Source: Reclinomonas americana ATCC 50394 (taxonomy: Eukaryota). Taken from it: a stretch of DNA of 56,674 nucleotides. Below are positions 1 through 56,674 of the stretch, piece by piece. How positions within the stretch are numbered: position 1 is the stretch's first letter; every line of letters begins with the position of its first letter. The stretch is taken from the NCBI GenBank assembly GCA_048213135.1, contig PS015355.1, forward strand, positions 1-56,674, read 5' to 3'. The notes beneath the pieces are model-generated. The model searched no databases. It was not told the origin of the DNA and was given only the letters and a program-made list of their open reading frames with translations. The position numbers and the translations under genes were made by a program.

Positions 1-94
1 TAAGTTACTTACTACTACTTACTTACTTACGTTACGTTCGTTACGTTCGTTCGTCGTACTCGTCGTCGTCGTCGCGACGTACGACGACGACGTC

Positions 95-96
<2 letters not shown>
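1..96. other. Low-complexity read-end noise (pyrosequencing-type flow artefact)
   Basis: Drifting TTAC/TACG/GTC cycles at the sequence end running into a (CT)n tract; typical of degraded 454 read tails (inference). Confidence 0.6.

Positions 97-176
<80 letters not shown>
97..176. repeat. (CT)n microsatellite
   Basis: About 40 perfect CT units. Confidence 0.95.
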
Positions 177-180
<4 letters not shown>

Positions 181-213
181 AGATGCATCATGCACACAGA
201 ACGAGCTTCCCAA

Positions 214-400
214 GTCTCTCTCTCTCTGCTTGTCTGCACCCACAAGGAGCTTTGCATGCCACTCTCTCACTCTCTCTCTCTCTGCTTGTCTGCACCCACG
301 AGGAGCTTTGCATGCCACTCTCTCACACTCTTTCTCTCTCTCTCTGCTTGTCTGCACCCACAAGGAGCTTTGCATGCCACTCTCTCACACTCTTCCTCTC
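214..400. repeat. Minisatellite, ~60-nt unit x3
   Basis: Unit ctctctctgcttgtctgcaccca(c/g)aggagctttgcatgccactctctcac repeated three times, bracketed by a repeated catgcacacagaacgagc. Confidence 0.9.
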
Positions 401-481
401 TCTAATGCAGCATGCACACAGAACGAGCCTCCTCCATCACACACCCTTTGCCTCTCACACTTCTCCTCCTTCTATCCCCTC

Positions 482-1376
482 TCACACAACTGTGCTACTC
501 AGTGTATCCGGCCGCGCCACCAGCTCCGCCAAGCTGGGATCCAGTGGCGGCAACGTGAACAGCGACATGCCAAGCAACTCGCCCATTCTCTCCTTTGACC
601 AAAGGTACTGACTGACAGAGAGGACACAGACTTCAGTGATTCATTGCCTGGCTGGAGGCTGTTGCTGCTGCTGTTCATCCGGCCGCGGTGCTGGATCATA
701 CATACGCACACGCGGGATCGACATGTTGAGACTGCGCAGCGAGGTGCGCACCGGATTCGTGCTGTCGGCGACACGCGACACGAGCGAGGTGGCCAGTGAG
801 CGCACCGCCTGTCGCTGCTGCGGTTGCACACCGGCCACTGCCGCCGTGCCTGGTGTGAATACGCGTGATGGCATGCGCGACGCTGCTGCTCCTCCTGATC
901 CTCCTCCTCCGGCTCCGGCGACCTCCATGCTGGTCATGGTGGAGAGTGGCACGGCGCCGACGTCGTCGTCGAGACCGGTGTTGAACTGGAACTCGAGGCC
1001 CATGTGCGCGGAGAAGGGCGTCACCATCTTGTTGCGGAACTTGATCTCGCGGTAGTCTTGGCAGGCGGCGCAGCAAGGGCACAGGCACACGGCGAGGCAG
1101 TCGGCGCAGGCCTGCAAGTGGGAAGGGGTGAGTGTGGAGAGAAAGGGGAGGAGGGCGAGGGCTATGACATCTCAGTGGAATGAAGCGAGAGAGTGGAAGC
1201 GACAACAATGAGCGATGTGAGAGGAAGAGAGAGGAGAACAGCAAGGCGACGACTAAAGCGCGATGACATCTCAGTGGAATGAAGCAAGGGAGAGATGGAA
1301 GCGACAACAACGAGTGATGTGAGAGGGAGCGCGAAAGAGCAGCAAGACGACAACAAAGGAGCAGTTGACACTTGGG

Positions 1377-1431
<55 letters not shown>

Positions 1432-2686
1432 AGCAGTGCAGGAGCGGATTACGGCGATAAGCAAGGCGAGATTGACAACAACAATGATTGCGAGTCCGAG
1501 AGGGAGTGAGAGAACAAGGAGGGAAAGTGGATCAAGTTGAGAGTTAGGCAATGAGAGGGCAAGTGAGTGGATCATGACAACGACTGCAGCGCGATTGACA
1601 ACACGACTGAATGAGGAAGTGAGCAGGTGGGAGAGAGAGGAGTGCATCAAGGCGACAGATGAGTGACGGACACCGAGAATGGCAAGAGAGTGGAAGACAG
1701 CGAGAGAAGCACGCTTGACTGCGAGAATGAGAGAGTGCAGGAGAGTGGTCAACGGCGACAACAAAGGCGAGGATGACTGCAAGACGAGTGAGAAATGAGA
1801 GAGAAAGAGAGTGAGAGCGAGAGAAGCACGCCTGTTGCAAGAATGAGAGAGTGCAGGAGAGTGATCAACGGTGACGACAAAGGAGCGACTGACAACACGA
1901 ATGAGACAGAGAGGGAGCGACAAGAGCGAGGGAGAGAAGCGCGAGTCTGAGAGAATCGATTAATGGCAACGACACAGGAGCGATTGATAGAATGAGTGCG
2001 TGAGGGAGAGAGAGTGAAAGGGAGAGAGTGAATCGAGTTGACGCGAAAATATGAGAGCGAAAGGAGAAGATCAACAACGGCAAGGTAGACAGTAAAAATG
2101 AGAGGTATGATGAGTGAGAGAGAGAGAGAGAGAGAGTGGATCGTGGGGACACGCGAACGACACCCCGAAGCAGAGAGAGCAAACGGCGAGGATCAACAAA
2201 AGGTAAAGTTGACAGCACAATGAGAGGGAGAGAGGTGAACCAGCAACGGTGACAACAAGAAGGTGAAGCATTGAGAGTTATAGAGAGCAGATCAAGGCGA
2301 CAACAAAGAACGATTGATACGATAAACGTGAGTTGAGAGGGAGTGTGAAAGTGAGTGTGCGAGAGAGAAAGTGGACCAGAGTGCAGGGAGGGAGCGACTA
2401 GGAGAAGGAAATGACAACTCAATTGGTTGAGAGTGAATGCACCTTTCCCCCCTTGCCTTCCCCGCTTCCTCACCTGCTGCTGAAACCCATACTTGGACCG
2501 CAGTTGCTGCCGATTAAAGTACTGCTGACACCCGCATGTCATTGAAAACACGCAATCGTACGCCGTGCAAGGCCTATCATCCAGCGCCGCCTTGACAGTG
2601 CCCATCAGACACGGACAACAACATCCACCATACCAAACTGAACACACAAATGAGAGAGAGGGAGAGAGTGAGTGAGTGAATGGGGT

Positions 2687-2759
<73 letters not shown>

Positions 2760-3906
2760 GAGTNNNNNNNNNNNNNNNNNNNNNNNNNNNNNNNNNNNNN
2801 NNNNNNNNNNNNNNNNNNNNNNNNNNNNNNNNNNNNNNNNNNNNNNNNNNNNNNNNNNNNNNNNNNNNNNNNNNNNNNNNNNNNNNNNNNNNNNNNNNNN
2901 NNNNNNNNNNNNNNNNNNNNNNNNNNNNNNNNNNNNNNNNNNNNNNNNNNNNNNNNNNNNNNNNNNNNNNNNNNNNNNNNNNNNNNNNNNNNNNNNNNNN
3001 NNNNNNNNNNNNNNNNNNNNNNNNNNNNNNNNNNNNNNNNNNNNNNNNNNNNNNNNNNNNNNNNNNNNNNNNNNNNNNNNNNNNNNNNNNNNNNNNNNNN
3101 NNNNNNNNNNNNNNNNNNNNNNNNNNNNNNNNNNNNNNNNNNNNNNNNNNNNNNNNNNNNNNNNNNNNNNNNNNNNNNNNNNNNNNNNNNNNNNNNNNNN
3201 NNNNNNNNNNNNNNNNNNNNNNNNNNNNNNNNNNNNNNNNNNNNNNNNNNNNNNNNNNNNNNNNNNNNNNNNNNNNNNNNNNNNNNNNNNNNNNNNNNNN
3301 NNNNNNNNNNNNNNNNNNNNNNNNNNNNNNNNNNNNNNNNNNNNNNNNNNNNNNNNNNNNNNNNNNNNNNNNNNNNNNNNNNNNNNNNNNNNNNNNNNNN
3401 NNNNNNNNNNNNNNNNNNNNNNNNNNNNNNNNNNNNNNNNNNNNNNNNNNNNNNNNNNNNNNNNNNNNNNNNNNNNNGGGAGAGAGAGAGAGAGTGGGAG
3501 AGAAGAAGGGATGAGTGAGTGAGTGAGTGAGTAAGTGTGTGCGTGAGTGTGTGTGAGAGAGAGGGAGAGTGAGTGAGTGTGAGAGTGAGTAAGTGAGTGT
3601 GAGAGTGAGTGAGTGAGGGAGAGAGTGCAGAATGAGTGAGTGAGTGAGTGAGTGTGTGCTAGTGAGTGTGAGCGAGCGAGAGAGAGAGAGTGAGAGTCTT
3701 CTCTTTCCCTTTGCCTGTTGTCTCTCACACTCACACGCTCTCTCTCTCTCTCTCTCTCTCCCTCCTCTCTCTCTCTCCCCCTCTTTTCCCTCTCTCCTCT
3801 GTCTCTCTCATTCTCTCTCTCCCGCTCTGTGGACGCAACAAGTGCTACAGTCTGAGACGCATTCACCGCCGCACAGCGCCGACTCGTAGTCGCCATATTG
3901 CGCCAT
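482..3906 (-). CDS. PLAC8/cornifelin-family Cys-rich protein (spliced)
   Basis: Exons ~3906-3840 (MAQYGDYESALCGGECVSDCST), 2637-2474 (FWYGGCCCPCL...RQQLRSKYG), 1111-~710 (CADCLAVCLCPCCAACQDYREIK) and a probable last exon ~608-482. CCPC, RxxxRxxYG and CxCCAxCQxxRE are PLAC8 motifs. The 3' end could alternatively stop at 641. Confidence 0.85.
2688..2760. repeat. (GACA)n microsatellite next to an assembly gap
   Basis: Perfect GACA array in the first PLAC8 intron. Confidence 0.95.
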
Positions 3907-4646
3907 CGCAACAACAACGCATGNNNNNNNNNNNNNNNNNNNNCGACAATCAACCACCGTGTCCTGCCCGTCGCTCATGCACAACAAGGCGGCCATGTTG
4001 TGTATCGTATCAGTTTCGTGTTGCTCTGGTGTGTGCGTGGTGACGGGAGCAGCTGCGGTGAAGAAAACGAGCTGACGTCGCAGTAGATATCGCGACGTCG
4101 CGCACAAATAAACAACAGCGGGCTTGATGACCAAGTCCAACCATATGCAGAACATCAACATACGTACCAGTCTTGAGAGCAGCAGTAGCTTTTCTTGCAT
4201 TGTGTTCGCTCACGAAGTTTGAACAATTCGACGTCGACGTCGAGAATTGCGATCTGCGTCGCCAACGACAACTACATGGTCTATCCAACCCGCAGCACAT
4301 GTTCAGCTGCATGATGGCCACCATCTTGAGCGATCGCCAGAAACAGAGATGGAAACAAGACAAGCAAGTACTGTAATGCGGACACAATTGCAAATCCCTT
4401 GCCGACAATGACCAAGGCACAAGCTACCATAAACTTCTCCAAACAGTCATCATCCCTTTCAGGAGGCAAAGCCAAGCAATCGCGTGCTGGCTTGTTTGGT
4501 CAGAGGATAAGCGAACGTCGCGATCGCAAATGCTAGCGCTGGCGATTCTGCGAGTCACGTCTCCACCTGCTGCGTACAAGGACAGCAAACCAGTGCTTGA
4601 GTCTTTATACACTCCCACGGTGCTTCAGAACCACGTCCTTTCATGC

Positions 4647-4974
4647 ATGTCCTCCGATCATTTCGATATCCGTCACGCAGCGATGAAGAAGAGGAAGCTG
4701 GTGGTCCGTACACACCCTCTCCCACTCCCTCTCCCTCTCTCCCTCTGACATCTTCTCCTCCACACACACAGAGTGGCACCGCAGTGGTCACCTCTGTTGC
4801 TCCGGAACGAGCGCAGGCCGAGGACGGCGAGAGCACAAAGAAGAAGAACAAGGCGAAAAAGTTGGCGGTGACACCGTCCAAGGGCGACACGTCAATGACG
4901 AGCGATGGTGGTGGCTCGGCCGACAAGAGGAGGCAGCGGAAGAAGAAGGGCGCGAAACGTTGCGTGTGAGGCGC

Positions 4975-5016
<42 letters not shown>

Positions 5017-5928
5017 AGTGCTGTTTGTGTGTGTGAGCGTGTGTGTGCAAGTGTGCAAGTGTGTGAAAGTGTGTGTCTGCAGGTGCTCTCTCTCTCTCTA
5101 TGCCTGTGTGTGTTTTTTGTGCAAGCGTGTATGCATGAGAAGTGCGTTCTGGCCTCTGTGTGTCTGTATGTGTGCATCTTCTGTCTGGTGCATGCCTGCA
5201 GGGGGAAAGAGAATCGTGGGTGGCAAAGAGTGAGAGTGTGCGCCATGTGCACATTCACATCACCGACACCCGACACTCGACACAGGCGCCGAACTGGTGA
5301 CCAAGCTGACGCATGAGCAGGAGAGTGAGAAGGTTACGCGCAGCCCTCTTCTCTTTGCCCGCCCTGCAGCTTGGCTGATGTGCGTTGCCTCACATGCTTA
5401 GGCGGCTGCTCGAGCGGCACGAGTGGGAGCACTGGGAACACTGGGAGCAGGCAGCACGACCACCAGCAGTAGCAGTGCTAGTGGTGTCATTGGAGGTGGT
5501 ATTGGCATTGGAGGCATGCCGAACTCGTTGTGGGCATCGCTGATGCAGCTGGAGAAGGAGCGCGCGCAGCAGAAGCAGGCCGATGCTGCTCGTGTGGGGC
5601 AGCAGAGGCGACTGGGCGGGCAGCCGAAGCATGGACTCGCTCGACAGCGGCTGCTGGTTAAGGAGTCGGCGCAGTTCAAGAGTGTGTTGGAGGTGCGAGT
5701 GAGAGGAAGGGGGAAAGGGAGGAATACGAAGCAGAGAGAGAGAGGAGAGCGGGACGAGTACAGAAGCAATGAGAGAGAGAGAGAGACGTGTGAGTCGGAA
5801 GAGTGGGGGGAGGAGGGCACACGCACACACACATTCACGCGCAGAGAGAGAGAGAGAGGGTGAGAGAGTGAGGGAGACATAAGTCGGAAGAATGGGGGAG
5901 GAGGGCATACCCTCACTCTCGCACGTGC

Positions 5929-5960
<32 letters not shown>

Positions 5961-6796
5961 CGGAAGGCGGGAGAAGGGAGAGGAATGCACACACACGCGA
6001 TGGGAGAGCGAGAGAAAGGGACAGAAACAGAAGCAACGAGAGAGAGAGACGCAAGTCGGAAGAATGGGGGAGGAGGGCACACCCTCACTCTCGCACGTGC
6101 GTCAGAGAGAGAGAGAGAGAGAGAGAGACGGAAGGCAGGAGAAGGGAGAAGAATGCACACACACACGCAATGGGAGAGCGAGAGAAAGGGACAGAAACAG
6201 AAGCAACGAGAGAGAGACGCAAGTCGGAAGAATGGGGGAGGAAAGCGCACACACGCACGCACAGAGAGAGAGGGAGTGAGACATATAAGTCGGAGAAGGG
6301 TTGAAAGGCACACGCACACACACTCACGTGCAAGGAGAGAGTAGAATCGAGAGCACCGACTGAGACTCGCCATGCTGCGCAGCATCCGACCTATCGCGCC
6401 GATCCATTCGGCACCATCGCGGAGCACTTGCGCAACGTGGTGGAGCTGGACCGCGCCCCACCGCCCGAGGTGGAGGCCAGTCAGAATCGTCGTCGTCGCC
6501 AGAATGTGAAGGACTACCGTGCCAAGAGGCGCGTGACGGCAGCTGCGGCTGCACCAATGGCAGTGGTGCCGCCGGCGGCTGGTGGAATGGCGGTGGATGG
6601 GAGCGATGAGATGGGCGACGGTGAGGAGCCAGCAATGCCGGCACCGCCCGCGATTGTGATTAGCAGCAGCTGGGTGGGACCGGGTGCGCGAGCGGGTGGT
6701 TCGCGGAAAGCGAAACGCGGACAGAAACGAAGCAGGGAAGACGACGGCGACGGCAATGGAGATGGGGGACTCGACGCATCGATGGATGGCGAGTGA
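4647..6796 (+). CDS. SLX9/FAM207A-like ribosome biogenesis protein (spliced; start uncertain)
   Basis: Spliced core RQRLLVKESAQFKSVLE|HPTYRADPFGTIAEHLRNVV matches the Slx9 C-terminal pattern (ExxxFxxVLxHPxxxxxPxxxIxxHL); basic K/R-rich N-terminus; donors at 4959, 5333 and 5693. Confidence 0.75.
5765..6330. repeat. Degenerate GA-rich tandem repeat inside the SLX9-like intron
   Basis: Core agtcggaagaatgggggagga recurs near 5794, 5882, 6054 and 6222; two ~170-nt units are nearly identical. Confidence 0.85.
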
Positions 6797-6834
6797 AAAA
6801 GATCGACAAATTATGTGTGTGTTTCTCGATGGCA

Positions 6835-7851
6835 TTACACTTCAGGTGCGCTCGATGCGGAGACAACAGCTGCTGCTGGTGGTGCTGGGGCAGAGGAGGA
6901 GGAGGCGTCAGTGGCGGCGGCACTTGCTTCACCCTTGCCACGATCTCCCCGACCTCCTCGTCCACGACCACCACGGCCGCCGCCGCCGCCACGATGCTTT
7001 CCACGACCACCGCGATGCTGTCGCTCTTCACCGCGCCCACCGAATCCGCTCTCGCGACCGTACTGCGCCTCCAGCTGCTCCAGTGTCCACGCCTGCGTCA
7101 CCGAGAATGGACCGATGCAAGTGCGTCGGAGGGCCACCAGATGACCGCCGACGCCCAGCAGCTGACCGAGATCGTGCGCAATCGAGCGAACATATGTGCC
7201 CTGCGTTGAAAGCGTCAGACAAGTTCCGCCTCATCAGTTTTTTCCAAGCACACCAACCTTGGAACATCGCACACGAATGTGCAGATCGGCGCCATCGCGA
7301 CCGAGCACATCCAGCGCCGTGATGTTCACCATGCGCTTCGGTAGTGTCACACTGCCCACATCGTCGCCACGGTGCGCCTTGGAGTACAATCGCTGCCGAC
7401 ACAATGGCAATGAGCGCACGGCGCGCAGAGGACGACAAGTCGCACACACACACACACAAACCTCGCCATCCACATGCACCGCCGAGTACAACGGCACCGT
7501 CTGTTCCACCTCCCCCACAAACGTCTTGCACGCCTCCTCAATGCGCTCACTCGCCAGCGACTCCGCCCCCGCCACACGCTCGCACACCTCCGTGTCGGCG
7601 TCGTACGACGGCGTGCGCTCGCCGAGTCGCACCGTCGCCTCGTACTCCTTCTCCAGGCCCATCAGCATGTTCACCTTGACCGTGGCCTCGCGACCAATGC
7701 AGCAGATCAACAGGCCCTGGGCAGTGAGAGACTGAGTCAGCAAGCGCATTCTCTCGACAGTCGTCGCCTGGTGGCTAACATTGCAGTTCACCGCACTCGC
7801 TCGCTCATTCACAATATTCTTGGAAACTCTACGCGACCCATCGTCGATTAC

Positions 7852-7907
<56 letters not shown>

Positions 7908-8385
7908 CACTCATCTTCTTCATCGTCGACAGGTCATCGCGTTGACGGCTGTTGACACAACTTGGTCGTCCACTGCCCACGCTCACTCGCAGCAATCACT
8001 CTCTTATTCTCCTTCACTCTCTGATTCTCTTGACGCCACAATAAGCAAGTGAGTTGACACTTAATGCAGTCCAGGTGACAGCTAAGGCGTTCAGAGTGAG
8101 CAAGTGACGGCAGTGGACGACAAACTGGAAGAGGATGAGTGGCTGACAAACGGGAAGAGAGACTGCAGTGAAGGGTGTGGCAGTGGACGACATAACATCA
8201 GAAGAGAAGACACGGCCGAAACGAAGATTGCTTCAGTCTTTCTCTCTCTCTCCCTGTCTCTCAGCCATTCATCCTCTTCTTCGTCGACAAGTCATCGCCT
8301 TGATCGCTATATGCGCAGCTCACTCGTCTACACACTCAGTCTCGCTGCAGTCTCTCTCTCCTGCCCTCCATCAGTCACTGTCTCT

Positions 8386-8423
<38 letters not shown>

Positions 8424-8793
8424 NNNNNNNNNNNNNNNNNNNNNNNNNNNNNNNNNNNNNNNNNNNNNNNNNNNNNNNNNNNNNNNNNNNNNNNNNNNNN
8501 NNNNNNNNNNNNNNNNNNNNNNNNNNNNNNNNNNNNNNNNNNNNNNNNNNNNNNNNNNNNNNNNNNNNNNNNNNNNNNNNNNNNNNNNNNNNNNNNNNNN
8601 NNNNNNNNNNNNNNNNNNNNNNNNNNNNNNNNNNNNNNNNNNNNNNNNNNNNNNNNNNNNNNNNNNNNNNNNNNNNNNNNNNNNNNNNNNNNNNNNNNNN
8701 NNNNNNNNNNNNNNNNNNNNNNNNNNNNNNNNNNNNNNNNNNNNNNNNNNNNNNNNNNNNNNNNNNNNNNNNNNNNNNNNNNNNNNNNNNNNN

Positions 8794-8882
<89 letters not shown>

Positions 8883-10279
8883 CTGCCCTCCATCAGTCAC
8901 TGTCTCTACATCCACTCACATTTCTCTCCCTTTCCCCTCCCTCCCCTTCCCCTTCCCCTTCCCTCTCCTCCCTCCCTCTCACCGTGGCCATTGGATCCAG
9001 CGTCCCCGCATGCCCAATCTTACTGTTCCTCGCAATGCCCTTGAGCGCATCCGTGACCGCCGCACTCGTCATGCCCTGCGCCTTGTCGATCGCCACCACA
9101 AAGCCAGTGGCACTCGGCAGCGACGCCGGCGGCAAGTCGACTCCATCGCGACGAATGTACGCAACGCCGCCGAGCTGCGGAGAAGAAGAAGAAGAAGAGA
9201 GAAGAGAGAGAAGAGATGAGGAGAGAAGGAGGAGCACAAGGAGACGAAGAAGAACGCAAAGGAGGAGGAGGAGGAGGAGGAGAAGAAGAAGGAGAAGAAG
9301 GAGAAGGAGCAGGAGAAGGAGAAGAAGAAGGAGGAGGAGGAGAAGAAGAAGAAGAAGGAGGAGGAGAAGAGGAAGAAGAAGAAGAACAACAACAAGAACA
9401 AGAAGAAGAGGAGGAGGAGGAGGAGGAGAAGAATAAGAAAAGAACAAGAAGAAGAATGCATAGGAGGCGAAGGAGAAGAAGCACAAGGAGGTGGAGAATG
9501 AGCAGGAGAAAAAGAAGAACAAGAACAAGAACAAGAGAAAGGAGAACAGAGAGAGAAACAATGCAAAGGAGAAGAAGGATAAAGTGTCGCCTTATCTGCC
9601 TCTGTCCTTACCAAATGCCCGATTGTTGATGATGCAGAGGAAGAGGAAGAAGAAGAGTGAGGAGAAGAAGAAGAAGAAGAAGAAGAAGAAGAAGAAGAAG
9701 AAGAAGAAGANNNNNNNNNNNNNNNNNNNNNNNNNNNNNNNNNNNNNNNNNNNNNNNNNNNNNNNNNNNNNNNNNNNNNNNNNNNNNNNNNNNNNNNNNN
9801 NNNNNNNNNNNNNNNNNNNNNNNNNNNNNNNNNNNNNNNNNNNNNNNNNNNNNNNNNNNNNNNNNNNNNNNNNNNNNNNNNNNNNNNNNNNNNNNNNNNN
9901 NNNNNNNNNNNNNNNNNNNNNNNNNNNNNNNNNNNNNNNNNNNNNNNNNNNNNNNNNNNNNNNNNNNNNNNNNNNNNNNNNNNNNNNNNNNNNAAGAAGA
10001 AGAAGAAGAAGAAGAAGAAGAAGAAGAAGAAGAAGAAGAAGAAGAAGAAGAAGAAGAAGAAGAAGAAGAACAAGAACAAGAGAAAGAAGAGGAGACAGAG
10101 AGAGAGAAACAATGCAAAGGAGAAGGAGAGTGAAGGATAAAGTGTCGCCTTATCTGCCTCTCTCTCCTTACCAATTGCTCGATTGTTGATGATTCAGAGG
10201 AAGAGGAAGCGGAAGAAGAGGCCATGAGACGACACCGAGGCAGCCACGCAACACGTCGAAGCAACGAAACAACAATCAT
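6835..10279 (-). CDS. truB: tRNA pseudouridine-55 synthase, TruB/Pus4 family, probably mitochondrial
   Basis: [67 protein letters not shown] and LRRT.IGPF motifs across exons. The putative first exon [22 protein letters not shown] resembles a mitochondrial presequence; start uncertain. Confidence 0.9.
9181..10075. repeat. (GAA)n/(GGA)n microsatellite region with internal gap, in a TruB intron
   Basis: Long GAA/GGA runs flanking N gap 9711-9993. Confidence 0.9.
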
Positions 10280-10352
10280 AAAAAGAGAGACAGGCAAATC
10301 AACATGAATTTTAGTGTCACTTTGGTGGTGTTTTGGTGGTGGTTTGCTTGCC

Positions 10353-13162
10353 ATGAGTGCAAGTAGTGTGGTGTTTGCGGCTGCGTGTGCACTGCGTGAG
10401 TATGAGTTGCGTGATTGTGTGTGTGAGAGAGAGAGAGAAGAGTGTGTGCGTGCAAGTGTGTGCAAGTGTGTGCAGTGTGTGTGTGTGTGTGTGTTTAAGG
10501 TTTGTGACTGTTGTTGTTGTTGTTGTGTGTGTGTGTTGTTGTGCAGTGCTTCTGCTGCTGGGCAGCGCGACTTGACTCCGGGAAACTGGTATCGCGTGAC
10601 GCAGATTGTGAGAACACTCTCTCGCCTCTCTCTCTCACACACACACACGCATTCATGTCATACTCCTTCGCTGTCTTGCCCTCGTGACAGTGCATTCTTC
10701 CGTCGACCTCATCTCTCTCCTCAGATGTATTCAAGTCGTTCTTGCTTGCTTTCTCTCCGTACTTCCTGCCTCTCTTCCGCGAACTTGTATGATCGTTAAA
10801 GAGCGATCTGCTGTCGCTCTCGCATCCCACTCTCTCTCCCTTCTCTCTCACTCCGCCGACCTTGCATCCCACCCTCTCTCCTTCTCCTTTACCCTCCCTC
10901 TCCCTTACCCTCCCTCTCCCTTACCCTCCCTTTCCCTTTACCCCCTTCCCCTTTGCAAGGTCGACGACTCATGGGTCAAAGTCCGCGCCTTTGGCATGTG
11001 CGCCGTGGAGGGCCTAGTTCCCCGCGACTGCGTCAAGCTGGTCGGCGATGACGGCGAGGACCTGCGTGGCACCGACTCGGTGCAGGCACTGTCGGGCACT
11101 GTGCCACTGGCCTTTGTTTCGCACTGATCTCTGTGAACAATATCGTGATTATTTTTTGTGTATCTCACGGCGAGTGGCGCAGGCGTACTTGTACAACAAG
11201 CGATTGGCGGCCGACATGCTCAAGTCGACGTTCCGATCGGCAGCCGACGCCGGTCTCTTGCGCCACTTGCAGTACCTCGATATCAGCAGCTGCGTGCCTG
11301 TCTGCGCGTGTTCTCTCATGTAGTTGAAGGCTGACTGTGTGCATGAGTAGACAACAAGGTTCGGCTGGTGGGCGCGGTGGCCATTGCGGAGCACGCCCCA
11401 CAGCTGCTCGGTCTGGAGGCCAAGCGTTGCGTTTTTGCAAGTGGCCGCGTTCACCTGTGTGTGCCAGGTGATTGCTCACTTGTCGCGCGTGCAGGTTGCG
11501 AGCTGGATGCCGAGGCCCTGGAAGCTCTGTCGACGTTGCCGCTGGAGCAACTCATTGTCAGCTGTTGCGTGCAAAGACCCGCGCGTGCGCACGAGTGTCA
11601 CTCTCCTTCTCATACACATGTGCAGCGAATCCTCTTGGTCTTGATGGAGCGCGTGTGATTGCGCAGCGCATGCCCCGGCTCCGTCGCTTGCATATCTACC
11701 GTTTCGTTGCTTCCATTCATGTTGTGCCTCTTTCTCAACTCTCCTCTGACTCATTCACTCGCAGGCTGTCAGGTGGAGGCCGCTGGTCTGGAACAGCTCG
11801 CAGTCGCCTTTGCTGACCAGTTGGAGGACGCCGATTTTGGTGCCAACAGCACCTCAGCCGACTGCATTCAGGCCATTGCGCGCATGAGTCGTCTCAAGCG
11901 ACTGTGCCTGCAAGGTGCGCCTCGGGGAGACGATGTGCTCTTGATTCCCTCTTGCTCTTGCGGCTTTTCTCTCTCTTCCTTCTCTTTCCCCTGTGTTCTC
12001 TCACTCTCTGTCATCACTCTTCAGTCTGTTTCTTTCCCTCTCACCTCTCCTTTTTATCCTCTTGCTCTTATCTCTGTCTTTCCTGCTCAATCCCTCCCTG
12101 TCCATGCCTACACTTCTTGCTTCCTCTCCTTTCCTCCTCCCCTTCCTCTCAACTTCTCCGTTTCCCTCTTGCTCCCGTCTTTCCCTCTCAACTCCTCCCT
12201 TTCTCTGTATTCACTTCTCCATCTCCTTCTCCTCTCTTCTCTCGCAACTTCTCCCTCTCCCTGCCTTCACTCCTCCGTCTCCTTTTCTTCTTGCTTCCTC
12301 TCCTTCCCCCTCAACTTCGCCCTCTCCCTGCCTTCACTCCTCCGTCTCCTTCTCCTCTTGCTTCCTCTCCTTCCCCCTCAACCCCTCCCTTTCCCTGCAT
12401 TCCCTTTTGCTCCCTCATTCTCCCTCTCGCACAGAGAGCGCCATCACTGCGGAGCTGGCTGAAGTTCTCGCTCGTGGACTGCCGACACTGGAACGCTTCC
12501 TGCTCACCAGTGCGTCGTCGTCCTACGCTAGCCGAGCGTGAGACAGCAGCGGGTTACTCACACAATTGTGTGGCGACAGGCAACAATCTGGGTCCACAGG
12601 GCATCGCTGTCATCGTCAAGCACATGTGCCATCTTCGCGAGCTCAATGTGCACGGTATGCAACCTTTGTGCGTCTCTTTGTTGTGCAAGTCCTCGGCATT
12701 TGACATTCCCCTCAAAAAAACAGGATGTGAGATCGGCGCCGAGGGCGCACTGCATGTGGTGGAGGGTCTGCCCGACATTCGCGAGTTGTACATTGACGGT
12801 GTGATGGTCGTTGCTCCTGTTGTTGTTGTCACCTTGTGACGCGACTGACGTTTTTTTGCGCTTGCACAGAGAATAACATTGGCAGCGAGGCGGCGCTGGC
12901 GGTGGCCGAGGGTCTTCCTCGTCTGCGTCGTCTTGGCATTCGTGAGTGTGTGCATCCGTGGAGTATCACTCCCGTGTTTTTGTTGACTCTCTCGTGCGCA
13001 ACAGACGGCAACGGTTTCGAGGACTATGCTGTTGCCTGCGGACTGCCGCCCTCACTGCATGGCCGGTCACAAATGGAGGTTCACAGCGCGGTTCAGGAGC
13101 GCCTCTCAGAGGACAGGAAGCTTTACTGGCAAGACAGACAGCGTGCTTATCGAGATGAGTGA
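10353..13162 (+). CDS. SH3 domain + leucine-rich repeat (RNI-like) protein, ~12 exons
   Basis: Spliced ACALREYDASAAGQRDLTPGNWYRVTQIVDDSWVKV...EGLVPRDCVKL fits SH3. It is followed by ~29-aa LxxLxLxxNxL repeats (LQYLDISNNKV, LERFLLTSNNLGPQG, IRELYIDENNIGSEAA) with one phase-1 intron per repeat. Confidence 0.85.
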
Positions 13163-13170
13163 ATTTGATT

Positions 13171-16100
13171 TTACAGCATGCTGTCAGCCACACTCGCCAG
13201 TCTCAGGTCAGATCGTTCGCCCTCCGGGGCCGCATGCGGGCGGTGTGTACGGAGCCAATAGTTTCTGTGTGTTACGTTGCTCTGCAATCAGCCACGCACC
13301 CCGACACAACATGAACACGACATGACGACGCAACTGGTACACCACGCGGTAGAAGTTGGTCGATCGGACGTACTCTTCACTTTTTTCGGTGGTGGGGCGG
13401 TAGTGGTTGCTGACCGCTCCCGAGGCGCGCACACTTTCAGAGGCCGCCACACCGCCCAGCACCACATCCAGTGTCGGGTCCACAGGATACACGACCTTCA
13501 AGCTCGCGCTCAACCCCTCATGCCTCATGAGCTCACGCTCAAATTCCGCACGGTACTCGGCTGGCGTCGTGCGACCGCCAGTCAGCACGACGTGGTTCAC
13601 AGAGGGTGGAGCGGAGGCAAGCATGCGAGCAGTTGCCTGCGCCATCTCCTCCGCAGACGCATACTCAGCCTCGCGCACCACTGTCGCAACGGGCTTCTCG
13701 GTCAGAACGCCATCGACGACACACGCAACGGTCGCCATGTGATGCCCGACGGAGCACACCACAGCGTCCGTGAGACCCATGTGGATTGCTGACAAGACCG
13801 GGGCAGGGACGAGAACCACGGCGCGGTTGGCGATGGTGCGAATGTTCGATGCCAAGGTCAACTGGTAGCGTGCCGACCAGCCGGTAGCAGGCACAGCAAA
13901 GAGAAGCGGTTGCTTCAGCGAGCGCTGGTCACGAGGGTTTTCGACCAGTGCGGCAAAGAGGAAGCGTGCAAGCAGCTCCGGCAACAGGGTCATGTTGATT
14001 TGGGCTGCGTCGAATGATGAGCAATTGCAATCGCTGCGGCTACGTGATCGACGGAAGAATACGCACCAAACGTCGACACTGGTGTCGCGTACGCGCTGTG
14101 GTTCTCAAGAGCAGCGTTGCCAACCAGCGTGCGGTCGAACGGTCCGCGCCGCATGTGCAGATCGAACATGTATGGTACCTGCGATGCACGCTGAGGTCGC
14201 AATCGGGAGCTTCATGGAAGAGATCACGACACGAGTGTACCTGTGCCACCACGGAGCGGATTTTTTGCGTGCGCACTGTCTTCTTGTTGACAAAGATGGT
14301 CGCGCCCTTGGTCGTGTAACCTCCAATGTCAATCACCATGTACGGCAAACGACCTTCGCCCACAATGTACTGCGTTGGCAAACACAATCCCGCATGAGAA
14401 CACACACGTGTGGCGGCTGCCTCGCGTTACGTGTTTACCTGATTGCGATAGAGACCAAACCAGTCCACGATCGACGGATGGCACTGCATTCAACGACGCG
14501 CGCGACGGTCAACAGCTGTCGGTGCGCGCGGTGCGGCCGCAAAGCACTGACCTTGTGAAGCAACGTCTCGGCAGCGTACAGCAACGGCCACTCGCGACGA
14601 CATCGGCTCTGCGCAATGTTCAGTCGTTTGCCAGCATGCGCGAGGAAGCAGGCAACCTCCATCACTCACCATCCACACACGGCCGTCGTATACCATTTCG
14701 TACCACGCCTAAAAGCAATGAAACATGCGTGAGCTCGCAGGCGATGGTAACGCCTTTTACATACCCCGCACATACCCGGCTCACGGTGAGCGTGCGCATC
14801 ACTTCCGGGGGACTGAGGAACTCGAGCACCGTCCCAAAGACGTCTGGAGGCAGCGGAAGATGTCCACGCTCCACCGGTGGCGGTATGGAGCGTTGCGCGT
14901 CTCGCTGCATGGCAATCGCCTGCAGATACGTGTCAACAAAGCCGGCTGCATCGCCCTCCTCCTCCAGTTGATGCGCTCGTTGATACAGCGTTAGCAGTTG
15001 GAGGTACTGTGCGAAATCAAGCATGAGGTGGTGGTGGTGGTGAACCAGGAGCGCTGTCGGTCAAGGACCAACCTTGGGATCTGACAAGAACGCATCGGGG
15101 TCCGGCTGCGCGGGAGTGTCCACTCGCTGGAACATGATCTCTGTGCGCATAATGTACTGTTGCCACACCGCGTGAGAGCCGAATCGAGGACTTCGTTGAA
15201 GAAGATCTCCACATACAGACCTTGACACCATGTTCCACCTTGTCCCCGGCGTGCATCACGTCGTGATTGAACACCAGAGCGGTACCGGTGCGCGGCCGCA
15301 CAGAGCAGGCAGTATTGGCGGCGTCCACTGCCGGCTGCTCCAGGTCGAGGCGGCCAGAGAACGGATACGACTCCTTCATAAAGTGCGTTTGCCCGCCTGC
15401 ATTCGAGATGTCAGTCAGCGCCGACACGAGAACACACATGCAGTGGCGCACAAGACTCACACACCATCAAAGTTGTCGTTGAGGTACACAATTACAGTGT
15501 AGACCGACGATTCGTCGTACCGCGGCACCCACGGCCCGTCAATGTGCGGCGCAAAGTGACCGCCGCTGGCATATCGATTGACCTTGAAGCACTCGTTGAG
15601 ACGCGTTGGCCGCCACACACCGCGGTTGCCGAAATCCATTGGCCGCACACGAAGCACATCCTGCGGCACCAGGTGAGGCGCAACGCGGTGCCCTGTGTTT
15701 TTTCGCGAGTGAACAACAGGCTATCGTCTGGCCCCACGAGGGACAACAACGCAACACAAGGAAGTGGCCATCTCGTCCGACACGAAGAGAACGCGATCAT
15801 TGCAGCGGTACTCCACCGGGAACGTGGACGCCAGATCAATAAAGCCAGTGTCCGAGGCCTGCGCGATCAGATACGCGCACTCCTGCTGAGAGAGCACGTT
15901 GTGCAAGAGAAAGCATCGTGCTCCCGGCACATCCAGCTCCTCGCGCACAACCCTCCTCGCGACCTTATCCTGCGACACGCCGGCCGACAAACTGTCGCAC
16001 AGCGTCAAGTCGCGCAGGTTCTTCTTGGCCGTCACCAGCATCGGTCGCTGCAGCAACACCGGGCGCTGGCGACGCGCAGCGGATGATTGCATCGACTTGC

Positions 16101-16697
16101 GAATCGCCACAATCAGATCGTGATGTTCCGGCAGCTCGAGTCTCGACGCGACGTCCTCCAGTGGCTCACCAGCTGCGTTGACCATGGGACCATACCTTTC
16201 GCGGTGTCCACTCTTCATCATCAGAGACAAAGGCATAAATAGACACAGATGATGATCACGCACTTGCAGGCCAGCACGAGTGGAACGAAAACATCGATTG
16301 GCGCGCCCTCCTCCAACAGCTGCGCACGATGGTTGACAGTGTTGAGGCAGAGCGGAGAAATTCACACTGCTAACAACGAACCATCACAGCCAATGAGTTC
16401 AGTTCTTGCATTCGTGCGGGGTTCTCTCGCACGCCCAACATGGACAGCGGGCAGCTGTTGAGCTTCTCGGCGGCCATGCTCCACATGTGCCGTCCCACGT
16501 CGTCGGCAATGGCATGCCAGAGCGCCTGCCACTCATCATCCGGCATCATCACGCTGACTTCCTCCTCCACTGCACGTGCATCATCATCGTGTCGGCGATG
16601 TTGGTTTTGCTGCCACTCGCTTTCTTTCTCTCTTTCCAACCCACTCACCGGGACCAGGATCACCACTGGCCGCGGTTTTCGACGAAGACGAGCCCAT
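13171..16697 (-). CDS. Multidomain protein: N-myristoylation motif, 2OG-Fe(II) prolyl-4-hydroxylase-like domain, F-box, actin-like domain
   Basis: Continuous spliced frame: MGSSSSK; LHNVLSQQEC; HFAPHIDG...YLNDNFDGGQT...FNHDVMHAG..V..GVKYIMRTEIMF (HxD...H triad); LPPDVFGTVLEFLSPPEV..L.VSRAWYEMVYDGRVW (F-box); MVIDIGGYTTKG, VVCSVGHHMATVACVVDG and VVLTGG (actin motifs). Both ends are less certain; the 3' end could be 13208. Confidence 0.8.
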
Positions 16698-16829
16698 CGT
16701 GTGCGCGTGTGCTGGAACTCAAAAGGCGACGGACGACTGCATGTAGCTCGAGGACACGAAACACTATTTTTACTTGCTTGCCACTCACACATATATCACT
16801 GCACCGCACCGCAGAGTGCCTTGTCTTGA

Positions 16830-19800
16830 TCACATGGGGATGTTGCAGTGGGATCCGGTCCAGCCCGAGTTGCAGACGCACTGGCCGCTGCTGTCGCAGG
16901 TGCCGTTGCCGAGGCACGTGATGTTCGGATCGCAGAAGACGTCGCAGTTCGGACCAAAGAAGCCAATCGCACACAGCGGAGTTGGCGGGGTGCAGCAGTT
17001 TGCGCCAGTGTAGCCACCGACGCACACGCACTGGCCGTTGACGTCGCAGGTGCCGTGACCGGTGCAAGTGATGGCCGGATCGCAGAAAATGTCGCAGTTC
17101 GGGCCGTAGAAGTTGGTCGGGCAGCCCTGGTTTGTCGGTGGAATGCAGCACGTGGGACCAGTCCAGCCACCAGTGCACACGCATGTGCCATCGGCGGCGC
17201 AAGTGCCGTGACCCATGCACGTCACAGCCGGATCGCAGAAGATGTTGCAGTTGGTGCCGAAGAAGTTGGTGTTGCACACACACTGGCCGGTGGTGGCGTT
17301 GCAGACGCCGNNNNNNNNNNNNNNNNNNNNNNNNNNNNNNNNNNNNNNNNNNNNNNNNNNNNNNNNNNNNNNNNNNNNNNNNNNNNNNNNNNNNNNNNNN
17401 NNNNNNNNNNNNNNNNNNNNNNNNNNNNNNNNNNNNNNNNNNNNNNNNNNNNNNNNNNNNNNNNNNNNNNNNNNNNNNNNNNNNNNNNNNNNNNNNNNNN
17501 NNNNNNNNNNNNNNNNNNNNNNNNNNNNNNNNNNNNNNNNNNNNNNNNNNNNNNNNNNNNNNNNNNNNNNNNNNNNNNNNNNNNNNNNNNNNNNNNNNNN
17601 NNNNNNNNNNNNNNNNNNNNNNNNNNNNNNNNNNNNNNNNNNNNNNNNNNNNNNNNNNNNNNNNNNNNNNNNNNNNNNNNNNNNNNNNNNNNNNNNNNNN
17701 NNNNNNNNNNNNNNNNNNNNNNNNNNNNNNNNNNNNNNNNNNNNNNNNNNNNNNNNNNNNNNNNNNNNNNNNNNNNNNNNNNNNNNNNNNNNNNNNNNNN
17801 NNNNNNNNNNNNNNNNNNNNNNNNNNNNNNNNNNNNNNNNNNNNNNNNNNNNNNNNNNNNNNNNNNNNNNNNNNNNNNNNNNNNNNNNNNNNNNNNNNNN
17901 NNNNNNNNNNNNNNNNNNNNNNNNNNNNNNNNNNNNNNNNNNNNNNNNNNNNNNNNNNNNNNNNNNNNNNNNNNNNNNNNNNNNNNNNNNNNNNNNNNNN
18001 NNNNNNNNNNNNNNNNNNNNNNNNNNNNNNNNNATGCGTGTGCACCGGCGGCTGGACTGGTCCGACGTGCTGCATTCCGCCGACGAACCAGGGCTGCCCG
18101 ACCAACTTCTACGGCCCCAACTGTGACATCTTCTGCGACCCGGCCATCACCTGCATGGGCCACGGCACGTGCTCGGTGAACGGCACGTGCATCTGCACTG
18201 GCGGCTGGACTGGTCCGACGTGCTGCATTCCGCCTGTGGTCTGCCCACCGAACTTCTACGGCCCCAACTGCAACATCTTCTGCGACCCGGCCATCACCTG
18301 CATGGGCCACGGCACATGCGCCGCAAACGGTACGTGCATCTGCACTGGCGGCTGGAGCGGTCCTACATGCTGCATTCCGCCGACACCGCAAGGCTGCCCG
18401 ACGAACTTCTACGGCCCGAACTGTGACATTTTCTGCGACCCGGCCATCACTTGCAGCGGCCACGGCGTCTGCAACGCCACCACCGGCCAGTGTGTGTGCA
18501 ACACCAACTTCTTCGGCACCAACTGCAACATCTTCTGCGATCCGGCTGTGACGTGCATGGGCCATGGCACTTGCGCCGCCGATGGCACATGCGTGTGCAC
18601 TGGTGGCTGGACTGGTCCGACGTGCTGCATTCCACCGACACCGCAAGGCTGCCCAACCAACTTCTATGGTCCAAACTGCGACATTTTCTGCGATCCGGCC
18701 ATCACATGCAGCGGCCATGGTGTGTGCAACGCCACCACCGGCCAGTGCGTGTGCAACACCAACTTCTTCGGCACCAACTGCAACATCTTCTGTGATCCGG
18801 CTGTGACGTGCATGGGCCATGGCACATGCGCCGCCGATGGCACATGCGTGTNNNNNNNNNNNNNNNNNNNNNNNNNNNNNNNNNNNNNNNNNNNNNNNNN
18901 NNNNNNNNNNNNNNNNNNNNNNNNNNNNNNNNNNNNNNNNNNNNNNNNNNNNNNNNNNNNNNNNNNNNNNNNNNNNNNNNNNNNNNNNNNNNNNNNNNNN
19001 NNNNNNNNNNNNNNNNNNNNNNNNNNNNNNNNNNNNNNNNNNNNNNNNNNNNNNNNNNNNNNNNNNNNNNNNNNNNNNNNNNNNNNNNNNNNNNNNNNNN
19101 NNNNNNNNNNNNNNNNNNNNNNNNNNNNNNNNNNNNNNNNNNNNNNNNNNNNNNNNNNNNNNNNNNNNNNNNNNNNNNNNNNNNNNNNNNNNNNNNNNNN
19201 NNNNNNNNNNNNNNNNNNNNNNNNNNNNNNNNNNNNNNNNNNNNNNNNNNNNNNNNNNNNNNNNNNNNNNNNNNNNNNNNNNNNNNNNNNNNNNNNNNNN
19301 NNNNNNNNNNNNNNNNNNNNNNNNNNNNNNNNNNNNNNNNNNNNNNNNNNNNNNNNNNNNNNNNNNNNNNNNNNNNNNNNNNNNNNNNNNNNNNNNNNNN
19401 NNNNNNNNNNNNNNNNNNNNNNNNNNNNNNNNNNNNNNNNNNNNNNNNNNNNNNNNNNNNNNNNNNNNNNNNNNNNNACCCGTCCAGCCGCCCGTGCACA
19501 CACAAGTGCCGTTGGCGGAGCAAGTGCCGTGGCCCATGCACGTTGTGATGGCATTGCAGAAGACGCCACAGTTGGCGCCATAGTAGTTGGTGTTGCACAC
19601 ACAAGTGCCGTTGGTGTTGCACAGACCGTGACCACTGCATGTGACTGCAGGATCGCAGAAGATGTCGCAGTTCGGGCCGTAGAAGTTGGTCGGGCAGCCT
19701 TGCGACGTTGGCGGCACATTGCAGTGAGCACCTGTCCAGCCGCCAGTGCACACACACGTGCCGTTGGCCGAGCAGGTGCCGTGACCGGTGCAGGTGAGGT

Positions 19801-22800
19801 TCGGATCGCAGAAGATGCAGCAGTTGGGGCCGTAGTACTCGGCATTGCACACGCACTGGCCGTTGCTGTTGCATCCTCCTTGTCCGCTGCACGTGATGGC
19901 CGGGTCGCAGAAGATGTCACAATTCGGGCCGTAGAAGTTGGTGGGGCAGCCTTGTGGGGTCGGCGGAATGCAGCAATTGGGTCCCGACCAGCCGCCCGTG
20001 CACACACAAGTGCCGTTGGTGGAGCAGGTGCCGTGGCCCATGCAGGTGACCAGTGGGTCACAGAACACAGCGCAGTTGGCGCCATAGTAGTTGGTGTTGC
20101 ACACGCACTGGCCGTTGCTGTTGCACAGACCGTGGCCACTGCACGTTACTGATGGGTCGCAGAAAATGTCGCAGTTCGGACCGTAGAAGTTCGTCGGGCA
20201 GCCCTGGTTGGTGGGCGGCACGTTGCAGTTGGTGCCCGTCCAGCCGCCAGTGCACACACAAGCGCCGCTGGCCGAGCAGGTGCCGTGGCCGGTGCAGGTC
20301 AGGTTCGGGTCGCAGAACACGCTGCAATTGGTACCGTAGTACTCCGAATTGCAGATGCACTGCCCGTTGCTGTCGCACACGCCGTGGCCACTGCAAGTGG
20401 TGGCCGGATCGCAGAAGATGTCGCAGTTGAGGCCGTAGAAGTTGGTCGGGCAGCCTTGCGGCACCGGAGGAGTGCAGCAGTTGGGGCCTGACCAGCCGCC
20501 AGTGCAGATGCAAGTGCCATTGGTCGAGCAGAATCCGTGGCCCATGCAGGTCTGGTTCGGGTCGCAGAACACACTGCAGTTGGTGCCAAAGTAGTTCGAG
20601 TAGCACACACAGAGGCCATTGGTGTTGCAGAAGCCGTGACCACTGCAGGTGGTGGCCGGGTTGCAGAAAATGTCGCAATTGGGACCGTAGAAGTTGGTCG
20701 GGCAGCCCTGAGGCGTAGGCGGGATGTTGCAGTTGGCGCCAGTCCAGCCGCCGGTGCACACACACGTGCCGTTGACCGAGCACGTGCCATGACCGGTGCA
20801 GGTCGTCAGCGCGTTGCAGAAAATGGTGCAATTGGGACCATAATAGTTGGTGTTGCAGATGCACTGGCCATTATTGTTGCACACACCGTGGCCGCTGCAC
20901 GTGGTCGCCGGCTAATGTGCACATTACACAGGTAAGCAACAACAGAGACATGCTACGCACAAACACATACAGCTAATTGGGCGCAAGTGCACACGCAACA
21001 TCGCAGATGGGAGCCAGCTGCGTGATCTGGAAGGCCTTCGTGAACGACAGCCCCGTCGAATCGGTGACGGTGATGACAACTGTCAGATTGCCGGTCTGGC
21101 CAGCGTTGGTGATGCGCAGCGTCGGGGTGTTGGACGAGCCCACAATGTTGAACAGACTGTTGTTCGCGACACCAGACGGAAGGGAGAACACAAAGTGATC
21201 GCCGCAGTTGGCATCTTGCGCCTGCGTGCACACAGTGGTGAGTGCAAAAAAATCAAGGGGAGAGGAATTGCAGCAAGTCGCCGCACACCACCGACGCAAC
21301 AGACAGTCCACCAACGATGGTGTTTGCCACACTTGTCGGTCCGACGTATGTTGTCGACGAGAGGGAAATGTTCGTGGGTGCCACTGGCAGCTCCGACAGC
21401 GTGAACTGGGCGTCGACAAACAGATTGCTGTTGAGAGTGTCGACAGCACGCAGGCACACGGTCACGTTGCAGCGCGGTGGCATCGAGCCGAACACCAGCG
21501 TCGTGCCCACAACGGCAAACGCGTTTGGCTCGCTCTCTCCATTAATCAGAACGATATTCTGGTTGTACGGTGGAATGTCGGGGTCTGTTGAGGGCGCAGT
21601 CAGCACCACATAGTCAAAAAGGTGGCGCGAGCACCAGCTGTCGACAACTGACCGACGACGATGATTGAGGCCACAGTGCCGCCAGGAGAACCCGTGATGT
21701 TGTAGTACAACGTCGACAGTCCGATGCTCTCGGGAGCGTTGTCCACATCGAATGTGAATACGGCGTCGGCGAACATCGGCGGATTACCACCATCGGTCGC
21801 CTGTGCACACCTCGTGAGTATGCACGCGCACTCTTTTCGTCGTCCTGCTGCACACTACAGACACTCACCCTCACTCGCACAGAGACGGGGCCAGCCAGCG
21901 GATAGGCAATGCCACCAATGGCCGGCAACAGCTGGTTGCCAACAATGCGGAACAGCGAACTGCAGTTGGAGGAAGCCAGATGGTAAGCACGACAGACGCA
22001 CGCGGCACAGTGGACGTGAGGCTCACGCAACTTGTTGGTGGATCCAGTGCCCGCAACAAGACTGAAAGTAATCTGCTGATTGTTCGAATCCGTTGAGGAC
22101 AACACCGTGATGACAGTGTTGTCGGTGACACCGCCATGCGGCACGAAGATGACGTTGTTGGACGACTGCGGCGTCGTCGGTGGTGTGTTGACTGCAAGCA
22201 AGCGAAATGGAATTGAGCAGGCGGTGGAGTCAAGCAGGCACAGGTCTGCACTCAACTCTCTTGCAGCGTGAACACCTTGTCAAAGACCAGCGAGGGGCTC
22301 GTTGCATCCTGTGACAGTCGAGCCGTCAGAAGAAGAATACACCATGCATGAAAAGGAAAGAGTAGAGCGACTGCTCACCGTGGCGCGGATGGTAATCACT
22401 TGAGGCCCGTGAGGAGCGCCGGAGCCGAGGACCAAGGAGTTACCGGACGCGCCAGAGAGCGCAAAGGCACCGGTATTGTTGAGAATGGACAGCGTGTCGA
22501 TGTTGAGCGGCGGCGGGTCATTATCTGCAAAGAGAGATCAGGGAAGCAGAGACAAAAAGTGACACGCGGAAACAGCACTCACCAGTGTAGGAGACCTGAG
22601 CGACAAACGAACCAGGAGCGGCATTCGGATCGTAGGCTGTGGACATGCGATGATGAGTGGCAGACGCACAGTGCGAGGGGGACATTATGAGTGCATACGC
22701 AACTCAGCGACGACAGCGTGATGTTGGTGGCGGCGGTGTTGACCAGAATTGTCACCACACTGTCGGAACTCAGCGGCGGACTGCCATTGTCGGTGGCACG

Positions 22801-25800
22801 AACACGAATCGACAGCGTCGACTGTCAGGCACACACATACACGAAGCGGCGATGAATTTAGTGAATGATGGGCGGAGGACGAGGAGGAATCACAACGCAC
22901 GGGCTGCGGATACGGCAGGAGACTGCCGGCGGGGCGGAGATCACCATTGGCGCTGATCTGGAAGAGATTGTTGTTGGTGGAGCCCACGCCGGACGCGAGT
23001 GAAAAGGTGATGGCTTGCGTCGGCGTGTTCTGCGACGGAGCAAGAGAGCGCGAATGAGTGGACAAACAGCACCGGCGCACAATAACGATCGACAAACCGG
23101 ATCCGAAGAATGGAACGTCTGCACAATAGTGGAGCTGGGGACACCAGTGACCGGAAGCGGCAGAATGAACTGCGTCGGACTCGGCGGCGCTGGTGCCTCT
23201 GGACCTGCACGACGAGAGGTTGGTTTAGTAACAAGACAACTCGCACACGGTGTTGCGCACGCTGGAGATTCCACGCAACTTTCGGTGAGCGTAAAGACCT
23301 TGGTAAGTGACAGCTGCGGACAGTTGACGTCCTGCGCACGACAAATGGCACACACACACACACGCACGCTCAGTCGCCTCCCAGCCCCTCGAGAACTAAA
23401 CAGAGGTACAGTACCTGAGCCTTGATAGTGACCAGCTGGACACCGTGCGGGACAGTACTACCGAGGACAAGCTGGTTGCCGACAATGGCAAAGTTGGCCG
23501 TCGGATTGATCAGAGTCAGCGTGTTGTTGTTGAACGGCGTCAAATCCGTGTCTGGAAAACATCGTAGCCACAGTTAGAGGCGTCTGGCACACTCACACAC
23601 TGGTCACTGCAGGGCGCACGTACCAATAACGGTAATGGTGGCCACCATGTCGCCAGGAGAACCAAGCGGATCGTAAACTGTGTGACAGTGAAGCGTGGTT
23701 ACGATATGACACAACAAAAGAAACTGAAAGGCTGCAGCGGCGTATGCGTACCGGTGTTCGACAGGCTGATGTCGGACGGCGGGTTATCGATGAACAGCGT
23801 GATGACAGCCTGCGTGCTCAGCGGTGGCGAACCCGAGTCCGTCACTTGCACGCGAATCGACAGCGTCGCCTGCAATGGAACGTCAGCTGACAGTATCTCG
23901 TTTTCATCTCTCTCTCACACACATACTCACCGGCTGCGGTGACGACAGGCCACTGCCAGACGGGAAAAGCTGACCACTGGAGGTGACGTTGAACAGGTTG
24001 TTGTTGGTGGAGCCAGGGCCTATGTCACGAAAAAATGGAGCATGGTGTAAGGCAACAGCGCAGTACCCTGCGACTGACACACAACACACACGCACCGGAG
24101 ACGAGCGACCACGTCAGCGTCTGCTGCGGCGTATTCTGCACTCATGTTTTTTTCGCGCAGCAACGACAGCGCGTTAGTCAACCACAGACGGACAGCAAGG
24201 CGGGTCAAAGGAGACCATGCAAAGACGCAACGGGATCGGTGGCGTTGAAGGTGGCCAGCAGCGTGCCAGCAGAGACACCGCTCAGCGGCAACGCAACAAC
24301 CACAGTCTGCGGCGTGACACCATACGGTCGCACGTTGACTGTAGGGCAGCGTGAGCACAGATGAGCACAACGACACCCAGAACAGAGCACGCGCGAAGCA
24401 CGTGCATACCTTCCGACAGCGTAAACACTTTGTCAAAGGTCAGCATCGGCTCATTGTCGTCCTGTGTGTATCGCGACGACAGTGAGCACGGAGGACGACG
24501 AAAGATCGAGACTGTTTCCAGCGCACGAACCGTGGCACGAATGGTCACCATCTGCACGCCGTGCGGGACAGAGCCGCCAAGCACGAGCTCCGTTCCCACG
24601 ACCGCAAAGTTGGCAGCCGGCGACACCACGCTCAGGGTGTTCATGTTCAGTGGCGGCGGGTCCGTGTCTGGTCAAGCATTGAGTGATCTCACCCACTCAT
24701 ACAATTACATACAGCCAGTCGCACACGTACCAATGGCCGTAAGCTGGCCCACCACACTGCCAGTGCCGCCCATAAAGTTGTAGCCTAGCGAAGAGGAGAA
24801 TAAACACATTNNNNNNNNNNNNNNNNNNNNNNNNNNNNNNNNNNNNNNNNNNNNNNNNNNNNNNNNGGTGAAATATAATAGCAGGTCTGTCACGAAGTGC
24901 ACGCACGTGTGGCGTTGAGAAGGATGTCGCTGACGGGGTTGTCGATCAGCAGGGTGACTGCAGACTCGGTGAAGAGCTGCGGAACACCGCTGTCGGTAAC
25001 TCGAACGCGAATGGTCAGAGTCGGCTGCGTGACGGCAACTGTGAGCAACATGCGCGCACACACAAAGAGAGAGTGGCGCACAGCAGCTGCCTGGAGGACG
25101 CAACTGGCTGCGGGTGAGCGAGGCCAGTGCCCGAGGCAAAGAGACCACCACTGGCTGTCATGATGAATAGGCTGTTGTTGGTGTCGCCAGTGCCTGCGGA
25201 TAGAATTGATTAAGCAACAACAACACAGATTGCAAGTGCGGCAGGCTCGAGAAGGGCGTACCAGTAGCCAGAGTCCACGTGAGCGTCTGCTCCGGCATGT
25301 TCTNNNNNNNNNNNNNNNNNNNNNNNNNNNNNNNNNNNNNNNNNNNNNNNNNNNNNNNNNNNNNNNNNNNNNNNNNNNNNNNNNNNNNNNNNNNNNNNNN
25401 NNNNNNNNNNNNNNNNNNNNNNACACATCGTCGCGATCACGAGCATCAGTGTCTGTCTGTGTGAAGATATTGCTGGGAGGCACAGACGAGCCACCAACTC
25501 ACCACGTCCTCGGCCGTGAACTGCGCAATCTGCACAAAGCTCGGCAGGCCAGTGGCCGGCAGCGGCACAATGACGGTGGTCGGGAAAATGTCGGTCGGCG
25601 CCACATTCGCTGTGGCGGCAGCAAGTGTGAGCATCCCCCAAACGTGGAAGTAAGAAGAAAATCGTGGACGAAACTCTCGGGAATGTCGACAGTGGTCGAA
25701 GTCACGTCGTGGGGTGACTGCACGCGCGTGGCGCTTACGGTTACCTCCAGTGTGCCGACTGCGACGCTCGAGTTGGCAATCATCAACGTCGACCCGTCTT

Positions 25801-26124
25801 GCGGATCGATGGAGACAGCTGCCGGCGGCGACTGCGTGGCAATGGTGAACGTGAACGTGCTACTCGGCGACGCAGGGTCCACGGCGCTGAGGATGCACAG
25901 CGGCGTCCCATTGGGGGCGCCTGGGAGTCACGCGTACGTGTGAGTGTGACTGTCATGCCAGCAAATATAGGAGGGCACGTGAACCAACCAAGATTGTGTG
26001 TCGCCGACACCGGGGTGCATGTGATGTTGACGGCGGCCGAGGCGGCAGTCACCACACATGCGAGGCTGATGATCGCCACAAGAAGTGGCGAGAGGGACGA
26101 CGTGCCGCGACACGACATCCTCAT
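16830..26124 (-). CDS. Large secreted protein: signal peptide, tandem cadherin-like repeats, long EGF-like repeat array (gapped)
   Basis: Hydrophobic leader LLVAIISLACVVTAASA. Repeats carry PTDIxL, TDPD, FSLVAGTGSTNNxLFxI, RVTDSGxPxL and FxKxFTL motifs (~25650-21000). The intron-free CxxNFYGPNCxxFCDPxxTCxGHGxC array (20910-16830) ends CNIPM*; no TM segment seen. Confidence 0.85.
18034..18851 (+). other. EGF-repeat contig in opposite orientation to its host gene
   Basis: Same repeat protein read on the + strand, bounded by N gaps on both sides; near-identical to the reverse complement of 17080-17310. Confidence 0.85.
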
Positions 26125-26742
26125 TGTGAGTGTGGGAACAAAAAGATCAAAACAGGGGGTGTGTCAAAAAAGAAGAAAACAGTGATGCGTGAGTATGTGT
26201 GAGTGTCGGTGGGTGTGACGGAGTAGTGTCGTGGCGACCTCTCCGACAGGGAACAAAAAACAAGCAATGGTAAGGAATCGACACACCATGTGGCTGACCT
26301 TATGCGGCACGTGGGCGCGTGGCGGTGCATCCGGCCACATGCGCAGACGTGGCACATACGCGGAAGAAACGGAGAATGTGAAACGCCGACTTGAATATGC
26401 GCCGCAACCTCCGCGCCGAGCATCCCGGCAGATTTGGTGATGTTGGGTGCGACGAAGAGCGAGGCAGAGAGGCGGAGAGAGAGATAGATAGGCGAGATCG
26501 AGCAGACAGCAAGTTGCCGTGACACGGAAGAATGCAGAGTGATTTCAGCACCGCCGGCACCAGTACCGGCGGAATGTGCTGCGAACGGGAGAGCTCAACT
26601 TCTTTCTTTTCTCCGCGACTTGAACAGAACCCCCGGAAGAACTCAACAACAGGCAAGCGAGAGAATACGCACGCGCACACACACATGACAAGAAGAAACA
26701 ACAGCCCCACTTGTGAACGCACACATTAACGTTCTGCATTGT

Positions 26743-28403
26743 CTACACGGCAGAGCTCAGAGGTGCATACGCAGCCTCACTGCCGACCTTAAAGTACTCT
26801 CTTCTAAACTCTCCCACCGAGCTATAACTGCGCGTCCACTGCACGACAATAAATATGGCAGCAAATACCGCAACGACGAGCGGAGCGAAAATGCCAAAGA
26901 CTGCCATGCCGCTGACGGGGGTGACGCTGGTCCAATCGACGGCCGCCGCCGTGGCCGTCGAGAGAATTAGCGGCAGGGCGAACACGAAGAAAATGGTGCT
27001 CTGGATGCGGGGCGAAGGGAGCAACGACGGCGTGATTTCAACATCGCTGGGGTGTCGCGGAAGACGTCAGTGTGTGTGCAAGAGAGTGCTGGGGAAAAAT
27101 AGGCGCCACACAACGCACCTCAGCATGGCTTGCGACGGCGACGACACGAGCGATGACGACGAGTTGCTCGAACCCACCAATTCCAGCCATCGCAACACAG
27201 GCACCACCGGCACATGCAACGTCAGCAGCAGCGCCCACGCCCACAGCGCCAGCAACACAAACCCCCACGGCACCGAGTGCAGCTGGTTGGCCAACTTGAG
27301 CACACCGACGTAGGCCCACACGCAAAACAGCGCAGTGCCCGTGGTGGGGAAGGGGGCGAACGAGCCACCCAGCAGCGGTGGACAGTGTCCATTGCGCAGG
27401 AAGCGGGCATGCGCCACGGCCAAGTTGGTGACCGGCATCACCAACATGAAGCCGTACATGGGCCCAAAGTTGAGATACATGACCAACAGTGGCAAGAAGC
27501 CGTACAGTGAGTACACGCCGAGATCGCTCCACTGCGCGCGATGCCCTGAGGCGGTGGAGGAGGAGGAGGACATGGGCACCAGGTCATCGGTGGCGCCGCC
27601 ACTCGACACCAGCGGCATCTCAAAGCCCTCGCTGGAGGCCGACGACGGCAAGCTGCCGCCAGTCTCCTGTCGTTCGCCGTGGATCTGCGGGGGAGGGAGG
27701 AGGGAGAAGGGAGGGTGAGGAGAGGAGAGGGAGAAGGGAGGAGAGGGAGAAGGGAGGGTGAGGAGAGGAGAGAGAGAAGGGAAGGAGAGAGGCAGAGAGA
27801 GGAAGTGTGAAGAGAGAGCAAGGGCAAGAGACTGATCAGAGTTGTGCCTTGTGAGAGGAGAAGGGAGGGAGAAGAGAGGGAGAAAGAGAGAAGAAGAAGA
27901 AGAAGAAGAGGAAGAATGGTGGATGCTGAGTTAGAGAATGCGATGACCTGAGCGGTGCTTGCGAGAGAGTTGACTGAATACATGCAGACTATGACTGCGT
28001 GGATATAAGTATGAGGGAGAAAACAGGTGCGAGAGAGCAAGAGAGAAGAAGATGAAGACGATTGGAGAGAGGGTTTGAGAGGCAAAGTAAGAGAGGCAGA
28101 TCAGAGCTGTGCTTTGTGAGAGAGCGAGGGAGGCAAAGAAGCAAATGAGCTGAGCGCTGTGCCTTGTGAGACAGCGTGAGCGACTGCTTGCAAGACTGAA
28201 AATGCAATCATTCTCCTCTCTCTCTCTCTATCCCTCCCTGTGCTCACCTGAATCACAATGACCAAGAGATACACAAAAACAGGCGCGAGAAACACCGTCC
28301 ACTCGGGCGACGAGTACGCATAGGTCAGCTTGAAGGAGGCCAGCAGCAGTTGCACTCCCAAAAAGCCCAGTGCCACCAGCACACCTCCGCGAACGTCTCT
28401 CAT
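26743..28403 (-). CDS. Multi-pass membrane protein of unknown function (3 exons)
   Basis: Exon 28403-~28248 (MRDVRGGVLVALGFLG...VIVIQ), a CT-rich intron, exon ~27684-27119, then an exon to 26743; many hydrophobic segments. Confidence 0.65.
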
Positions 28404-28653
28404 GATGCACACACGCACACACGCGCACTCACTGAGCAAAACTCGCGTTATACCTCGCCTGAAGAAGAGAGAGAGTAAGTAACACGTGTGACATGCGCGC
28501 CCGTGCGACACACACACACGCCTTCCACTGAGTGTTCGCTGCTTGTCGATCTCACTCACAGGCGAGCGCGTTGTTGTGTGAGAGGCGATCGCGTGCAAAC
28601 CCAATCACAAAGCGATGACACAGGACAAGACAACTGCTCTCTTTACTTTGAAG

Positions 28654-30054
28654 TCAACGAAGCACAATGTCGACCGTGGCGAAGGCGGTCTCATCGCACA
28701 GCGACCATGATTGCAAGCAGCCTACGCGTGAGAAAAAGCGATGAGAAAAAGCGTGCTGAGAGAGTGCATAACGCGATCGCTTCACGCAACGAACGATCCA
28801 GTCCTTGGAGACGATCCGAGGCGATCGCCACTCAATGGCGCATCGATGCTTTTCGCCGTGTGGACGTGCGCAGATGAGGTGCGTGTTTTCGGCACGCGAT
28901 AGGCACCCGGTGTATCGAGCTGCATGGCGATGGGAGTGAGCGATACGAGGGAACAAAGGAAGCAAGATGCATGTACCGCCTGCGATCCGGATCATGGCCT
29001 TGACCTCGGCACGCTCGGTGCCTGTGAAGCCCGTCACGGCCACCACCAACTCGCCAAAGCCCGGGATCCCACTGCGCTCAACATGAGGAGCAGCGGCGAG
29101 AATTGTTACAATGCCAATGAGCAGACGCAACTTGGCCGCTGGTGCAGGCGCATACAAGAACGGCTTCGCATCGGGGGCCAGCAGCTCCTGCCGCGCCGCA
29201 CACGCCTCGATCCAGTGCGGCGTGACACACGGAAGACCCAGCAGCACCGCCCGTCTTATCAACACTGCGTTATCGTCGACGGCCAACGCCACCACATGCG
29301 TCACGCCCTCCAGCTCATCCTCGTCGTCGTCCTCCCCCTCCAGCGCATAGTCATCCTCCTTGCGCGTGCACTCACCAGCCGCGGCCACCAGATGCACGGC
29401 CGCGCCCAACCGCAAGCACAAGCTCCTTGCGCGCGCCACCAGCGACTGCCGATACTGCACTGCACTGGCGGCCTCCACTGCCACCTCATCACACCCGACC
29501 AGCACGCCTCCTCCTGCAACGCCCACCGGAAGCACCACACACATGCAAAAGCCGCGGAACACAGGCACCAGTGGAGCCTCCAATGGCGATGCAGTGGTGG
29601 TCACACGCGCAGAGGGTGCGTGTCGCTGCGAGGCCGCGCTCAGACGCAACAACTGTTCCATCACAAGTCGTCGTCGCACGCGCGCGCTCTCATACGCGTC
29701 CATGTCACCGCCACGTGCTCGTCTGCGAGATTCTTCATCAGTGTCGCGGTCGTCTCCTCTATTGCTGCTGTTGTTGTGACGTGTTGTTGCTGGTGTGGAG
29801 GAGGAGGAAGGAGAGGAGTGGGAGGAGGAGGGTGCGTGAGGGGAGGGCGAGTTGGGCAGAGAGGAGGCGGTGGAGTGGTGAGCGGTTGACACATCGCAGT
29901 CGCCGTTGCTCTGAGAATGTGAGTGAGCGAGACACGCACAGAGACGTACACACACACACGTGCGCGAGTGCACACACACACCGACATCGCGCGCGAGGAT
30001 TCGGATTTGCGCTGCGGAGAAACTGGCAACGTCGACGTCGATTTCCCTTTTCAT
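28654..30054 (-). CDS. Tandem BRCT-domain protein (PTIP/TopBP1-type repeats)
   Basis: VTHVV...CVTPHWIEAC and LVVAVTGFTGTERAEVKAMIRIAGARYTGCLS...THLIC...GEK...A.EW...IVSKDWIVRCLQSW are BRCT signatures. Confidence 0.85.
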   Translation of the reverse strand: MKREIDVDVASFSAAQIRILARDVGVCVHSRTCVCVRLCACLAHSHSQSNGDCDVSTAHHSTASSLPNSPSPHAPSSSHSSPSSSSTPATTRHNNSSNRGDDRDTDEESRRRARGGDMDAYESARVRRRLVMEQLLRLSAASQRHAPSARVTTTASPLEAPLVPVFRGFCMCVVLPVGVAGGGVLVGCDEVAVEAASAVQYRQSLVARARSLCLRLGAAVHLVAAAGECTRKEDDYALEGEDDDEDELEGVTHVVALAVDDNAVLIRRAVLLGLPCVTPHWIEACAARQELLAPDAKPFLYAPAPAAKLRLLIGIVTILAAAPHVERSGIPGFGELVVAVTGFTGTERAEVKAMIRIAGGTCILLPLFPRIAHSHRHAARYTGCLSRAENTHLICARPHGEKHRCAIEWRSPRIVSKDWIVRCVKRSRYALSQHAFSHRFFSRVGCLQSWSLCDETAFATVDIVLR

Positions 30055-30069
30055 TTGTGTGCTTGTTTA

Positions 30070-33000
30070 TTATCTGCGCACTTGTGGGAATTGCAACGAG
30101 GGTGGTGATAGAGCGAGGACGGGAGTGTGCATGCGTTCTTGGCGTTTGCGTTCCCGGAAGGCTTCGACCAGATCGCGAAGCCATGGTCGAGGTGGCGTGG
30201 CGGCGTGTTGTGAGCTGGAGTCGCTGCTGTGGTGCGTGTGGAGAGAGTGAGTGAGTAACGGAGCCGGTTATCATGTGACGAGCAAGGCAGGGTGGAGACC
30301 TGGATGCACGTCGAGCAGTGATGCTGGCGGCGGTTTCGGCGACGGCCGCTCCCAGGGAGACGGCCACTTGCCGGTGCTTGGTGCGCAGTGCCAAGCTGCG
30401 TGGAGTGGGTGCGGTGGGGTCGCTGAGTGCGTCGTCATCGCCGCTGCCGTCGGCGTCGTCGTCGCTGAGCGGGTCCACATCGTCGGTGTCGAGGGTGAGC
30501 GACACCTGGTTGAAACGCGAACTGCGTGTGCTGCTGAAACTGCTCGAGTTGCTGTGGGAAGCAGCTCGTGCGCTGTCGGTGTCGGAGGCCACGGCGGAGA
30601 CAGCAAGTGGCGCCGGGGAGTTGCTGGCGGCGCCAGTGGGTGACTCTTGTGGGGAGGTGTCGTCGGGATCGGAAAAATGACGAGCTGACGACGATCGTCG
30701 TCGTCCTCCCCGCAGCGGGCTGATGACGCGTGCGCCCTTGATCTTGCGCAACTCGGCTGCGACCGCGCACACACATCAGTACGAGGATTGATGCGCAGGG
30801 GTCGGCGAAACCAACTAACCGTTGGTGTGAATCAGTTTGTTCTCCAAAAACACCACACGCTCCGACAGCTCGTCGTTCTGCGTGCGCGCCTCGTCGAGCG
30901 CCTCGCTCGCCTGCTCGTTGACCTTGCGCATCTCGACCTCCAGTGCCGTGATGCGTTGTGCCCGGATTTCTACCTTGCGGTCGGCCAGCTGTGCATGCGA
31001 GTGAGGTCGAGTGTGCGACGACGAAGACGCAGCTGTTGAACGCAACGCAGAGCTCCAGCTGCAAGGTTCGCGTCTCGCTCGCCAGTGACTCATTCTGCAT
31101 ACAGAGTGTTTCGACGCGGGAGCGCAAGTAGTTGATCTCCCGCAGCAGCATGCGCTGATTGCCCACTTGTGACTCGAGTGTCCGAATGCTGCGCGCGACG
31201 GTCAGCTGATAAACATGACAGAGCTGTCATTAGAAAAGAAAGGACGCAACGACACGAGCATTTCACGCTCACGGTTGGTGAGCTCGCCGGGCGCCACTTG
31301 CAGCTGGAAGGGCACAAACGCAGTCGGCGGAGGTGACGTTGGCGCACCAGCAGAGGCGCCAGCGGCAGCACTGCCGGCGCTGGTCGGCGTCAACTGCGGC
31401 ATCAGCAGCAGCTCGTCGGCCTTGACCTCGGCCACATGCAATTTCTCGCGCAGTTCGGCGACCTGGCCGCGCGACACGGCCAGCTCTTGCCTCAAGTCCT
31501 CGCGCTCCTCCGACAGCACCTGAATGGTGGCGAGGTGCTCCGAGTCCGCATACGCGAGTTGTTCCTTTTCCAGTCGCAACTCGGTGCATGCCTGCAATAA
31601 TGGGTGAGCGCTCTTGACGCACATATTGACAGCACGGTGGCGAGAACGAAAACCTTTTGCCATCGAGCGCGATCCTCCTGCACCGCCACCAGCTCGCTCC
31701 CTCTCAACGCCCAGTCGTCGATTTCCTCCCGCAGCTTTTCGTTGTCGGCCTCGTGCTGGGAGATCTGCAGCTGCAGCTGACTGATCTCGTCTGCACGCCG
31801 CACACCAATGCATGGATGAGCCACACACGCACACAATCGAGTCGCCATCGACCCGAGCACCACAAAACCTTTGAGCGCCGAGACCTCCTCCGCCACCGCA
31901 TGCAGTGGTGACGAGCCACCACCCAGTGCCCGTTTCAACTGCTCGATCTCCTCCTGAGCGGCCTTGAGCATGCGCTGCAGCTGTGCCGACGTCAACTCTT
32001 CGTTGATAACCGGCCGGTTCTTGATCATCTTGGCACTGCATCGCACGCCACGGTGAGAGAAAGAAAGAAAGAGAGAGAGAGGGTGCCAGCGTGAGAATAC
32101 GTGACGCACCGCTTGCCAAACTCCAGCGTGTTGACCGTCTCTCGATCGTTCCAGCTCGACGAGGAGCAGTTGATGATCAGAGAGGTTTCGGAGTTGCCGC
32201 CAAGCGAGTCTTTAAGCAGCAACGTGAGCTTGGAGTTGCGGTAGGATACGTGTTGTGGGGCCTGTGCGCGTGCGCAGAGTGAGATGAAAGGAAGTGAGCC
32301 ACGACGACGATTGCGACGGCGACGCAACATCGGAATCCCGCCGCCGTGAGGTCAGCTCGTGAATCACTTGGCCGAGCTGCGAGAGCGACTGGTTGATCTT
32401 CTTGGCCTCGTCGAGTCGCTGCCCCTCCGCACCGGTCTTGTCGATGCGCTCCGAGCCGGCCAGGTCGACGAGGTGCAACTTGGAGAAGCGATTCCACGTC
32501 TTGGTCTCGAAATCGCCGGTGCGCAGGTGCAGAATGAAAATGGCATGACTGCGTGACGAGTGCTCGTTCATCTCTGCAAAGCATGTGAGAAACATAGAAG
32601 AAATGGAGGAAAGGAAAGGAGCAGGGTGTGACAACGCAACTCGTTGACGCCACGGCACGATTCATGGAGCCGTCGCGCAGAATGCGAAACACATCGTCCG
32701 GCGTCTGCACCGCCTGCCGTGTGACACCCTCCACCACCATGCCGTGCACCGGGTCCTCGCGAATGCTCAAGTGGTTGCGCCGTGTGGAGAGCAGATCGTA
32801 CACGCGCTCCACATAAATCTCAATGTACGACACCTCCAGCCACAGCCACACGTCGGCCGACATTTGCCCGATTTGCTGAAACAGGGCCTCGCACATGCGC
32901 GGAATGAGACCGCGATGCGGTGACGGCTCGCCGGCGGACTTGGTGACGTCGCCCGGACCCATCATGGTGTGCGTCTTACCGGAGCCAGTTTGTCCGTATG

Positions 33001-34375
33001 CGAAAATGGTCGAGTTGTAGCCCTGCAGGAAGGCTGTCGCATACGAGAGGAGGGGGGATGTGGGTGAGAGGTGGGAGGAGATGAAAGGGGGATGGGGGAG
33101 AGGGGACCTTCAATGGCGGGCTTGCCAAGAGTGTCGTACACTGATTGCTGTGTGGAGTCGTCGCCGAAGATGTGATCGAAGCGGTACAGTCGCTCCTCGT
33201 GCTGCGAGAGCGGGCGAGGGGTGAGAGGAACGTGGAGAAGATCAACACCCACAAGGTGCATGGCTTGTTCAGTTGTCAGGCGGATAGAACACACAGAGAG
33301 AGACAAGAAAGAAATGATGTTCTGGTGACTGCCGAGATCAATCGCACGCAGACATACAAGTGTCGCACCAGCGATCATGGTCAAGTGATCGACAGCGACA
33401 ACGATGAAGGTCAACCGCAGAAACGATCAAGGTAGAAGAGTGATAAAGAATAGCCAGAGAGCGACAAAACGTCAATGAGGTCAACAGTACAAGTCTCACA
33501 CATGCGATCAAGGTAATCGCCATGCAGCAGTGTGACAAGGATCAGCAAATGACAGAACATCAATGAGGTCAACCGACAAGCTTCACACACGATCGAGCTC
33601 GGGGTGAACAAAATGTACAAGTATGACCAGGTTCAGCCAGAACATGACAGAACACCGACGGAGGTCAACCGTACATGTCTCACACGCGGTGAACCGGCAA
33701 ACCCCACATCAAGCCAGAAGCACAATGACAAGAAGCACCGTGCAAGTACCCAGGCAAGATCGACAGACGCCGAGAACATACAACACAATCGATCATGCAG
33801 GTGATAGAGCACACCAGGAACATGCAAACGAGCCCTCGATAGGCAGAACATACCGAGAAACCCTCGCTGCACTCCCATGCATGCTCAAACCCGAGAGAAA
33901 CCCTCTAAACCCACGATAAGCACTCTCACAGCCCACGAGAACAGGCCAAGAAACCCTGCTCTGCCGCACTCTCTGCGCCTCTCTCCACCACACCAAACCA
34001 CCACCAAAAGCCCTCTCCACACCCCACGGAAAAACAAAACAAAAGGCACTTTGATGATCCATCCACTCACCGTCAGGCCTGGTGTGGCAGCCACCGGAGT
34101 CGACACACTGCCGTCCCCCGCCGAGAACGACGCTGACTCATCAAACACACTACTCGCACCACCACGTCGCACCTGCACAGAGACACAGAGAGACAGAGTG
34201 AGCAGAGGGAAGAGACACAGAGAGCAAAAACACTCACCAATACTTTCACTGATCGCTGGTCCGGCAACACCTCCACATTCCGCATGCCGCCCCCGTTCAA
34301 CTCCGCCGCATTTTGCGGCCGAAATCGCGCCGCCACGCGAATCGTCTTGCCGCCATTGCCATTGCCGCCCTCCAT
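30070..34375 (-). CDS. N-terminal motor kinesin with coiled-coil stalk (3' end uncertain)
   Basis: [36 protein letters not shown] (P-loop), [43 protein letters not shown] and [13 protein letters not shown] motifs, then heptad-rich exons. Confidence 0.95.
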
Positions 34376-34891
34376 ACCTGTGAGATATCTTGCGATTCCA
34401 CCGTCCGTTCCGCCGACTGGATGGGTGTGAGAGCCGCGCGCCATTTCGAGCAGCTTGTCAATTTGCAGATCATCGCGCGCGAAGAAGATTACTTTTTGGT
34501 TCTCGGCTCTCTCGCTCGCACACGCACGCTGAAAGGTCAGTGTGTGCATGTGTGTATCGTGCTCGTCTCTCTCTGTGTGTGTGAGCGCTCATTGAGGCGC
34601 TGTTTGGTTTGCAGAAAGCGCGTCGTTTTGAGAGTCGCTTTTGTGTCGCGACTCCAGTCATCTCTCACACACACTTGCTCTCGCGCTCGGCTCTCTCTCT
34701 CTCTTGCTCTTGTCGCTGTCTGTGTCTCGTACACGTACACGTGCCACCTACGCCGTCACTGCGCTGCCACTGCTGTGTGTGTGTCGGTCGTCTTGCATAT
34801 AATTGCGCCGCGCCTCTCTCTCTGAGACATTTTCATCACCCCTTCTAGCGCGTGCATTTTCTTTTTTTTTTGACTGTCGTGGCGTGGTGAC

Positions 34892-37068
34892 ATGGACACA
34901 TCCGTCTATGGCCGCTCCACACGCTTGAACCGCATGGGCATGCAGGTGTGTGTGTGTGTCTGTTGCGCGCGTTTGTGTTTGTGATCGTCGCTCATTGCAC
35001 GCTTTGTGTTTGTTTGTGTTTGACAGCCATACGTCGGCTCTCCGTCATCTGGTGCCGCTGCGGCCTCGGCCTCAGGGCGCCGCACGCCACCTGGTGGAGT
35101 GTCAGTGGGCGGGCTGGGCAGCAACGCGATGAGCGGCATGCCCACGGCCATGACCCTCTCTGGGCAACCCGCCTCCTCCTCCTCCGCCGCCGCCGCTGCT
35201 GCTGCGGCCGCGGCGGCTGCGGCCAATGGAGGCGGACTCGAGGTCTCGCCACTGCGCAAACGCACTGCTGCGACTTCATCCGTGCCTTCGTCGTCGTCCT
35301 CTGCGGCGGCTGCGGCGGCGGCGGCGGCGGCGGCCGCTGTCAATGGACGAGTGACTCCGCAACAACAACAACAACAGAATGGAGGCGGGTCATTGACGGC
35401 GACAAGTGGCAACAAGTTGTCGATGAGCGTGGATGCTGCCACGTTGAGAGCGCAGGTTTGTGCTTATTCAACGGACGCGCCGCGCGCGCGCTCATTTTTT
35501 ATTCTTTCTCTTGATTCAAACTCACACTCCTCTTGCCTATGTGTGTGTGTAGGGTTTGCCTTCACAAGCACAGCGACGCAAGGGTTACGGAGGATTTGAA
35601 GAGGAAAAGGTGATGATGACTTTTTATTGTCTGGATGTGCGCGTGGGGTGTTGATGGCACGCGTCACTGACTGTCACGTACCTTTTTGTGCAGCAGGGTT
35701 CTCCGTTCTTGTCGACGGCGCCGTATGGAGCAGCGCGGCGGTCGTACACGTCATCGTTGGTGGCCAATGGCGCGGGTTACTCGCCGCCGTCGCCCTCCAA
35801 CAAGGACGCCACGCCGGCGTCTCCGATTCGGACACCATCGTCGGTGTTTGATTCCGGCTCGTCGTCGACGCCCACTTCTGCCTCGACGCTCTTCTCGGTG
35901 CGGAAGCGTGGTGATGGTGAGGTGGATCACATGTCGGCGCACTTGCAACAGCAGCAGCAGCAGATGCAGCAGCAGATGCCGCCGTCGCCGGGGAGCCAAT
36001 CGGGACCGTATCAGAGTTTGGCGCGAGAATTGTTCCCTGGTGGTGCGGGTGGCGCGGGCGCGGCTGGCGCGCGTGACAAGGATCGCTATCTGTTCCAGGG
36101 GTATGTGCGACTCGCTCTGTCNNNNNNNNNNNNNNNNNNNNNNNNNNNNNNNNNNNNNNNNNNNNNNNNNNNNNNNNNNNNNNNNNNNNNNNNNNNNNNN
36201 NNNNNNNNNNNNNNNNNNNNNNNNNNNNNNNNNNNNNNNNNNNNNNNNNNNNNNNNNNNNNNNNNNNNNNNNNNNNNNNNNNNNNNNNNNNNNNNNNNNN
36301 NNNNNNNNNNNNNNNNNNNNNNNNNNNNNNNNNNNNNNNNNNNNNNNNNNNNNNNNNNNNNNNNNNNNNNNNNNNNNNNNNNNNNNNNNNNNNNNNNNNN
36401 NNNNNNNNNNNNNNNNNNNNNNNNNNNNNNNNNNNNNNNNTGTTTGTTTGTCTGTGACAGTCGGTTTGACGTTGCATGTGTGCGCCACAGAGCAACCACG
36501 GCCACTGGGTTCGACCGTCGTTTTGCGCCGATGACCAAGGGTCTGACGCAGCCGCAGTTGTCGCCGGACGATGTGTCGGGCCTGCGCAAGTCGTACGACT
36601 TTGGCCGACCCAACACGGCCAATCCGCGTACCACGGCACCACCTTCGCCCACTGCCAGCGGCATTGCCATGCCGCCGTCGTCACCACCGACGCCCACTGC
36701 CAAGTTGGCGCCGTCGTACATGCAGGCAGGCAATGGCAACCCGCCGTCGCCGTCCATGGGTGGCAACCGCGGCATGCCCAATGGGCCGTCGGCACGCAAC
36801 TTGCTGTCGTCGCTGCAGATCCAAAAGGACCAGCAGGCACGAGCCAACTCGGCGCAGATTCGTTCGCTTGAGCAGCGCATCCGAGAGCGGGAAGCTCAGC
36901 TCTTGGCATCGTCGCCATCTGCGAGCCTCCAGCAACCGGGTTCCTCCTCGGGCATCAATGGCAACACCACGGCAGCGGCGGCGGCGGCGGCTGCGGCAGG
37001 CGGTGCGGCGGCGGGCCGGAGAAGCACGACGCCCACGCTGGCCACGGTCGGCTCCTCGCAGCAGTACC
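34892..37068 (+). CDS. Low-complexity Ser/Ala/Pro/Gln-rich protein, 3' end in gap
   Basis: Spliceable frame from MDTSVYGRS with GT-AG introns, poly-Ala/poly-Gln tracts and a short coiled coil (QIRSLEQRIREREAQLL); no domain recognised. Confidence 0.6.
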
Positions 37069-37915
37069 NNNNNNNNNNNNNNNNNNNNNNNNNNNNNNNN
37101 NNNNNNNNNNNNNNNNNNNNNNNNNNNNNNNNNNNNNNNNNNNNNNNNNNNNNNNNNNNNNNNNNNNNNNNNNNNNNNNNNNNNNNNNNNNNNNNNNNNN
37201 NNNNNNNNNNNNNNNNNNNNNNNNNNNNNNNNNNNNNNNNNNNNNNNNNNNNNNNNNNNNNNNNNNNNNNNNNNNNNNNNNNNNNNNNNNNNNNNNNNNN
37301 NNNNNNNNNNNNNNNNNNNNNNNNNNNNNNNNNNNNNNNNNNNNNNNNNNNNNNNNNNNNNNNNNNNNNNNNNNNNNNNNNNNNNNNNNNNNNNNNNNNN
37401 NNNNNNNNNNNNNNNNNNNNNNNNNNNNNNNNNNNNNNNNNNNNNNNNNNNNNNNNNNNNNNNNNNNNNNNNNNNNNNNNNNNNNNNNNNNNNNNNNNNN
37501 NNNNNNNNNNNNNNNNNNNNNNNNNNNNNNNNNNNNNNNNNNNNNNNNNNNNNNNNNNNNNNNNNNNNNNNNNNNNNNNNNNNNNNNNNNNNNNNNNNNN
37601 NNNNNNNNNNNNNNNNNNNNNNNNNNNNNNNNNNNNNNNNNNNNNNNNNNNNNNNNNNNNNNNNNNNNNNNNNNNNNNNNNNNNNNNNNNNNNNNNNNNN
37701 NNNNNNNNNNNNNNNNNNNNNNNNNNNNNNNNNNNNNNNNNNNNNNNNNNNNNNNNNNNNNNNNNNNNNNNNNNNNNNNNNNNNNNNNNNNNNNNNNNGC
37801 CCACCAACAACGAGGGAGGCACAAAATCCAGCAGCGGGCCTCAAGTGTGGAGCGGAGAAGAGAGAGAAGAGGGAGGAGGGCACAAGGAGGAGAGGGGATG
37901 CCATTCTAGCGAGTC

Positions 37916-39466
37916 TTACGTCCGCTTAATCTCCGACAGGAGAGACGGCACGCTGGCGTTCCACGGCTCGGCCGACTCGTGCATGCGTTTTTGTAGCCGC
38001 TCAAGCTGCACGCGAGCGGCGGCCAACGACGTCGAGTAGCCATTGGCGCACGAATCGGGGTGTGAGAAGTGCAAGTATCGCATCACCGGCAACACATTCT
38101 CCTCCTGTCGCCACACGTCGGGTGAGTCGTCGACAATCACAGTGCGACGGGGATCTGCGAAGCAGCACAGGATTCAGTAAAGTGGCAAAAAGAAAAAAGC
38201 ACGAGGCAAACATCACTCACCAGCATCCAGGCCGAGACGGCACAGCTTGTGCAAGTCCTTGACAAACATGCCGTACATCGATGGGTGCGGGTCGAGGTCC
38301 TCACGGGCCACAATGCGCGAGAAGAGACGGCCGTCGGGGTCCAGGGCGGCGCGCACCACCGCCTCGGCGTACGAGCGCATGCCCATGGTGCAGATAATCA
38401 TCTCGTACTTGCGGCTCAGTGTTTGCAGTGCGTCAATGGCGCCGGGGCGGATCTTGCACAGCACCGAGTAGGCGTAGTGGCCGAGCTCGTCGCGCACTTG
38501 AATGGTCATAATGTCGGCGCCCTTGGATTTGGACGTCTTCATCAGTGCACTGAGCGTGGATGGCTGCACAAGGAGAAGGTCAGCACACACACACACACTA
38601 CTGGATGTGCATATCGCAAACACACAAACGCAACTCGGCAATCGGGAGCCTCCAGGCAGTCGACCAGGGTGTTGTCCAGGTCCCACACCAACAGCAGCGG
38701 CACGCGCACCAGTGCGCCCAAGAAGCACTTGGAGGCATCGGGAGCATCGGCCGGGTAGTTCTCGTGCGGCAAAATGTAGAGAGCGTAGCCCTCGCGCAGG
38801 TGCAAGCACAGCGTCTGCTCACAAGTAACGATGAGTATCGTGATGAGACGAAGAAGAAGAAGAAAAGGAGGAGGAGAGAAACGAAACTTTTTGCAGCGAT
38901 CCCGAGCGGTTGAGGTTCTCAAACATGGTCAGCAGCACGTTCTCGCTGTAATTGTGCTTCAGCACAAAGTAGGCCTCGACCTCGCGCTGCGTCGTCTTCT
39001 CCTCCACCGTCACCACCAGCTTGTCGGGGCACACGTGCATCCTGTTAATAACAAAAAGGGTGAGTAAAAACGTGCGAGTCTGTGAGAGCAATGGTTGTCA
39101 AACGCAACAGTGTTCCCCACTGGTCCTCGCCTCGGTCGCCCGCCGGCGAGATTGTCAGCGTGCCGCGCGGCAACGCATTCGGTCGGAAGCAAATGTGTCG
39201 CTCCATCGACAGCGCACCGCTGCCGCTGCCACTCGGTGTCGACTTTTGCGACGAGTCCGAAATGCCACTGTCGGTGTGGTGGTGCGTCGGTGTGGTGGTG
39301 TTGGTGCGCGGAGACGGCGCACTCATGCCACGGTAGTTGCCCGTGACCTTCATGTTGCGCGTCGTGTTGACCAGCTCTTGCAGACCGCGAGCATACGGTC
39401 GCTGTGCAGCCGCCGCCGCCGCCGCATCTTGCATTTGCTGCTGCTGCTGCTGCTGTTGCTGCTGCT
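37916..39466 (-). CDS. FCP1/CPL-like RNA polymerase II CTD phosphatase (HAD family), partial, both ends in gaps
   Basis: LVWDLDNTLV (DxDxT), KIRPG...L...YEMIICTMGMRSYA...LDPDGRLF.RIVARE, KDL and IVDDSPDVW motifs. Confidence 0.85.
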
Positions 39467-41600
39467 NNNNNNNNNNNNNNNNNNNNNNNNNNNNNNNNNN
39501 NNNNNNNNNNNNNNNNNNNNNNNNNNNNNNNNNNNNNNNNNNNNNNNNNNNNNNNNNNNNNNNNNNNNNNNNNNNNNNNNNNNNNNNNNNNNNNNNNNNN
39601 NNNNNNNNNNNNNNNNNNNNNNNNNNNNNNNNNNNNNNNNNNNNNNNNNNNNNNNNNNNNNNNNNNNNNNNNNNNNNNNNNNNNNNNNNNNNNNNNNNNN
39701 NNNNNNNNNNNNNNNNNNNNNNNNNNNNNNNNNNNNNNNNNNNNNNNNNNNNNNNNNNNNNNNNNNNNNNNNNNNNNNNNNNNNNNNNNNNNNNNNNNNN
39801 NNNNNNNNNNNNNNNNNNNNNNNNNNNNNNNNNNNNNNNNNNNNNNNNNNNNNNNNNNNNNNNNNNNNNNNNNNAGTTTTGTCCCCTCCGGCAGTCGGTC
39901 TCTCTGTGGGGGTGGTGGAGGAGAAGGAGTGTGTGTGCGTGGTGTCTTGTGGAGTCTGGTGTGGTGTGTGTGTGGAGCTGGTTGCAGCATTGGGCTGCAG
40001 TTTTGAAAACGAGGTCTCCCCTGTTTGTGTGTGTGTGTTGCTTATCCTTCCTTTGGCGTACCATAGTCTATTGCAAGTGTTTCACGAGTTGTGTGCTTTT
40101 GTTGGCGCTCATCTCCCCCCTTCTCCCTTATTATCCTCTCTCTCCCTAAGTAGTGTTTTCTCCTTACCCACGGCATATTTTTTGCATCCCCCCCCTCCTT
40201 CCCTTCTTGCGTGTTGTACCAATTTTTGTACCGCTGTTCCGTCTCGGACTGTTTGGTCTCCACTTGCCACTGTTGCTATCGGTGGCGGTTTGTCGCTGCA
40301 GTGTTGCGGCCGAGTAAAAAATGGAAAAAGATTCTTGGCGACTTTTCTTCTCTTCTCACTTCTTTACTTTCATGTTTTGCCAGACGGCGGGTGGGAAGAG
40401 CGGAGGGAGAGCAACACCCATCTCTCAGCTCCGACTCTTCCGCTTCCCATGCACACACCTCGCCAAGAGCAATCAATCGAGCTCGGCGAACAACCCCGTC
40501 CCACTTTCATGACAGAGCACCGGAAAGTGTGGGGAGCTCTCTCAGCTGCATTGAGTGTGCACGTTGTGTCGGGGGGGGCAGGTGCACTCTTCCCTCGTAA
40601 CCTCCCGAGGTGCTGAGCGGGAAGAAGGGGGCGATAAGGGGGCGAGAAGCGCGCGCGTCGTGAGCTGCCGAGATCGGAAACGGTTTTCGAGCGCCTCGGC
40701 ATCGCGTGCTCCGTCTCTCTCTTTTCTCCCTCTCCGACCCGCTTGGCACATCGGCAGTGTAACGAATGGGAGAGAGAGAGCGCACTTTCCCGACATGATG
40801 CTGTCGCTCGCTGCACTGGTGGGCTTCAAGGGGCTACAGCCGAGCCGACATTTTTTCCTTTCTCAAATCACTGACACCCCATGTGGCAAGAACAACTCGC
40901 AATGCTCGACGAAAAAGGTGAGTGGGACGGTGGCTACAAACACGGAGCACCGTACTGGTGACCTTCCGATCAACTGCAGGCACAACTGGCGTAGAGCGCG
41001 CGACTTATAATGAAACCGAAGACGGGGCCAATCATGTGCGGTTCGGAACCCTCCTTCCATTTTCGGCAAGCCCAACTCTCTCCCACTCTCTCTCCTCTTT
41101 GTTTTGCAACACACCCCTGCCCGTCTTCAACAAGAGTGTGCGCCCTCTCCCTCACTCCCCGATCCTGGCCATAATGCATCCTCGGATCTCGACGAAATTT
41201 TATTTGCGCACGCATCATCAATCTAGAAAAGCGTTTGTGTGACAAAGCGCTCACGTCGCACAACACACGCAGACGCAAGTGTGTGAAACTCTCCAGTCTC
41301 CTCCCACCGCGCTCACTGAGGTACAACCCACGCACGTGATGTGTCGCGCGCGCGCCTCTCCCTCGCACTCTCTCTCACTCACGCTCGCTCACTCGCTCGC
41401 TCGTTCGCAGAGATGCTGAGTGCAGAGCCATCACACCCCATGTCCACCGCATCGTCATCCTCATCCCACCGCAAGCGGGAGCGTGGCGAGGTGCGTGTAT
41501 GCGCGCGCCCCAATCACACCACTGAGTTTCAAAACTCTGAAACTTTGCGGGCGAATCCCCCTTTGTCGCACAGAATGGCCAACAACCGCAGCCGCAGAGA

Positions 41601-43880
41601 ATGTACAGACTGCCGTCGCCTATTGATACTGACGCGCCACCACACAAGCGCTCACGTCATCATCATCACCACCAACACGCGCACCAGCCGCACGAACACG
41701 AGCACGAGCAAGACGACATGGCCGCGGCCATGTCCGCTCCTCCCTCCTCGTCGGCGTACATGCTCAGCGCGGCTGCCGCTGGGCACATGTACCCGGCGGG
41801 CATGCTGGGCGACCCGGCCGCTGCCACGTTTCTGGTGATGCCAACGCCGGTGCGCAGTGGTGCTCTCTCTCACAAGCGCTTCTCTCTCTCTCTCTTCATC
41901 CACGCACTCTCCCCTTTTTTCTCCCTGTTTGTTACTTTTCGTCGGTGTTCGGCGCGATGTTCGCGAGTGTGTATGCGGCGTGTGACTGTGTGTGCGTGTG
42001 TGAGTGAGCGCGTCTGGGCTGAGTTTTGTGGGGGTTCGGTTATCCTTTTTTAGTGGGCGCGTGATCGTGGTGGTGTGGGCCATTTTCCTCGTCGTCCCAC
42101 CACCAGCGCGCCCCTGCACTCTCGCCCTCTGCTCGCACTCACTCTCCTTGCGCTCTCTGCTGCTGTGCGTGTGTCATTCGCCTGTTGTTTTGTGTTGTGC
42201 GCGTGTGGGAATTCGAACGTTAAGAAACTCTTGGCTCATCATCTCCATCCGTCATTCTTCGTGCAGGCCTACGCCCAGCTGTTGCTCCAGCAGCAACAAC
42301 AGCAGCAGATCATTCAGCAGCAACAGATGCTGCTCCAGCACATGCAACAGCAGCAACATCACCAACAACAACAACAACAGCAACAACAACACCAGCAGTT
42401 CATGGCCTTCACGGGTCCGTATGTTGCTGCGCCTCATGCCCACCAGCCACCGGCGCCCTCGCCTGCTGCGCTGTTTCTGCCCGGCGCCGCCATGCAACTG
42501 CCGGCATCACCGCAAATTCTCTTTGGCAGTCCAGCCACGGCCACGTCCATGACGGCCTCGTCGCCGTCGTTGCATTTCGGCATGGTTGCGCCACCCACGC
42601 CGCTGCTGCAGAGCGCGTATCCGGGTGCGCCACCGCCTCCGCCACCTCCACCACCTCCACCACCACCTCCGCCACCACTGTCGCGAAAGAGCAGCTCGTC
42701 GGCCGTGGCCAGCCCACCGCCGTCGGTGCTGCCACCAACTCCAGCGCCCACACCAGAAGGTGGACCGGCCGCGGGAACGCGACTGTCGAACCTGTCGCTC
42801 TTGGCGCACGCCTCCACGGCGGTGGAGACGTCGGCAGACTCACCGGCACCCGCCAGTCAGGGCGGTCACCAGCCGCGAACGCACTCGCCACCAAACGCGT
42901 CACTGACACCGCCCGACTCGCCAGCCTCACTACGCCACCGACAGCATCACCACCACCACCAACAACAACAACAACAGCTGCCGCAGCAGTCCATCATGCT
43001 GCCGCCGCCACAGATGCATTCGAGTGCCCTGCAAGCGACGGAGATCGTCATGCTGCCGCCGCTGGACATGCAGCTGGCGTCGTTGGGCATGATGCCGTAT
43101 CCGGCGGCGCTACAAGCGACGCCGTCAATTGCCGCTCGCCTCGCCGGTGGTGCCGCCTCGCGACCACCGTTCATGCCAGCAGTGCCAATGTTGCTACCGC
43201 TGCCGTCCACCGGCACCTCCTCTGTGGCCTCCTCCGTTGCCTCGTCACCGAAACACAGCAGGAGAGGGTCCGGAGGCGCTCCTCGTACTGCGGCCGCCAG
43301 TGCCGCCACTCACCAGCGCCGCTCGTCTGCTGCTGCCGATTCGGCGGCGTTTGGCCACGGCAGATTACGAAGCAAGCCGATCAACGACGACGAGGAAGAG
43401 GAGGACGAAGACGCGGAGCGCGAGGAAGAGGAGGAAGAGGAGGAGCATGTGGGTGCCGACGGAGGCGAGGGAGACTGGGCCGGTGCCGCGTTGCCGGTGC
43501 ATTTTGAGGGCGAGCAGCTGTCCAGCACTGGCGAGGTGACGTACACTTGCCTGTTTCCCGGCTGCAGCCGCGCGTTTGCGCGACGCTCGGATCTGCGCAC
43601 CCACTTGCGCGTGCACACCGGCGATCGACCATACGTGTGCATGCAAGACGGCTGCGGCAAGTCCTTCACCACCTCCTCCAACTTGTCGCGCCACACGCGC
43701 ATCCACACGGGCGAGCGGCCGTACATTTGCGAGTTCACCTCCTGTGGCAAGTCCTTTCGCCAGATCTCCCACCTACGACGCCACCACGAGGTGCACCGGC
43801 GACGAGGCGACATTCCACCACCATCTATGCGCCACCAGATGCCACCTACGCCACCGCCACCTCCGGCGCATGCGCAGTGA
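41601..43880 (+). CDS. C2H2 zinc-finger transcription factor (three C-terminal fingers)
   Basis: CLFPGC..F...LRTHLRVHTGDRPY, CMQDGC...HTRIHTGERPY and CEFTSC...HHEVH fingers; Q/P-rich N-terminus; one intron ~41850-42266; start uncertain. Confidence 0.92.
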
Positions 43881-44087
43881 GCGCGCGCAGAGGCGGAAGT
43901 AGTAGTCTAGTACCTAATATGCTGGCATGCAACTCGCGCTCTAATTAAATCGCGGATGATGGTGGCTTGTACAACAACAGCAACGACACATACGATAACA
44001 ACGAAGGAGAGAGGCGGGGTAGGGAGACAGCGGACATTCGTTTAACGCGTGTCCCCTTCCTCACATTTCCCTCTCATGTTACCGAAC

Positions 44088-45895
44088 ATGCGACGTGTCT
44101 TCAGTGTGCGTCGCGTGGCATGGCTCTTTGCAGCGGCCTTGCTCCTCCTTGTCCTCCTGCGATGGTCATCCGTGGATCGCGCCACTCCACAAGCAGTGGT
44201 CTCCTCCTCACTGCATCACCATCACCACCACCATCACCAGCCTCCTCCTCCTCCTGCTGCTCCCCTTCCTCCAGCGCCACCAAGTCGACCTGTGACAGAG
44301 GACGACATGGATGCAGTGGAAGACGACGACACGGTGGAGCCAGCAGGCAGCGGTCGACCACAGCGACGGAAACGAATCACCATATCACCCAAGCCTCCTC
44401 CTCCTCCACCTCCTCCTCCTCCTCCACCACCACCACCACCACCACCACCAGAGGAGGAGAAGAGTGAAGCAGAGGACAAGCTGCGAGGCGAGACTCGGCC
44501 TGAGGAAACACCACCGCCACCACCGCCACCGCCGGCCAGCAGAACCGAGGCTGAGCTGGAGGCCGAGGCCACGGCATCTGCTGCATCAGTGGACTCTGCG
44601 ATCCACGACGATGTGGACGAGACTGGTGATGTGTGGCAGCCGCCTCCGTGCGAGCCCATGTCGTGGAACGGTGAGACAAGAGTGGCGTGTGTTTGCCGCA
44701 GCTGCTGCTGCTTCACGATTGTCATCGATTCTTCTGTGCAGAGTTCCGTGACACGTACAAGCCCGACTTTTTCAACGCATCGCCGCAGCAGCGACTGACA
44801 CCGGCACGATACTATGACGGATTCATCATGGGCGATGAGTTGGACCTGCTCGACATTCGTCTGCATGAGCTCGACGCGGTGGTCGATTACTTTATCCTCG
44901 TTGCGTGTTGTTGCTCGTTCTCTGTTTCTCCTCCCCCGCTCACCATCAGCGCAGGTCGAGTCACCGTGGACTCTGCGCGACAAGCCGAAGCCGCTGTACT
45001 TTTTGGAGAACCGACAGCGCTTCACGCGCTTCCTCAACAAGATCATTCACGTGATTATCGACGACAGTGAGCGGCCGCAAAAGTTCACGTACTGGGAGCA
45101 CGAGACGCTGCAGCGCAACGCCATTGGCAAGCGTGGTCTCGGCATGATTCCCGACGTGGAAGACGAGGACTTGGTCGGCGTGTCGGACATTGACGAGATC
45201 CCTGATCCACGCCTCATTTGCTTTGTGAAGCATCATTCGGGCCTGCCACCGGTGCATTTCGCTTGTTCCTCACTCTGCGTGCTGTGTGCACGTGATGGTC
45301 GTCGCTGATCGGCGTTTGTGCACAGATGCTTCGGTTGCGTGCCAAGTGGAACTTTGCCAGCTTTGCGTGGGTGCATGCACGCACCTCCGATGCTGCCGCC
45401 ATTATCCGCGTCAAGGACCTCAACGACCACGAGGGGCGCACCAACGAGGTTCGCCGTGTTGGTCTTCACCTGCCGGAGGGTCGGCTCGGTAGTTTCGTCC
45501 CCGCACAACACTGTCTGCGAGATTCTGCGCTCATCTCACCATGAACAGCCAAGGGCCACGAGGCGGCGTGGCACTGTTCGTGGTGCACGCCGCTGGCCGG
45601 CTGGAGCGTCAAGCTGTCGTCGTTTGCACACAAGGAGCTCAACACGCCGGAAAACAACAACCCCACGCGCTTCGCCGAGATGCGTCGCAAGGGCCACTGG
45701 TTCACCAATGAGTCGCACGGACGCCGCGCGCAACCCAACGAACGCCTGTTTGCGCCGAAATATGTGCTGGATCATCCGCAGCGGTTCGGCTACCTGATCG
45801 ACCCTGACTCGTCGGCAGGTGATGACCAGCCGCTGCCCACGGGACCACCTCCACTGGAGCACGACGATCCGGCACCGGATAACCACGGCAGATGA
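44088..45895 (+). CDS. Glycosyltransferase family 17 (MGAT3-like beta-1,4-GlcNAc transferase), type II membrane protein
   Basis: N-terminal TM anchor and Pro-rich stem; ELDLLDIRLHELDAVVDYFILVES, KPKPLYF, E..QRNAI, SDIDEIP and WHCSWC motifs. Confidence 0.9.
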
Positions 45896-46063
45896 GTCAG
45901 ATCTTTTTTTTGTAAATATACGCAGTGTCTGCGAGTGTTGTTGTAGTTGCCTGAAGGACCGACGGGCGTCATTCATTGGGTTTTGGTGGACGCACACACA
46001 CTGGTCGACTCCGCAGCCAAGATCGATTGAAAAGGGAGAGGGGAAAGAACGAGGGCAGCTATT

Positions 46064-48521
46064 CTAGCTACGACGCCGCCGCTCAGAAGATTTCGCAGTG
46101 GAGACCCGACGAATTCGGCTGGCACATGCAGGCACCGGTGGCCAGATCGCACGTGCCGTGGCCGTTGCATGTCTCCACCGGGCGGCACTCGCAGTTCTTG
46201 CCGCCGATGCCGGGCAGGCACTGGCACTGGCCGTTGACACAGCCGCTGGAGTTGTTCTGGCCGTTGCAGTCTGTGGGGAGATCAAATTAGTCGGCCGACA
46301 AGGAGAGTGTGTGATGCGCAGCGGCAACGAACCGGTGATGGAGGAGCACACCGGCGGCAGCACCGGCACCTCGGGCACGCACACCTTGATCTCCAGCTCA
46401 AAGTAGTCCACCGCAGAGTCGTCTGCGGTGTCGCCACGTAATGAGTTGGTTGACACTGAAGGACAACTGAACGCAAGGAGCATACTTCACCTTGCACGAC
46501 AATGTCGAGGCGGCGAGTGGCCTTGACAAAATCGAGGACGGTGGCGTACGGGTTGTTGACCGCCGGGAAGGTGGCGGCAACGGTGCTCAGATCCAAGTCG
46601 AATGTGTAGCCACTGGGGTAGTTGCCGGACGTCCACGAGTTAGGGCGCAAGCACGCAGCACTCTGTGTATTCACACGGCGTGTGTCAGCAATTGCAAGCA
46701 GAGACGAATGGGGGGTGGACAGCAGCACAACGCAAGTACGAACTCCACCCAGGCAGACTCCGCCCGAAGCGACACGGGTGTTGTTGCTGTCGAAAGTGTA
46801 GAACCCAATGGTGTCGTTATCCGGAATGCTGCTGCCCACTGAGGATGATGATGGGCGTCAGCATCCAGTCGGAACACGTGAACAGCAGGCATCGTGCACG
46901 CAACGAGGCTTGGCCTTGAAGTGCAGAATTGCCGACACAATGTTGGTCGGCAGGTTGAGGAAGGAGTCACCCAGGAAGGCATCGGTGATCGCAGCGTCGA
47001 ACTGCTTGGCCGGGGCCGCGGAGGCTCCAGCGATGAGAATGGACAGAGCGGCGCTCGGAGACGCGTTCTCGACCGGCGAGGCAAAGTTGTCCTTTGTGCC
47101 GTGCAGCGTCGTCGTCGTCTGGCACTGGGCGCACTGTGCAGACATATACAGGGAGAGTGTCACAATCACACAGTTCAACACGCACGCGTGCCGATCGCCA
47201 ACGCAACAATGGTGTACTTGAGCTCGGCAAAGTCGACAGCGGTATCGTCTTGCACGACCACCTGTGCCGGGAGTGAGTGAGTGATACAGCAGGGCAAGCA
47301 GAACCATTGAGAACAAACCGACAGGTTGCGGAAGGTGTTCATGGCGGCGAGGAGAGACATTGTCGACTGCGGTCCAGTCGGCAGCGCGTTGATGTCCAAC
47401 TGCAACAGCCAGCAGGCATTTTCATGTGAGACTGAGCGGGTGGCGAGACAAGTGTGGTGTGTGAGAGAGAGCACACGCACCGTGAAGAGCTGGCCGTTGG
47501 CCGGGATCTGGAAGCTCGACCACGTGCCAAACATGTCCAGCGAGAAGCCAAAGCCGGTGCCAAAGTGGGCGCCCCACGTGGCCACCAGCGTGTTGCCGTT
47601 GTACACACGCAGACCGATGGTGTCGTTGGTCGAGCTGTTCTGGTACGGCTTGGCGCGAATGTTGAGTGTGCCCGCAGTGAGGTTGCTGCCAGTGACATGC
47701 GACGGCAGGGTGAAAGTGGTGGTGAAGAAGACGTCAAGAGGCAGCGCCTGGTCGTAGGCACGGTTGTGCGGGAACGGGTTGACAGAGTTGATCAGAGCGG
47801 CCGACGGGCTGGTGGCACCGTCGAGAGGCAGCGCGAAAAAGTCCTTCTGGCCTTGCAGGATGGTCGCGTCGGAGCAGAACAGCGGCGCCGGGCACTGCGC
47901 GGGGCAATGACAGAGTCAGCGCGTACACACAAGGAAAGACCGAGAGGAAGCGTCGTCATTGTCGTCACCGTCTGGTCGCAGCGCGGTCCGCACTTGCCGT
48001 TCTGCACAGGAGTGTGAGACGCACAAAAGGCAGGAAGCAGAGGTACGAGGCAGCAATCCCTCTCACCGAGCACGTGTTGCAGTCGTTGCCAGTCCAGCCA
48101 GCAAAGCTAGAGCACAATAAAGGGAGAGAAAGCGTGAGGTGAAGTTCAGGAACTCAGAGCGAACATATGATCGATCACCATTGGCACAGGCCATTGGCGT
48201 TGCAGGTTCCGTGGCCACTGCAGGACTCCACAGGGCGGCACTGGCACTGAGGGCCTGCACAAAATGTGCGGTTAAGAAGAAAGACAACGGGCAGAAAAAA
48301 CCAAAGCTTGGCGCCAAAACAGCAAAAACAAAAAAGACAACCCACCGCACATTCCCACATGCACACTCTCGCACACGCACACATAGATTCGCACAGAGGG
48401 GGGGAGAGAGACACGCGCACACATGCTCAGGGGCATCGTGTGTGCCACATCACCACATGCGCTGTATGTCGCCACAGAAACAGCAAACTCGGCGGACTTC
48501 TCGTGACATGATTGCATCTCG

Positions 48522-48571
<50 letters not shown>

Positions 48572-48784
48572 CACACACGCACCATCAATGCCAGCATAGC
48601 AGCGGCACTTGTTAGTGCCCTGGTCGCAGAAGCCGCTGGCCTGGGCGAGGTGCCAGTTGCAGTCGAGGTTTCGCACACACGCACCACCACTGGCCTCCAC
48701 AACGTGGAGACATGAGAGTGCAAGCACCGCCGCCAGCAGCAGCAGCAGCGTCGGGGTGGACTGCAGAGGGGACGGGGAGCGCAT
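46064..48784 (-). CDS. Secreted protein with EGF-like modules flanking two copies of an unnamed beta-rich domain
   Basis: Signal peptide LLLLLAAVLALSCL; EGF-like Cys modules at both ends; duplicated unit KDxF..P...SP...(F/Y)D...NDTIG...W...(F)xLDL...L.(I/V)VVQDD(T/S)AVD(F/Y).EL. Confidence 0.75.
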
Positions 48785-49992
48785 CTTGTTTAGGGTGGTG
48801 TGAGATGCGCGTTCTACAAACAAGAAGCGCGAGTGAAACTATGAGTGAAATTGAGAAAAACTGCGCGCGAAAAGTAACGGTCAAATGCGCACATCTCGTG
48901 CAACGCGATTTTTGTGGACAAGTGGGCGAGGGTAGACAGGTGGATATGAGCTGCAGTGTGGATGCGGAAGCATGTGTGCAGAGGAGAAGTTGACAGAAGT
49001 TTTGGTTGTCCGATTTGTTCGCACTTTCGCGGAAACAGGATTCCACAACATTGTGAGCGCTGCAGAACGACCTTCGTCACCGTGAACGGTGCAACTGTGC
49101 TTGCTCAATGTCAAATTGCGTAAAACAAATGTTGCTGCAAGAGAAACCGTGAATCCAAAATCGATCGAGTTCGAATTCGAATTCGAATGCGAAGCGTTTC
49201 GGAAGGCACTGCTTGCAGATGTTCTTTGCCGGCTACGGAGATCTGCAAGGTACGATCAACGTGGCGCCGAAACAAGCGCGGATGTCAACGCTGCAGTTGT
49301 CAAATCCATCGATTTCGATCGATTGTGGATCCGGACGGTATGTTGCATTTCTGCCGTCGCAGTCCGCTCTCCAACAGAGGAGCCCAGCCCTCTAGAGGCA
49401 CAAATGTCCGGAACATCTTGCAACCTGCAGCACAGCTTCAGCAATCTCCTCGGTCGCGAAAAACGCTTCGAATTGTCGAGGCGATCTGATCCGGAAAGCG
49501 AACTTGCCAGACGGCCGGAAGCCAGCCAACGCTGGTCCAGCCGGTCGTCTGCTGCACTTTATGCTCTTTTTTCTGATCATGCTCTCAACCTTCACCCGTC
49601 ATGATCAACCCGGCAAAGTCGACGTCGGAAACATCCGATCGCAAGCACGAGCTCGACGTCGACTGCTTCAACGCCAGCATTAGCCATCTCGACTTTCTCT
49701 CAGTGTTCACGTGATGTCTGAGTTTCTGGTGCTCACTCAAGATGGTGATCATCATGCAGCTGCTGCTGTTTGGATTAGCTATAGTAAAGTTGTTGTTGTT
49801 GTTGTTGACTGCTCCAGGTCTGCACACAGCCGGCGCCGCCAGTCTGTCAATACAAAACAACAGCCAATACACACGCACCCAACCCCCGCAGCGCTGCGGG
49901 ACGATCGCGAAGCATGAGCCCGGGACGTCGCAAATGCAAGCATTGAAGTCCCGCTGCGTGTCCACACTCCCCTTCCCTCTCCCGACCTCCCC

Positions 49993-52657
49993 ATGAGCGG
50001 CCGCCACGGCTCTGCCCCGCGCATACCCACCTCCTCCGCCTCCGGAGGCCCGGGCTCCCGGCGAGGCGCCGACGGCGACTCGGATCGCTTTGGCCGCAGT
50101 GAGCACTCTGCTCGCTTCGCCGACGACGACGACGACGGCGATGATGGCGCACTGGTGGATGACGTGGCAAGACGAGGCGGAGGCGGAGGCGTCCCTGCGG
50201 AGGACGATGATGACTCAGACGATGCAAACACTGCAAACATCATTGATGGCGATGCAGATAAGGATGATCGCGCGCTCTTCAGGCACGTATGAGACACTCA
50301 CGCACACACACGCACACACACGCACATACACACAGCAAAGGAGTGCGCATGTGACAGTGCGAGAAATTCATCTTGTGCGCATGTCTCTTTCTCTGTCTTT
50401 TCGCGCACGAGTGTGTGACTCTGTGTGTGTGCCTGTGTGCGTGCGCGTGGCTTGTGTGTGCGTGCATGTTGCTGATAATTTCTCCGTCATTTCATTAGTC
50501 GCAACACGTTCACCATGCGCGCTGAAAAGTTGCGATGGCGTTCCATTCGGCTCATGTATTTGACCACGTTCCTCTCGTCTACAGGTGAGTTCGTCTCTTA
50601 TGTACACGCACGCACATGCTTTCTCTGTCTCTCACATTCGCGGACTCGCATTCAGGCTTTTCGGTGGTGCTTCCGACGCTGTGGCCTTTTCTCGACAAGG
50701 AGGGCGGCACCAAGGCCTTCCTTGGCTACGTGGTGGCCAGCTACAGCCTCGGGCAGCTCATTGGCAGTCTCATTTTCGGCTACTGGTCCAACCACTCGCG
50801 GCGTGTGATTCCGCTGGCCGTGGCCACCGCCATTACGGCCGTCGGCAACTTCCTCTACTGCTTCACTGTGGCGATGCCGTACTCGCATGCGTGGAACTTG
50901 TTCATCTCGCGTCTCATTGTGGGCATTGGTGCCGGCAATGTGGCTCCGGCACGCTCGTATGTGTCGCAGGCCACCACGTTGAAGGAGCGAACAGGCGCCA
51001 TGGCGTACATGAGTGCTGCGCAGGGTCTCGGCTTCATCTTTGGCCCAGGTGAGTTGAAAGGGCACATGAGCGTTCATGCACGTACAAGCACAGGGGCACT
51101 CTTCTCACTCAGTTGGTCTTTGCACTCAATCGTTTTGTCTCTTACGCACTCATTACCTTCCTCCTTCCTTCGTTCTCTCCTTCCTCCTCCACGCACTTAC
51201 TATACCAGCCCCTTCTCATCTCCACGCTCGTTCTCTCCTCCCTCTTCCTCTCTCTTTCTTGCTCACTTGCCCTTCCTCCCTCCCCTTCCCCTCGCCCTTC
51301 CTCCCTCCTCCCTCCCTCTCTACACCCCTCCCTCCCCTCCCCCTTCCCCCTTCCCTCCTTCACTCTCTCCTCACCCTTGTTGCACCGCAGCCATTGGCGC
51401 GGCCTTCTCATCCATGAACCCGGGTTGGCACTGGAGCATTTTCGAGTTTGACTTCCTCACCGGACCTGGCTACCTGTCGGCGGTGTGCGAGACCGTCAAT
51501 TTCGTGCTGGTCGTCCTCTTCTTCACCGAGCACACCGTGGGCGACGCCGATGATGCCAGCGAGGCGGCGCCGCTGATCACGCCCGTGTCGCAGTCGAGTT
51601 GCGTTCCTCTTATTTCTCCTCCCCCTCTCCCTCCTCTGTTACTCACCCTCCCATCACAGGCCGCGGCAAGACCATCAACACTGTGGACGGCGGCGACTAC
51701 CAGAACAACTCGGACGACGAGCGCTCGGAAGCCGTCAGCCTGATGCTCGGTCACTCCAGCCTCCACCGCTCCGTGTCGAGCAGCGTGCGTGACCTCAAGC
51801 GCGACATGAAGGACCCGACGCAGTATTCGAGGCCCGACATTCTCGGCGTCATCATGGGCACCATCATCTTCTTTGCCGTCATTTTTGTGTTTGCCATTTT
51901 TGAGACGTTTCGTGCATGCCTCCTCTCCCTCTCTCTTTTTGTCGCCGCCAGCACTCACTCACTCTCCACGTGCAGCATTCTTACACCATTCACCATGGAC
52001 GAGTACAGCTGGTCGCGCCAGCAGGCCGATTTGTATGGCGGCATCATCCTCGGCTCCGTGGGTCTCATCGCCGTGTTTGTGTTCATCTCGGTCAAACTCC
52101 TGGTCAAGTGGGTCGGTGAGCGACAACTGATGCTCGCCGGCTACGTGGTGATGACGGTGGCCTTTGTGTTGATGGTGCCATTCGCCGGCATCCCCACACC
52201 GTGCACCGACAATCCGTGGTGCGCCGACATTCCGCAACTCAATCTCGGTCAATTCCTCGGCGCCTGCTTCCTCATCGCCCTCGGCTACCCGGCCACCTCG
52301 GTCATGATCTACTCGCTGTACTCGAAGATGCTCGGCCCGTCACCGCAAGGCACATGGATGGGCATCCTGAACGCCGTCGGTGCCGGCGCGCGCATGATTG
52401 GCCCCATCTATGTCACCAATGTGTACGACAAGTGGGGCCCGCGGTGGGCCTTTGGCGGTGTCGCCGGTCAGATGGCCGTGTCGGTACTCATCTGCATCAT
52501 CTTCTGGCGCCGCTTTGTCGATCATCCAGACTCGGTGCGCAAGAGTGGCGCCGACGCGGTGGCGCCCTCCACCAACAGCGGACCTGGCAGCTTCCGGCGG
52601 CCGCTGCCCGGCAGCCGTCGCGGGCCAACCTCCGTACAACACCACATGGATCTATAG
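49993..52657 (+). CDS. MFSD8: MFS transporter, MFSD8/CLN7-like
   Basis: [42 protein letters not shown]...RSY....T..ERTGAM...QGLGFIFGP, FETILTPFTMD.Y.W and YSLYSKMLGP.PQG..MG...G...RMIGP match MFSD8 as I recall it. Confidence 0.88.
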
Positions 52658-52824
52658 TGTCTGCAGGACTGACTGCTCGCGGAACTGGCATTTCGCTCTC
52701 TTTTTATCATGCCCACAGTTCTCGCTTGTCGACGCCCTCGACGTTGCTCCTTTTTTGTTTGGTGGAATCCGCATTACAATCTTTTTGTTTCCATAGAGAA
52801 GAAAAAACATGATTATGTTGTTTT

Positions 52825-55236
52825 TTACAGTGGCTCGTGGGCAAGGAAGCGGCGCACCATTTCAAAGGCGCGCTCCGGCTGCACAGTATTGCGTACAGTG
52901 AGTAATCGGGAGAGCGTGGGCGATCGATACGAGGGAGTGTAACTTGGGAGCTCGGCACCATGTGGCCTGCGAATCGAATGCTCGTGTACGTCATCTTGTC
53001 GTAGTCAATCGTACGACTGTGACGGGGAGGTGAGTGAGATGGATGGATGGTGCGCCGTTTCATCATGGTCAGCGTGAATGAACTAACCCGGCCACTTGCT
53101 TATTGACTGTCCACACCCGATAGGGCGAGATGGCTCTCATGCCCAGCATGTCCATCCACAGTCGCGTGCCGGGGAACGCAACAACACTGCGTCGATGGTG
53201 AAGACGTTAGTGTGCAAGCTCAGCAAGGGAAGTATCCACCACACGTACCTGTCGACATCACCCGAGTAGATGAGAATGCGCAGATTGTGCGGCAGCAGCT
53301 GCTCGTACACCGGCAGCAGTGATCGCAGCATGTCGCTGTCGTTCCAAATCATTTCGTCGCCGGTACAGCTCGTCCACTTGAAGGTGTTGGGCAGCGGCCG
53401 CCGTGTTGCGTGAATGGCGTTCTGTGGCAAGTCATGGGCGCGAGAGTCTGTAACGAGCAGCAACAATACACGACATTATCGAATGCACGCAACCCACACA
53501 TCCGATCGACTCAGATACGTCTGCGTGTACTGATCGACGCACACGTCGATGGGCACGTCGGAGAGACGATGTCTCGCCCGTTGCTGCCAGGCGCGGTGCA
53601 GGACAGTGTATGCCGAGTGGCAGTTGGAGGCGGAGGCGAACTTGGCCAGGCGCGTGGCTCGGTTCTGCGTACCAAATCAGGTGCTTGCGCGCAAAGGTAA
53701 AACAATATGCACACACACACTCACCGTGGAGGAGCTGAGGCACACATCGTTGAACAGGTCGAACTGGTCAATGTTGCTGCGGCGCAGAAGAAAGGGCAGC
53801 GGTAAGCGGGCTGCAGATGGAGCAAGCGAGAGGGGGGCGGTGCACGGCAGTAAGTAACCCCATGTCTTTCAGCGCCTGCTCCAGGAACGGCTGGCACTGA
53901 TTGTCGGGTGTCGGCTGGTGCGGCGGCGGACCGGTACAGTGCTGCACCAGGCCCTGGTACCTGTTGAACGAAGAAGCGCGTCAGTGCAATGCACCCCCGG
54001 GCAAGAGAGAGGTGAGGATGAGGAAGGACGAAACGTCGTGTTGGAGATCACGTTGAACTGGCGCCACATGGCAAACTGCGACCAGTCGTCCACTCCGGAC
54101 CACGTGTACGCGTTGCCGACCATCATGCCCTTCAAGTTGATGTGCAACTGTGGAGGGGCACAGAGGAGATTAGCAGGAGTGAGAGTGATAGAGAGAGAGA
54201 AGGAGAGTTCCACGCACGTTTGACGAGTTGCGGTTTCCATTGACAATCGCCAGTGCCAAGTCGGGCGCATAGTGACCCGTGTACGACTCGCCCGAGATCC
54301 AAAACTCGCGCTCTCGCAGCTTCGGATACTGCGAAGCCTGTAGTGAGCACTTTTGTCCAGGCACTGCGTGGTCCTCTTCGTCACAGACCTTGGCAAAGAA
54401 CCGCTGCAGGAACGCATACGTGTCGGCAATGGTCGCAAAGTCGCCCGTGATGTAGTCACTCGGGTCGTCCGAGTACGAGAAGCCGACCGGCGCCGGCATC
54501 TGCACACGCGCAGTTGCTGTTGAGCAACACGAAAAGCATGATACACACTCAAAAGATGACTGGCGACACCTCCAAGAACAGCATACTGGCCACGCGATTC
54601 CACGACCACGGATTGAGCTGCAACGAGCCTCCATCCGAGGCCGGAATGAACGGACCCAACTCCTGCGCACGTGAGCGTTGAGCACACGTACGTGTGGGGC
54701 ACACAGTGCCTGCTGTTATACCTCAAACAGTCCCTCCAGTGAGGAACAACCCGGTCCTCCATTCAACCACAACACCTGTGCCTTATGTGTGGGACAAGAC
54801 AAGCAAACACAGTCAGTGGAGGAAGCGTAACCAGTGGATCCCTCGCAGGGTCTCTTTGTGACTCTGTCAGCCAGTAGAACAGGTTGCTGTGTCGTCAATG
54901 AGCGTCAGTGATGACTGGAACACACGCACACACACATACTCTCTCTCACACACACACTTCTCTCTCTTTTCTCTCTTCGCTCTCTCTCTCTCACCGATTA
55001 TGCGCAGCATCGACTTGCACATATCCCGCGTACTGCTTAAAGGCAACACCCGCTGGTTGGCCCGGTAACCTCTCAATCACATCGCTCTCTGCACAAAAGT
55101 TGTCTCAGTGACCACAGCGCGCGTGAATGAAGAAGCCAGCAAGAAGACGCAGACCATCGTGCTCTTGTTGTTGTTGTGCAGCACAGTAGCACACAAGTGC
55201 GACCAGACAGCACAGCGCGACAACCAGCGCGCGCAT
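52825..55236 (-). CDS. Serine carboxypeptidase (S10 family), secreted
   Basis: Signal peptide; LPGQP...[23 protein letters not shown] (catalytic Ser), [16 protein letters not shown] (Asp) and AGHMVP..QP (His) motifs. Confidence 0.95.
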
Positions 55237-55761
55237 GTGACACGAAAGTGACGGAAGAATGTGTGACACGCGACGTTCTGGAGTTGTGGCTTGCACTCGA
55301 GGAGTGAGCGTCGTGTGGCGAGGACTCCTCTCACAGTGCTGCAGCCCAGTGTGCGTTCTACTGCATGAAGAGCAGTGAAAGTTGTGGCTCTCGACGTCGC
55401 GATCGACGTGCACGTGTTCCGCAGGCCTCCAGAAGGTGCACGTGCTTTCCCGTACGCAAACGATACAACTGCGCATGCAGTACTTCTAGGTGGTGCCTAG
55501 CTCGGTGATCACAAGCCGCTGCGTGCAGTGCTTCGTGTTTCCGAAAGCAAACTGCATCTCGATATCGACTTGCACTCGCCCACACCTATCGCTTTCCCTT
55601 TGTGCCTACACAACGCAACAAAAACTAGTTGCATGCACTGCATACACCGTTCCAAAGGACCTCCTGTCAAACACGATCGACGTCGATCGCGGTCCTCTTC
55701 TCATATCAATCACCTCCGACACACACAACAGCGCGATCGATCTCCGCCTTGGCCTTGTCTC

Positions 55762-56674
55762 ATGGAGGAGGCACGCGAGGCGATCCTGCTGCTGCGCCAG
55801 CGCACCATCGCGCTCATCACCGCACCTCCTCTCGACTCCTCGCAAAGGGCCGCTCAGCAACCTCGCGATGTCGCCGTGATGCACGACGATGACGACACGG
55901 ACGATCAGCAGCGACGCAACGACCAGGCCGCAAGCACACACGTCACGCTCATGCTGTTGCGTGCGCACATATACACACTCTTTGCAAGTGAGAGAAGAGG
56001 GCCATGTCGATCGCACACACGGCCCACTCTCACCGACACACACACATGCATGCAACCGTAGACACACACAGCGATAGTCAGTGTGCATATGTGCACATGT
56101 GTGTGTCAGTGAGTGAGGCAAGAAAAAAAGTGATCAGCTCTCCTCCACCCTTCTCATCTCATCCTCGTTTCGATATTTGTTCCGTGCGTAGCTTGCATCG
56201 TGTGTTGGAGACGGTGGATTTGGCGATTCCAGCGCCCGATGTGACTGCTGCAGCGCAGCCATTGTGGCGCAATCGCGATGACGTGGTCGCTCGTTGGCAA
56301 GCCGATGCTGGTGTGTCTCTTACTGCGGCCATCACTCTGTCACTGCCTCTGACTGTCTCTCTCTTGACAGTGTATCGCCAGTCGTTTGGTCCGCGAACGC
56401 AACGCGATGCCGATGGACATGTGGTGTTGTCGCGGTCCACTGAGCAGGTGTGTGTGTGTGTGTGCTGGGCCATGGAGGTCTTTCTTGTGTCGCTGATGTG
56501 GTGGCAGTTGGTGGAGATGCTGTCGATGCCGACGGGATGCTGCGGCTCGAGTGTCGCCAGTGTGCGACCGCACTTTACCGATGACTTGTTTGGCGTTGTT
56601 GCGTTTCTTGCTGCTGTCGTGTGTCTATAACAGAAAAGCTCATGCGACGATGCAACACAGATGGCCGCGCGGCA
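55762..56674 (+). CDS. Hypothetical protein, 5' part only
   Basis: Exon-like GC-rich blocks (55762-~55930, 56190-56310, 56371-56447) separated by CA/GT-rich intron-like DNA; the first splice junction is not resolved. Confidence 0.4.

Follow-up and report, generated by a model that had tools for sequence, protein, structure and literature searches.

Known classes of 5' splice site

The shifted-register 5' splice sites known from human genes, for which PMC4856993 cites Roca and Krainer 2009, are reportedly of the GUUAAGU type; they are rare exceptions, and in the shifted register their pairing with U1 is good. The introns described here, which begin with GTTGCGT or GTTTCGT, resemble them in starting with GU and in carrying the consensus bases one position further into the intron. 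As in the human sites, the first G of the intron would lie where the exon-end G normally pairs, and the cut would be fixed later and not by U1. Unlike the human sites, they make up about one third of the introns in the window, have C and not A at +5, and are predicted to be very weak with canonical U1 in any register.

Bulged-register 5' splice sites were reportedly described by Roca et al. in 2012. The excerpted text of Tan et al. 2016 (PMC4856993) gives 68 predicted human sites for a bulge at +2 or +3, a tiny minority. As at such sites, the GU is separated from the downstream G-U by one more nucleotide than usual, and canonical sites occur in the same genes. Unlike them, the class lacks the exon-end G that a bulged register would retain; G is found there at 1 of 28 sites. 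Two major 5' splice-site classes, the exon-side AG//GU and the intron-side //GURAG, are distinguished in excerpts of three further papers (PMC9803359, PMC11732430, PMC11842720). There, as here, one genome contains two separable donor classes, the first leaning on the exon-end G and the second on intronic bases; in those excerpts the intronic bases lie at +3 to +6, whereas here they are displaced by one and all seven positions are fixed.

U12-type introns are marked by a consensus of their own at both the 5' splice site and the branch site. The class is like them in that its 5' splice sites follow a rigid, extended consensus and occur beside a major class with degenerate ones, but the consensus is a different one, and the branch site and 3' end are those of ordinary introns.

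A discrete donor class in the window

The window is the whole 56,674-nt stretch of Reclinomonas americana nuclear DNA that was analysed; it holds about 52 kb of sequence, from which any genome-wide statement is an extrapolation. An earlier note on this DNA listed 27 donors of the class, and all 27 coordinates carry the heptamer assigned to them on the strand assigned to them (23 GTTGCGT, 4 GTTTCGT). GTTGCGT occurs at 41 sites against 11.72 +/- 3.28 expected, a number reached by none of 100 shuffles. GTTTCGT, with 9 sites against 6.39 expected, is not enriched by count, because 18 of the 100 shuffles reach 9. A strong branch-plus-CAG module lies 45-110 nt downstream of 6 of 9 GTTTCGT sites and 17 of 40 GTTGCGT sites, as compared with 13.3% of all GT sites.

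Two home-made gene models were used, a donor-blind one, which contains no donor information, and a donor-aware one. The donor-blind gene finder places 52 short introns, among which GTTGCGT (9) is the commonest donor heptamer and GTTTCGT accounts for 3. It picks 9 of the 27 listed donors and the donor-aware model 22; six donors beyond the list (25104, 25674, 29131, 45492, 46904 and 47207) were added. In the curated set, 28 of 80 short introns begin with GTT[G/T]CGT, so that about one in three short introns of the window opens with a donor of the form GUU[G/U]CGU preceded by H. The class uses all three codon phases (11/10/6). GTTGCGT itself opens 22 introns and the next heptamer, GTGAGTG, opens 6, as expected from the earlier suggestion that GTTGCGT may be the commonest single donor heptamer. 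Under a position-independent donor matrix, which the earlier note had proposed as a check, only 1.09 GTTGCGT donors are expected. Within the window the GTT[G/T]CGT donors are therefore supported as a discrete class, and not as the tail of one matrix. As the earlier note had described, they coexist in the same genes with ordinary GTGCGT and GTGAGT donors; these ordinary donors have the form GU[G/U]NGU and are preceded by an exon-end G.

Position of the cut

Judged by homology, paralogy and the protein of one relative, on which the cut sites rest, these are genuine spliceosomal GT-AG introns that would be cut before GTT[G/T]CGT. Junction-level support comes from continuity on a Pfam profile, from splice-form scans with homologues or paralogous repeats as the reference, from the LRR register, or from the uninterrupted protein of a close relative (Table 1). 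The claim that all 27 sites are donors stands at this level for 14 of them and on weaker evidence for a further 9, namely three in which GT(+1) and GC(+4) tie or are not separated, all consistent with GT(+1), and six placed by gene models. It does not extend to the remaining four. Three of these (3839, 4959 and 10406) are plausible by eye and are present in no gene model, and 13334, which has no convincing acceptor, was dropped from the curated set.

Table 1. Introns and putative donors with GTT[G/T]CGT in the window. Support refers to the 27 listed donors; new, not in the earlier list. Scores are from splice-form scans.
Span	Strand	Donor	Gene	Support	Evidence
11426..11494	+	GTTGCGT	LRR gene, phase 1	junction	LRR register; 2/32 GT/GC-AG combinations hold the signature in register, the other being the second GT with a shorter repeat
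11564..11625	+	GTTGCGT	LRR gene	junction	LRR signature kept in only 1/16 combinations
11701..11764	+	GTTTCGT	LRR gene	junction	two LRR signatures in only 1/23 combinations
15693..15755	-	GTTGCGT	2OG-Fe(II) oxygenase-like	weaker	donor-aware model only
20912..20999	-	GTTGCGT	before EGF/DSL array; TAG acceptor	weaker	donor-blind model
21222..21300	-	GTTGCGT	repeat gene unit 5	junction	best of 12, 37.0 vs 32.9 bits; GC(+4) 32.1
21960..22031	-	GTTGCGT	repeat gene unit 4	junction	restores TNNSLF as in unit 1; best of 12, 64.1 vs 54.8 bits
22637..22703	-	GTTGCGT	repeat gene unit 3	weaker	gapless vs intron-less unit 4; donor-blind pick; 4 candidates, 35.2 vs 35.4 bits for GC(+4)
23205..23279	-	GTTGCGT	repeat gene unit 3	junction	best of 28, 25.9 vs 22.1 bits
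24136..24231	-	GTTGCGT	repeat gene unit 2	junction	column of GTTTGTC at 23097; best of 8, 34.4 vs 28.4 bits
25025..25104	-	GTTGCGT	repeat gene unit 1	new	paralogous column; best of 25, 67.9 bits; GC(+4) 62.6
25610..25674	-	GTTTCGT	repeat gene unit 1	new	sole scan candidate
28722..28790	-	GTTGCGT	BRCT gene	weaker	exon 28791-28919 ends at BRCT profile position 75/78
29072..29131	-	GTTGCGT	BRCT gene	new	donor-aware model only
30989..31046	-	GTTGCGT	kinesin tail	weaker	donor-aware model only
31189..31250	-	GTTGCGT	kinesin tail	weaker	donor-aware model only
32262..32328	-	GTTGCGT	kinesin gene	weaker	top of 6, tied with GC(+4), 171.9 vs 171.6 bits
32574..32640	-	GTTGCGT	kinesin motor domain, phase 1	junction	exon ends at PF00225 position 193, split codon 194, next exon from 195; best of 17, 297.0 vs 289.4 bits
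38564..38634	-	GTTGCGT	NIF/FCP1-like phosphatase	junction	P0155 gapless; donor-blind pick; best of 32, 342.2 bits; GC(+4) 336.6
38815..38887	-	GTTTCGT	NIF/FCP1-like phosphatase	junction	P0155 gapless; donor-blind pick; best of 3, all with the GTTTCGT donor itself
39042..39108	-	GTTGCGT	NIF/FCP1-like phosphatase	junction	P0155 gapless; best of 15, 175.5 bits; GC(+4) 171.1
44900..44954	+	GTTGCGT	glycosyltransferase family 17, phase 0	junction	upstream exon ends at PF04724 position 104, next begins at 105; donor-blind pick
45492..45548	+	GTTTCGT	glycosyltransferase family 17	new	donor-aware model only
46839..46904	-	GTTGCGT		new	donor-blind model
47134..47207	-	GTTGCGT		new	donor-blind model
51598..51659	+	GTTGCGT	MFS transporter	weaker	donor-blind model
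51907..51975	+	GTTTCGT	MFS transporter	weaker	donor-aware model only
53422..53493	-	GTTGCGT	serine carboxypeptidase S10; sole class member with G at -1	junction	homologue HMM scan; best of 10, 79.9 bits; GC(+4) 74.3
53961..54034	-	GTTTCGT	serine carboxypeptidase S10	junction	scan with HMM of 9 S10 homologues; best of 13, 29.0 vs 20.1 bits; donor-blind pick
3833..3839	-	GTTGCGT	putative donor	none	in no model; intron would cross N gap
4959..4965	+	GTTGCGT	putative donor	none	in no model; low-complexity surroundings
10406..10412	+	GTTGCGT	putative donor	none	in no model
13328..13334	-	GTTGCGT	claimed donor, not supported	none	only poor GAG acceptor (donor-aware model)

The splice-form scans compare every GT/GC-AG alternative within 45 nt that keeps the frame and introduces no stop. 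GTT[G/T]CGT scores top at 32640, 54034, 53493, 25104, 24231, 23279, 22031, 21300, 39108, 38887 and 38634, and at 11 junctions profile continuity and scans place the cut at the GU of the heptamer. The relative's 757-aa protein P0155 aligns without gaps across three junctions of the NIF gene; it is encoded on contigs of at most 3093 nt, that size being the sole sign of its spliced origin. Exon 28791-28919 of the BRCT gene, missed by the gene models, was found from reading frames, and the junction that precedes it is seamless on PF12738 (24 to 27). At the 15755 locus, the donor-blind model uses GTTGTTG at 15750 with a different acceptor. A search for homologues at the MFS gene intron 51598 found none. 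Pfam searches gave no hit for the 27-aa exon upstream of 3839, whose presumed next exon (2474-2635) matches positions 18-78 of the PLAC8 profile, nor for the exons flanking 10406, which are SH3-like by our own reading.

The view that the boundaries are misplaced, the cut lying at the GC at +4 or at the second GT, or that the class is the chance tail of one matrix, is largely refuted and scarcely credible. It draws on the home-made nature of the gene models and on GC(+4), which keeps the frame and ties at 32328 and 22703. Against it, GT(+1) is ahead by 3.8-9.3 bits in 8 of the 10 scans that contain both cuts, the ties being the other two, and at 32640 GC(+4) is missing from the stop-free list (by reading, a TAG). 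At 32640, 23279 and 38634 the second GT is outscored. These alternative cuts, which the earlier note had named as ways to overturn its proposal, would also leave a conserved exonic GTT in all three phases with no coding rationale. As to a chance tail, 1.09 GTTGCGT donors expected under independence stand against 22. An identity as GC-AG introns was rejected on the same ten comparisons.

Sequence features of the two classes

All 28 class donors of the curated set have G at +6 and T at +7, in place of +5 and +6, and all have C at +5, in agreement with the earlier description; at the equivalent position C is found in 13 of 35 ordinary donors. The +4 position (G 22, T 6) mirrors the canonical +3 (G 20, T 9), and all seven positions are essentially fixed. 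G at -1 is found in 1/28 class donors versus 30/35 ordinary ones (p = 1.2e-11), the latter figure being inflated by the class-1 matrix of the donor-aware model, which took in positions -2 and -1; in the donor-blind subset the counts are 0/13 and 11/14 (p = 3.4e-5). Since G precedes only 14.6% of all GTT in the window, the missing -1G signifies a lack of enrichment and not a proven depletion. Among ordinary donors GTGCGT is as common as GTGAGT, the canonical GGTGAGT and GGTGCGT being used about equally (7 and 5 donors). After GTT, 22 of 41 GTTGCGT sites are donors, versus 0 of 3 GTTGAGT and 0 of 13 GTTGTGT. Two features constrain the mechanism, the missing -1G and the absolute requirement for C at +5, and the earlier note pointed out neither the former nor the absolute nature of the latter.

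Class introns are 55-96 nt long (median 67 nt), with a CTCAC, CTCAT or CTGAC branch motif and a CAG acceptor. These three pentamers occur 11, 6 and 4 times in the class and 11, 6 and 6 times in ordinary introns, and a U12-type identity was rejected on this ground. Class and ordinary curated introns do not differ in branch motif, acceptor, length, GC content or pyrimidine content; the only nominal difference is in branch distance (p = 0.03). What separates the two classes is confined to the 5' end.

The repeat gene carries both classes at equivalent places, GTTGCGT, GTGAGTA and GTGCGTT occurring at the same codon and phase in paralogous units. The donor at 25104 shares column and phase with GTGAGTA at 23930 and GTGCGTT at 22900, and that at 25674 with GTATGCA at 24409, GTTGCGT at 23279 and the intron-less units 4 and 5. 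Inheritance of the shared 5' end from an introner-like mobile element, with no demand from the spliceosome, would account for one dominant heptamer in many introns of near-equal length. It is very improbable, since either class can occupy the same paralogous position, class introns are distributed in length just as ordinary ones are, and no target-site duplication is evident on reading the junctions. Interior 8-mers, on which an introner-like origin was rejected, are no more shared within the class (29/378 pairs) than between classes (59/980); ordinary pairs share them in 25/595.

A proposed shifted signal and its possible reader

The earlier note had left the register as shifted or bulged. 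The data favour a shifted register, because -1G is so rare in the class and +4 copies the canonical +3: G-U lies at +6/+7, the +3 preference is moved to +4, and there is no preference for -1G. The bulged alternative is that canonical U1 and U6 keep to the normal register by bulging out one U, at +2 or +3, with GCGU pairing as in GUGCGU. Formally, adding one U to GUGCGU gives GUUGCGU, PMC4856993 demonstrates bulges of one base at +2/+3 in human sites, and a single-base intronic insertion is the simplest conversion between classes at paralogous positions. A bulge is nevertheless unlikely. The exon-end G should then pair with C9 of U1 and stay enriched, contrary to what is seen; the predicted duplexes avoid that register (+1G to C8 in 2/28); and a generic tolerance predicts GUUGAGU and GUUGUGU donors, which are not found.

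The reading preferred here, at a probability of about 0.55, is that both classes are read as one shifted signal by the same major spliceosome, to which each would offer the seven bases G-N-U-K-N-G-U. Where the second base is G, as in the ordinary class, the intron would begin at bases 2-3 and the first G would be the last base of the exon. Where it is U, as in the new class, bases 1-2 are the only GU, and the cut would fall one base upstream, with the consequence that K, G and U are each displaced by one from the cut. The first G of the intron would then stand in for the exon-end G, and at the catalytic stage U6 would have to accommodate an additional base separating the GU from the paired G-U. 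A common spliceosome is favoured by the likeness of the two classes beyond the 5' end and by the paralogous units that carry either class at one codon and phase. The absolute C at +5 may reflect a demand for maximal pairing of the remaining site to its reader. The earlier interpretation as a whole is partly supported.

The canonical 5' end of U1 is AUACUUACCUG and the canonical U6 box is ACAGAGA. Pairing with the canonical snRNAs does not explain the absolute C at +5, and this counts against the shared signal: canonical U1 would favour A there (GUUGAGU or GUUAAGU), and none of the 3 GTTGAGT sites is a donor. In a nearest-neighbour model, the predicted duplex with the canonical U1 5' end has a median of -1.2 kcal/mol for the class, as weak as for random sequence, versus -6.4 for ordinary donors. 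The register varies among the predicted duplexes, none of the dominant solutions pairs +1G with C9, and stable shifted-register pairing is not predicted if U1 is canonical.

Owing to this very weak pairing, a non-canonical U1 remains a candidate, less probable than the shared signal read by the same spliceosome though more so than a bulge. Such a U1, the sole one or a second paralogue, would read the class with G at position 5, where pseudouridine is normal, and perhaps also C at position 6; in one form its 5' end would be fully complementary to GUUGCGU, the rigid consensus meaning near-perfect pairing, as in U12-type introns. The seven fixed positions, C at +5 above all, and the equal frequency of GTGCGT and GTGAGT among ordinary donors speak for it. 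In thought experiments, G at U1 position 5 brings the class to -4.2 kcal/mol and C at position 6 in addition to -6.2, with +1G pairing to C9 at 15/28 and 14/28 sites. Against it, the introns of the class cannot be told from ordinary ones by their 3' halves, and paralogous intron positions switch between classes. A search for snRNA genes within the window found none. To our knowledge, few RNA sequences are as strongly conserved as the 5' end of U1, and all U1s that we know of carry pseudouridine at the position in question.

A one-base-shifted signal, a rarity in human, is common in this window. If a U1 that pairs C at the pseudouridine position does read it, GUUGCGU would be a strong and not a weak site in the shifted register, and the organism would offer a natural case in which an altered 5' end of U1 and a donor class used throughout the genome have co-evolved.

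Genes in the window

The window is eukaryotic nuclear DNA of 56,674 bases, with 11 N runs totalling 4,368 N, most of them flanked by microsatellites. Genes were named from Pfam matches to single exons. The kinesin exon has relatives of no more than 52% identity in the protein collection and metagenome contigs searched; the best matches overall are at 41-51%, and the best protein matches, at 41-46%, are from oomycetes. A homologue search with the MFS exon gave no match, and a scan of the window for snRNA genes with Rfam at gathering scores matched no family. The repeat gene (19478-26118, minus strand) meets N gaps at both ends and internally. Its five diverged units have intron positions that are partly common and partly lost; after them comes one exon of 478 residues, in which 11 stretches are DSL-like and 11-12 EGF-like.

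Genes of the window, with approximate extent and strand
Gene	Position (kb)	Strand	Basis
Repeat gene: five ~215-residue repeats, then DSL/EGF array	19.5-26.1	-	Pfam, single exons
BRCT protein	28.6-29.7	-	Pfam, single exons
Kinesin	30.0-34.4	-	Pfam, single exons
NIF/FCP1-like phosphatase	37.9-39.4	-	Pfam, single exons
Family-17 glycosyltransferase	44.6-45.9	+	Pfam, single exons
MFS transporter	50.6-52.7	+	Pfam, single exons
Serine carboxypeptidase S10	52.8-54.5	-	Pfam, single exons

Occurrence of the heptamers

The donors GTTGCGT and GTTTCGT are treated here as one class, and donors of the form GTNNGT as ordinary. All 27 coordinates at which the earlier note placed class donors (23 GTTGCGT and 4 GTTTCGT) are exact heptamer matches on the strand named. 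GTTGCGT has 41 copies in the window against 11.72 ± 3.28 expected, a number that none of 100 shuffles reached; the 9 copies of GTTTCGT, with 6.39 expected, are not significant by count. Together they make 50 sites in ~52.3 kb, compared with 0.165 per kb across 80 unrelated eukaryotic kinesin loci from metagenomes (290 kb). Besides the donors treated below, five GTTGCGT copies cluster on both strands near the window's right edge (55613-56604), where the gene models are weak.

Tests of open frame alone are uninformative, because GC-rich DNA lets too many combinations pass. The donor-blind model is a Viterbi gene finder in which the codon log-odds are learnt from the window, any GT or GC donor has equal weight, and the acceptor-plus-branch component is learnt from the model's own short introns. 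It predicts 73 introns, 52 of them of 40-140 nt, and among the donors of these 52 GTTGCGT occurs nine times, GTTTCGT three times and any other heptamer at most twice. A strong 3' module, taken as one in the top 3% among 6,642 AG sites and 45-110 nt downstream of the GT, follows 13.3% of all 6,904 GT sites in the window, 17 of 40 GTTGCGT sites (p = 5.4e-6) and 6 of 9 GTTTCGT sites (p = 3.3e-4). The sole heptamer ranked higher by this measure, GTCTGTC, is sited in tetranucleotide repeats.

The donor-aware model, a later run with donor matrices, gives 97 introns, from which 95 curated introns were obtained by removing six (11253, 13334, 23724, 53182, 55956 and the version of 11564 with an incorrect acceptor) and introducing four manually (11564-11625, 11701-11764, 23751-23678 and, as a possible GC intron, 11289). 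Manual correction was applied to the calls at 21886, 23724 and 11253 and to the acceptor of 11564, and doubt about 53182 and 55956 was the reason for leaving them out. Eighty of the 95 are no longer than 200 nt, with 35 GTNNGT, 28 class and 17 other donors; the donor at 28790, identified later from reading frames, is outside these counts. The GTTGCGT at 53182 (53176-53182, minus strand) is picked by both models, yet it is probably no donor: homologues match the exon only to about residue 60, a canonical G|GTACGT is present at 53248 (minus strand), and a profile scan leaves eight alternatives within 74.5-75.4 bits. The donor-blind model places 9 of the 27 donors of the earlier note, the donor-aware model 22.

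Position of the cut

Exons were scanned singly against Pfam, and every stop-free, frame-keeping GT/GC-AG combination up to 45 nt from a junction was scored against profiles. In the kinesin gene, the exon before the donor at 32640 stops at PF00225 position 193, a split codon takes position 194 and the next exon runs from 195; with an HMM of 80 kinesin homologues, this donor ranks first of 17 combinations (297.0 vs 289.4 bits). The exons joined at 44900 in the glycosyltransferase gene abut at PF04724 positions 104 and 105. In the S10 gene, 54034 is first of 13 combinations and 53493 first of 10. Leave-one-out HMMs built from the other units of the repeat gene put 25104, 24231, 23279, 22031 and 21300 first of 25, 8, 28, 12 and 12 combinations, with 25674 the sole candidate at its junction. 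In the LRR gene, the signature is kept solely by the class donors at 11564 (1 of 16 combinations) and 11701 (1 of 23), and at 11426 by 2 of 32.

The NIF gene donors 39108, 38887 and 38634 are first of 15, 3 and 32 combinations, and P0155, a 757-residue protein of a close relative, aligns without gaps across all three junctions. It has 87% identity over the NIF query exon and 46-74% over the other aligned segments of the window. Since the window gene spans more than 4 kb and the contigs carrying P0155 do not exceed 3,093 nt, P0155 would come from a spliced transcript or from a gene copy without introns in the relative. Plus-strand matches cover its N-terminal part (residues 104-183 at 35661-35909, 245-306 at 36756-36929) and minus-strand matches its C-terminal part (354-757 at 39401-37919), with N gaps between them. 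As judged from this mapping, the scaffold probably carries the 1.7-kb piece bounded by the gaps 37069-37798 and 39467-39874 in inverted orientation. With the two halves on opposite strands (34892-37067 vs 37799-39466), such an inversion would make NIF a single gene interrupted by a contig placed the wrong way round.

Two rival cuts lie within the heptamer itself. GC(+4), 3 nt downstream, falls behind GT(+1) by 3.8-9.3 bits in eight of ten scans and ties with it in two (32328 and 22703), while the second GT, at the end of the heptamer, scores below GT(+1) at all three junctions offering it (32640, 23279 and 38634). These scores argue for a cut before the heptamer, where the earlier note had put it. 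Most of its 27 donors stand; 3839, 4959 and 10406 are putative, and 13334 is unsupported.

GCTGCGT was considered as a regular GC-type variant and rejected, a strong acceptor being downstream at only 1 of 16 sites, and that one inside another intron. At 11289-11350 (plus strand) there is a possible GC-AG intron starting with GCTGCGT, the class frame except for a C in second place. Splicing it out restores the LRR signature LDIS|NNKV, and a neighbouring GC/GAG combination does the same.

The class compared with ordinary donors

The suggestion that GTTGCGT may be the commonest donor heptamer is borne out in the 80 curated short introns, where it occurs 22 times and the next, GTGAGTG, six. A single position-independent matrix predicts 1.09 GTTGCGT among these 80 donors (p ~ 1e-22), and 0.81 among the 35 donors also chosen blind, where 10 are seen. 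An exon-end G precedes 30 of 35 ordinary donors and 1 of 28 class donors (p = 1.2e-11), a contrast to be read with the ordinary-donor matrix of the donor-aware run including -2 and -1, and with just 14.6% of all GTT in the window being preceded by G; among blind-supported donors the figures are 11 of 14 and 0 of 13. At +4 the class has G 22 and T 6, resembling ordinary +3 with its G 20, T 9, C 3 and A 3. All 28 class donors have C at +5, as against 13 of 35 ordinary donors at the corresponding position. The sites GTTGAGT, GTTGTGT and GTTGGGT (3, 13 and 5 in the window) yield no donors; GGTGAGT, GGTGCGT and GGTGTGT give 7, 5 and 3. The ordinary donors are unusual themselves, with A rare at +3 (3 of 35) and +4 being C 13, T 10, A 9 and G 3.

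Beyond the donor, the two kinds of intron are similar in branch pentamers, branch distance, CAG acceptor, GC and pyrimidine content, and median length (67 for the class, 68 for ordinary). Shared 8-mers in intron interiors are no commoner within the class than between classes, and class introns are found in all codon phases. In the five-unit alignment of the repeat gene, GTTGCGT at 25104, GTGAGTA at 23930 and GTGCGTT at 22900 share column and phase; another column holds GTTTCGT at 25674, GTATGCA at 24409 and GTTGCGT at 23279, while units 4 and 5 lack an intron at that point and align without gaps. Since these columns carry either donor type, the classes are interchangeable at one intron position.

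Register and pairing with U1

Counting from the exon-end G, an ordinary donor reads G-G-U-K-N-G-U; counting from the cut, a class donor reads G-U-U-K-C-G-U. The class would thus be the same seven-base frame in which U stands for the second G, and the cut would shift to the sole remaining GU. Of the shifted or bulged register proposed in the earlier note, the sequence statistics at -1 and +4 favour the shift. Were a U bulged out with the register otherwise normal, the exon-end G would be kept; the class does not keep it, which disfavours this reading.

A simple shift with canonical U1 also has points against it. In ViennaRNA duplexes, the canonical 11-base U1 end pairs with ordinary donors at a median of -6.4 kcal/mol, +1G always on C8, and with the class at -1.2 kcal/mol in no consistent register; moreover, canonical U1 would prefer A over C at +5. 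A hypothetical U1 with G at position 5 is predicted to pair with the class at -4.2 kcal/mol, and with C at position 6 as well at -6.2, these variants setting +1G on C9 at about half of class sites. Given these modelled gains and the weak canonical pairing, a non-canonical reader, such as a changed U1, is a live though less probable reading for the class sites.

Relation to known registers and significance

What is known of shifted or bulged donor registers comes from some hundreds of human sites, examined minigene by minigene, and Roca and Krainer reportedly described shifted-register 5' splice sites in human genes in 2009. The papers found on such registers are human, drug and tunicate work; the tunicate paper raises a shifted register only as a possibility. 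PMC4856993 describes the shifted register for rare human sites, with a table of 68 predicted human sites with a +2/+3 bulge. Two major donor classes, as presented in PMC9803359, PMC11732430 and PMC11842720, differ in whether their strength lies on the exon or the intron side, and nothing in them is displaced. Among the main texts searched, mostly of open-access papers, none describes an abundant GUUGCGU donor class; the motif itself, as GTTGCGT or GUUGCGU, returned only primers, aptamers and similar.

A single-matrix gene finder scoring six intronic bases would mis-call about one third of introns. If the window is representative, one such register is used routinely in this organism, with an invariant seven-base signal and without the exon-end G. 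Its genome would then offer thousands of natural substrates for asking how the cut site is chosen when U1 binds in one register and cleavage follows another, how the U6 ACAGAGA helix tolerates an extra base, and whether the U1 5' end itself has changed.

Follow-up and report, generated by a model that had tools for sequence, protein, structure and literature searches.

Does a single gene of Reclinomonas americana ATCC 50394 join a 2-oxoglutarate (2OG)/Fe(II) oxygenase, an F-box and a degenerate actin fold in one polypeptide, and what could such a protein do? The question is raised by a locus on the minus strand of the window, the whole stretch of 56,674 nucleotides that was analysed. In the model that we prefer, the gene runs from 16697 to 13171 and comprises 15 exons and 14 GT-AG introns of 53-79 nt, encoding about 871 residues in a single open frame. 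This agrees with the first-pass annotation, which had described about a dozen short introns joining the parts in one frame. The exons are as follows.

16649 to 16697, minus strand: exon 1, with the ATG at 16697 and MGSSSSK (16697-16677), an N-myristoylation pattern
16388 to 16569, minus strand: exon 2, poorly conserved N-terminal region without homology support (N-terminal identity 0.16)
16264 to 16319, minus strand: exon 3, with the stretch LLEEGAPID, earlier called ankyrin-like; ankyrin match not significant
15756 to 16210, minus strand: exon 4, family motif RPMLxTAxKNxR and the N-terminal part of the oxygenase domain
15465 to 15692, minus strand: exon 5, oxygenase core with H297 (15546-15544) and D299 (15540-15538); Pfam 2OG-FeII_Oxy_3 E 5.7e-4
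15221 to 15396, minus strand: exon 6, oxygenase core with H372 (15253-15251) and K382 (15223-15221)
15073 to 15156, minus strand: exon 7, last oxygenase strand YIMRTEIMF with R386; start of the linker
14776 to 15006, minus strand: exon 8, helical linker (about 15093-14872, from exon 7) and first half of the F-box (from about 14859; L462, P463)
14670 to 14708, minus strand: exon 9, second half of the F-box, ending at W499
14552 to 14608, minus strand: exon 10, spacer after the F-box
14439 to 14483, minus strand: exon 11, spacer with a conserved DW[FY] motif
14241 to 14369, minus strand: exon 12, start of the actin-fold domain (about 14354), phosphate-1-type motif D548-I-G-G-x3-K555
14067 to 14178, minus strand: exon 13, actin-fold domain, subdomain-2 region
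13343 to 14004, minus strand: exon 14, main body of the actin fold (to about 13433), 3' end at 13343 or 13346; Pfam Actin E 2.6e-6
13171 to 13281, minus strand: exon 15 of the preferred model, C-terminal tail with an NYW motif; stop TAA at 13173-13171

Introns 1-13 each shift the frame or hold an in-frame stop; therefore, all of them need to be removed. The last intron allows two versions. When it is retained, the frame of exon 14 continues to a stop at 13210-13208, and joining the exons by coordinates gives a 14-exon gene (16697 to 13208) with 13 introns of 53-79 nt, all GT...AG, and 879 residues without an internal stop. Removal of the extra GT-AG intron, from 13342 or 13345 to 13282 (61 or 64 nt), places the stop at 13173-13171, and its end coincides with position 13171, where the locus began in the first-pass annotation. 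The spliced form also yields a C-terminal FY-x-NYW motif common to the related proteins P0001, P0007, P0032/P0034 and P0033. We prefer the 15-exon model (870 or 871 residues) over the 14-exon one, with a moderate leaning. The tryptophan at the junction of exons 4 and 5 is conserved, and the GC content of the exons is 0.60 (GC3 0.72), against 0.545 in the introns.

The integrity of the gene was further demonstrated by BLASTP of the spliced product. Single-segment matches were obtained to the environmental protein P0001 (E 9e-134, residues 183-804), a protein of the sponge Ephydatia muelleri (P0004, 6e-135), P0005 (3e-129) and P0007, a transcript ORF of the choanoflagellate Choanoeca flexa (3e-97). 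With E values of 1e-97 to 1e-135, these matches extend over the places where introns 4 to 13 are removed, and such agreement across the junctions places the fusion far beyond chance. The single-segment matches to independent proteins of the same layout bear out the earlier proposal that one gene encodes the oxygenase, the F-box and the shortened actin fold. Separate transcripts for the oxygenase and the actin part had also been considered; the C. flexa transcript carries all three domains in one ORF. The comparisons thus indicate that the fusion is one real gene, encoding one protein of about 871 residues.

A HMMER scan of exon 14 against 1.84 billion representatives returned one protein at E <= 0.001, namely P0001 (residues 634-787 of 837), and none of 8000 candidate longer proteins matched exon 14 at this level. 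P0001 exceeds the Pfam cutoffs for Ank_3, 2OG-FeII_Oxy_3 (46.2 bits), F-box-like (28.9 bits) and Actin (75.7 bits, E 3.5e-21). The 2OG domain and the F-box occur together in 10 of the 11 relatives scanned, with Actin besides at E <= 0.003 in four of the 11. P0006, a transcript ORF of Cochliopodium minus, has the oxygenase and the F-box only and ends right after the F-box; therefore, the actin-like domain may not be universal in the family. Ephydatia muelleri holds at least eight NCBI-named paralogues on one 8.2-Mb contig. Six of 30 metagenome loci run from the oxygenase into the actin-like part, and further environmental contigs carry contiguous parts of the same layout. The literature searched gave no paper on the layout of oxygenase, F-box and actin fold, which fits the earlier remark that no characterised protein with all three domains was known. 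By sequence, the fusion protein is one member of a family of F-box proteins that is conserved and uncharacterised.

The oxygenase is the best conserved domain of the family (0.51), followed by the linker (0.38), the F-box (0.32) and the actin-like domain (0.24). Dioxygenases of the prolyl 4-hydroxylase (P4H) type are marked by an HxD...H iron triad and a lysine at +10 from the distal histidine, which binds the C5 carboxylate of 2OG. H297, D299, H372, K382 and R386 are invariant in all nine aligned sequences, so that the HxD...H ligands are intact as first described, and K382 aligns with the lysine of the structure in the alignment with the Bacillus anthracis P4H. Pfam was run on nine single-exon translations of the gene, and 2OG-FeII_Oxy_3 was found in exon 5 (E 5.7e-4, profile positions 2-38) and exon 6 (E 0.071, positions 55-86); singly, these exons reach 21.2 and 14.5 bits, against a cutoff of 27. 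No Pfam match to JmjC was found in the nine exon translations or, at E <= 0.1, in the 11 relatives. A phmmer search of exon 5 alone against the PDB gave E2 enzymes at E >= 0.19 and P4H-TM at 0.41, which were taken as chance.

The family profile of the oxygenase gave 16 PDB matches at E <= 1. The best were to the P4H of B. anthracis (3itq/5hv0; 9.6e-10), human P4H-TM (6tp5), vCPH of PBCV-1 (5c5t) and the algal P4H of Chlamydomonas (2jig/3gze), ranging to 4e-6. No EGLN/PHD2 entry appeared at E <= 1, and the sole PHD-like match was PPHD (4iw3), at 0.37. The profile comparison thus groups the oxygenase with the collagen-type prolyl 4-hydroxylases and not with the PHD/PhyA enzymes, and the suggested link to Skp1 hydroxylation of the PhyA type is weak. 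The fold points in the same direction. In the AlphaFold2 (AF2) model of the homologue P0001, residues 170-380 have a pLDDT of 77-94, and Foldseek placed the predicted double-stranded beta-helix of this homologue closest to P4Hs (5c5t, TMt 0.68; 3gze, TMt 0.60). The collagen-type P4Hs, the closest solved relatives, share the HxD...H triad and the lysine ten residues past the distal histidine with the fusion oxygenase. In contrast, they are stand-alone or ER/secretory proteins without an F-box or actin fold, whereas the fusion family is distinguished by a signature of its own, H-[ILV]-D-G-P-W, and by a helical extension that is conserved.

The F-box is recognised less directly. Such a motif (PF00646 / PF12937) spans about 45 residues, opens with L-P and shows the hydrophobic pattern of three helices. 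Exon 8 matches the Pfam F-box below threshold (E 0.036, profile positions 4-29) because an intron splits the motif, the remainder of which lies in exon 9. L462, P463 and W499 are invariant in nine of nine aligned sequences, and homologues pass the Pfam cutoff of 24.3 bits (P0001, 28.9; P0005, 55.5). Together with the exon 8 match, this confirms the presence of the F-box. We infer that it would dock the fusion protein on Skp1 and thus on the SCF ubiquitin ligase.

The N-terminus of the protein is more variable. The N-myristoylation pattern, G-{EDRKHPFYW}-x2-[STAGCN]-{P}, requires a Met-Gly start and a small residue at position 6. MGSSSSK, noted earlier as a myristoylation-type start, is indeed found at the beginning of the fusion protein and fits this pattern, as do P0001 and P0005, all as pattern matches. 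The MG start is also present in P0001, P0004 and P0005; P0004 has a proline at position 6 and falls outside the pattern, and P0007 begins with MA. By this pattern, the R. americana protein is probably myristoylated. Conversely, the ankyrin-like stretch proposed around LLEEGAPID was not recovered. Model residues 1-170 were searched by phmmer against the collected proteins, including the ankyrin protein P0003 and P0001 (Ank_3 at 63-88), and residues 1-135 gave no match at E <= 10, neither P0003 nor the Ank region of P0001 being hit. A search of the ESM Atlas with P0001 gave best scores of 0.77, all to ankyrin clusters and under the level for a lead.

The C-terminal region was described at first as a shortened, divergent actin-like domain, and this description stands for a domain at about residues 540-805. 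Exon 14 matches Pfam Actin (PF00022) with 26.7 bits (E 2.6e-6), 0.3 bits short of the cutoff of 27, and the assignment is to Actin, not to MreB or Hsp70. The family profile of the domain matches actins at 6.4e-13, and the alignments skip about 90 actin residues after the phosphate-2 region and before the adenosine motif, so that most of subdomain 4 is missing; this stretch has 45 residues here, against about 130 in actin (actin numbering). By phmmer, exon 14 alone found only an S-layer protein in the PDB (E 0.9), which was taken as chance. The actin fold itself was recovered by AF2 and Foldseek. The core of the exon 14 model, residues 60-190, has a pLDDT of 70-90, and the matches listed by Foldseek were chains of actin, of Arp-containing complex entries, of MreB/Mbl, of EutJ and of an Hsp70-type ATPase, all of which we take to belong to the actin superfamily. 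Those of the Arp2/3-complex entries, MreB, EutJ and actin lie at E 5e-6 to 1e-4, and the best match has E 5.5e-6 and TMq 0.56. The C-terminal region is therefore predicted to adopt the actin/ASKHA fold. The models of P0001 and exon 14 are weak overall (mean pLDDT 54.6 and 59.5; shallow alignments of 8 and 12 rows), and confidence is confined to the core of the oxygenase and to some 130 residues within the actin-like part.

The nucleotide-binding motifs of this domain, assigned by the usual actin definitions, are unevenly preserved. The phosphate-1-type motif, D-x-G-[GS]-x3-K, is kept in six of the seven sequences that cover it, and phosphate-2 has degenerated in every sequence. At the adenosine-type motif, the GG persists in the R. 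americana protein and P0007 and is lost in P0001 and the sponge proteins. The R. americana protein has TGG at the adenosine-motif position and retains a C-terminal GG; since it keeps both phosphate-1 and adenosine-type motifs, it may still bind a nucleotide. Two alignments were used, one without the R. americana exon rows and one with exon 14 placed first and checked by eye; those in which MAFFT added the exons as fragments misplaced exon 14 and were set aside. Introns break up the metagenome loci so much that they add no depth to the alignment of this domain.

How could these domains work together? We propose a Skp1/SCF-docked, probably myristoylated, O2-dependent protein hydroxylase whose actin fold binds a partner or substrate, an explanation that, taken as a whole and drawn from sequence, we consider evenly poised between right and wrong. 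The F-box would bind Skp1 and so attach the protein to the SCF ubiquitin ligase. The oxygenase would be active on a protein residue, with proline as the likeliest target, and O2 and 2-oxoglutarate would govern how fast it hydroxylates. The actin fold would have given up the role of a polymerising ATPase and would instead be a fixed module that binds a partner or substrate; it lies C-terminal to the F-box, the position at which F-box proteins usually carry their receptor domain. Hydroxylation that depends on O2 would in this way be coupled to ubiquitylation by SCF of any protein bound to the actin fold. The variable N-terminus would address the family members, by myristate with or without Ank (R. 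americana protein, P0001) or by WWE domains (P0002), and the address of the R. americana fusion protein would be the membrane.

An extended form of this proposal, which we regard as distinctly unlikely, would make the protein a self-contained O2 sensor. A membrane-addressed chain would hydroxylate a bound protein according to O2 and pass it to SCF through its own F-box, with the logic of PHD plus VHL in a single chain. Such a sensor would be ancestral to Amoebozoa and Holozoa and kept in choanoflagellates and sponges. Both of these groups are reported to be without the HIF pathway (PMC5800844). The PhyA and PHD (EGLN) systems link O2-dependent prolyl hydroxylation to a cullin-RING ligase pathway. 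In these systems, however, enzyme, substrate and ligase receptor are separate proteins, and the fusion oxygenase does not group with their enzymes.

The fusion of an oxygenase with an F-box, as such, is already known with JmjC domains (JcdI/Fbxo13, KDM2A/B). KDM2A and KDM2B (FBXL11 and FBXL10) of animals combine an F-box with a 2OG oxygenase on the same chain and associate with SKP1. They are, however, nuclear JmjC histone demethylases with CXXC, PHD and LRR regions, and lack a P4H-type or actin-fold domain. By analogy of domain content, the closest studied precedent is Dictyostelium JcdI/Fbxo13 (F-box and JmjC dioxygenase). JcdI/Fbxo13 and JcdH, like the fusion protein, combine a non-haem Fe/2OG dioxygenase and an F-box in one chain; JcdI attaches to Skp1 by way of the F-box and responds in its activity to physiological O2, and its family is conserved across protists (PMC9485057). 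Unlike the fusion protein, JcdI has a JmjC oxygenase related to JmjD6, an F-box N-terminal to the oxygenase and no actin fold, and it is reported to be absent from metazoa (PMC9485057). Plant ARP8 resembles the fusion protein in having an F-box followed by an actin-family domain. It differs in having no oxygenase and in its reported location in the nucleolus, in contrast to a membrane-type address.

The comparison with JcdI suggests another reading, unlikely though by no means far-fetched: the protein may be chiefly a hydroxylase acting on non-SCF targets, its F-box providing Skp1-based solubility and its own SCF turnover and its actin fold localising it or picking substrates. In Dictyostelium, the lowered O2 threshold caused by JcdI/Fbxo13 required dioxygenase activity and the C-terminal region, not the F-box, and JcdI needed Skp1 for solubility in E. 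coli (PMC9485057). Since this O2 phenotype did not need the F-box, the F-box may control the enzyme rather than deliver substrates. The high conservation of the oxygenase relative to the F-box (0.51 against 0.32) would also fit. However, the LP pair and the tryptophan of the F-box are invariant in nine of nine sequences, and the conservation of the linker between oxygenase and F-box (0.38) suggests that geometry relative to Skp1 matters. JcdI also differs in oxygenase class and domain order.

It is conceivable, though quite improbable, that the actin fold is a working nucleotide-binding module that engages actin filaments or ARP-containing complexes at the cell cortex; the protein would then serve SCF as its adaptor to the actin cytoskeleton. 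The phosphate-1-type motif kept in six of seven sequences, the TGG and C-terminal GG of the R. americana protein, the Pfam call of Actin rather than MreB or Hsp70, and a myristoyl signal that would place the protein at the membrane are all consistent with such a role. Conversely, phosphate-2 is degenerate throughout, the sponge proteins and P0001 have lost the adenosine motif, about 90 residues (subdomain 4) are missing, and the actin-like domain is the least conserved of the family (0.24).

Hydroxylation of Skp1 itself by the tethered oxygenase, so that an F-box protein would modify its own adaptor in the manner of PhyA, is very improbable. The F-box would keep the enzyme on Skp1, and prolyl hydroxylation of Skp1 by a cytoplasmic P4H is established in Dictyostelium and Toxoplasma. 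However, the oxygenase profile matches collagen-type P4Hs, with no EGLN/PHD entry at E <= 1 and PPHD 4iw3 only at 0.37. The modified proline is reported to lie in the F-box-binding region of Skp1, which a bound F-box would cover. The family also occurs in a sponge and a choanoflagellate, yet Skp1 modification is described as unique to protists (10.1101/764241). Skp1 is thus disfavoured as the substrate. Finally, that two or three adjacent genes (for an oxygenase, an F-box protein and an actin-related protein) were joined by chance frames is barely credible: exons 1-3 lack homology support and the splice model was read from genomic DNA, but the oxygenase linker ends and the F-box begins within exon 8, the same domain order recurs in the assembled transcript ORF P0007 and in P0001 on a 2710-nt contig without room for introns, and the BLASTP segments are unbroken from residue 144 to 804.

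To our knowledge, F-box proteins with an oxygenase of their own are rare, and the studied ones (JcdI, KDM2) use JmjC domains. The fusion family instead uses a P4H-type domain, the enzyme class that senses O2 in animals (PHD/HIF) and in protists (PhyA/Skp1), and this domain is rigidly linked both to the motif for SCF docking and to an actin fold that has degenerated. With the exception of plant ARP8, we know of no F-box receptor class that resembles such a fold. The family is found in a choanoflagellate and has expanded in tandem in a sponge; both organisms stand close to the origin of animals, and how they sense O2 is poorly understood. Should the hydroxylase mark the proteins that the ligase degrades, the family would represent a route from O2 to proteolysis that is new and open to direct test; otherwise, it would still be a well-defined and conserved protein family without a name, which would merit an entry in domain-architecture databases.

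The coding pieces of the fusion gene, located by translating the three minus-strand frames and joined by their coordinates, switch frame every 40–450 nt. The first model comprised 14 exons on the minus strand, from 16697 to 13208, separated by 13 introns of 53–79 nt, all GT...AG, and gave an open frame of 879 aa with no internal stops. These introns cannot be read through, since each of them shifts the frame or holds an in-frame stop if retained. The GC content is 0.60 in exons (GC3 0.72) and 0.545 in introns. An extra GT-AG intron at the 3' end (61 or 64 nt, 13342 or 13345 to 13282) leads to a tail carrying FY-x-NYW, a motif found with similar spacing in the environmental protein P0001, the choanoflagellate protein P0007, and the relatives P0032/P0034 and P0033. 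The stop then lies at 13173-13171, coinciding with the start coordinate of the first-pass annotation. Base composition allows no choice between the two endings; we moderately favor the resulting 15-exon model (870/871 aa) over the 14-exon ending. Exons 1–3 (residues 1–95) are based only on splice signals, an open frame, and an MG start common to homologues. The window is a gapped scaffold with 11 runs of N (e.g., 2764-3477, 17311-18033, 37069-37798), none inside the fusion gene.

The neighbors are ordinary nuclear genes, without bearing on the function of the fusion gene:

7237-7902 (-), TruB-type pseudouridine synthase
11659-13162 (+), convergent ORF, stop 13160-13162
16833-17309 (-), DSL (Delta/Serrate ligand, E 4e-31) and teneurin-type EGF repeats
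28657-30066 (-), BRCT protein
32180-33109 (-), kinesin motor
42054-43877 (+), C2H2 zinc-finger protein
50589-52654 (+), MFS transporters

On the same strand, the DSL/EGF-repeat gene is the immediate upstream neighbor; it continues further upstream across the N gap 17311-18033, and its stop is ~130 nt upstream of the fusion-gene ATG. The convergent ORF has a leucine-rich-repeat appearance by eye and no Pfam match at E <= 0.001. A distance of 8 nt separates its stop from the one preferred for the fusion gene, and the two 3' UTRs must therefore overlap.

A full HMMER scan of exon 14 against 1.84 billion representative proteins returned exactly one at E <= 0.001, namely P0001, an 837-aa protein in which the match covers residues 634-787. 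This protein starts with MGSATSK and exceeds Pfam's own cutoffs for four families:

63-88, Ank_3
287-370, 2OG-FeII_Oxy_3, 46.2 bits
446-487, F-box-like, 28.9 bits
538-711, Actin, 75.7 bits, E 3.5e-21

The P0001 contig (2710 nt) is too short for introns, and the spliced window product aligns with P0001 over its full length (270/767 aligned positions identical). A profile search gave 26 proteins. Among 11 relatives scanned with Pfam, 10 contain both oxygenase and F-box, the remaining one being a bacterial oxygenase-kinase fusion; Actin is matched at E <= 0.003 in four of the ten, namely P0001, P0004, P0005, and P0007. P0004 and P0005 come from the sponge Ephydatia muelleri and are annotated at NCBI as "hypothetical proteins"; P0007 is a 750-aa ORF in a transcript from the choanoflagellate Choanoeca flexa. 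A second transcript ORF, P0006 (549 aa), is from the amoebozoan Cochliopodium minus and terminates just after the F-box. The family is tandemly expanded in the sponge, where P0004, P0005, and at least six more NCBI entries (P0009, P0010, P0028, P0029, P0032, P0033 among these at least eight named paralogues; locus numbers G019450 to G019488) share one 8.2-Mb contig.

BLASTP of the spliced model gave a single unbroken segment with P0001 (E 9e-134, model residues 183-804), P0004 (E 6e-135, 144-803), P0005 (E 3e-129, 135-761), and P0007 (E 3e-97, 185-843). These segments span all junctions from intron 4 to intron 13, and a single exon, exon 8, encodes the last part of the oxygenase linker together with the first part of the F-box. 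The oxygenase is continuous with the actin-like region in 6 of 30 metagenome loci encoding relatives. Homology thus argues for a single transcript covering all three domains, and merged neighboring genes appear a very unlikely source of the fusion.

In the window itself, the Pfam scan covered single-exon translations (n = 9):

Exon 5, 2OG-FeII_Oxy_3, E 5.7e-4, profile 2-38
Exon 6, 2OG-FeII_Oxy_3, E 0.071, profile 55-86
Exon 8, F-box, E 0.036, profile 4-29, remaining motif in exon 9
Exon 14, Actin, E 2.6e-6, 26.7 bits vs cutoff 27

The halves of split domains follow the correct profile order across exons. The F-box pattern and the oxygenase site are intact, and the actin fold is reduced. The ankyrin-like stretch of the first-pass annotation could not be upheld, as it gave no significant match in the window. 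A family motif, RPMLxTAxKNxR, is conserved immediately N-terminal to the oxygenase.

Residues H297, D299, H372, K382 (ten residues past the distal His), and R386 of the oxygenase are invariant in 9/9 aligned sequences. Its profile matched 16 PDB sequences at E <= 1, including B. anthracis P4H (E 9.6e-10), human P4H-TM (1.1e-7), PBCV-1 collagen prolyl hydroxylase (vCPH; 2.5e-7), Chlamydomonas P4H (4e-6), P3H1 (2.8e-4), LH3 (6e-4), C-P4H alpha-2 (0.12), and the PHD-like PPHD (4iw3; 0.37); EGLN/PHD2 was not among the 16. AF2 modeled P0001 poorly as a whole (mean pLDDT 54.6) but confidently at residues 170-380 (77-94), a part for which Foldseek gave vCPH (TMt 0.68), algal P4H (0.60), and PiuC. Together, the profile and Foldseek matches identify a collagen-type, P4H-like dioxygenase with a complete active site, and membership in the PHD/PhyA clade is rejected. 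Among bacteria, its closest relatives are in the myxobacterial proteins P0020-P0024 (e.g., Stigmatella erecta; 753-755 aa), where the oxygenase domain is fused to an adenylate kinase and to a phosphotransferase domain of APH type. In P0001 (287-376), P0004, P0007, P0008, and P0011, the oxygenase domain also matches the poxvirus C4/C10 protein family (Pfam Pox_C4_C10), weakly and below threshold (E 2e-4 to 0.05).

Searched against the PDB at E <= 0.1, an actin-like family profile built without window sequences gave 199 matches, of which the best 60 are all actins (top E 6.4e-13). The alignments span residue 10-70 to about 365 of actin, with a ~90-residue gap in the family at the position of subdomain 4. 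Window exon 14, modeled by AF2 from an alignment that included 11 family rows, has a mean pLDDT of 59.5 and a pTM of 0.62; pLDDT reaches 70-90 at residues 60-190, and the low-confidence end of the model includes a stretch now thought to be intronic. Among the Foldseek matches listed, all are actin-superfamily chains (Arp2/3-complex entries, EutJ, MreB/Mbl, dynactin, actin, Arp4/BAF53, Arp7/9, and Hsp70-type ATPase; top E 5.5e-6, TMq 0.56), and the actin fold proposed for the C-terminal region therefore stands. Among the nucleotide motifs, a phosphate-1-type D-x-G-[GS]-x3-K is present in 6/7 sequences, phosphate-2 is degenerate in every sequence compared, and the adenosine-type GG is present in the window protein and P0007 and absent in P0001 and the sponge proteins. 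In the window, 45 residues separate the phosphate-2 and adenosine-motif regions. Because phosphate-2 is degenerate and the GG is lost in several members, ATP binding does not appear to be a conserved family property, and the window protein itself might bind ATP.

Mean pairwise identity among the window protein, P0001, P0004, and P0007 is 0.51 in the oxygenase, 0.38 in the helical linker, 0.32 in the F-box, 0.24 in the actin-like domain, and 0.16 in the N-terminus. The type of N-terminus varies: P0001 has a myristoylation-type MG and Ank, the sponge proteins have MG only, and in P0002 (785 aa, ENA) the myristoyl/Ank N-terminus is replaced by two WWE stretches (E 1.4e-9). The predicted C-terminus of P0002 stops where the actin-like domain begins, probably at an intron.

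We propose that the F-box docks on Skp1 and that the oxygenase would hydroxylate a protein, with proline as the probable target residue. Located at the position of an F-box receptor domain and constant in the family, the actin-fold domain may hold a partner or substrate that is likewise fixed. The address would be given by the variable N-terminus, in the window protein the membrane via myristate. Conservation of the linker suggests that the catalytic site has a fixed geometry relative to Skp1. Among studied proteins, Dictyostelium JcdI/Fbxo13 comes closest; its dioxygenase, fused to the F-box, is JmjC. JcdI binds Skp1 via the F-box and responds to physiological O2, a phenotype that requires catalysis and not the F-box (PMC9485057). 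The main rival to substrate delivery, by analogy, is therefore that the F-box regulates the enzyme. Hydroxylation of Skp1 by the tethered oxygenase, as suggested in the first-pass annotation, is disfavored by the oxygenase clade, by the occurrence of the family in sponge and choanoflagellate, and by the target proline, which lies in the F-box-binding region of Skp1.

In open-access papers and preprints, we found no description of the oxygenase/F-box/actin-fold layout, nor "actin-like domain" together with "F-box". KDM2 is a known oxygenase and F-box fusion. JcdI is another (PMC9485057), and plant ARP8 joins an F-box to an ARP. The tri-domain combination defines a real, conserved, unnamed family of putative function.
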